DNA of 64,000 bases, taken from the NCBI RefSeq assembly GCF_964213995.1, contig NC_135825.1, positions 12,462,001 through 12,526,000 of the forward strand. Reading direction: 5' to 3'. How positions within the stretch are numbered: the first letter of the stretch is position 1; each line of letters starts with the position of its first letter. Of the stretch, positions 1-64,000 are shown in pieces. The DNA comes from Mustelus asterias (Eukaryota). The translations under genes and the position numbers were made by a program. The notes below the pieces were generated by a model, which did not search any database, was not told the origin of the DNA, and was given only the letters and a program-made list of their open reading frames with translations.

Positions 1-2005
1 TGCCCTGGTTCGATCGACCAAAATGCATCACCTCACATTTATCTAAATTAAATTCCATCTGCCATTCATCAGCCCACTGGCCCAAGTGATCAAGATCCCA
101 TTGCAATCCTAGATAACCTTCTTCTCTGTCCACTATGCCACCAATCTTGGTGTCATCTCCAAACTTACTAACCATGCCTCCTAAATTCTCATCCAAATCA
201 TTAATATAAATGACAAACAACAGTGGACCCAGCACCGATCCCTGAGGTACACCGCTGGTCACAGGCCTCCAGTTTGAAAAACAACCCTCTACAACCACCC
301 TCTTCTGTCTTCTGTCTTCTGTCATCAAGCCAATTTTGTACCCATTTGGCTACCTCACCCTGGATCCCGTGTGATTTAACCTCATGTAACAACCTACCAT
401 GCGGTACCTTGTCAAAGGCCTTACTAAAGTCCATGTAGACAACATCAACTGCACTGCCATCATCTACCTTCTTGGTTACCTCTTTCAAAAACTCAATCAA
501 ATTGGGGCGGCAAGGTGGCACAGTGGTTAGCACTGAGGCCTCACAGCGCTGGGGACCCAGGTTCAATTCCGGCCTCGGGTCGCTGTCTGTGTGTTGTTTG
601 CATGTTCTCCCCGTGTCTGTGTGGGTTTCCTCCGGGTGCTCTGGTTTCCTCCTACAGTCTAAAGATGTACGGGTTAGGTGCATTGGCCATGCTAAATTGA
701 CCCTAATGTCAGGGGGATTAGCAGGGTAAATGTGTGGGGTTATGGGAATAGGGCCTGGGTGGGATTGTGGTCGGTACAGACTCGATGGGCCGAATTGTCT
801 CCTTCTCTACTGCAGGGGTTCTATGATTCTATGAAATTTGTGAGACAGGATTTTCCTCTCACAAAGCCATGCTGACTGTCCCTGATCTGTCCTGGTTTCT
901 CTAACTGCCTGTAGATCCTGTCTTTCAGAATATCTTCTAAAAACCTACCCACTACAGATGTGAATCTCACCAGCCTGCAGTTCCCAGGCTTTTCCCTGCA
1001 GCCCTTTTTAAACAAAGGCACAGCATTTGCCACCCTCCAATCTTCAGGCATCTCAGTTGTGGCTGTCGATGGTTCAAATATCTCTGCAAGGGGACCTGCA
1101 ATTACCTCCCTAGCCTCCCACAATGTCCTGGGATACACTTCATCAGGTCCCAGGGATTTATCTACTTGGTGCGCTTTAAGACTTCCAGCACCTCCTTCTC
1201 TATTATATGTACACTCCTCAAGACATCACTATTTATTTCCCCAAGTTCCCTAACATACATGCTTTTCTCAACAGTAAATATTGATGAGAAATATTCATTT
1301 AGGATCTCACCCATCTCTTGTGGATTCGCACATCGATGACCTTGTTGATCCTTAAGAGGCCCTACTCTCTCCCTAGTTACTCTTTTTCCCTTTATATATT
1401 TGTCGACGCTCTTTGGATTCTCCTTTGCCTTGTCTGCCAAAGCAATCTCGTGTCCCCTTTTTGTTCTCCTGATTTCTCTCTTAACACTACTCCGACACTC
1501 TCCATACTCTTCAAGGGATCCACTTGATTCCAGCTGCCTGTGCATGTCATATGCCTCCTTCTTCTTCTTGACCAGGGCCTCATCCAGGGTTCCCTAATTC
1601 TACCAGCCTTGTCCTTCACTCTAAGAAGAATGTGCTTACCCTGAATTCTGGTTAACACACTCTTGAAAGCTTCCCACTTACCAGGCATCCCTTTGCCTGC
1701 CTACAGACTCCCCCAATTAACTTTTGAAAGTTCCTGCCTGACACCATCATAATTGGCTTTGTCCCAATTTAGAATTTTAACTTTTGGGCTCGATCTATCA
1801 TTCTCCATAGCTATCTTATAACTAATGGAATTATGGTCACTGGTCCCAAAGTGATCCCCCAATAACACTTCTGTCACCTGTCCTTCCTTATTTCCCAAGA
1901 GGAGTTCGGGTTTTGCCACCTCTCTAGTCAGGCCATCCACATACTGAATGAGAAATTCCTCCTGAATACACTCAACAAATTTATCTCCATCCAAGCTTAT
2001 ATCCA
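1..2005 (-). mobile_element. Degenerate CR1 ORF2 fragment with nested SINE
   Basis: Minus-strand fragments MDFSKAFDKVPH, WRVANAVPLFKKG, LGDHFGTSDHN, with frameshifts. Confidence 0.9.
504..833 (+). mobile_element. HE1-like V-SINE with CR1-derived tail, inserted in CR1
   Basis: tRNA-like A/B boxes (GGTGGCACAGTGG, GGTTCAATTCC), V-domain core, ttctatga tail, aaatt flanks. Confidence 0.9.
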
Positions 2006-2044
2006 AGGCTATGGCTGACACTCAACTTTATCCATATATATTCA

Positions 2045-2356
2045 GATGGCATGGTGGCACAGTGGTTAGTACTGCTGCCGCACAGTGCCAGAGACGTGGA
2101 TTCAATCCCCGACTTGAGTCACTGTCTGTGTGTAGCCAGCACATTCTCCTCGTGTCTGCGTGGGTTTCCCTCAGGTGCTCCAGTTTCCTCCCACAGTCCG
2201 AAAGACGTGCTGGTTAGGTGCATTGGCCATGCTAAATTCTCCCTCCGTGTACCCGAACAGGTGCCGGAGTATGGAGACTAAGGGATTTTCACAGTAACTT
2301 CATTGCAGTGTTAATGTAGCCTACTTATGACACTAATAAATAAACTTTAAACTTTT
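2045..2356 (+). mobile_element. V-SINE with alternative tail (..aataaataaacttt)
   Basis: Same tRNA head and V core as the HE1-like copies, different 3' tail. Confidence 0.85.
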
Positions 2357-3083
2357 ATTATCTTTTTCCATGTCAACTTTCTACATTTACTGCAACATGT
2401 CAGACACAGAACATCGGGAATTACAGATACAGGAGGGAATCTCATTCAAATAACTGTTCCATCTCCTGAATATGAAGAAAGTTGCAAAGAGTGTCTCCAA
2501 TCCCAGTGTCATCGATATTAAACAGAACGTGATCTAATCACAGCTCCATTCAAAGAACAGGAAGCTGTTGAGAGAGAGTGAAGCAAGAATTCAAATTTCT
2601 CAGATCCATTGAGGATCTGGGACAATTAAAGACACCAACAGATTCAGTTCCAGCCGGACACTGCAGTGCCCAAGCAGAATGAGCGAGGAGAAATGGTAAG
2701 ACCAATGGTTCCAGTGAATCAGGGTCAAGAAACAAATACAGAATCCGGGTTTGAATTCCAAACTCTATTGCTGACACTCGGACTCTGTTGACCTGACTGC
2801 AGAGGGTTCAGGTGCTTGTTGACAGAGCCAAGGGCAATGGATCCCCAAATGTGTCCAAGTGCTCCAGTGGAGTTTATCCAGCGTGTCAGGGACATTTCCC
2901 AGTACGGACACCGGGATAATTCTCGCTGGTTCAGACTCCAGGTAATGTCTCCAGTGCCTCGATCTCCTCCCATGTCACAGAGTTGCTCTTCAGCCAGGAA
3001 CTGGGGAAGCTACCTTCAGCAGAGTGGGTGGAGATACACAGGGCCAATGGCAGGGTATCAGCATGTCTGATACTCTCAATGCT

Positions 3084-3433
3084 CATAGAAATCATAGAAA
3101 TCATAGAAACCCTACAGTGCAGAAAGAGGCCATTTGGCCCATCGGGTCAGCACCAACCACAATCCCACCCAGGCCCTACCCCCATATCTCTACATATTTA
3201 CCCGCTAATCCCTCTAACCTTCACATCTCAGGACACTGGGGGACAATTTTAATGTGGCCAATCAAGCTAACCCACACATCTTTGGACTGTGGGAGGAAAC
3301 AGGAGCACCTGGAGGAAACCCACGCAGACACGAGGAGAATGTGGAAACTCCACACAGTGACCCAAGCTGGGAATCGAACCCAGGTCCCTGGAGCTGCGAA
3401 GCAGCAGTGCGAACCACTGTGCTACCGTGCCGC
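3084..3433 (-). mobile_element. HE1-like V-SINE
   Basis: Reverse complement of the 504-833 type, with (catagaaat)n tail. Confidence 0.9.
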
Positions 3434-4160
3434 TCTGAATTTTAGGCTTGACGTGGAAGTGTGATTAGCGGCCTGGAGGCGGGTGTGGTATCCACTGCAG
3501 TCCCTGTTCAACCCCCTGACCCCCATTCCATTCTGGCCGGCCAGTGGGAAACGTGTGGGGAATGTCTCACTATCACCTTGCACAGGTGGCAGCAGGGCAT
3601 GTGCCAGGTGCAATGGGGTTTCTGGGGGAGGGGGGATTTGAGATTGGACAGGGAGCTCGCTGAGGGCTGCCAAGATGTGGTCAGAAGCCTCAGGGACCTG
3701 TACAGAGTCTGTCCATGCCTGGAAGGATATTATCTATTGGAGCAGCAATGATGGCTTCAGGAGCTGCATCCCATGCCAGGCAGGAATACAATGCCCATGG
3801 GCACTCTGCTCCCCAATTTACCAATCAATGCCAACGTGTTCTTATCGAGCCTGTTCTCCATTGTGAGAAGCAGCCAGAGTACATGCACTGTGACTTTGTA
3901 ATGATGGTTGCAACTCACATTTACTCTTCCTCCCTCAGAAGTGCCACCTTCACAACACCAGAGAGACTACAGGGTCCCTCCCTTGATGCCCGGGAAGGAG
4001 CTGCTCACAGATGCATCTATGTCACATCCTCCCTCTGCACCAATCACCAGCGCAGTCACAGGCATGTCGCTGTGCATTCATGGATTAGATCAGCTGGTGT
4101 TGCACAGTGGTGAGGGCACATCACACTCACCTGATGAGCTGGCAGAGGCAGAGAGAGAGG

Positions 4161-4195
4161 CACCTGAAGAAGGAGCGACACTCCGAAAGCTTGTG
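4161..4195 (+). ncRNA. Minimal type-I hammerhead ribozyme motif of Penelope-like element origin
   Basis: CAC-CUGAAGA-A-GGAG(cgaca)CUCC-GAAA-GC-UU-GUG: stem I CAC/GUG, catalytic core, stem II, palindromic stem III. Confidence 0.6.
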
Positions 4196-5489
4196 CGACC
4201 AAATAAACCTGTTGGACGTTAACCAGGTGTTGTGAGACTGCTTGCAGTGGCAGAGGGTCCAGTGGCAGCCCGAGAATTACTGGAAACCAGGAAGTTGTTG
4301 AGTCCGAGGCAGATGAGGAGCCTTTGAAGTCGTCCATCAGGTGGCAGCTGCTGGATTTCCAACAGGATGCACAAGAAGATCTGGAAAAGATCCCTGAACA
4401 TCTGTGTGCCATTGGGTGCGGCATGCGGAGTGTGAGCACTGCATTGACCCAGCACTCTGAACACAGCCGCTTCCATAGAGAGAGTGGCGACAGTCATGGA
4501 CAGATATCTCCAGGAAGTTACTCAGAGGCTTGTGGTATTGTGTTCAGACCTGCAAGCCAGCACACTGGCCGTGACCTCAGCAGCTCACTGCGAATGAGAG
4601 CGATGCGTGAAAATAAAGCTGTTGTTTTTAATACTTAGGGGGTTTTTGTATAGTTCTGTGAACTGGGCTTGTGGCTGTGTATCTCTATATGTGACTGATT
4701 CACTTGAACTGGGACTAGTAACCTGCAGGAAAAAGGATATCAAAGAAATCTGGGTGTGCAAGGAATGCACTTGGAGTAAATCTGGCCAAGCTGAATTTTC
4801 AGAAAGTAAATAAGACACGGGTAGAAATTTGCATCAGGAGATAAAGAAGTTTTCTTGTGTTCAGTTGATAAATTTCAAAGGGAAGTAAAAGGTTTTGCAA
4901 TTTGGGAAATGTTCTTAATAAATAATGCAAAGTTATTCCATTTTATTTAACCCAAAAGTGATGTCATATGTGCTGAGAAATAGAGATTTTGAAGAAGTAT
5001 AAGGGGAAATGTAAGCAGATAAAAGAGAAAACACGGGGGGGGTGATTCTCCCATCTCGCTGCACTGCTCTGTAGTGCCCAGTGGGGAGGCCATTTTGGGG
5101 GCTTCTTGCCGAACACTACGGCCTCCGGGAGTCTCCATGCGCCAGAATTCTGGCGCCGTCAGCTCTGCGCGATCTCTGGGGCGGAGCTGCATAATTTATT
5201 CAAATCACCATTTAAATCCTATTTAAGTATCATTAGTGGGATCGGGGCTGAGGTCTCCAGGCCTGTTAGCCTCTTCCCCACCCACCAGCAGTGTTTCACT
5301 CCAACGGGGTTTATTATGACCCCCCCCCCCACCCCGCCACATCCCCTCCCACACACAGTTGCGGGAATTTGGTGGCCCGACCTTTCTGGAATGAAGAGCG
5401 GTGGGGGGGGGGGGGGGGGAGGAGGGGGGGGGGGGGGGGGGGCGGCGGGTGGTGGGGGTAATCAAGGCCCCCCAGAATGTGACACTGGA

Positions 5490-5790
5490 ATCTCCCACTC
5501 AGTCAAAGCCTGCACCAACTACACCGGCCAGAGCAAGGCTGCCAAGGTAATCAAGGTCGACAGGGCATCAGTCAGCCAGCTGCCTCCAACCCAGCTGCCA
5601 GCGATGGGGAACCACTGAGACATCGAGCTCACAAATGGAAATGTAAGTCACTACGATCATGGTCACCACCCCTGGGTATGCCCTGTCCCACCAGCGGGCA
5701 GATCCAGCAGAGGCAGCAATGGCACATTGGTACGCTTTTGGGAGGGAGTTTCCCTGGGAGTCCTCAACATCGGCTCCGCACCCCTTTAAT
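5490..5790 (+). mobile_element. Old LINE endonuclease-region fragment (paralog at about 40010-40290)
   Basis: Degenerate TPGY.LSH..D....GG type AP-endonuclease segment. Confidence 0.55.
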
Positions 5791-6379
5791 TGTGACGATA
5801 CTTTTCCACGTTCTGCATCTACCAACTGAACAAAATATTGCGAGATGGCGCGATGATGTCACCCTTCTCATGCCATTTCCGGGGTGATCAGGAGCGCCAC
5901 ACCCCCAACTCCAGAACGTAAAATTCAGGTCAATGTTTAAGCAATGTGTCATTCACCAGGATCACTCATCGCCATCGATGTCATGGGAAATACACGGCCC
6001 CATGTCACAGGACGTTGAGTCGTTGTATCCTCAATTTGGAATTGAGTCCTCCTCCCAGTTACTCAATCACAGTTTCCTTTCACCCAGAGCCTTCTCTCTG
6101 TGCATTGAGATCCTTTCCTGACTGAATTCTGCCTCAGAACGTGTGTGTGGATAAATGGAGCAGGGGGTGTTCTTCTGCTGCACATCAAGGAGCTCAGATC
6201 TCCTCACCCTGACAGGATTGTTACTCTGTACGAATAACAAGATTCACATTCAGCAAATCAAAACAAAATATTCATAAATCTCCATGTTCCATTAGTGAAA
6301 TAACTCACATCAGGAAAAGAAATACTTGTTCCACTGAGGGCTTCATGATAATAACAATGGAGGAGGGCGTGTTCTCTCT

Positions 6380-7500
6380 CATAGAAACATAGAGACTAGA
6401 AGCAGGAGGAGGCCATTCAACCATTCGAGCTCACTCCCCCATTCATTTTGATGATGGCTGATCATCAAATCCAATATCCTGATCCCCTCTTTCTCCCATA
6501 TCCCTTGATCCCTTTTGCCCCAAGAGCTATATCTAATTTCTTCTTGAAATCAGACCACATTTTGGCCTCAACTACTTTCTATGGCAGTGAAGTCCACACA
6601 TTCAACACCCTCCGGGTGAAGAAATTTCTCCTCACCTCAGTCCTAAAATGTTTACCTCTTAAACTCTGACCCCCGAATTCAGGTCTCCCCTACCACTGGG
6701 AACATTCTTGGTGAATCTACCCTTTCTAACCCTGTTAGAATTTTATAAATTTCTATGAGATCCTCTCTCACTCTCCCAAACTCCATTGAATATAATCCTA
6801 ACCGACTGAGTGTCTCCTCATATGACAGAACTGCCATCTCAGGAATCAGCCGGGTAAACCTTCGCTGTACTCCCTCTATAGCAAGGACATCCTTCCTCAG
6901 AGAAGGACACCAAAACTGCGCACAATACTCCAGGTGCGGCCACACCAATACTCTGTAGAATTGCAGCAAAATATCCCTATCCCGATACTCAAATTCTCTC
7001 GCTATGAAGGTCAACATACCATTTATCTTCTTTCGTGCGTGCTGTAACTGTGTGCTTACTTTCAGTGACTGACGCATGAGGTCTTGTTGCATATCCACAT
7101 CTCTCAATTTACACCCATTCATCTGTCTTCATATTGCTACCAATTGGATAACCTCACATTTATCCACATCATACTGCATCTGCCATGCAGATGCCCACAC
7201 ACTCAGCTTGTCCAAATCACGCTGAAGCATCTCTCCATCCTCCTCACAGCTCACCCTCCCATCCAACTTTGTATCATCTGCAAATTTGGAGATAATACAT
7301 TCAGTTCCCTCTTCCAAATCATTAATATATAACGTGAACAGTTGGGGTCCCAGCACAGACCCCTGTGGAACCCCACTAGTCACTGACTGCCAATCAGAAA
7401 AAGGCCCATTCATGCCAACTCTTTGCTTCCTGTCTGCTAACCAGCTTTCGATCCATCTCAGTACATTACCTGCAATCCCATGTGCTTTAACATCGTAAAA
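6380..7500 (-). mobile_element. CR1 3' fragment
   Basis: GVPQGSVLGP, FADDTK, PHLEYC on the minus strand. Absent in the unit B paralog (about 41350). Confidence 0.9.
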
Positions 7501-7679
7501 ATTGCGGAGATTGCCTTCGCCACACACAGTCAATTATAAAACGTGGCTTGGGTCAGTATTATCCATAGGCTCTGACTTTTTAACATATTTTTTTCCAAAT
7601 TTTACATTCTTTCAACAATAATTACTTTTGTTCTTCTGCTGTTCTTCAGGTTCTGAGGAGCCAGATTTTGTGAAGTGTC

Positions 7680-7823
7680 TGACTGCGGTTTCATGACCCG
7701 ATTTCCTGCTCTCTTCTTCCTCATTTAATTTTCTGATACAATTCATTTTTGACACTCATTTCAGCGTGAGACACAGGAGCTGGGTGACTGACGACAAGCA
7801 CTGATCTGATCTCCAACAAAACG
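7680..7823 (+). promoter_or_regulatory. Proximal promoter/5' UTR of gene A with RUNX-like (TGCGGT, 7684) and ETS/PU.1-like (TTCCTG, TTCCTC) motifs
   Basis: Lies directly upstream of the leader ATG and is homologous to about 41525-41671. The motifs are short and could be chance. Confidence 0.35.
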
Positions 7824-7860
7824 ATGTGGATTTTGATTCTCCTCATTTGCTCTCTGCCCG
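7824..7860 (+). CDS. Gene A exon 1, signal peptide MWILILLICSLP(G|)
   Basis: ATG followed by a hydrophobic leader, then G|GTGAGT donor (phase 1). Identical coding copy at 41672. Confidence 0.85.
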
Positions 7861-10800
7861 GTGAGTAACAGCCAGAGCTGGATAGTCAGATAATCAGTGT
7901 TAGTTTAACTCTCGTCCGCAGGTTATATATGAGAGAGAGAGAGAGAGAGATGTTTAAATATTTGGAGACCTGTAAAAGCACAAAAGGAAGTTTTGTGTTG
8001 AGGTGGGTAGAGTCTCCGGGGAAGAGTCTCCGGGGCAGATTCTCCGACCTCGCTCGCAGCTGGGATTTTCCCATCCCACTGCAGCGAACGGAGATTTGTC
8101 TGAGCTTCTGATTCCCCGTCCTCTCTGGCAGCGGCGGTGGGACATGAACAGCCTGAGGATTCTGGCCTTCCGGCTCCTGCTGTTGATGGGAATGGAAGAT
8201 GGGATGTCGCGATGCCAAACAGGTTAATGATCAACCTGCAATTTCTTCCAATACAGTGAAGGCAAGAGGGAGAGATACTCAAGCAGCCATGTCTTGATGT
8301 GGAGTGGTGTCCCTCATGCTGTAGTCTCTGGCTTCAGGCTATTGACCAGTTCTTGGAAGAACAAGCTACTGGGAACAGACACACACATTTGCTGTGCCTG
8401 CTTCATCTTTCTGTAGCTTTGGAAAGTCGTCTGCATTTAAAGGAGCAAATACTCAGCAAATATAAATTGCTAATATGTGTGAGATTTTGTGCAGTAACTC
8501 CTTGTGATTATATTATTGCACCATGGAAATAATTAGCAAATAAGCAAAACAGCAACATTCATTGTGAATGGGAATTTGAGGACAATTTAATTTTTCAAAA
8601 TTTAGATGAGCCACATTTTTAAAATGAAAGGCCTTTTTTATTTTGTATTTATTTTTAATTTACGTTTTAGAATTTTTAAAAATGTAATCTGATGTCCAAT
8701 TTATACTGAAGGCTGCAGTATTAATAACCCCACAAATATGTCTCAGCTTTGTGAAAGTTTAAAATAGGGGCAGCACGATGGCACAGTGGTTCGCACTGCT
8801 GCCTCCCAGCATCAGGGACCCGGGTTTGATTCCGGGCTTGGGTGGCTGTGCGGAGTCCGTATGTTCTCCCCGTGTCTGCGTGGGTTTCCTCCGGGTGCTC
8901 TGATTTTCTCCCACAGTCCAAAAGACGTGCTGGTTAGGTGCATTGGCCGCACTAAATTCTCCCTCAGTGTACCTGACCAGGCGTCAGAGTATCACGCCGA
9001 GGGGATTTTCATAGTAACTTCATTGCAGTGCTAATGTAAGCCTACTTGTGCCGAATAAGTAAACTTCAGAGTTGATGAGATATTATTTTATGAAGATCTG
9101 TCAGTGTCACTGTTCCTCACTGGTGGATGGTTGATCTATATTACTTTTCCCATAAGAAACATTTTTTTTCTAATTGTTTAACTTTAAGTAACTGGATTTT
9201 GGTTAACCGTGCTGTCCATTTTTACATTCCAAGATTACGCTGCAGTGAGGTTTTGGTTAATGACCTCGGTGCCATTAATGATGAATATAATTTCAAACAA
9301 ACACTGTTACACTCCCAGTCCCAGCTACACTCAGCCTCTCTGTTAACTCATCTCTAATCTTTCCCGTATCTTTTTTCTCATATTCTCATATTTTCCCTCG
9401 AGTACTTTAATTATTTTGGAACCTCCGTCCTGTCATTTATTGTAAACTCTTTCCTCGTGAGTTCCTCTCTCAGCAAGGCCATTGGTTTCATAACTCTTCA
9501 CGCCAAGTCCCCCCAGTTTCTTGGGCTGATCCTCTTCTACACCTGGGTCCAATGTGTCAGGAATCTGAACACTTTTCTCCATGAAGCATCCCTCCAGAAA
9601 ATGATTCTTTTTGTTATCTCATTTTTTTCTTATCCATGTGAAACTGGGAATAATCATGTGTTTATTCCCCTCCAGTTTAAAATTCAGCAAAGGAGGGCCG
9701 AGGGATTGATTCAGAAGGGGAAAATAGAATCATAACCTGATAAATGTGAGGTGATTCATTTTGGTAGGACAAATTTAAATGTGGATTACAGGGTCAAAGG
9801 TAGGGTTCTGAAGACTGTGGAGGAACAGAGAGATCTTGGGGTCCATATCCACAGATCTCTAAAGGTTGCCACTCAAGTGGATAGAGCTGTGAAGAAGGCC
9901 TGTAGTGTGTTAGCTTTTATTAACAGGGGGTTGGAGTTTAAGAGCCGTGGGGTTATGCTGCAACTGTACAGGACCTTGGTGAGACCACATTTGGAATATT
10001 GTGTGCAGTTCTGGTCACCTCACTATAGGAAGGATGTGGAAGCGCTGGAAGGAGTGCAGAGGAGATTTACCAGGATGCTGCCTGGTTTGGAGGGTAGGTC
10101 ATATGAGGAAAGGTTGAGGGAGCTAGGGCTATTCTCTCTGGAGCGGAGGAGGCTGAGGGGTGACTTAATAGAGGTGTATAAAATGATGAAGGGGATAGAT
10201 AGAGTGAACGTTCAAAGACTATTTCCTCGGGTGGATGGAGCTATTACAAGGGGGCATAACTATAGGGTTCGTGGTGGGAGATACAGGACGGATATCAGAG
10301 GTAGGTTCTTTACGCAGAGAGTGGTTGGGGTGTGGAATGGACTGCCTGCAGTGATAGTGGAGTCAGACACTTTAGAAACATTTAAGCGGTTATTGGATAG
10401 GCACATGGAGCACACCAGGATGATAGGGAGTGGGATAGCTTGATCTTGGTTTCAGATAAAGCTCGGCACAACATCGTGGGCCGAAGGGCCTGTTCTGTGC
10501 TGTACTGTTCTATGTTCTATGTTCTAAAATCCCTACAGTGCAGGAGGAGGCCATTCGGCCCTTTGAATCTGCAACTACCACAATCCCACCCAGGCCCTCT
10601 TCCTGTAACCCCACATACTTACCCTGCTAATCCCCCTGACACGAGGGGCAATGTTGCATGGCCAATCAACCTAACCCGCATCTTTGGACTGTGGGAGGAA
10701 ACTGGAGCACCCGGAGGAAACCCACACAGGCATGGGGAGAATGTGCAAACTCCACACAGACAGTGACCCGAAGCTGGAATTAAACCCGGGTCCCGAGCGC

Positions 10801-13800
10801 TGTGAGGCAGCAGTGCTAACCACGGTGCCACCGTGCTAGCCCAAAGACATTTTTTTTTTAACTCATTCGTGGGTCATGGGTGTCATTGCCCATCCCTTGC
10901 TGCCCTTGGAGGGCAGTTGAGAGTCAACCACATTGCTGTGGATCTGGAGTCACATATAGGCCAGACCGGGTAAGGAGGGCAGATTCCCTTCCCTTAAGGA
11001 CATTAGTGAATCAGATGGGTTTGTCCGACAATCGACAATGGTTTCATGGTCATCAGTAGATTCTTCATTCCAGATATTTTTTTTTATTGAATTTAAATTC
11101 CAACATCTGCCGTGGCAGGATTTGAACCGGGTCTCCAGATCATTGGCTGAGTTTCTGGATTAATTGCCTAGCGATAATACCACTGGGCCATCACCTGCCC
11201 TTAAGTATGAGTATGAAACTAAGCTGGCAGCGAACATAACTGACTGTAAAAGTTTCTATAAATATGTAAAGAGAAAAAGATTGAGAAAAACAAATGTAGG
11301 CCTCCAACACTCAGAAATGGGAAAGTTCATAACGGGGAACAAAGAAACGGCTGATGAATTAAATTTGTACTTTGCTTCAGTCTTCATAAAGGAAGATATG
11401 AATAAGGTAGCAGAAATACAGAGAGAAACATGCTTAAGTGAGGAGCTGAAGGAAATCGCATTCATAGAGAAATGGTTTTGGGGAAATTGACGGGATTGAA
11501 GGTGGTCCTGATAATCTGCATCCTCGAGTACTTAAAGAAATAGCCCTGGAAATAGTAGATCCATTAGCGATCATTTTCCAAAATTCTTTAGACTCTGGAA
11601 TCATTCCTACAGATTGGAGGGTAGTTAATGTAAGCCCGTTGTTCAAAAAAGCAGGTGGAGAGAACTATAGACCAGTGAGCCTAATGTCGGTACTGGGGAA
11701 GCTGCTAGAGTCCATTATCAAGGATTTCATAACTCGGCATTTGGAAGGCAGTGGTATAATCAGACAAAATCAGCATGGATTTACAAAAGGGAAATAATGC
11801 TTGATAAAACTATTGGAATCCTTTGAGGATGTAACCAGTAGATTTGACTGAGGAGAACCAGTGAATCTGGTTTATTTCGACTTTCAGAAGGCTTTTGACA
11901 AGGTCTCACATAACAGACAACTGTGTAAATTTAAAACACATGGGATTGCAGGTATTGTATTGAGATGGATAGAAAGCTGGTTAGCAGATAGGAAGCAAAG
12001 AGTTGGAATAAATGGGTCTTTTTCCGATTGGCAGTCAGTGACAAGTGGGGTTCTGCAGGGATCTGTGCTGGGATCCCAACTGTTCTTATTATATATTCAT
12101 GATTTGGAAGAGGGAACTGAATGCATGATCTCCAAATTTGCAGATGATACAAAGTTGGATGGGAGGGTGAGCTGTGAGGAGGATGCTTTAGCGTGATTTG
12201 GACAAGCTGAGTGTGTGGGCATTTGCATGGCAGATGCAGTATAATGTGGATAAATATGAGGTTATCCACTTTGATAGCAATAATAGGAAGATAGATTGTT
12301 ACTTGAATGGATGTAAATTGAGAGATGTGGATACTCAGCGAGACCTTGGAGTCCTCGTGCATCAGTCGCTGAAAGTAAGCGTGCAGATACAGCAGGCAGT
12401 AAAGAAGGAAAATGGTATGTGGGCCTTCATAGCGAGAGGATTTTAGTAGAGGGATAGGGTTTTTTACTGCAATTGTATAGGGCGTTGGTGAGGCCACACC
12501 TGGAGTATTGTGTGCAATTTTGGTAGAAGGATGTCCTTGCTATAGAGGGAGTACAGCGAAGGTTTACCAGGCTGATTCCTGAGATGACAACTCTGTCATA
12601 TGAGGAGAGACTAAGTCAGATAGGATGATATTCACTGAAGTTTAGAAGAGTGAGGGGATCTCATAGAAACTCATAAAATTCTAACAGGGTTGGAATGCGT
12701 AGATTCACCAAGAATGTTCCGAATGGTGGGGGAGTCCAGAACGAGGGGTCATGGTTTAAGGGGTACACCTTTTAGAGCTGAGGTGAGGAGAAATTTCTTC
12801 ACCCAGAGGGTGGTGAAAGTGGAATTCACTCTCACAGAATGTAGTTGAGGCCAAAATGTTTTAAGAAGAAATTAGATATAATTCTTGGGGCTCAAGGGAT
12901 CAAAGGGATATGGGGGGAAGGGGGATCAGGAAATTGAATTCAATGATCAGCCATGATCAAAATGAATAGCGGAGCAGGCTCGAAGGGCCGAATGGCCTAC
13001 TCCTGTTTCTAGTCTAAGTTTCTCTGTTTCTTAGGTCCTGCTCAGTGATCAGTCTCCAAGTTTCTGAATCTTCCCTGGCCAAACCTCAATCTCTTTCCTT
13101 TCTATGTTTGTCAGCAATGTTCTCATCATCTCCAATTCCTCCTGCAGTACAGGTTGCAGCAACAAAGTTGAGAAGATGGAAATTCTGTTGAAACCTCGCA
13201 CAACACCACACTTCCAGTTTTTCACACTCCCTTCATTCCCCTGCCACCCTCCCCAGACCTCTCACCACCCCCAAGCCCTCCCACGGCAAACAGAGTCACC
13301 CAAACCTCCTCCCGATTTCCAGTCACCTCCTCAGGAGGCAGCTAAATCCTGACAGACCTCCAGCCATTCTCCTAGGCCACCCATTGCCAAAGCCTGCAAA
13401 GATAACTCCCTGACATCCGCAGCCCACCCACAATCTGAATATCCCCTCTTGCCAGCATCAAATTCATGTCTAACCCCCAACGCACCCCCTGGCAACACCC
13501 CAAAATTCTCAGGTCTAAACAAGGGTCTAAAAGTTAAAGTTTATTTATTAGTCACAAGTAAGGCTTACATTAACACTGCAATGAAGTTACTGTGAAAGTC
13601 CCCTAGTCGCCACACTCCGGCACCTGTTCGGGTCAATGCACCCTAACCAGCACGCCTTTCAGAATGTGGGAGGAAACCAGAGCAACTCGAGGAAACCCAC
13701 GCAGACACAGGGAGAACGTGCAAACTCCACACGGATAGTGACCCAAGCCGGGAATCGAACCCAGGTCCCTGGCGCTGTGAGACAGCAATGCTAACCACTG

Positions 13801-16800
13801 TGCCACCGTGCCGCCCCATGTCTATTTCTGTGTGCAAAACCTTTTGATGAAGTCACACACCGGAGTGAAACCCCACAGTGTGAGGCAGAACCCCAATTTC
13901 CAGCTCCCCTCCACTCTCCCAGCTCCTACCTGTGGGTCAAGAAAATATCCCAAATGTTTCAAAAGTAAACCATTGACTGTGAAATACTTTGGGACACTCT
14001 GAGATTGTGAATAGTTTCTATTTAAATCACAAACTGCATGGAATTTAACTCATTGGAATGTCTGTGTTTGAATGAAGTAGTCATTTCCTGTTCAATTCCT
14101 GAAATGTTGTCTCCTCAGTTTCAGGTGCATTGTGGGCAGAAACGAAAGGACCAGGAATTGTGGGAAGATCGATCACAGTAAATTGTCACTATGATGCATG
14201 GTGGTACAAGTCACATGTTAAATATTGGTGTCACGGCACAACTCGCCAGTGTAATGTTGTAGCAAAGACAAATCGGCAAAATGGAAGAATTTCAATCACA
14301 GATGACAAGTCACGAGGAATATTTGTTGTCACTGTGAAGGATCTTCGCTCAGGAGATGCAGGATGGTACAGCTGTGGTATTGAAAAAGCTGGTCTCGATC
14401 CAATGTGTCCTGTCGAGCTTCAAGTATCTGACGGTACATTTCTCAGTCATTATCTTTATTCATCTCGACTGAAAAGTTTGATCCATGTTTTACTCGTGGG
14501 GAAACAGAGACAGCTCCGATATCCCGAGCAGTGCGGAGCCTGGCAGCTAGAGGGCAGTGGTCAGGGAAACTGACTTATGTTACATAAATCCAATGTCAGG
14601 AGCTCGGATTCAGAAAAAAGTAAAATTCAGACAATAACAACAGTTTCATGGTCATCAGTAGATTCTATATCCCAGTTACTTTTTATTGAATTTGAATTCT
14701 GCCATCTGCCATGGCAGGATTCAAACCCAGGTCCCCAGAACATTCACTGAGTTTCCAAACAGTCTAGCAATAATACCATTAGGCCATCTCCTCCCCTCCA
14801 AAGAATTTAACAAGATCCACAGGCTTCCTGATATAATGGGTGACTCAAGATACTGAGGTCAAACGAACAGAGTTCAACTTTACAAGTGAATTAACCTGGA
14901 GTTGTCATGTTGTTTGGATGGTAAAAGCAGCCTCTTTATTAACTGTTGAGACATTGGCCTCGATTTTCATTCCGGAGGCAGGTCCGGAGAATTTGGAAAA
15001 TTCCCAACTCAACCTGCCCGCCTCGGGAGAAACTGCCCACAAATGACGGGATCATCATTGCTGCGGGGGCAGGGGTGGGGGGTGTTGGTTGTGGACTGGA
15101 TACAGGCCAGCCGGCACAGGAAGATATGCACAGAGAGTCAAAGATTAAAGAAAGTTTATTTATCAGTCACAAGTAGGCTTACATTAACATTGCAATGAAG
15201 TTACTGTGAAAATCCCCTAGATGGCTACACTCCAGCACCTGTTCGGGTACACTGAGGGAGAATTTAGCATGGCCAATGCACGTAACCAGCATGTCTTTCA
15301 GACTATGGGAGGAAACCAGAGCACTCGGAGGAAATTCATGCAGACACAGGGAGAACGTGCAAATTCCAGACAAACATTGACCCAAGCCGGGAATCGAACC
15401 CAGGTCCCTGGCGCTGTGAGGCAGCAGTGCTAACCACTGTGCCACTCAGTGTGATGACAGGCTGTTTAAAATGTCCGCCTCATGTCGTGGGACTTTGTCC
15501 CAGGAAAAACCAAGGGCCCTCCATCCGTCATCCCTCATAGCCCACAAAAGATGTGGATGGACGGGAAGGGCTTGGCTGGAAGGGGTATTGGGGGCATAGG
15601 GGTTGGGTGGAAGGGCAGAGCAGAGCTCTGACTGGGTGTGGGTAAAGGGGCATTTGCTTCATGAGATCACATGGAGGGTGGCAGAGCGGACGAGGAGGAC
15701 CTTTTTTTTTAACTTCGCTTAACTTAAAACGACTTGGTAAAAATTCTGCTCGTTATCCCGAGCAAACCTCCAGATCAGAGTCAAAATCATCGCTATTTCC
15801 ACAGGGGTTTCTTGAGATTTGTTCATGGGTAATGTTTTGATTTTAGGAGCCTCTATTTTGATTTTTGGGTGTTCATTTTTCATTCTCATTTACTCCTTTA
15901 CTCAGTGATGGAATTGTCAGATTAGATTCTGTATTCACATTCATTTTTAGGGTTTCTTCCTTGCGCGTGTGTGTGTCGACATAATTGAAACTTTCAATTT
16001 TAACTCTAAAGAAAAGATAATACCTGTTCATTTATTGTAAATAAATTTCCCATACTCGATTTCCAAACTGAAGATTCAAGATACTCGCCAGAGGTAACTG
16101 ATTAGGAATGATTCTCAGATGTGCAGCTCCTGGGCAGCGGGAAGGAAGGAGGTGAAAGTCATCATAAATCCTCATAAAATCCCTACAGTACAGAAGGAGG
16201 CCATTCAGCCCATCGAGTCTGTACCGACCACAATCCCACCTCCTATCCCCTTAACCCATACATTTACCCTGCGAATCCCCCTGACACTCAGGTCAATTTA
16301 GCATGGCCAGTTAACCTAACCTGCGCATCTTTGGACCGTGGGAGGAAAACGTAGCACCCGGAGGAAACCCACGCAGATGCGGGGAGAATGTGCAAATTCC
16401 ACACAGACAGTGGCCCAAGGCCAGAATCGAACCTGGGTCCCTGGCACTGTGGGGCAGCAGTGCTAACCTGTGCAGGTGTTGTAACTCCTGCTCCTGAATG
16501 GGAAGGTGTTTCCTCCACATTGCTAAAATTAAACTCATTGTAGAAATATCTGTCTGCTGTGCGGTTTGACAGTGCGACAGACTGACTGACTGACATTCTA
16601 TTTTCACTGTCCAAGATCAGTTTATGTTTCTGCCGTCAGAGTATCTATCTGTGCTGCATCTCGCTTCGGAAAGCTGGTTTAAAAATGTAACATTTGACAG
16701 TGTTTTTACCAAACCCCCTGATCGTTGCAAAAACAGAAAAATGCTGCAAAATCTCAGCAGGTCTGACAGCATGTGGAGAGAGAATAGCGCCAACATTTCG

Positions 16801-19800
16801 AGTCTAGATGACCCTTGGTCAGAGCTGGCGAAGGGTCATCTAGACTCGAAATGTTGGCTTTACTCTTGCTCCACAGGTGCGCTCAGTCCTGCAGAGGTTT
16901 TCCAGCATTTTTCTGTTCTTGTTTCAGATTCCAGCATCCGCAATATTTTGCATTTATCTCCTGATTAGCCCAGCACCAAAGAAACACACTTGCTAATATT
17001 CTGTGTCAAATGAAATACTTTCAGATTAAAAAATGGGTCTGTTGCAATCAGCAAAGTGGATGGAACCCATTCCGCTCTGTCGAAATTAAGTTAACTGGAA
17101 GCTGACGGTCTCTGGTTTTGGGTTTTACTAAGTTTATTGGAAAACTGCCCATTTCAGAAGGTGCTTCGAGATTTGGTAAATAGGTGCAGATTTTTTATTG
17201 TACAGCAAGGTGAAGAAGTAAAAACTCACACAATTCTGATCATCATTGCCTTACATTCAAAACTCATTGGCTGCCTCATGACACCAGCGGTAATCAGCTC
17301 AGACCAGGGGCTCTATATATTGTTCGAGAGCATTAAGCAGCAAAGAACAATAGTTATTAAGAATAACTATAGTTAACAATGTAAACCTGGACAAACGTAT
17401 CTCAAAATCTCATTCAACATATGTGATCAGGACATGAGTTTGCAACACCTGTTTCCTGTGCTGCACACCAACCTTTTTCCAACCCACAACCTAAAATATC
17501 TAGTTCCTCATCAGAATGGAGAGAGCTCCAGACACATAGGGTGTGATCTTACCACCTGTTCACGCCACGCTCCCACTGCAGCGGGAAGGGAAAATCTTAC
17601 TGGCATGAGCAGTCGGAAACTTCCGGCCGTAGTTCCGTTCCAGGACGACACAACTCACGTCTCACATAATGGATTGTAACAGGTTTGGAAATTTAAAAGG
17701 CTGAATGTGCCAATTCAGTGTAAGAGCTTTAACTGTTTACATGCTGATTGCGAAGAACTCAGTCAGACAGATTTCACTCAGTTTCCACAGGAAACACTTT
17801 CCGTTCGGTTGAAATTAAGTTCACTGGAAATTGATGGTCTTTGGTTTTGAGTTTTAATAATTTTATTGGAAAACTGCCCATTTCAGCAGGTGCTTCGAGA
17901 TTTGCGAAATAGGCACAAATCTTTTATTATACAGGAAGCTGCAGCAATAAAAACTCACACAATTCTGATCATCACTGACTTACATTCAAAAGTAAATGCG
18001 TGGACACTCGACACGAGGAAGAAATTTCCCAATGGGGCCTCATAAGGGTCTTGTTGCCATGCCAACTGGGGTTTTCAGTTGGCAATGCAGACAGGCCACA
18101 TTGCCCGGTCTGGATCAGGGTCAGGCAGCTGTGGGATTTTCAAGGATAAAGTAAACTCACCCGGGCTTGCCCCTCGCTGTCTCCATTCTCAGATCAGCAA
18201 CTCCCACCTCAGCCAGGTGAGACCCTCCAGCACCAGGACCCCACCCACTCTCCCTGATTGGATGGTGAGCTCAGTCCCTGGCCTTTAATTGGCTGGAGCA
18301 GTGGAGATAGCAATGGGCATGCCTAAAGTGTGACGTGCGGTGTCTGGACCCAGACTGTCTCCCGTGTCCCGTTCCCAAACCCTGATTACATTTTTTTAAT
18401 TCATTCATGGGACTTGAGCATCGCTGGCCAGGCCAGCATTTATTGCCCATCCCTAGTTGCCCTTGAGAAGGTGATGGTGAGCTGCCTTCTTGAATCGCTG
18501 CAGTCCACATGCTGTGGGTTGATCCATAATGCCATTAGGGAGGTAATTCCAGGATTTTGACCCAGCGACTGCGAAGGAACGGCGATATATTTCCAAGTCA
18601 GGATGGTGAGTGGTTTGCAGATGGTGGTGTTCCCATGTATCTGATGCCCTTGTCCTTCTGGATGGAATCAGTCATGGATTTGGAAGGTGCTGCTAAGGAT
18701 CTTTGGTGAATTGCTGATCTTGTAGATGGTAAACAATGCTGCTACTGAGTGTCGGTGGTGGAGGGAGTGGATGTTTGTGCATTTGGTGTCAATCAAGCGG
18801 GCTGCTTTGTCCTGGATGGTGTCAATTGTGTTGGCATCCACCCCATGGAGGGGTAGATGTCAGATTCCAACATGGCTGACCATGCCTGAGATTCTGAAGG
18901 GCAGAAAGTGGGAGAGTGTTTGATTTTTAGATGTTCGGTCAGTATCTAAATGTTTGTTTCTTCCCCACAGAACCCGTGTCTGTTCCTGCACTTAAATTTC
19001 TATCACCATCAAATGCCTCATGTTCTGGGGGCTCAGTGTCCGTCTCCTGTGAGTCTGTCCAGGGATCACTTCCCATTCGGTACACATGGTATGAAAAGAC
19101 CCCGTCTGAAGATTCAAAGATCTCTGACGCCAATAAACTGGATCTACATTGTCAATCCTTCACACAGCAACATCATCAATATTACTGCACAGCCTCAAAT
19201 AACCAGGGAGAAAAATCCAGTGAAATGGTGAATGAGTCAGTGATCAACAGACCAGGGGAGAATTGCAGTTATGTGATACAAATAAACAGCATTGGTAAGT
19301 GTGACTGTAAATAAACCATTTGGTGATTGAATTTTTGAAGAAATGTTTATCTCATAAGTGTTTCCGGCCAGAACGGGATTTGCACCCACAGTGGACAGGC
19401 CCAAATAATCACCCGTCCCCCACCCCTACCCCCACCTCCACAATGTCTAACTCTGGTTTCTGGATGGTGAATGATGTCAGAGACAAAAGAACAAAGGGAG
19501 GAATTAGGAGCACCGTCTGAAGATTCAAAGATCTCTGACACCAATAAACTGGATCTACATTGTCAATCCTTCAAACAGCAACATCATCAATATTACTGCA
19601 CAGCCTCAAATAACCAGGGAGAAAAATCCAGTGAAATGGTTACAGTGTCAGTGATCCACAGATCAGGGGAGAATTGCAGTTATGAGATACAAAATGGACG
19701 CCGTGGTAAGTGTTATTTTATCCAATCAATATGGTTGATGTTTTTTTTATTCTTGCCTATTGATATATATTTGATTGGTTACATAATTGCATCAAGAGCT

Positions 19801-22800
19801 GATCACATGATTTGATGGTGATGTCACCAGGGTGTTGCAAAGGCTGCTGTTATAATTTCAGTTTGTATTCTGTGCGGGCAAGGCCTCCTGGAATAAACTT
19901 GTTGTGTGTTACTTTGAAACTATGGGGCTAAACTTATGAAAAATATTCTAAATCCAGGATGTGTGTGAAAATGGGAGAGTTTCTGATCCATTTTTTGGGA
20001 GAGTCTTGCACACTGCACACAGTGAAAAACCCCCCAGCAAAAACCGTTTCTCGCCTGTAGGTTGAGGGGCCGGGGTTTAAATTGCCAGAACATTGGCTAA
20101 GAGCAGCAGAGGGCGCCATTGTGCATGTGCAGGTCCCTCTGCTCTGAGAGCAGAGAGGTCAGTCAGTCTGCTGTTCTCAGCCAGAGAACACCCCTGCGCA
20201 CATGAACCAATCAACCATGTGATCTCCCTCCCTGCCTGGACTGAATCCCCCTCCTTCCCTCCACTGATCGCAAGGCAGAGTGGCAGCAGACTCCTCCTCT
20301 CTCCCCCTCCCCGATTGTCCTGCCCCTCCCTATCCATGATCACTATGCAGAGTGAGCAGCGGTTCCCTCCCCCCGTCACCATTGATTGGCCACCCCTGGT
20401 CTGGCCCTGCCCCCATAATTAGCCAGGCCCCCTCAGGTTCCACACCCTTGGAACTGCCCTGTGCCCATTGGCCAGTGCCAATGTGCCCAGTGGGCAGTGC
20501 CAGGGTGCCAGGCTCGTCTCCATGGTAAAAAGGGAGTCATTTTAGCAAGTATATGTATAGTTGCTAACTGTATTTCAAGTGGCCATTAAGTCTGTAAGAT
20601 GAATGTTGTTTATTTGGAACTGAAACAGTGATAAGTTGTAAATTAATGTTGTTTCCTTTTCACTTTTAAATATTGTTCAACTGTTGATAATTAAGTTGCG
20701 TGGGAAGTCATTAAAGTAAAAGAAAATACAGAGTAGTCTCAATTTGCTGTGCCTGCAAGAGAAATGGCAAATCTATTAGGATCTCTGGAGTCTTTCAATT
20801 CAGAACATTTATCAGCGAGTTCCGACAGCATTCCCTTCCAGCCATGTGCTGCAGGTCAGGCACACGGGGCAGGGACAGACTCCTGATTATCACAAGATGG
20901 GTTCCTATTCACTGCAGAGTACAGGCAGTGTGAGTGCCTGTGTTAACATGAGCGCCCCTGCTCGGAGCACCAGCTGCCTTAATTGATGAGCCCTCAAGCA
21001 GCACATGGTGCCCTCCCCACCATGCCCAACTAAATCCCAACACTCAGAGCAGTCCCTCACCACACCCCACAGCCACGACAATGGAACATCCGTGTGTCTG
21101 GAAACAGCAGCCCCCCCATCCAGCACTTAGTAAAGTCCACCACCCCACCCCACTCCACTCCAAAGAGGTAACAATGGCACATCCCTGTGCCTGGAAACAG
21201 CATCTCCCGCACTTAATGAACTTCCCCACCCCACCCAGAAAGTTTCCAGCCCCTGCCTCCAACCCTCCCCTGCACTCCAGGGGGACTGCAGTTCCATCAC
21301 ACTTACCTCCTTGCTCCTCAGTCCGAAAATGTGCCAAAACGGTGCACTGGCTGTGCTAAATTCTCCCTCAGTGTACCCGAACAGGCGCTGGAGTGTGGCG
21401 ACCAGGGGATTTTCACAGTAACTTCATTGCAGTGTGAATGTAAGCCGACTTGTGACTAATAAATAAACTTTAACTTTACTTCAGCACCAGGTCCCGACTT
21501 TTATAGAGCAGTTGTAAACCCAGCCAGCGTGATGTCACGCCGGAGAGGGGGGAGACGCTAGCGGGGGTGGAGAATTTAATGACGGACTCACTGATTATAT
21601 GCAAAGTTATGGTAATGCATGTAAATTGCTGCCACGCTGATTTTCAGCACGAATCTGTTTGCGTTGAAAAACGTCATCTAGGAGACACGCAGAGGCCCGG
21701 CTGCCCAGCGAGAAGCCTGCGGCAGAGCCTCTGCTAATGTCTCCCGGCCTGCTGTGCTACACGAGCAACAGGATGGGAGAATCACCGCCGCCCCTCCCCC
21801 TTTGATGTTTAAGTCCCTGTGGTAAACCACTGTTAGCTTATTACCTGTATATGTGACATGCCTGGACACATCCCTGCCGGCCCTACCCGAGACTCCTCCC
21901 CCCCCGGTCCAGGTATAAAGGCGACTGCTCCCCACCCCCCTGCCTCAGTCTGGACCAGTTCATCGGCATGGGTGTGCTCCAAGTCTTTTGCTAATAAAAG
22001 CCTATTTGTTCTTGCATACAAACTAGTCTTTGCTCGATTGATGGTGCATCAGTCCCCAAAAGAACGGTGTGGATTTCTACTGTTTTCACGATTTCAAATT
22101 TCTTTGGTCAGATCACCCCCATATAATGTGATAAATTTCTATATGAAGGATCACTTTCAGGCGGAATTTAACTCATTAGAATGTCTGTGTTTGAATGAAG
22201 CAGTTATTCCCTGTTCAATTCCTGAAATGTTGTCTCCTCAGATGCATTGTGGGCAGAAAGGGAAGTGAGAGGAATTGTGGGAAGATCGATCACAATCGAT
22301 TGTCACTATGGTGCAGAGTACCGGTCAAACGTGAAATATTGGTGTCGCGGCTGGACTCGCCAGTGTGATGTTGTAGCAACAACAAATCGGCAAAATGGCA
22401 GAATATCAATCACAGAAAACAAGACACAAGGAGTATTTGTTGTCACTATGAAGGATCTTCGCTCAGGAGATGCAGGATGGTACAGCTGTGGAATTGAAGA
22501 ACTTGGTCTCAATCCAATGTATCACGTAAAACTACAAATCTCTAACGGTACATTTCTCAGTGATTGTCTTTATTACTCTCGACTGAAATGTCAGATCAAT
22601 GGCTCGAATTATACACATAAAGATGGGGGGGTGGGGCTCTAGTAGCGCAGCGGGCCGGGAGCCAACAGCGGAGGCCATTTTGCGGGCTTCCTGCTGGGTG
22701 CCACGGCCTCCGCACATCTCCAAGACTATGCTTTTTGACATAATCAGCTCCGCGCCAGAAATCTCCATTTCCATGTGATTAGCGGGCCTGGGAATAAATT

Positions 22801-25800
22801 CCCCATGCCCGCTAGCATCTTCCCCCCCGCCATGAATGATCCCCTTCAGCAGGGTTTACTACTCCTCCCCACTAACGGGGAACAGGCAGCCTACCCCCGT
22901 TGGACGGAAGAGAAGCCATTGAGACCTTCCTGGCAGGTCAGGGGGTATAGGGGATGCCCCTTGGGCAGTGCCAGCCTGACAATACCAGCCTGACACCCTA
23001 CCACTACCAAAGGGGCAAACTGGCACTGCCCAAGGGGCACCTTGGCACTGCCCGGTGGGCATCGGGCTGTGCAAGGGGCGGGGCGAGAGGGGGGTGGGGC
23101 CTATTGGGTGCAGGTCCTACTGGGGAGGCCGACTGGCGGTGGGGGACCTGCTGCCACTCTGCCAGATTGGTTGGGGAGGGAGGGAGTGAGGGTGATTGGT
23201 GCTGGCCATCAGGGCAAGGGGGTTCAGTGCTGCCGGGGAGGGCGGGGTCTTGGGGATGGCCATCGGAGGTGGGGTGTCGAGACTGTCGGAGGGGAGATCC
23301 GGGCTGACAGGGTGGGGAAGGGGAACATCGGGGCTGATCATCAGGATGGCGGTTGGGTTGGGACTGTCCAAGGGGGTCGGGGAGATCAGAGGCTGGCTGA
23401 GGGTGGGGGGACATAGGGGCTGGTGCGGGAGGTCCAGGACACCAGCGATCGAGGGCTGGGAGGTTCAGAAGCCAGCGATGGTGGATTGCAGGGCTGGCCA
23501 GCGATCGGTCTGAATAACGATCAGGAAGCCAGCAATGGGAGGGTGGGACACTGTGCGTGTGGCGATCTCCGCTCTGACAGATCAGTGCATGCACAGTGGC
23601 CCACTCGGTGCTATGCTGCCAGTCTCTCGGGCGGAATAGGCCCCAGCCCCTGATTTTCAGAGTGAATCATGCTCGGGCATTCTGTGATGTAGAGTGTCGG
23701 AGATCCGTTATGGAAATCACGCTTAAAAAAACCCAGCGGGATTTACTCCCATTTTCCCGCACGTTGGGAATTTTTTTCAGAGAATCCCAGGTGTGTATCT
23801 GACCTGGATTCGTAAAAACCTCCGCCAGAAGAAGCCAGGTGAGCATCATTGTGCCCTCGTGCGATGTTTCAGTCAGCGAGCACACGCATGAGGGGATCAA
23901 AAGTTACGGGGAAAAGGCGGGAGAATGAGATTGAGAAACATGTCAGCCATGATCAAATGGTGGAACAGACTTGATGGAGCGAATGGCCTTATTCTGCTCC
24001 TATATCTAATGGGGCTATGGCCTTATTGAGTCAGAAGCACACCTGCCGACAATCAAAAAGTCAATTTAAATGAATCAAACACCAATTGTCTGGGATTTTA
24101 ATTTGTCCACCTGCCTTAACGGTTGGTGTGTGAGCCAATTGTCCAGGTAGCCGTTATCTTTCAGCTGAAACAAAATTAAAATTGAAAATCAGGCCACGAT
24201 ATATTATTTTCTGTCGAGCTACGAATATCTGACGTTACATTTCTCAGCGATTATCTTTATTCCTCTCGACTGAAATATCTGATCAATGTTTTATTTGTGA
24301 CAAAACATGACAGCTCCGAAATTCCGAGTCTGGCAGCTAGAGGGCAGCGGTCAGGGAAACTGACACAAACCCGATTGTGGCCTGTCCACATTTCTGAAAA
24401 TGGATTGCAAACATTCCCGAACTATAGAGAAGGAGGAACTCTGGAAAATCGCAATCTTCAGGGATGCAGTTCTAAGGAAATGGTTGGAGCTACGGGGTGA
24501 CAAGTGCCTGGATCCTGATGGACTTCATTCCAGGGTCTTAGAAGAAGTGGCTAGTGAGGTAGTTGGTGCGTTGGTCTTAATTCTCCGAACACCCCTAAGT
24601 TTGGGGAAGGTCCCATTAGATTAGAAGTTGGGGGGAGGCGATCAAAGTGGGAAACTACGGGGCAATTAATTTATATCTGCCAAAGGGAAGATGTTAGAAG
24701 CTATCATTTAAAAAGCTACAGCAGAGTACTGGGATTGGCTCCAGGGAATCCAGCACTGTAAACATGATTAAATCATGTTCAGATCACGTTTAACAAACTT
24801 ATTGGAGTTACATCGAAAAAAAGGAAAATAGAAGCATGATTAGGTCATTTGGCCCTTTGAGCCTCTGCCATTCAACATGATCATGGTTGGTCCTCTATCT
24901 CAGCACTATACTCCCATGCTCTCCTCATAACCCTTGAACTCTTCAGAGTCTAGAAATCTATTTCCTTCTTAAATATATTCAGTGACTTGGCCTCCACAGC
25001 TTTCTGTGGTAGAGAATTCCACAGGTTCACCATCCTCTGTGTGAAGAAGTTTGTTTTTATTCATTCATGGGACATGGCCGTCGCTGACTGGCCAGCAGTT
25101 ATTGCCATCCCTAGTTGCCCTTGGAGGGCAGTTAAGAGCACATTGCTGTGGCTCTGGAGTCACATGTAGGCCAGACCAGGTAAGGACAGCAGATTTCCTT
25201 CCATAAAGGACATTAGTGAACCAGATGGGTTTTTCCCACAATTGACAATGGTTTCATGATCATCAGTAGATTCTTAATTCCAGATTTTTTTTCATTGAAT
25301 TCAAATTCTACCATCTGCCGCGGCGGGATTCGAACCCGGGTCCCCAGAACATTAGCCGAGCTTCTTAATAGCTAGAGATAATACCACTAGGCCATCGCCT
25401 CCCTTCCTCATCTTAGTCCTAAATGGCCTACCCTGTATACTATGACCCCTTTCTGTAGACCCTCCAGCCAGAGGAAACAACATCCCTGCATCCCTGTCCA
25501 GCCCTGGAAGAATTTTATCCGTCTCAATTAGATCCCCTCACATTCTTCTAAATTCCAGTGACCTCGGCCTCGTTGACCCAATCCCTCCACATACAACAAT
25601 CCTGCCATCCCAGGAATCAGCCTGGTGAGCCTTCACTGCACTCCCTCTATGGCGAGTATGTATATTATCTTAGATAAATACATTGAACCTGCACACAGTA
25701 CTCCAGATGGGGTCTTAGCAAGGCCCTATATAGGTGCAGTAAGACATCCTTGTTCCTGTACTCAAGCCATGAAGGCCAACATTCCATTTGTCTTCCTTGC

Positions 25801-35720: not shown

Positions 35721-37475
35721 TCAGTGTGCAGGTTACAATAGGTCCCCCTCCCTCAGTCTGTCACTAAACCTGAGACTCAGACTATTACTGATAGTACACA
35801 GTGTGACTGGGGCTTATACAGGAGCTCTTGCCTTGATGTGTGTCTGTGTGGGGGTTGATGTATCTGGGGTTGAATTCCCAGCATCCCTCTCTCTTGACTG
35901 CAGCAACTTCCCCCCTATCCCCACCAGCAGCACCCCACCCCTCACTGTATTGTAACAGAGAGGTCAATTCCTTTCTCCATATGGAACAGATCGCTGTTCG
36001 AGACCTGATTTTCTGATTGGTTTCAATGGTTGAAAAGGTTTTGTTTGAGATAGAATGCTGCGAGTGAATGTTCCATCCTAAATGAACAGAAACTCAGTTT
36101 AACCACAATGCATTCTCTCCTCAAATAAGTTGATGTTTGACGACCAACAGCTGAACTCTGAAAAAAATGTTTTCAAGCTTGTTGCACCTCATGGTGGTTT
36201 AGCCTCGAGAAAAAATGTGTTGCTGCTCTCAAGGCTGAGGTGTGATAGAAACCTGTGAATGTACGATAGCTGTTAGGTACTAAATGAAGGTTTGTGTTTG
36301 CAATTGGGAGAAGGGGATCTGCATTGTTACAGGGCTTGTTAGAGGCAAACATCATGGTCGCTGATCCATTATTGGGCTCCATGTGATCCAGATGGAGAAA
36401 CAGTGCACAGGTGTACAGGTTTCATAGGAACCGCACCATGAGTCACTTACCCCGGAGGGAGGCGCTACTGAGCTGGATGAAGTCTTATGAATCATAAACA
36501 AAAGGAAAGGCCAAAGCTGAGTGAAAATGGATGGATAGATCTCCATCGATTCCCAAAAATCCTGAAACCGTCATCAGTTAAACTGTGCTGGGAAATGAGG
36601 CTGTAGTTCCTGCAGCTCGGGAACATTGATGGATCTTTCCGGAATTGGGTGGCAGTTTTCTCAGGACTCAGAGGAATGTTCATGAACTGTTACACTCGGG
36701 ATGTTACAGAAGCTTCCCAAAGGCTTGCACATGGCTAAATAACATTGAGAAACAGGGAACAAAGCTGTTTGCTTCTCATCGTTTTCTCAGGTTTCCCAAG
36801 GTGAGGACATCATTCTCAGCTCACATGTGGCTATTTATTCACAAAAACACAATCCCGACATCAATCAAAAAAAGATTTGACTGAATCAATGTTCTGATGA
36901 GTGATATGTGGATGGAAAACACGGAAGTTTATATTTAGTTCCCTTGGCAGAAATACCTAAGAGTCTCAATCTTTATCAGAAATCGATGTGGCTCCTAACT
37001 GCGCACCATCCCATACTGAGACAAGCAAGGATAAAATGGTGTCCTGAGCTTGGATTTTATGATCAGAGTGTGGTCCCTCACAGCCTGGCATTAAAGTAAG
37101 GGGTGAGCCTGCCCCCATCTGGCTGGTTTACCACTCACCCATTCAATGCCCTTTGGGATTAAAGCCGCCTTCAAGGTGGAAGTCCCAGTTCTGGGAATGG
37201 GCTGCCAATCAAATGGCCCATCCTTCACACCCCATTATGTATCAGTAAGTTCCAGGCTGTGATGTTTTTAGCAATAACACTCACAAACCAATCACAATCA
37301 TCATTGGGGAAATAATAATAACCCTGTTAATTAGTACATTTAATTAATTGTGAAGAATTTAATTTATTGGGCAGTGAATTTAGACACCCACAAATCTCTG
37401 TGTGAAAAGGTTTTTCTGTCTAATCCATCTACAAATTCCCTGAAATCTATGCCCCCGGTAACTGATGTCTCAGCT

Positions 37476-37830
37476 GGGGGAGGCGATGGCCTATGGCTGG
37501 AGTAATAATCCAGAAACTCAGTTGATGTCCTGGGGACCCGGGTTCAAATCCCGCCACGGCAGATGGTGGTATTTGAATTCAATTAAAAAATCTTGAATTG
37601 AGAATCTACTGATGACCATGAAACCATTGTTGATTGTCGGAAAAACCCATCTGGTTCACTAATATCCTTTAGGGAGGGAAATCTGCCATCCTTACCTGGT
37701 CTGGCCTAAAAGTGACTCCAGAGACACAGCAATGTGGTTGACTCTCAACTGCCCTCCAAGGGCAACTAGGGATGGGCAATCAATGCTGGCCAAGCAGCGA
37801 CACCTATGTCCCATCAATGAATAAAAAGAA
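37476..37830 (+). mobile_element. Second tRNA-derived SINE family, full length, within a minus-strand CR1 remnant (about 37380-38700)
   Basis: B box GGTTCAAATCC. Tail matches the LINE end at 18393-18465. Flank encodes LVRPQLEFCVQFWSP. Confidence 0.8.
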
Positions 37831-40711
37831 ACAGGCCTTTCCTGTCTACTTTATCTGGGCCTCTCATAGTTTAGTACATCTCAATTAGATCATCCCTCAG
37901 CCTGCTCTCTTCTAAGGAAAACAACACTGGCCCATCCAATCCTCTCTCGTAGCTGTAATTTTATATCCCTGCCAACATTTTTGTAAACCTCCTCTGTGCT
38001 CACTCCAGAGCAATTCAGCCTTCCTGTAATGTGGTGACCAGAACTGTACACAAAACTCCAGCTGTGGCCTAACCAGCGTTTTGTACAATTCCAGCAATAC
38101 ATCCCTGCTTTTGTGTTCAAAACCTCACCCAATAAAGGCAAGCATTCACCGATCTCCAATCCTCTAGTACCCCTGTACATCTGGTGAAGATTGGAAATTG
38201 ATCCTCAACGCATCTGCTATTTCCTCCCTGGCTTCACTGACAGCCTGGGATACAATCCATCTGGGTCCAGGTGATTTATCCACCTTCAAGGATGTCAGTC
38301 CTTCAAGTACTTGGCCTCTCATTATGCTTATTGTGTCTGAGATTTCCCACTCCTCCTTAACTAGAATGTCTGCATCATCCCTCTCCTTACTGACGGAAAG
38401 ACCAAGTACTCATTGAAAACCCTGCCCACGTCTTTTGAATCTACATCTAAGTTACCATGTATGTTTCTGATAGGCCGTAACCTTTCCGAGGTTTTCTCCT
38501 CCTCTTGGTGTACTGGTAAAACTTAGTCAGGTTCTCTTTGATTTTACTTGATAATTTTTATCCTGAGCCTCTCTTTAATTTCCTAATTGCCATTTTAATT
38601 TCACCCTATACTTTCTGTGCTTCTCTCGGCATTCTACATTATTCACCTTTTTGTGACTGTCATAAGCTTTCTTTCTCTGCTTCATCTTACCCTGTATGCT
38701 TCTGGATTTTTTTTTGTTCATTCATGGGATGTGTGCGTTGCCGATTGTTCCAGCATTTGTTGCTCATCCCTGAGGTCATTTAAAAGTCAACCACATTCTG
38801 TGTCTCTGGAGACACATGTTGGCCAGACTGGGTAAAGATGGCAGATTTCCTTCCTTAAAGGCCATTTGGCAATACTATCCTTCTTCTATGTGAGGATATG
38901 TCTACACTGTGCCTGTACACTCGTTTTTGACCCTGTTTTTCCTTTTCATCGCTGTATCCAGTCCATTTTTGGTGCATTGATCTTTGAACTGTGTAACATG
39001 TGTCTTTCCAAATTTTAGGATTTTTACTCCTGTTTTATCTTTGTCCTTTTCCATAATGGTGCCAAATCTAAATGTATTAAGGTCACTATCACCAAAATGG
39101 CCCCCACTGCTACTTCATCCACTTGCTCAAATTAATTTCCTTGGACTAAATCTAGTCCCCATCCCCACCCAGCGCCCCCTCTCACAGGGCTTGTTACTGC
39201 TGGCTAAAAGATTTCTCTTGAATTCAGTTCAAGAATGTTGTATCCCTTGTATTGTTCTGGACTATCTGTGCTGGGTAAGAACTCTGAAGAAGCAACGTGA
39301 GCTTCCAGCCAACGCAGGAAAGTGACTGTTTTCCAGAAAGCAAGGTTTGGTTTTTATGTTTTTTGCATTTCCACAGCAGATGGGAGTGAGAGAGAAACCC
39401 TGTGGCTCGTCTCCCCTACAGCAGCAGTGGGTTTGCCTTGTAGTAATATTACTGGAATGTTTAACAGAGGAAGTATCTACACGGGATTGTGACAAAAAAG
39501 GGTGTTTATTTGTGAGTCTAACAAAGTAGGTAATTTTTTTGAGGGAATGGAAGATAAATATTAACTGTCTAAATGCAATCCTGTGTGTTGATTTTTTTCT
39601 TTGTCAATAAATGTCATAAGTTTATATTTAAAAACCCAAAAGTATTGGTGGAATTTGTAGCTCCTGACTCCAGAACACGTATCTTCTTGTGGTAACATAC
39701 AAAAAGAAAATAGTTGTGATAGCTTGCAACATTTCCCTCTGTGATTTAGTGCACTTACAACCTGCCAGGTCATATCTGATGGATAAGGCATCAAGTAACT
39801 CTGCTAGCTGCCCATCCATTGATGGTGATTTGGGAGGTTCAAACCAATCTCATGTTGGTGGATGGGCTGTAGTTCACACCAGCAGTCTCCTCTCAGGAGG
39901 ATGTGGGTGATGGCAGCATTTCCTCCAACCCTCTGACACTGCCTGTTGTAATTAATAGGAACACGATTACTGAGCAGTGCCCAGCTGTGGCAGTGGAATC
40001 TCCCACCCAGTCGGGCCCTGCGCAGACTCCACCGGCCAGAGAAAGGCTCCAAAGTTAATCGAGGTCTATAGAGCATCAGAGTCAGCCAGCTGCTCCAATC
40101 CAGCTGCCAGCGATGTGGAACCACCAACACATTGCACTCACAAATGGAAATGTAAGTCACTATGACCACCGTCACCACCCCAGGTATGCCCTGTCCCACC
40201 AGCGGGCAGACCCAGCAGAGGCAGCAGTGGCACAGTGGTAAACTTCCGAGAGGGAGTTACCCTGGGTGTCCTCACCATTGGCTCCGCGCCTTTTTAATTG
40301 TGATGATATTTTCCCATATTCTGCATGTACCAGCTGAACAAAATATTGCGAGATGACGCGGTGGTGCCGCCCTCCAAACATAACCGCGTGCCATTTCTGG
40401 GGTGATCAGGACCACCACATACCCACTTCCAGAGCGTAAAATTCAGGTCAATGTTTAAACAATGTGTCATTCACCAGGATCACACATCGCCCAACTATGT
40501 CATGGCAAATACATGGCCCCATGTCACAGGACGTTGAGTAGTTGTATCCTCAATTTGGAATTGAATACTCCTCCCAGTTACTCAATCACAATTTCCTTTC
40601 CCCCAGAATCTTCTCTCTGTGAACTGAGATCCTTTTCTGTCTGAAATCTGCCTCAGAACGTGTGTGTGGATAAATGGAGCAGGGGGTGTTCTCCTGCTGC
40701 ATACCAAGGAG

Positions 40712-41156
40712 TTTAGAAGAGTGAGAGGGGATCTCATAGAAACTTATAAAATTCTAACATTGTTACACAGGGTTGATTCAGAAAGAATGTTCCTGAGGGT
40801 GAGGGAGTCCAGAACTAGGAGTCAGAGTTTGAGGATAAGGATGAACCTTTTAGAACTGAAGTGAGGGGAAATATCTTCATCCAGAGGGTGGTGAATGTGA
40901 GGAATTCACGACCACAGAAAATAGTTGAGGCCAAAACCTTGTCTGATTCCAACAAGGAATTAGATATAGCTCTTGGGACTGAAGGGATCAAAGGATATGA
41001 TGGGAAGGGTGGATCAGGACATTGAATTCGATGGCCAGCCATGATCAAAATGAATGGCGGAGCAGGCTCAATGGGCCGAATGGCCTACTTGATTCTAGTT
41101 TCTGTGCTTTGCTTCTAGAATAGTTGCTTCTCGTTTTTGTGTTTCTATGTCTCGAT
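40712..41156 (+). mobile_element. CR1 3' fragment with caaggag TSD
   Basis: TSD at 40705-40711 and 41157-41163. Single copy of the site in unit A (6186-6192). Confidence 0.85.
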
Positions 41157-41671
41157 CAAGGAGCTCAAATCTCCTCATCCTGACAGAATTGTTACTCGTA
41201 CAAATAACAAGATTCACATTAAGCAAATCAAAACAAAATATTAATAAATCTCCATGTTCCATTAGTGAAATAACTCACATTAAGAAAAAAATACTTGTTT
41301 CACTGAGGAGTTGATGGAATGTTAATAACAATGGAGGAGGGCATGTTCTAACTCCCCTCACTATTAATTAGAAAACTTCACTTGGGTCAGTATTATCCTC
41401 AGGCTCTGACTTTTTAACATTTTGTTTCCAAAATTTTACATTCTTTCAACAATAATTCATTTCATTCTTTTGCTAAATATAACTGACAGAACTTCAGGTT
41501 CTGAGGAGCCGGATTTTGTGAAGTGGCTGACTGCAGTTTCATGACTCGACTTCCTGCTGTCTTCTTGCTCATTTAAATTTCTGATACAATTTATATTAAG
41601 CATCTATTTCAGCGTGAGACACAGGAGCTGGGTGACTGACGACAAACACTGATCTGATCTCCAACACAACG

Positions 41672-41708
41672 ATGTGGATTTTGATTCTCCTCATTTGCTC
41701 TCTGCCCG
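41672..41708 (+). CDS. Gene B exon 1, signal peptide
   Basis: MWILILLICSLP G|GTGAGT, identical to gene A. Confidence 0.85.
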
Positions 41709-44700
41709 GTGAGTAACAGCCAGAGCTGGATAGTCAGATTATCAGTGTTAGTTTAACTCTAGTCTATAGCTTATACAGCAGAGATGTTTCAGAAATGTTT
41801 AAATATTTGGAGACGTGTCAAGACACAAACGGCAGTTTTGTGTTGCAGTGGGTGGAGTCTCTGTATCTGAGCCAGGAGCACCAGGTTCAAGTCTCGCAAA
41901 AACCTGCAAATTGTCCCAATTTGCTGAAGACAGACGCTAAGAGGGAGAGATACTGGGCGGGGTTTTCTGGCCTTTCTCCCCCCGAACCCAAAAAATCCCA
42001 CCCGAGGTCAATGGACCTTTCCATGGTCCGCCCCCCAACCCGCTATGATTCCCATGGCTGGCAGGACGGTAAAACTCATCCCATTCAGTCAGCAATGTCT
42101 TGATGTGGAGTGATGTCCCTCATGCTATAGTCTCTGACTTCAGGCTTGTGACCAGGTCCAGGAAGGACAAGCTATTGAAAACAGACACACACATTTGCTT
42201 TGTCTGCCTCATGTGTCCCTGGATTTGGGTGATCTGCTAAGTTTACAGGAACAAATACTCAGCAAATATGAATGACTAATATTAGTGAGATATTGTACAG
42301 TATCTCCTTGTGAATATATTACCGCACCATGAAAATATTTACAAAATAGACTAAACTGCAATTTGATTGTGAATGGAAAATTGAGGACAATTTATGTTTT
42401 AAAAGTCCAGACAAGTGACGTTTTTAAAATGAAAGGTCATTTTAATTAGTATTTATTTTCTAATATAATCCAATGTGCAATTCATACTGAAGACAGCAGT
42501 GGTAATAATCCTGCAGTGAGAACATGGCTCAATTCTTGCAGTGAACGGAGATTTGGCTCAGCACCAAATTCTCCAATCTCGCCGGCAGCGCTGGTGAGTC
42601 GTGAACGGCCGGAGAATTCCGACCATTATTTTACAAAGTTCTGCCAGTGACACTGTTCCTCACTGGTGGATGTTTGATCCAATGTACTCTTCCCCATAAA
42701 TAACCTTTTCCTTTTAATTGAATGGGAAGGGAAGTATCGGAGATGGACCATGTGAAGGTGCGAGTAGGGTGGTAACCGAAAGCAAAATTGATAAATGAAG
42801 TGAGACAAGTTCAGCAGAAATTATTTAGTGTCAGAACAAGTTCAGCCAGGAGGAGGGCAGGGGTGGTGAATGGGGATTGTTCGGGCCTCCAATCAAGGAA
42901 GAAGCGGAGAGCACTCTGACCCGCCTGGTGGGGGTGGAGGTGTAGAGGGGTTGGACATCCAAAGTGAAGAGGAGGCGGTTAGGGGCAGGGAACTGGAAAT
43001 TGTTGAGATGACATAGGGCATCAGAGGAGTTACAAGTGTAGGTGGGAAAAGACTGGACAAGTGGAGAGAAATTGGAGTCAAGATAGAAAGAAATGTGTTC
43101 CATGGGGCAGGAACAGGCTGTTTCATGGGTCTACCAGGGCAGTCCTGTTTGTGAGTTTTGGTGAGGAGGTAAAAGTGGGCTGTGTGGGGTTGGGAGACTC
43201 TGAGGTTGAGAGGCTGTGGAGGCTCCAGAGGTGATAAGGTCAGTGACAGCGATGGAAAAAATGGCTTGATGTTTAGTGATGGGGTCATTGTCCAGGGGAG
43301 GGAGGGGTAAATGTCTGAGTTTCAGATTCCAGCACCCTCGTAATTTAACTATTCTATTCGACTAGACGTCAGGTTAGCCAATGAGGTTTGCTTCTGTGTG
43401 TAAAACCACTTGACGATGTGACACAGTGAAAACCCACAGTGTGAGGCAGAAGCCCAATTTCCAGATCCCCCACGCTCTCCCAGCCCCTACCAGAGAGTCA
43501 GGAAAATATCCCAAATGTTTCAAAAGTAAATCATTGACTGTGAAATACTTTGGGACTCTCTGAGATTGTGAAAAGTCTCTATTTAAATGATTACATTAAT
43601 CACAAACTGCATGGAATTTAACTCATTGGAATGTCTGTGTTTGAATGAAGCAGTCATTTCCTGTTCAATTCCTGAAATGTTGTCTCCTCAGTTTCAGGTG
43701 CATTGTGGGCAGAAACGAAAGGACCAGGAATTGTGGGAAGATCGATCACAGTAAATTGTCACTATGATGCATGGTGGTACAAGGCACATTTTAAATATTG
43801 GTGTCACGGCACAACTCGCCAGTGTAAAGTTGTAGCAAAGACAAATTGGCAAAATGGAAGAATTTCAATCACAGATGACAAGTCACGAGGAGTATTTGTT
43901 GTCACTGTGAAGGATCTTCGCTCAGGAGATGCAGGATGGTACAGCTGTGGTATTGAAAAAGCTGGTCTCAATCCAATGTGTCCTGTCGAGCTTCAAATAT
44001 CTGACGGTACATTTCTCAGTGATTATCTTTACTAATCTCCACTGAAATGTCTGATCCATGTTTTATCCGCAAGGAAACATTGACAGCTCCGATCTCCCAA
44101 GGCTCTGCAGCAGTGCAGAGTCTGGCAGCTAGAGGGCAGAGGTTGGGCAATCTGGCTGATGTGACAAAAATACAACAATCCGTGGCCTGCCCAACTTGTC
44201 ACACTGTCGGTTTTTGCATTTAGAATAAAAACAAAATTCAGACAATGAGAAAAACAGTGAGCAGCAACTTGTTACTGATGGTGTCAGTTCATCAAATATA
44301 AAGAATCAATTGTTAGCGTGCTGGACCAGAATCCCAAGATACATTAGGAAGCCAGACCAGGCACCAACAATTATTATATTTGGCATAAATGTGAGGAAAG
44401 GATAATTCCCTCCAGGAGTAATTCCACCAGCAAAGTATGGGGCTTTTATAGTAAAACAAACTTTACTTAATCACGGTTTAAATATAACTCTAACGAATGA
44501 ATCAGCTGAACCACTAATGGTTGAACAATATTTAAAAATGAAAGGAAACATCTTTACTTTCTAGCTTATGAATATTCCTGTTCCAAATAAGCCCCATTCA
44601 TGCATAGATCAAAAACACTTTCAAATAAATACATTTAGCACACATAAGCATACTAGCTATAATTTGTGTTAACAGTCTTGAAGCTTTCAGAGAGATTTTG

Positions 44701-47700
44701 TGGAGCGAGAGAGTGAATGGTCAGGTACAACCTGCACAATCCTCAGACTTCAGCAGAGTGCAGCTGAACCAGAACAAAACAGACCTAGCTCCTCCCATTA
44801 ACCACATCATCACATGATCCAGCCTTCCTGAAAACACATTACATTCCTTTAACCAACCCCTCACCTCCCCCCCCCCCCCGCCCCCCACCAAGGGAATCTC
44901 CTTTTCATAAAAGAAAGTCCATTTGCTCTATCCTAATAAGCACTATATGGTGAAAATGACTAATTATCCTGCTCTCCCAACAACTGATCTGCATTCTAAA
45001 AAAACATCCCAACTGCCTGTGAATTAAAGCTGAATTTTAAACATTCCCTTGCAATATTAATAAACTATATATATATCATCAAGTACATTATCATCACACC
45101 TCCCCTTTTAAACAATGAACCGACAGTACAAAAAGATGGCTTCCTGTTTCTAAAGCCTCTAGTTTTTCACAAAAATTAACCGTTCAGCGGAACATCTTAT
45201 TACATCTCAGCATGTAAATTTGGGGCGGCACATTGGTTGGCACTGCTGCCTCACAGCACCAGGGACATGGATTTAACTCTCACCCTGGTTGACTGCCTGT
45301 GTGGAGTGGACATCTTTTCCTCGTATCTTTGTGGGTTTCCTCTGGGACCTCCTGTTTCCGCCCACAGTCCAAAGATTTGCGGGTTAGGTGGATTAGCCAT
45401 AATAAATTGCCCCTTCATGCCAGGGGGATTAGTCGGGTAAATTACATCGAAGGAACGGCGTTTTATTTTCAAGTCATGCTGTGTCACTTTTTAATGCAGT
45501 CCAGCCAACTCACCTGCTCTATTTAATCTCTCCCGAAAATTTGACAAACTGAGATTGACAGATTTTGTTTGGAAGCAATATTCAGTGTCAGAGAAATAAG
45601 CTGGGTAAATGGAGATAAGGTGCAGGTCAGTTGTGACATAGTTGAATTGTGGACTAGTTTCAAGGGGCCGAATGGTCTAATTGCTGCTCCATGTTCCGTA
45701 CCCAAGTGTCCTGATGAGTGCAAGACAAAAAACTTTGATATGTGTCTTCTTTTTTCAGCAATACTCAAGTTTAGTGCCTCCAAATGACTATTTACCAAAG
45801 GGGTTTATCAGGTTCTTCTTCCTGCACCAACTGGGATTTCTGGTCGGCAGCGCAGACAGGAAACGTTGCGTCTCCAGCATTAAGGTCAGGCAGCTGTGGG
45901 GTTAAAACAAAAGAAACTTAGCTGGATTTTCCCCTCGCTGGCGACAAACCCAGATCCCACCTCAGCCAGGTGAGACCCTCCAGCATCAGGACCTCATCCA
46001 CTCTCCCTGATTGGATGATAAGTCAGGTTCCTGGCCCTTAATTGACAGGAGCATTGAAGACTGCAATAGGCATTCCCATCGTACAACATGTGGTATCTGG
46101 ACCCCAGACTATCTCCCATGTCCAGTTCCCAAACTTTGATTAAACATCCACCCCATGGAGACGTAGATGTCAGAATCCAACATGGCCGCCACTGGCTGAG
46201 ATACTGAAGGGAAAAAAAAGGGAGAGTATTTGATTTTATTGGACGTTCAGTCAGTATCTGAATGGTTGTTTCTATCCCACAGAACCAGTGTCTGTTCCTG
46301 AACTTAGATTCTTATCACCACCAAATGCCTCATGTTCTGGGGGCTCAGTGTCCGTCTCCTGTGAGTCTGTCCAGGGATCACTTCCCATTCAGTACACATG
46401 GTATGAAAAGACCCCGTCTGAAGATTCAAAGATCTCTGACACCAATAAACTGGATCTACATTGTCAATCCTTCAAACAACAACATCATCAATATTACTGC
46501 ACAGCCTCAAATAACCAGGGAGAAAAATCCAGTGAAATGGTAACACTGTCAGGTGTCAATAGAACAGAAAACCACTGCAGATATGTGGTACAAAATGGAA
46601 GCCATGGTAAGTGTTATTTTGTACAAGCAATGTGAGCCAACACAGTAATTCTCTGTTAAAGGAACAGCTTGCTGATAACACCCATTTGCCGATCTTGTTG
46701 AGTCATAGAATCCCTTCAGTGTAGAAGGAGGCCATCTGGCCAATCGGGGTCTGGACTGACTCTCCAAAAGAGCATCATACCCAGGCCCTGTATCATTGCA
46801 ACATCTTTCTCTCATTTTGAAATCAATTCCTTATTAAAACACACCGATGCCAATTATCTGAGTTCTCACTGGAGGTGGGAAACTCTCCTGTCTCCAACCT
46901 GGATCATCGTTATAAACGAGTTTGTAAATCCACTGCCGGTGGGTAAGGTTTCCTGTCACTAATGTAAGGTCAGAAAGGTAGTCCCTTGATATAGGAACCG
47001 GCCATTGCCAATATTAGCAGGTGATAGTTTGAGGTGCTCACATGATATTCAACAATTTAATTTCTCATTGTTCCACAGGACCAGGCTGAGGAGAAGGCAG
47101 TTGGTTTGTTCACTATATTTATTTATTTATTTTAAGTTAAATTTGTGTAAAAAATCGGAGGTCATTTTTAAAACAGGAAGTGGGCCCAGCAGGAGTCTGG
47201 GAAGGTTTTTGGAGGGTTTAAAAGTGCTTAACTTGCAGTTTTCAGCCTCATTGTTCCACAGGACCAGGCTGAGGAGAAGGCAGTTGGTTTGTTCACTACA
47301 TTTATTTATTTATTTTAAGTTAAATTTGTGTAAAAAATCGGAGGTTTTTTTTAAAACAGGAAGTGGGCCCAGCAGGAGTCTGGGAAGGTTTTTGGAGGGT
47401 TTAAAAGTAGGCCGCACGTTTGAGCGGGCAGCGTCGTTAGTGGGCAGCAGAGTGAGCAGGAGGCAGAGTGAAAGCTGTAGGGCTTTGGCTCACAGGGCTT
47501 AGGCAGAAAGGGCGAGCAGGGGTGAGTTAATTCATTTTTTGCTGTTTCTACCTGGTACTGGCAAGGTATCTAGAGGGGATGGGTGTGAAGGCAGTGCAAT
47601 GTTCCTCTTGCACTATGTTCGAGGTGAGGGACGACGTCAGTGTCCCTGCTGATTATACCTGTGAGAAGTGCATCCATCTGCAGCTCCTCCAAAACCGTGT

Positions 47701-50700
47701 AAGGGAACTGGAGCTGGAGTTGGAGGAACTTAGGATCATTAGGGATGCAGAGATGGCCATAGACAGAAGCTTCAGGGATACAGTTACTCCGCGGAATGAA
47801 AATAGATGGGTGACGGTGAGAGGGGCTGGGAAGAAGCAGTCGGTGCAGGTATCCCCTGTGGTCGTTCCCCTTAGCAATAAGTATTCCGCTTTGGATACGG
47901 TTGAGGGGGACGACATACCAGTGGTGAGCCGCAGTGAGAGGATCTCCGGCACTGAGTCCGTCCCTGTGGCTCAGGAGGGTAAGGAGGAGAGCGGGAGGGC
48001 AATAGTTATTGGGGACTCGTTAGTTAGAGGGATAGATAGGAGGTTCTGTGGCAGCAAAAGAGACTCGAGGATGGTTTGTTGCCTACCGGATGCCAGGGTC
48101 CGTGACGTCTCGGACCGTGTTTTCCGGATTCTTAAGGGGGAGGGGAAACAGTCACAAGTCGTGGTACACATTGGTACCAACGACATAGGTAAGAGAAGGG
48201 ACGGGGATTTAAAACAGGAATTTCGGGAGCTCGGCTGGAAGCTGAGAGCAAAGACAAAACATGTGGTCATCTCTGGTACGCTACCGGTGCCACGTGATAG
48301 CGAGTTGAGGAACAGGGAGAGAGTGCACTTAAACATGTGGTTGCAGGGATGGTGCAGGAGGGAGGGTTTCAGATACGTGGATAATTGGAACACGTTCTGG
48401 GGAAGGTGGGACCTCTACAAACAGGACGGGGTGCACCTGAACCAGAGGGGCACCAATATCCTGGGAGGGAAATTTGCTACGGCTCTTCAGGGGGATTTAA
48501 ACTAATTTGTCAGGGGAGTGGGAAAAGGAGTTATAGTCCAGAAGTCAGTGTTGAGGGTGGTGAGGTATTGGGGAAGGTATCAAGGTCAAGGGTGGGTACC
48601 GGTAGACAGGAAGATGGGTTGAAGTGTGTCTACTTCAATGCAAGGAGCATCCGGAACAAGGTGGATGAACTTGGGGCGTGGATTGCTACTTGGGACTACG
48701 ATGTTGTGGCCATTACGGAGACGTGGGTAGAACAAGGACAGGAATGGTTGTTGGACGTTCCGGGGTATAGATGTTTCAGTAAGTGTAGGGAAGCTGGTAA
48801 AAGAGGTGGAGGAGTAGCATTGTTAATCAAGGATAGTTTAACGGCTGCGGAAAAGCACTTTGAGGGGGATATGCACACTGAGGTAATATGGGCTGCAGTT
48901 AGAAACAGGAAAGGAGCGGTCACGTTGCTAGGAGTTTACTATAGGCCCCCAAATAGTAATAGAGATGTGGAGGAAGAAATTGCTAAGCAGATTATGGATA
49001 CGTGTGGGGGTCACAGGGTAGTTGTCATGGGGGACTTTAACTTTCCAAATATTGATTGGAACCTTTGTAGGTCAAATAGTTTGGATGGGGCACTTTTTGT
49101 GCAGTGTGTGCAGGAGGGTTTCCTGACACAATATGTGGATAGGCCGACAAGGGGTGAGGCCACATTGGATTTGGTACTGGGAAATGAACCGGGCCAAGTG
49201 TTAGATTTGGTTGTGGGAGAGAACTTTGGAGATAGTGACCACAATTCGGTGTCTTTTGTTATTGCAATGGAGAGGGATAGGGCCGGACGGCAGGGCAAGG
49301 CTTACAATTGGGGGAGAGGTAATTATGATGCGATTAGGCAAGAATTAGGGGGCATAAGATGGGAACAGAAACTGTCAGGGAAAGGCTCTGATGAAAAGTG
49401 GAACTTTTTCAAGGAACAAATACTGGGTGTCCTTGATAGGTATGTCCCTGTCAGGCAGGGAGGAAATGGCTGAGTGAGGGAACCGTGGTTCACAAAAGAG
49501 GTGGAATGTCTTGTGAAAAGGAAGAGGGAAGCTTATGTAGGGATGAGGAAACAAGGTTCAGATGGCTCGACTGAGGGTTACAAGTTAGCAAGGAACGAGC
49601 TGAAAAAGGGGCTGAGGAGAGCTAGGAGGGGACATGAGAAGTCCTTGGCGGGTCGGATCAAGGAAAACCCCAAGGCTTTTTACTCTTATGTGAGGAATAA
49701 AAGAATGACCAGGGTGAGGTTAGGGCCGGTCAAGGACAGTGGTGGGAACTTGTGTATGGAATCAGTAGAGATAGGCGAGGTGATGAATGAATACTTTTCT
49801 TCAGTGTTCACCAAGGAGAGGGGCCATGTTTTTCAGGAAGAGAAGGTGTTACAGGCTAATAGGCTGGAGGAAATAGATGTTCGGAGGGAGGATGTATTGG
49901 CAGTTTTGAATAAACTGAAGGTCGATAAGTCCCCTGGGCCTGATGAAATGTATCCTAGGATTCTTTGGGAGGCGAGGGATGAGATTGCAGAGCCTTTGGC
50001 TTTGATCTTTGGGTCCTCGCTGTCCACGGGGATGGTGCCAGAGGACTGGAGAGTGGCAAATGTTGTTCCTCTGTTTAAGAAAGGGAATAGAAATGACCCT
50101 GGTAATTATAGACCGGTTAGTCTGACTTCGGTGGTTGGTAAATTGATGGAAAAGGTCCTTAGGGATGGGATTTACGACCATTTAGAAAGATGCGGATTAA
50201 TCCGGGATAGTCAGCACGGATTTGTGAAGGGCAAATCGTGCCTCACAAATTTGATAGAATTTTTTGAGGAGGTAACTAGGTGTGTTGATGAAGGTAGGGC
50301 GGTTGATGTCATATACATGGATTTTAGTAAGGCGTTTGATAAGGTCCCCCATGGTCGGCTTATGATGAAAGTAAGGAGGTGTGGGATAGAGGGAAAGTTG
50401 GCCGATTGGATAGGTAACTGGCTGTCTGATCGAAGACAGAGGGTGGTGGTGGATGGAAAATTTTCGGACTGGAGGCAGGTTGCTAGCGGAGTGCCGCAGG
50501 GATCGGTGCTTGGTCCTCTGCTCTTTGTGATTTTTATTAATGACTTAGAGGAGGGGGCTGAAGGGTGGATCAGTAAATTTGCTGATGACACCAAGATTGG
50601 TGGAGTAGTGGATGAGGTGGAGGGGTGTTGTAGGCTGCAAAGAGACATAGATAGGATGCAAAGCTGGGCTGAAAAATGGCAAATGGAGTTTAACCCTGAT

Positions 50701-53700
50701 AAATGTGAGGTGATTCATTTTGGTAGGACTAATTTAAATGTGGATTACAGGGTCAAAGGTAGGGTTCTGAAGACTGTGGAGGAACAGAGAGATCTTGGGG
50801 TCCATATCCACAGATCTCTAAAGGTTGCCACTCAAGTGGATAGAGCTGTGAAGAAGGCATATAGTGTGTTAGCTTTTATTAACAGGGGGTTGGAGTTTAA
50901 GAGCCGTGGGGTTATGCTGCAACTGTACAGGACCTTGGTGAGACCACATTTGGAATATTGCGTGCAGTTCTGGTCACCTCACTATAAGAAGGATGTGGAA
51001 GCGTTGGAAAGAGTGCAGAGGAGATTTACCAGGATGCTGCCTGGTTTGGAGTGTCGGTCTTATGAGGAAAGGTTGAGGGAGCTGGGGCTGTTCTCTCTGG
51101 AGCGGAGGAGATTGAGGGGAGACTTAATAGAGGTTTATAAAATGATGAAGGGGATAGATCGAGTGAACGTTCAAAGACTATTTCCTCGGGTGGATGGAGC
51201 TATTACGAGGGGGCATAACTATAGGGTTCATGGTGGGAGATATAGGAAGGATATCAGAGGTAGGTTCTTCACGCAGAGAGTGGTTGGGGTGTGGAATGGA
51301 CTGCCTGCAGTGATAGTGGAGTCAGACGCTTTAGGAACATTTAAGCGGTTATTGGATAGGCACATGGAGCACACCAGGATGGTAGGGAGTGGGATAGCTT
51401 GATCTTGGTTTCAGATGAAGGTCGGCACAACATCGTGGGCCGAAGGGCCTGTTCTGTGCTGTACTGTTCTATGTTCTATGTTCTATGTTAATTAACAGAA
51501 AAATTATTTTCACAGATACAATATTAACCACTTGTCCAATTTTAATGGCTGCACTAATTCCTCGCCTCATCTTTCCCTGTGAGTTCAATGCAGAGCTGAA
51601 AATCCTTCCCATCAAGGACATCTCTCCAGGAAAGCATCATGGGTGCTGGGATCCAGTGGTGGCAGAGGCCAGCTTCCTGGTGGGAACGTGCTTTTATGAC
51701 TCAGCAAAATAAACAAGAGGATATCTGGACTGAAATCCTCGCTGCACGAGTCTTTAAATGCTTTAATAACAACTCTTTATCCCCAGTGCCCGGAATGGGT
51801 TACAAAACACAGATTATCAATAAAATTTAGGACACTTCCACATCCCCCCTCACTATCAGACAAGAGAACATTAGAGGGAAAAGAATTCTCCCAAATCCGT
51901 TATCCCCACCATGTCCTGAGGTTCCATTTGGGAAGAGGGCTCTCTCGGTTGACTTAATCAGATGATTCTGAATTTTATCCTCATGTCTCGATAGGAGCCG
52001 CAAATAATTGTGAAATTGTAACAACAAAATCACCCACAACTTCAGCCACGTCTTCAGGATCTACACCTGTCAGTGAAAGGTACAGTGTTCTCAATGCTGA
52101 TGTTTCCATTAGCATTGCTTTCCAATCAGAATCAATGATTATCAGTTTTGGCATGAGGCTTTCCAATAATTTACCAGAATGGAAATGTTGGCTGTGTTTA
52201 CATAATGCTATTGTGTTTGCTTCCTAACAAAGTTGCTGTTTCTGTCAGTGGAAATTCTTGACCCCGTTTAGTGGAAAGAGATGAGTATTTTAGTTTGCCA
52301 ACTTTCACATGGTGCAGTTTTCATTATTCATGTTAATCACTTCACCGTGAACCCAATCTCATGGAGTTGTGTTTGTCACACTCCAGCCATACCAGATTTC
52401 CTTAACCCGGTGTGTTCTGGAGTACCGCTGACAGGAACATTGCATTCACTGTCATCTTCTCCTTCTCAGTTGCCCAGTTTAATACATTGTTCCCAAACTG
52501 AGAGGGTTAAAGGCTGTCTGCTTCCAGCTGGTTCCGAAGTTCCTCTTAGGAGTTGCATCAGGGAATTGTGGGATGATGAAAACAGAAAGCGCGGGAAAAA
52601 CTCAACAGGTCCAGCAGCATCTGTGGAGAGAGGAACAGAGTAAACAGTTCGAGTCAAATGCTTTTTCTTCATTCGTTCATGGGATGTGGGCGTCTCTGGC
52701 TATATGCCCATTCCTAATGATCCTTGTTCAGAGAGCATTTAAGAGTCAATGACATTGCTGTGGGCCTGGAGTCACATGTAGGCCCGACCAGGTAGAGAAG
52801 GAAGATTTCCTTCCCTAAAGGACATGAGTGAAGAAGATGGGTTTTTACAACTATCGGTCATGGTCCCGTGGTCAGCGTTAGACTTCTAATTCCAGACTTC
52901 CATTGAATTTAAATTTCACCATCTGCCATGGTGGGATTCGAGCACAAGTCCCCCAAGCATTACACTGAGTCTCTGGATTACTAGTCCAGTGATATTAGCA
53001 CTCCGACACCATCTCCCCATGTGGAATGATGTCATTCTAAATTCCTCACTCACTGAAGGGATCCATCACCATTGCTATATTGCACCAGACAGTGGTGCTA
53101 TTCCACAAATGGCCAATCACTTTAGAGTATTTTCACTTTTAAGATTTCGCTGAGTGTTACAGTTGTATGTTTTGGACATTTTAATGAAACTTACTCAAGT
53201 TGTTCTTTATCTAATGATCATGAAGTGACTAAATTAAACTTTAGTTTATATTTTGCAGAAAAAGTCCTAAGGGACATAACATTGCTACAATATACAATGA
53301 TCACAGTGTAAAGAGGAGATTAATGTTTCAAACACGAAGCTGCCTCATTCCCTTCAAATCATTCTGTATTTCTTCCACTTTGCTCAGTTCCTTCATCTGG
53401 AATGTGATTCGCTGGGGGCTCTTCGCCCTCCTGGTGATTTGTGTTATTTCGGTCACATGGTTCACGAGAAAATCTCGGGTGAGGATTATGGACTTTACAA
53501 CCATCATTCTGAGCACTTTGTACATTCCCCATCAATTATCTCAAAAACATTGATCACAGATATTGTGAAAAGAAACTTGCATTGATGTTAATGTCCGCAG
53601 GATTAGACAAAGCCTTTACAGATTATATAGTTCGGTTTGAAGTGTTGCTGATGTTATGTCGGAAAGATCAAGGGGATTCTTTGTTGTGGATGGTGTCAAC

Positions 53701-56698
53701 ATTCCTGATCCTTGTTGCAGCTGCATCCATCCTGAAGTGATCAGCTGTCTTTGTCCAGGATAACTTCCACTCATAAATGAAAGTTAAACTTCATCACTGA
53801 AGGATTTGATAGTTAAATGCACACAGTCCATTTCATGAATTCAAGGAATCCCAAGTTCTCATTTTCACTCTTCTGCTCATCATTATCACAATGAACTGAC
53901 TGGGTGTGACTAATCCCTACCTGTAAATTCAGCATCTGACCTCACACATATAGTGAGCTGTTTAAAAAGGAATTTTCAAAAAGCAACAAAAGATTCCAAA
54001 GTGTTTTTCTCTCCGGATGCATTTGAAGCGACTGTGCTCCTATTGAGACAACAGAAAGACTGCCAGCCAGCAGAAAGACCAACTTGCATCTGTCTCTCAA
54101 CCACCCGCTACTCCACACCCCCATCCCCAACCCTCCGGAGAGTGGTAAAGGCCCCGGGCGAGATTATCCAGCCCTTCCCATCCACTGGATCCTCCAGTCA
54201 CACGAAAGGACACTCACCATGGCGGGTTGGCTGGTGGCGGGATGGATGAGCCACGTGAAGCAGCGGAGAGACCTGCCCCTGCTGCTGGTAAACACACAAT
54301 GACAGTGAGAGGGAGGTGGATTGAGGGGGGGAGGGGGGAGGAGGGGGGGAGGGCTGAAGTTCCGGCCTCCTCCCCCATCCCTGATTGACTTCTTCGTTAC
54401 TGCTTTCCAAAGGCCATCACAAAATGCAAAGTAGGGGAAATGGAGCAATGACTGCCACAGACACACCCACTTTAAAATACACAATGGGTGAAGTATTTCA
54501 AGGTGAGGCTGCAGCCACTGCAGATAAAGATTGCAAATGCAACAGCTTTGGAAAACTGTGTTTCAGTCGGTTCAAGCAGTCAACATTACCGGAAAACCTA
54601 CCAGCATTTATAATTACAACATCTCCTACATCTGACCGCCTTCAAGAAACCGGCATTTTAAAAAATCTTTTCTTTANNNNNNNNNNNNNNNNNNNNNNNN
54701 NNNNNNNNNNNNNNNNNNNNNNNNNNNNNNNNNNNNNNNNNNNNNNNNNNNNNNNNNNNNNNNNNNNNNNNNNNNNNNNNNNNNNNNNNNNNNNNNNNNN
54801 NNNNNNNNNNNNNNNNNNNNNNNNNNNNNNNNNNNNNNNNNNNNNNNNNNNNNNNNNNNNNNNNNNNNNNNNNNNNNNNNNNNNNNNNNNNNNNNNNNNN
54901 NNNNNNNNNNNNNNNNNNNNNNNNNNNNNNNNNNNNNNNNNNNNGGGCCTCAGCAAATGAACACTGCCTCTGGGCCAAATGCTTGTCACCGCATTTTCAT
55001 TATTTTACTCTTGTGTTTGGAACGGCAACATGTCTTCTATTGCTTTAATTCAAGGAAACCATTTTGATTGGTTCCTTATCGCTCACAGCTTAAATATTAA
55101 AAACATTCTGATTTGGAAAAGATGCAACCTCGCAAAAAGGAAAATTCAAACCAATTGTTGTGACCATCTGAGGAGGTGGAATACAGGGTAGCCTGTTCGT
55201 CCCATCTCACCGAGACATAACGTCATTGAGACAAAAGTTACAGACAATTTGCACACAGCAAATTCTTCATATCAGCAAAGGAGATGATTGTCCAGATAAG
55301 CTGTTTAAGCCAAGACACTGGGCGAAATCATCAGCTCTCCTTCAAATAGAATCATGGCAGTTTTCGGGGCCTCAGCAAAAAGATGTGTCTCTCAGGGAAT
55401 CATTCATCTCACAATGAGTGACAGGGAAAAGGAGTTAGAGTTACAGATAAATTTAATCTTATCTAATTGAATGGTGAGTTGAATGAGGAGTTGAATATTC
55501 CTGTTGCTGGGTTGCTCTGCAATCCATCAATTGTTCCTGTGTAACCCATCCATGTAGAACCCTCCCATCTTACAATGCAAGCTAGAAAACAGTTCCTCCC
55601 AGAACATGGAGGGATAAAATGGGAAAGGCTAAAAAAAAGGCAGCAGAAATGTTTGTTTTTGGACAAGAACAGCAGGGACATAATATGGTGGCATGGTGGC
55701 ACATTGGTTAGCACTGCTGTCTCACAGCACCAAGGACCTGGTTTCAATTCCAGCCTTGGGTCACTGCCTGTATGGAGTTTGCACATTCTCCCTGCTTTTG
55801 AGTAGGTTTCCTCTGGGTGATCCAGTTTCCTTCCACGGTCTAAGGATGAGCGTGTTAGGTTGATTGGCCATGCCAAATTGCACCTTGATATCAGGGGGAT
55901 TAGTAGGGTAAATATGTGTTGTTACAGGGATAGGGCCTGGGTGGGATTGTTATCGGTGCAGGCTTGGTGGTCCAAATGGCCTCCTTCTGCACTGCAGTGA
56001 TTCAATTATGCAGACTGTAGCAAGAGGCGGAGACATTGGCTCAATGGTATTTTCTGGAAACAGCAATTGGACTGCATGAAATATATATAACATAGAAAAA
56101 AAAAGTTTTTTTATCAGTCGTAACTAAGGCTTACATTAACAATGCAATGAAGTCACTGCAAAATTCCCCTCGTTGCCACAATCCGGTGCCTGTTTGGATC
56201 AATGCACCTAACCAGCACGTCTTTCAGAATGTGAGAGGAAACCGGAGCACCCGGAGGAAACCCACGCAGACATGGGGGGAACGTGCAAACTCCACACAGA
56301 CAGTGACCCAAGCCAGGAATCGAGCCCGGGTCTCTGGCGCTGTGAAGCAGCTATGCTAACCACTGTGCTACCGTGTTACCCCAATGACAATCTATTTCTG
56401 CAAACAACTGCCCATAACCCCAACTGCAAGAAACAATTAGTTACTAGTGAAAAAATAATGTTCCTTGTCTCAAAAGGGCCACAACAGACACCTTTTCCCA
56501 GCAGTTACGCAATGCGACCTCAACACAGTTGCAACTCATCACAAGCTTTGTCACAATTTATTGCAATTTCCAGAATTCTGTTCAAATCTGAAATGACAAT
56601 TGATGCATTGTTCTCACTCGCTCAATCAATCTGATGATTTTCTTTTCCAGTCACTCAATGATTCCGATTCTCACTGTTCAAACAAAGTGGGAAAATGA
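41672..56698 (+). CDS. Gene B: paralogous receptor SP-V-C2-stalk-TM(Arg)-tail. join(41672-41708,43692-44006,46283-46606,51995-52079,53388-53478,56651-56698), 299 aa
   Basis: 900 nt open frame if the TM exon uses the AG at 53386-53387. The ancestral acceptor is AC at 53377-53378. The last exon lies beyond an N gap. Confidence 0.7.
42720..43335 (-). mobile_element. Penelope-like retroelement RT fragment
   Basis: FYLLTKTHKQDCPGRP and LFTLDVQPLYTS resemble the PLE motifs Y.LPK.HK...P.RP and .DV.SLYT. Confidence 0.75.
43692..44006 (+). CDS. Gene B exon 2, V-type Ig domain
   Basis: 315 nt, 7 substitutions versus A-V1 by manual comparison. Intact splice sites. Confidence 0.92.
44311..45110 (-). 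mobile_element. Probable 3' LTR of an LTR retrotransposon with polypurine tract
   Basis: TG..CA ends (44311, 45098). Minus-strand PPT taaaaggggagg abuts TGTGAT. Confidence 0.5.
45221..45441 (+). mobile_element. Diverged V-SINE
   Basis: tRNA head plus V core. Confidence 0.75.
46283..46606 (+). CDS. Gene B exon 3, C2 Ig domain
   Basis: tatcccacag acceptor, 324 nt, CAT G|GTAAGT donor. Confidence 0.9.
47064..47407 (+). repeat. Tandem duplication (period about 183 bp) in the CR1 5' UTR
   Basis: ctcattgttccacaggaccaggctgagg...ggagggtttaaaagt occurs at 47064 and 47247. Confidence 0.9.
47579..48505 (+). CDS. CR1 ORF1 (Cys zinc finger, leucine zipper, SGNH esterase)
   Basis: CSSC..CEKC, LELELEEL, GDSLVR, HIGTND, DGVHL motifs. 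Confidence 0.9.
   Translation: MGVKAVQCSSCTMFEVRDDVSVPADYTCEKCIHLQLLQNRVRELELELEELRIIRDAEMAIDRSFRDTVTPRNENRWVTVRGAGKKQSVQVSPVVVPLSNKYSALDTVEGDDIPVVSRSERISGTESVPVAQEGKEESGRAIVIGDSLVRGIDRRFCGSKRDSRMVCCLPDARVRDVSDRVFRILKGEGKQSQVVVHIGTNDIGKRRDGDLKQEFRELGWKLRAKTKHVVISGTLPVPRDSELRNRERVHLNMWLQGWCRREGFRYVDNWNTFWGRWDLYKQDGVHLNQRGTNILGGKFATALQGDLN
48506..51402 (+). pseudogene. CR1 ORF2 (AP endonuclease plus reverse transcriptase) broken by one in-frame TGA at 49471-49473
   Basis: YFNARSI, ITETW, GDFNFP, SDHN in the endonuclease. DFSKAFD, GVPQGSVLGP, FADDTK in the RT. The two track ORFs are contiguous in the same frame. Exact start uncertain. Confidence 0.9.
51995..52079 (+). CDS. Gene B exon 4, stalk (GAANNCEIVTTKSPTTSATSSGSTPVSE)
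   Basis: 85 nt, same boundaries as the gene A stalk. Confidence 0.8.
52662..53018 (-). mobile_element. Second-family SINE, diverged
   Basis: ggagtcacatgtaggcc...gatttccttccctaaaggacat core. Confidence 0.75.
53388..53478 (+). CDS. Gene B exon 5, TM exon (SSFIWNVIRWGLFALLVICVISVTWFTRKSR)
   Basis: Paralog of 30288-30387. Upstream acceptor mutated, next AG 9 nt downstream is in frame. CGG|GTGAGG donor. Confidence 0.7.
54677..54944. other. Assembly gap (268 N) in the last intron of gene B
   Basis: Run of n. Confidence 1.
55688..56381. mobile_element. Two V-SINEs tail to tail (55688-56008 +, 56101-56381 -)
   Basis: Heads, V cores and the two different tail types. Confidence 0.8.
56651..56698 (+). 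CDS. Gene B exon 6, tail SLNDSDSHCSNKVGK*
   Basis: tttcttttccag acceptor. Homologous to 32419-32466. Confidence 0.65.
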   Translation, partial: SLNDSDSHCSNKVGK

Positions 56699-59600
56699 AG
56701 ATTACGGGGTTATGTCCACATTGATGGAATTTTGCATCCTGGTCAAATATTCACGATTCACCCGGCTTTGAACATTTCTTTTAACAAGTCCGCATAAAGT
56801 GCTTGATGTTATTAAATGATTTTGCCCAGTACATTAGTGGAGGAATCAAAAACCTAAAAAATGGCTGGGACTTTCAAGTTGTATTGATCTGTTTGCTGAT
56901 TAAATGTCTACACTTCTTTGTTCATATTCTCCTCTTAATCTGTGTCGATTTAAAGACGAACAAATTCTTTAAGAATTTTTAATTCATTGGAAACCAATCG
57001 CTCCAATGATACGTTCCACATTTACCAGGCTTGGGAGAATGTAACATTATAACAGCAGAATAGGAGATACACTGGTTTAAATACGACAAAACAACTGACT
57101 CCCACCATCTCCCTGCCCAATAGAATCCTCACCCACACTGTGGATACCTCCACACTCGACTGTTCCAATGTCATCCAATGCCTTGCACCTTCCGCCCTGC
57201 ATCAAGTTAAGCCCATCCAAGATATTTCTGCCAGTTTTACTCATTTAAAAATTCGATATAAATGCAAATTATTGCTTCTTTATGCAACCCTACCGTGAGG
57301 GGAAAAACCAAGCCAGACCATTTCAAGATCAAACGGGCCGTGGACTGGCAGGATCTGGTTTTGAAGTGGTCATTGCTGGATTTAAATGGAGGCTGTCAAT
57401 TAACTGGTAATTCTGCTCAACATACTAGAATCCAATAGAGATTCCCAGTTGCTGAGTTGGCAACAATACGTTTCAACTGACTCCACCTGGCACCATAGCA
57501 TCTGTTACCAGTTGTACTCGGATTCAGGGAGGGAGCGATATTTTATTGGGATATTGAGTGTGTAATGGGGTCTGACAGTTTCAGGAGTGAATTTGGCCTC
57601 TCTCCCTCAGACTCTCAGTGTGCAGGTTACAATAGGTCCCCCTCCCTCAGTCTGTCACTAAACCTGACACTCAGAATATTACTGAGAGTACACAGTGTGA
57701 CTGGGGCTTATACAGGAGTTCATGCTTTGATGAGTATCTGTCTGGGGTTGATGTTCTAACATCTCTCTCTCTTGACTGCAGCAACTTCTCCTCTCTCCCC
57801 ACTGACCAACAGCTGAACTCTGAAAAAAATGTTTTCAAGCTTGTTGCACCTCATGGTGGTTTAACCTCGAGAATAATGTGTTGCTGTTCTCAAGGCTGAT
57901 GTGTGACAGAAACGTGTGAATGTACAATAGGTGTTAGGTACTAAATGAAGGGTTGTGTTTGCAATTGGGAGGAGGGGATCTGCATTGTTATTGGGCTTGT
58001 TATAGGCAAACATCATGGTCGCTGATCCATTATTGGGCTCCATGTGATACAGATGGAGAAACAGTGAACAGGTGTACAGGCTTCATAGGAACCACACCAT
58101 GAGTCACTTACCCCAGAGGGAGGAGCTACTGAGCTGGATGAAGTCTTATGAATCATAAACAAAAGGAAAGGCCAAAGCTGAGTGAAAATGGATGGATTGA
58201 TCTCCATCGATTCCCAAAAATCGATTTCCAAAGGCTTGCACATGGCTAAATAACATTCAGAAACAGGGAACAAATCTGTTTGTTTCTCATTGTTTTCTCA
58301 GGTTTCCAAAGGTGAGGACATCATTCTCAGCTCACCTGTGGCTATTTATTCACAAAAACACAATCCCGACATCAATCAAAAAAAGATTTGACTGAATCAG
58401 TGTTCTGATGAGTGATATCTGGATGGAAAACACGGAAGTTTATATTTAGTTCCCTTGGTAGAAATACCTAAGAGCCTCAATCTTTATCAGAAATCAATGT
58501 GGCTCCTAACTGCGCACCACCGCATACTGATGGCAGATTTCCTTCCCTAATGGCCATTTGGCAAGACCATCCTTTTTCTTTCTGAGGATATTCCTACACT
58601 GTGCCTGTACACTCTCGCCTCCAACTGATTTGACCCTGTTTTTCCTTTTCATCGCTGTATCCAGTCCATTTTTGACGCATTGATCTTTGAACTTTGTCAC
58701 ATTTGTCTTTCCAAATTTTAGGATTTTTTACTCCTGCTTTCTCTTTCTCCTTTTACATAATGGTGCCAAATCTAAATGTATTCAGGTCACTATCGCCAAA
58801 ATGGCCCCCACTGCTACTTCATCCACTCGCCAAAATTAATTTCCTGAGACAAAATCTAGATCCCTCCCCCTCTCATTGGGCTTGTTACGTGCTGGCTAAA
58901 AAACCTCGCTTGAATTCAATTCAAGAATGTTGTGCCCCCTGTATTGTTCACATTGTTCAGACCCCAGTTTATACTCGGGGTGATTGAAGCCCCAACTGTT
59001 ACTGCCCTATTGTTTTTGCATTCAGAAATATTCCTAAATATTTCCTAATCTAAGTCCTTTCCACCACTTGGGGGTTTATTCTGGAGGTACATGAAGGGTG
59101 GAATTCACTGAGAGCCCAGGCCACCATCATTACTGTTAATAAACAGGATATTGTGGGGAGTGCACCCTGTGATACTCAGCTGCCCATCAACAGTCTTCAG
59201 CCCCTGCCCACTGAGCACAGTTCCTGGGAAGGTAAAGCCCTGGCTCAGGCTGATCTATATATTGTGGGTGGGTGACTGAATCGCTCCTGAGCAACTGGGA
59301 TGAAAGTGCTCCCAGGCAGGAATCGTGCAGCAGGAGTTTGTCTTGCAATTGTTGGTCTCAGGGGAAGGGACAATTAAAAAGCTGCTCAGTGCGTGCCTAC
59401 GCGGATATGGTTTTGACACAGAACCTGTCACTTTACAGGATGTTGAACTATTTGCTCAGATATTCATCGAGGGTGAATAAACAGTTAAATTAGCAGCTGC
59501 AGCTGTGAATCTACATCACACATTCAGCGCTCTGTGGGAAGGGGCGATGATGAATCTTCTTGTCCTACACTTGCATCATTTTATAAATTTTGTATTCAAG

Positions 59601-59739
59601 CTCAGAAGTTTCCAACCAGGGGGTCCCTGAGAATGTTTCAGGGGGTCCGCTGTTAAAAGGCAGACACAATTCACTTCATTTATCGAATACATGACTGTGT
59701 TGGTGAACAAGTAGAAGCTGATTAAACTGTCACAGTGTC

Positions 59740-62500
59740 AGAGAATCGTAGAAGTTTACTGCCTGGAAATAGGCCCTTCGGCCCAACTTGTCCATGCCGC
59801 CTCTTTTTTTAACCACTAAGCGATTCCCAATTGCCTGCATTTGGCCCATATCCTGTTTTACCCATCATACCCATGTAACTGTCTCGATGCTTTTTAAAAG
59901 ACAAAATTGTAACCTGCCTCTACTACTACTTCTGGCAGCTTGTTCCAGGCACTCACCACATTCTGTGTGAAAAACATTGCCCCTCTGGACACTTTTGTAT
60001 CTCTCCGTCTCACCTTAAACTTCTGCCCCCTAGTTTTAGACTCCCCTAACTTTTGGGAAAAGATATTGGCTATCTAGCTGATCTGTGCCTCTCATTATTT
60101 TAGAGACCTCTATAAGATCACTCCTCAGCCTTCTAAGCTCCAGAGAAAAAAGTCCCAGTCTATCCAGCCTCTCCTTATAATTCAAACCGTCAATTCCCGG
60201 CAGCACCCTGCTAAATCTTTTCTGCACTCTTTCTCGTTTAATAATGTCCTTACTGTAGTAGGGTGACCAAAACTGTACACAGCATTCCAAGTGTGGCCTT
60301 ACCAAGAACTTCAACTTCAACAGGACGTCCCAACTCCTGTATTCAATGTTCTGACCAATGAAACCAAGCATGTCAAATGCCTTCTTCACCACTCTGTCCA
60401 CCTGTGCCTCCACTTTCAAGGAGCTATGAATCTATACCCCCAGATCCCTTTGTTCAATCACCCTCCCCTTCGCCCGACTGTTAACTGAGTAAGTCCTGCC
60501 CTGGTTCGATCGACCAAAATGCATCACCTCACATTTATCTAAATTAAATTCCATCTGCCATTCATCAGCCCAGTGGCCCAAGTGATCAAGATCCCATTGC
60601 AATCCTAGATAACCTTCTTCTCTGTCCACTATGCCACCAATCTTGGTGTCATCTCCAAACTTACTAACCATGCCTCCTAAATTCTCATCCAAATCATTAA
60701 TATAAATGACAAACAACAGTGGACCCAGCACCGATCCCTGAGGTACACCGCTGGTCACAGGCCTCCAGTTTGAAAAACAACCCTCTACAACCACCCTCTT
60801 CTGTCTTCTGTCTTCTGTCATCAAGCCAATTTTGTACCCATTTGGCTACCTCACCCTGGATCCCGTGTGATTTAACCTCATGTAACAACCTACCATGCGG
60901 TACCTTGTCAAAGGCCTTACTAAAGTCCATGTAGACAACATCAACTGCACTGCCATCATCTACCTTCTTGGTTACCTCTTTCAAAAACTCAATCAAATTG
61001 GGGCGGCAAGGTGGCACAGTGGTTAGCACTGCGGCCTCACAGCGCCGGGGACCCAGGTTCAATTCCGGCCTCGGGTCGCTGTCTGTGTGTTGTTTGCATG
61101 TTCTCCCCGTGTCTGTGTGGGTTTCCTCCGGGTGCTCTGGTTTCCTCCTACAGTCTAAAGATGTACGGGTTAGGTGCATTGGCCATGCTAAATTGACCCT
61201 AATGTCAGGGGGATTAGCAGGGTAAATGTGTGGGGTTACGGGAATAGGGCCTGGGTGGGATTGTGGTCGGTACAGACTCGATGGGCCGAATTGTCTCCTT
61301 CTCTACTGCAGGGGTTCTATGATTCTATGAAATTTGTGAGACAGGATTTTCCTCTCACAAAGCCATGCTGACTGTCCCTGATCTGTCCTGGTTTCTCTAA
61401 CTGCCTGTAGATCCTGTCTTTCAGAATATCTTCTAAAAACCTACCCACTACAGATGTGAATCTCACCAGCCTGCAGTTCCCAGGCTTTTCCCTGCAGCCC
61501 TTTTTAAACAAAGGCACAGCATTTGCCACCCTCCAATCTTCAGGCATCTCAGTTGTGGCTGTCGATGGTTCAAATATCTCTGCAAGGGGACCTGCAATTA
61601 CCTCCCTAGCCTCCCACAATGTCCTGGGATACACTTCATCAGGTCCCAGGGATTTATCTACTTGGTGCGCTTTAAGACTTCCAGCACCTCCTTCTCTATT
61701 ATATGTACACTCCTCAAGACATCACTATTTATTTCCCCAAGTTCCCTAACATACATGCTTTTCTCAACAGTAAATATTGATGAGAAATATTCATTTAGGA
61801 TCTCACCCATCTCTTGTGGATTCGCACATCGATGACCTTGTTGATCCTTAAGAGGCCCTACTCTCTCCCTAGTTAATCTTTTTCCCTTTATATATTTGTC
61901 GACGCTCTTTGGATTCTCCTTTGCCTTGTCTGCCAAAGCAATCTCGTGTCCCCTTTTTGTTCTCCTGATTTCTCTCTTAACACTACTCCGACACTCTCCA
62001 TACTCTTCAAGGGATCCACTTGATTCCAGCTGCCTGTGTATGTCATATGCCTCCTTCTTCTTCTTGACCAGGGCCTCATCCAGGGTTCCCTAATTCTACC
62101 AGCCTTGTCCTTCACTCTAAGAAGAATGTGCTTACCCTGAATTCTGGTTAACACACTCTTGAAAGCTTCCCACTTACCAGGCATCCCTTTGCCTGCCTAC
62201 AGACTCCCCCAATTAACTTCTGAAAGTTCCTGCCTGATACCATCATAATTGGCTTTGTCCCAATTTAGAATTTTAACTTTTGGGCTCGATCTATCATTCT
62301 CCATAGCTATCTTATAACTAATGGAATTATGGTCACTGGTCCCAAAGTGATCCCCCAATAACACTTCTGTCACCTGTCCTTCCTTATTTCCCAAGAGGAG
62401 TTCGGGTTTTGCCACCTCTCTAGTCAGGCCATCCACATACTGAATGAGAAATTCCTCCTGAATACACTCAATAAATTTATCTCCATCCAAGCTTATATCC
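59740..62500 (-). mobile_element. Degenerate CR1 with nested SINE (61000-61329). Its right part duplicates 1-2005.
   Basis: RT motifs on the minus strand, 3' UTR near 59745-59800. Confidence 0.9.
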
Positions 62501-64000
62501 AAGGCTATGGCTGACACTCAACTTTATCCATATATATTCAGATGGCATGGTGGCACAGTGGTTAGTACTGCTGCCGCACAGTGCCAGAGACGTGGATTCA
62601 ATCCCCGACTTGAGTCACTGTCTGTGTGTAGCCAGCACATTCTCCTCGTGTCTGCGTGGGTTTCCCTCAGGTGCTCCAGTTTCCTCCCACAGTCCGAAAG
62701 ACGTGCTGGTTAGGTGCATTGGCCATGCTAAATTCTCCCTCCGTGTACCCGAACAGGTGCCGGAGTATGGAGACTAAGGGATTTTCACAGTAACTTCATT
62801 GCAGTGTTAATGTAGCCTACTTATGACACTAATAAATAAACTTTAAACTTTTATTATCTTTTTCCATGTCAACTTTCTACATTTACTGCAACATGTCAGA
62901 CACAGAACATCGGGAATTACAGATACAGGAGGGAATCTCATTCAAATAACTGTTCCATCTCCTGAATATGAAGAAAGTTGCAAAGAGTGTCTCCAATCCC
63001 AGTGTCATCGATATTAAACAGAACGTGATCTAATCACAGCTCCATTCAAAGAACAGGAAGCTGTTGAGAGAGAGTGAAGCAAGAATTCAAATTTCTCAGA
63101 TCCATTGAGGATCTGGGACAATTAAAGACACCAACAGATTCAGTTCCAGCCGGACACTGCAGAATGAGCGAGGAGAAATGGTAAGACCAATGGTTCCAGT
63201 GAATCAGGGTCAAGAAACAAATACAGAATCCGGGTTTGAATTCCAAACTCTATTGCTGACACTCGGACTCTGTTGACCTGACTGCAGAGGGTTCAGGTGC
63301 TTGTTGACAGAGCCAAGGGCAATGGATCCCCAAATGTGTCCAAGTGCTCCAGTGGAGTTTATCCAGCGTGTCAGGGACATTTCCCAGTACGGATCACTGC
63401 GATAATTCTCGCTGGTTCAGACTCCAGGTAATGTCTCCAGTGCCTCGATCTCCTCCCATGTCACAGAGTTGCTCTTCAGCCAGGAACTGGGGAAGCTACC
63501 TTCAGCAGAGTGGGTGGAGATACACAGGGCCAATGGCAGGGTATCAGCATGGCTGATACTCTCAATGCTCATAGAAATCATAGAAATCATAGAAACCCTA
63601 CAGTGCAGAAAGAGGCCATTCGGCCCATCGGGTCTGCACCAACCACAATCCCACCCAGGCCCTACCCCCATATCTCTACATATTTACCCGCTAATCCCTC
63701 TAACCTTCACATCTCAGGACACTGGGGGACAATTTTAATGTGGCCAATCAACCTAACCCGCACATCTTTGGACTGTGGGAGGAAACAGGAGCACCCGGAG
63801 GAAACCCACGCAGACACGAGGAGAATGTGGAAACTCCACACAGTGACCCAAGCTGGGAATCGAACCCAGGTCCCTGGAGCTGCGAAGCAGCAGTGCGAAC
63901 CACTGTGCTACCGTGCCGCTCTGAATTTTAGGCTTGACGTGGAAGTGTGATTAGCGGCCTGGAGGCGGGTGTGGTATCCACTGCAGTCCCTGTTCAACCC
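60497..64000 (+). repeat. Near-identical copy of 1-3514 (offset about 60.5 kb)
   Basis: Colinear match including all nested SINEs. Few substitutions, an 11 bp deletion near 63160 and a +1 indel near 63394. Confidence 0.97.

What the first reader, a model, noticed from the sequence alone, without database searches (positions are those of the whole stretch)
7824..56698. Tandem family of mosaic activating immune receptors: CD300/pIgR-type V, FCRL-like C2 and an FcRgamma-type Arg transmembrane helix
Seen: two spliceable genes with V domains carrying the extra KYWC..C cysteine pair, C2 domains with GSLPI.Y.W and YYC.ASN, a Ser/Thr stalk, a TM beginning WNVIRWGLF, and a ~20 aa tail without ITIM or ITAM. 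Known: the extra C-C' disulfide marks the CD300/TREM/pIgR/FCAMR family. An Arg near the N-terminus of the TM in an N-x-I-R-x-G/A context is how FcalphaRI, LILRA, OSCAR, GPVI and NKp46 pair with FcRgamma, whereas activating TREM/CD300 members typically use a central Lys with DAP12. Modular CD300-like receptors (MDIRs) are described from skate. Inference: this is an elasmobranch activating receptor cluster combining modules that belong to separate families in mammals, possibly an Ig-Fc or lipid/pathogen sensor. Whether this exact architecture is already described cannot be established from the sequence.
Basis: partly seen in the sequence, partly recalled or inferred. Interest (0 to 1): 0.85.

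Follow-up and report, generated by a model that had tools for sequence, protein, structure and literature searches.

The report
Shark MDIR-type activating immune receptor genes
Two intact neighbouring shark genes encode cell-surface immune receptors of a family first described in a skate in 2006, so they are real and well formed but belong to a known kind.

Summary
The window carries two tandem, intact, spliceable genes on the + strand. Each has a leader, V exons, C2 exons, a Ser/Thr stalk, a transmembrane (TM) exon reading WNVIRWGLF and a 21-aa tail without tyrosine motifs. Among solved structures the V exons are closest to CD300f/CLM-1 and pIgR. The C2 exons are closest to FCRL5.

The architecture is not new. 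Skate "Modular domain immune-type receptor 5" (501 aa) has the same V-C2-V-C2-stalk-Arg-TM-short-tail layout. It matches the window exons at 49-68% identity. RefSeq models of this kind exist in many sharks, rays and a chimaera. The V tree puts the window's V domains in one supported clade with MDIR2 and MDIR5.

The TM Arg is kept in 47 of 47 family TM alignments. The "N" of NxxR is kept in only 2 of 46. An activating role through an acidic adaptor is therefore likely, but pairing with FcRgamma specifically is only inferred.

The assembly gap lies in an intron of gene 2. No RNA run was available.

Verdict: new members of a known family. First-stage notes of this scan flagged similar receptors elsewhere in the same genome.

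The parts
7824..7860 (+). Gene 1 leader exon (MWILILLICSLP, phase 1 out)
   Evidence: ATG and GT donor. The leader is 100% identical to that of gene 2. Homologues start MWILILLICSLPVSGALW.
14119..14433 (+). Gene 1 V exon 1, CD300/pIgR-type V domain with the extra Cys pair (KYWCHGTTRQC) and a fifth Cys
   Evidence: Pfam V-set E 3.4e-9. PDB CLM-1 E 1.4e-18 and pIgR. Borders. Cys columns.
18971..19294 (+). Gene 1 C2 exon a (GSLPIRYTW, YYCTASN)
   Evidence: Pfam Ig_3/Ig_C17orf99. 88% identical to Mustelus asterias C2. Borders.
19508..19705 (+). Half C2 exon relic (second half only), open and phase-compatible but with a weak acceptor; not in the models
   Evidence: 19513-19713 is 92.6% like 19102-19302. 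tblastn covers residues 43-103 only. DNA and borders.
22242..22547 (+). Gene 1 V exon 2
   Evidence: Pfam V-set E 1.3e-10. 72% aa identity to V1, dS 0.26. Borders.
26472..26795 (+). Gene 1 C2 exon b
   Evidence: PDB FCRL5 E 6.7e-39 over 6 domains. Borders.
28087..28171 (+). Gene 1 stalk exon (AEYACEVLTTKSPTTSATASGSTPVSE), phase 1 in, phase 2 out
   Evidence: tblastn of S. canicula P0127 residues 229-260 matches here.
30297..30387 (+). Gene 1 TM exon (SFIWNVIRWGLFTLLVICVISVTWYTRKSQ); an alternative acceptor lies 9 nt upstream
   Evidence: Arg kept in 47 of 47 family alignments.
32419..32466 (+). Gene 1 tail exon (SLNESDSHSSNKVGN, stop); AATAAA at 32564
   Evidence: Homologue tails are PLNDCSSHSFSNVGK (P0127) and LLNESDHHRSANVAR (P0154).
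41672..41708 (+). Gene 2 leader exon
43692..44006 (+). Gene 2 V exon
   Evidence: Pfam V-set E 2.2e-8. 97.8% nt identity to V1; 7 differences, all non-synonymous.
46283..46606 (+). Gene 2 C2 exon
   Evidence: Pfam Ig_3 E 5.1e-7. Borders.
51995..52079 (+). Gene 2 stalk exon (AANNCEIVTTKSPTTSATSSGSTPVSE)
53388..53478 (+). Gene 2 TM exon (SFIWNVIRWGLFALLVICVISVTWFTRKSR); the upstream AG seen in gene 1 is AC here
54677..54944 (.). Assembly gap, inside the intron between the TM and tail exons of gene 2
56651..56698 (+). Gene 2 tail exon (SLNDSDSHCSNKVGK, stop); ATTAAA at 56811

Best explanation
The window holds two intact tandem paralogues of the cartilaginous-fish MDIR family (modular domain immune-type receptors). 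Genome annotations call these genes 'polymeric immunoglobulin receptor-like', 'CMRF35-like molecule' or 'Fc receptor-like'. Gene 1 is V-C2-V-C2 and gene 2 is V-C2. Both end in a Ser/Thr stalk, a TM helix with an Arg in its outer third and a 21-aa tail without signalling motifs. They are the activating-type half of a paired activating/inhibitory family.

Shown: the gene structures, the domain kinships, family membership, and conservation of the Arg.

Inferred: the V domain binds a still unknown ligand through its variable loops. The buried Arg pairs with an acidic residue of a dimeric ITAM adaptor (FcRgamma, CD3zeta or DAP12 class). That adaptor is needed for surface expression and signals through Syk-type kinases. 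ITIM-bearing relatives with the same ectodomain counterbalance the signal.
For: Family membership:
- phmmer of the V1 exon against 1.84 billion representatives gave 2408 hits at E<=1e-3 and 100 at E<=1e-30. All 20 of the listed proteins whose source I looked up come from cartilaginous or bony fishes; the ten closest looked up are all elasmobranch, with V and C2 domains.
- A search with the S. canicula homologue P0127 returned two proteins named Modular domain immune-type receptor. MDIR5 has E 5e-139 and MDIR2 has E 1e-71. They stand among 76 hits that are otherwise RefSeq or GenBank models from sharks and rays.
- A second search added Callorhinchus.
- tblastn of MDIR5 on the window gave V 49-56% and C2 58-68% identity. 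MDIR2 gave V 55-58% and C2 57%.
- In the V tree all three window V domains lie in a clade (97/91) with MDIR2, MDIR5, shark and chimaera V domains. That clade is separate from multi-V pIgR-like proteins of rays and bony fish.

Same layout in homologues:
- MDIR5, Heptranchias P0154 and S. canicula P0127 all show the layout, including the tail motif.

Activating type:
- Arg is kept in 47 of 47 TM alignments across the family.
- 32 Arg-TM motifs were found in 31 of 215 stored proteins. Tails are 3-26 aa in 25 of them; the other 7 run longer, most of them in fused or read-through models.
- Relatives with the same ectodomain carry an uncharged TM and ITIM tails. Examples are P0081, P0174, P0187, MDIR2 and Callorhinchus P0231.

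Intactness:
- Open exons with canonical splice sites.
- dN/dS of 0.45-0.66 for six of seven exon pairs.
- Most exons are more conserved than their flanks.

Precedent:
- Passages of PMC2413239 report that Xenopus FcR-like receptors with an N-terminal TM Arg (NxxR) need or use FcRgamma for surface expression.
Against: - There is no RNA evidence for either gene. No RNA run was listed and read laying showed only DNA contigs.
- The window's own proteins were not found in the protein collection. The splice models therefore rest on sequence signals and on homologues in other species.
- The N of NxxR is not conserved (2 of 46), so homology of this TM with the LRC-type FcRgamma-docking TM is unproven.
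- Passages of PMC4016189 (2014) and PMC13337447 (2026) state that no FcRgamma homologue was found in cartilaginous fish.
- As I recall the abstract of the 2006 MDIR paper, it lists MDIR5 among forms lacking characteristic signalling motifs. I could not read it, because it is not held.
- The ligand is unknown.
- No inhibitory partner gene lies in this window.
Confidence: 0.75

Rival explanations
1. The receptors are activating and pair specifically with FcRgamma through an LRC-type NxxR transmembrane segment.
For: - Both window genes read N-V-I-R-W-G, with the Arg at about position 7 of a 23-residue helix.
- Passages of PMC2413239 and PMC4536121 say that NxxR TMs occur in LILRA2, PIR-A, NKp46, GPVI, OSCAR and FcalphaR. 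They also occur in Xenopus FCRL-like, LRC and CD2/SLAM receptors and promote FcRgamma association.
Against: - The N is present in only 2 of 46 family TMs. The commonest residues there are K (16), S (10) and D (7).
- What is conserved is W-x-x-x-R-W, which is not the LRC consensus.
- No LILR or KIR chain is among the 60 best of 79 PDB matches to the C2 exon.
- Two papers report that no FcRgamma was found in cartilaginous fish. That search dates from 2014, and I could not repeat it.
Confidence: 0.3
2. The Arg pairs with another adaptor, such as a CD3zeta-like, DAP12-like or DAP10-like chain or a lineage-specific one. FcRgamma is not involved.
For: - The Arg is invariant while its context differs from LRC receptors.
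- FcRgamma is reported missing in sharks.
- Unchecked first-stage notes report ITAM-adaptor-like genes elsewhere in this genome.
Against: - From general knowledge, not tested here, DAP12 partners usually carry a central Lys. An outer-third Arg fits the FcRgamma/CD3zeta class better.
- No adaptor sequence was examined here.
Confidence: 0.3
3. The genes are silent or decaying copies in a fast-turnover cluster, and the tidy structure reflects recent duplication only.
For: - There is no expression evidence.
- The window's proteins are absent from the protein collection.
- The two genes are young duplicates; V exons are 97.8% identical.
- A half-exon relic and a near-intact LINE lie in introns.
Against: - All 14 exons are open with canonical splice sites.
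- dN/dS is below 1 for six of seven pairs.
- The leader, V, C2, TM and tail exons are clearly more alike than the flanking introns.
- The older V1/V2 and C2a/C2b pairs (dS 0.13-0.26) are still intact.
Confidence: 0.1

Closest known systems
Skate MDIR5 (Modular domain immune-type receptor 5, Rostroraja eglanteria, 501 aa; P0160)
   Same: It has the same order of parts as gene 1: leader, V, C2, V, C2, Cys-containing stalk, TM with W-x-V-x-R-W, and a 19-aa tail without Tyr motifs. Per-domain identity to the window is 49-68%. Its V domains fall in the same tree clade.
   Different: It comes from a different lineage (skate against shark). The TM reads KVGR instead of NVIR. The tail sequence is unrelated (KKRDESEPRHSAHELQ against SLNESDSHSSNKVGN). 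The window's V1 and V2 are closer to each other (72%) than to either MDIR5 V domain. The four-domain forms therefore probably arose by separate cassette duplications.
RefSeq shark models such as S. canicula XP_038676045.1 'polymeric immunoglobulin receptor-like' (P0127, 304 aa) and Heptranchias perlo P0154 (529 aa)
   Same: P0127 has the layout of gene 2 and P0154 that of gene 1. The TMs read WDVIRWGLF and WSVLRWVLF. The tails PLNDCSSHSFSNVGK and LLNESDHHRSANVAR are homologous to the window's tail exon.
   Different: V identity is 53-64% and C2 identity 62-74%. These are predicted models without a described function.
Mammalian CD300 (CMRF35/CLM) family and pIgR
   Same: The V domain has the extra Cys pair. 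CLM-1/CD300f is the best single-domain solved match (70.6 bits, E 1.4e-18). pIgR domains score 25-43 bits each.
   Different: CD300 members have one V domain and no C2. pIgR has tandem V-type domains and a long sorting tail. From general knowledge, activating CD300 and TREM members use a central Lys or Glu. Here V alternates with C2 and the charge is an outer-third Arg.
FCRL5 and other FCRL proteins
   Same: The C2 exon matches six FCRL5 domains, sharing GSLPI.Y and YYCTA.N (best domain 30.8 bits). FCRL4 gives E 8e-5.
   Different: FCRLs have no V domain and carry ITIM or ITAM-like tails. The similarity is about 30-35% and no orthology was shown.
NxxR-TM receptors that use FcRgamma (LILRA2, PIR-A, NKp46, GPVI, OSCAR, FcalphaRI; Xenopus XFL)
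   Same: They share an Arg near the outer end of the TM, a short tail, and paired inhibitory relatives. In Xenopus this TM type is joined to FCRL-like ectodomains (passages of PMC2413239 and PMC4536121).
   Different: The ectodomains are unrelated to the LRC. The N is not conserved in the family. Association with FcRgamma is untested.

Membership tests
MDIR (modular domain immune-type receptors of cartilaginous fish) | Ig domains homologous to those of the named skate MDIR proteins | tested here: met
   MDIR5 on the window gives V 49-56% and C2 58-68%. MDIR2 gives V 55-58% and C2 57%. V domains share a 97/91 clade.
MDIR (modular domain immune-type receptors of cartilaginous fish) | Modular ectodomain with a variable number of Ig domains built from a few domain types | tested here: met
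   Gene 1 has four domains and gene 2 has two. Relatives have one to eleven. The family definition itself is recalled, because the 2006 paper is not held.
MDIR (modular domain immune-type receptors of cartilaginous fish) | Multigene family with charged-TM forms and ITIM forms | tested here: met
   Family-wide there are 31 Arg-TM proteins and several ITIM proteins. The window itself holds only two Arg-TM genes and no ITIM exon.
CD300/CMRF35 family | V domain with a second Cys pair | tested here: met
   KYWC..C aligns with the pIgR and CLM-1 Cys pair. The two Cys are present in 23 and 27 of 27 family V domains.
CD300/CMRF35 family | A single V domain followed directly by a stalk | tested here: not met
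   Each V exon is followed by a C2 exon.
pIgR | Tandem V-type domains and a long cytoplasmic sorting tail | tested here: not met
   V alternates with C2 and the tail is 21 aa. Ray proteins with 4-5 tandem V domains form separate clades.
FCRL | Ectodomain of FCRL-type C2 domains only, with ITIM or ITAM-like tails | tested here: not met
   C2 resembles FCRL5 domains. However, V domains are present and the tail has no Tyr motif.
LRC-type NxxR receptors coupled to FcRgamma | NxxR motif at the outer end of the TM | tested here: inconclusive
   Both window genes read NVIR. In the family, R is kept in 47 of 47 alignments but N in only 2 of 46.
LRC-type NxxR receptors coupled to FcRgamma | LRC-type C2 Ig domains | tested here: not met
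   No LILR, KIR or related chain is among the 60 best of 79 PDB matches to the C2 exon.
LRC-type NxxR receptors coupled to FcRgamma | Physical association with FcRgamma | not testable with these tools
   This needs co-expression or co-precipitation. No adaptor sequence could be obtained here.

The most novel reading that the evidence does not exclude
MDIR-type receptors join pIgR/CD300-type V domains to FCRL-type C2 domains. They could be the functional immunoglobulin (Fc or polymeric Ig) receptors of cartilaginous fish, which two papers describe as missing. The Arg-TM forms, such as these two genes, would trigger phagocyte activation through an FcRgamma/CD3zeta-class adaptor.
Probability: 0.1. 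Interest if true: 0.75.

Novelty: new member of a known kind. Interest (0 to 1): 0.28.

Why it matters
On its own this locus adds two well-formed activating-type members, in a shark, to a family known since 2006.

Its wider value is as a reminder. Printed statements that cartilaginous fish have nothing resembling pIgR or FcRL (passages of PMC4016189 and PMC13337447) do not fit the databases. Dozens of elasmobranch and chimaera proteins combine pIgR/CD300-type V and FCRL5-like C2 domains. Rays also have proteins with 4-5 tandem pIgR-type V domains.

The family has an invariant TM Arg. It is therefore a concrete candidate set for asking how sharks couple antibodies or other ligands to phagocyte activation.

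Tried and rejected
- Tail exon alternative. I considered an acceptor at about 32341, reading NSVQIRNVN-stop, with a shorter NSVQI-stop in gene 2. I rejected it in favour of 32419-32466 and 56651-56698, because homologues end in the matching motif PLNDCSSHSFSNVGK or LLNESDHHRSANVAR.
- V exon acceptor. I first placed it at 14125. I corrected it to 14119, because homologues read LPVSGALW.
- Inhibitory exons in the window. tblastn of seven ITIM tails gave nothing better than E 0.19, and that hit lies in a repeat.
- The window's own annotated proteins. None appeared in three homologue searches.
- Positive selection on V. V1 against the gene 2 V shows 7 non-synonymous and 0 synonymous changes. With about 1.5 synonymous changes expected, this is not significant.
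- RNA evidence. No RNA run was listed. Read laying on 18900-24899 gave short DNA contigs from 4 runs of 3 samples. The listed joints have sides of at most 25 letters in low-complexity DNA, and none lies at an exon border.
- MDIR1, MDIR3 and MDIR4 were not retrieved.
- The 2006 MDIR paper and a 2010 review are not held.
- Paper searches for shark CD300, MDIR and FcRgamma found only PMC3031540, PMC4016189 and PMC13337447 to be relevant. One search was badly framed and gave nothing usable.
- Supplements are closed. Those of PMC4016189 may list which shark data were searched for FcRgamma.

Full report
**What is in the window**

The window is repeat-rich vertebrate DNA with a single N run at 54677-54944. 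Six-frame ORFs and tblastn of the exon peptides against the window find the following, all on the + strand:
- three V exons
- three full C2 exons and one half C2 exon
- two TM exons

A self-comparison shows that about 5.5-39.3 kb and 40.0-58.9 kb are colinear copies of one unit. Inside the first unit a V-C2 cassette is doubled.

With splice sites read from the DNA, gene 1 has eight exons:
- 7824-7860
- 14119-14433
- 18971-19294
- 22242-22547
- 26472-26795
- 28087-28171
- 30297-30387
- 32419-32466

Gene 2 has six exons:
- 41672-41708
- 43692-44006
- 46283-46606
- 51995-52079
- 53388-53478
- 56651-56698

All borders are AG/GT. The Ig exons are phase 1-1, the stalk exon passes from phase 1 to phase 2, and the TM exon ends in phase 0. 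Adding exon lengths gives 509 aa for gene 1, or 512 aa with an acceptor 9 nt upstream of the TM exon. Gene 2 gives 299 aa.

Every search of window sequence was made exon by exon.

**The gap**

The N run lies in the 3172-nt intron between the TM and tail exons of gene 2. It begins 1.2 kb after the TM exon and ends 1.7 kb before the tail exon. No modelled frame crosses it, and no exon-like match lies beside it.

The middle of this intron is not alignable between the two genes. The paralogue therefore cannot confirm continuity across the gap. The link of the tail exon to gene 2 rests on the scaffold and on the shared exon order.

**Domain kinships**

- V exons. They match Pfam V-set with E 2e-8 to 1e-10.
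  - Among solved structures the best single-domain match is CLM-1/CD300f (70.6 bits, E 1.4e-18).
  - Next come other CD300 chains (E 1e-10), TREM2 (2e-8), pIgR D1 (8e-8) and NKp44 (5e-7).
  - Whole pIgR scores highest because five domains add up.
  - The KYWC..C pair aligns with the pIgR Cys pair.
- C2 exons. They match Ig_3, Ig_C17orf99 and Ig_2 near threshold.
  - They match six domains of FCRL5 with the shared GSLPI.Y and YYCTA.N motifs. The best domain scores 30.8 bits and the summed E is 6.7e-39.
  - FCRL4 follows at 8e-5.
  - No LILR or KIR chain is among the 60 best of 79 matches.

**What it is**

- phmmer of the V1 exon against 1.84 billion representatives gave 2408 hits at E<=1e-3. 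The closest are multi-Ig proteins that repeat the same V and C2 modules.
- Cluster look-ups and three homologue searches name them.
  - They are RefSeq or GenBank models from sharks: Scyliorhinus, Mustelus, Carcharodon, Cetorhinus, Heptranchias, Hemiscyllium, Chiloscyllium, Rhincodon, Heterodontus, Stegostoma and Pristiophorus.
  - They also come from rays and skates (Amblyraja, Leucoraja, Rhinoraja, Hemitrygon, Hypanus, Mobula, Pristis, Narcine) and from the chimaera Callorhinchus.
  - The labels are inconsistent: pIgR-like, CMRF35-like molecule, Fc receptor-like, CXADR-like, A33-like or uncharacterised.
- Two hits carry the name Modular domain immune-type receptor (MDIR5 and MDIR2, Rostroraja eglanteria).
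  - MDIR5 (501 aa) is V-C2-V-C2-stalk-TM(SYISWKVGRWLLF)-19-aa tail, which is the layout of gene 1.
  - MDIR2 is V-C2 with an uncharged TM and an ITIM tail.
- On the window, MDIR5 matches at 49-56% in V and 58-68% in C2.
- A maximum-likelihood tree of 47 V domains puts the three window domains in a 97/91 clade with MDIR2, MDIR5, shark and chimaera domains.
  - Within it they join a 95/86 group with Carcharodon, S. canicula and Hemiscyllium.
  - The clade is apart from the multi-V pIgR-like proteins of Narcine and Leucoraja and from bony-fish pIgR-like proteins.
- The C2 tree is poorly resolved. It places the window's C2 domains next to Mustelus asterias domains at 87-88% identity. The genome is therefore probably a carcharhiniform shark near Mustelus. 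The species is not established.
- Shark homologues support the splice models.
  - P0127 (304 aa) and P0154 (529 aa) have the layouts of genes 2 and 1.
  - Their tails PLNDCSSHSFSNVGK and LLNESDHHRSANVAR match the tail exon chosen.
  - The spacing VSK-S-YIIWDVIRW matches the downstream TM acceptor.

**How it most likely works**

- The Arg is kept in 47 of 47 alignments of the window's TM exon to family members, and it is followed by Trp. The residue three places before it is N in only 2 of 46; K occurs 16 times, S 10 and D 7.
- A motif scan found 32 such TMs in 31 of 215 stored proteins. Tails are 3-26 aa in 25 of them; the other 7 run longer, most of them in fused or read-through models.
- Relatives with the same ectodomain have an uncharged TM and two to four ITIM-like motifs.
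- This is the pattern of a paired receptor family, so the Arg forms are most likely activating through an acidic ITAM adaptor. That step is inferred.
- Passages of PMC2413239 and PMC4536121 show that in Xenopus an outer-end TM Arg (NxxR) joined to FCRL-like ectodomains promotes association with FcRgamma. This is a working precedent.
- Against FcRgamma specifically stand the unconserved N and the printed report that no FcRgamma homologue was found in sharks (PMC4016189, repeated in PMC13337447; passages only). I could not test for adaptors because I had no query sequence.
- Within the family, V-domain variation is concentrated in the loop regions, while the two canonical Cys and one of the extra pair are invariant. 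This fits ligand binding by the V loops. The ligand is unknown.

**State of the genes**

- All exons are open.
- dN/dS is 0.45-0.66 for six of seven exon pairs. The seventh pair, V1 against the gene 2 V, has 7 non-synonymous and 0 synonymous changes, which is not significant.
- The leader, V, C2, TM and tail exons are more alike between the genes than their flanks. The stalk exon is not.
- No ITIM exon or uncharged TM exon lies in the window.
- Expression is untested. The run search listed four runs of one organism and one study, none of them RNA.
- The single read-laying run, on 18900-24899, showed short DNA contigs from three samples. They cover unique parts of the stretch with 0-3 differences, for example a 593-letter contig across 19207-19512. 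No joint lies at an exon border.

**Comparison and novelty**

The mosaic of a CD300/pIgR-type V domain with an FcR-homologue-type C2 domain is the published hallmark of skate MDIRs. This rests on passages of PMC3031540 and on my recollection of the abstract of the 2006 Immunogenetics paper, which is not held.

These are therefore new members of a known kind.

One point may go beyond print. As I recall that abstract, MDIR5 is listed among forms without signalling motifs, yet its TM carries the family's invariant Arg. I could not check the paper.

My paper searches found no later work on shark MDIR or CD300-like receptors.

First-stage notes of this scan report further receptors of this type on both sides of the window, and an inhibitory one 128 kb beyond it. 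These are unchecked leads.

Noticed in passing
window 1-3514 and 60497-64000: Direct repeat, 99.2% identical over 3515 nt, cut at both window ends. It is built of old degenerate SINE and LINE pieces. It therefore looks like a recent segmental duplication with a period of 60,496 nt, or an assembly duplicate, rather than a young transposon.
   Followed up: no
window 47579-51402 (+), inside the C2-to-stalk intron of gene 2: Near-intact LINE with three ORFs. ORF1 (308 aa) has a GDSL-esterase-like domain, followed by an endonuclease ORF (362 aa) and a reverse transcriptase ORF (642 aa). Its 3' end recurs at 96.6% identity at 9736-10526 in the first intron of gene 1.
   Followed up: partly
window 19508-19705: Relic of the second half of a C2 exon, 92.6% like 19102-19302. 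It is still open, 198 nt long and phase 1-1 compatible, and it keeps its donor. Its acceptor AG lacks a pyrimidine tract. If spliced in, it would add half an Ig domain.
   Followed up: partly
window 14119-14433 and 43692-44006: V1 and the gene 2 V carry a fifth Cys (DPMCPVE or NPMCPVE). In 27 aligned family V domains only these two have Cys there; F occurs in 20. It may be a free or inter-chain Cys.
   Followed up: partly
proteins P0008 (Narcine bancroftii) and P0012 (Leucoraja erinacea): Ray proteins with 5 and 4 tandem pIgR-type V domains form their own clades. This does not fit the printed statement that cartilaginous fish have no pIgR-like genes.
   Followed up: partly
window 22242: Contigs of three of four DNA runs read G instead of A at the first base of the V2 exon. 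This could be an allele or a paralogue mapping at the 95% threshold.
   Followed up: no
window 28087-28171 and the ends of the C2 exons: A Cys near the end of every C2 exon (NCSY, DCSY, HCRY) and a Cys in the stalk exon (EYAC, NNC) recur in homologues as ..CSY..(E/V)Y(T/S)C... They may form a membrane-proximal disulfide loop.
   Followed up: no
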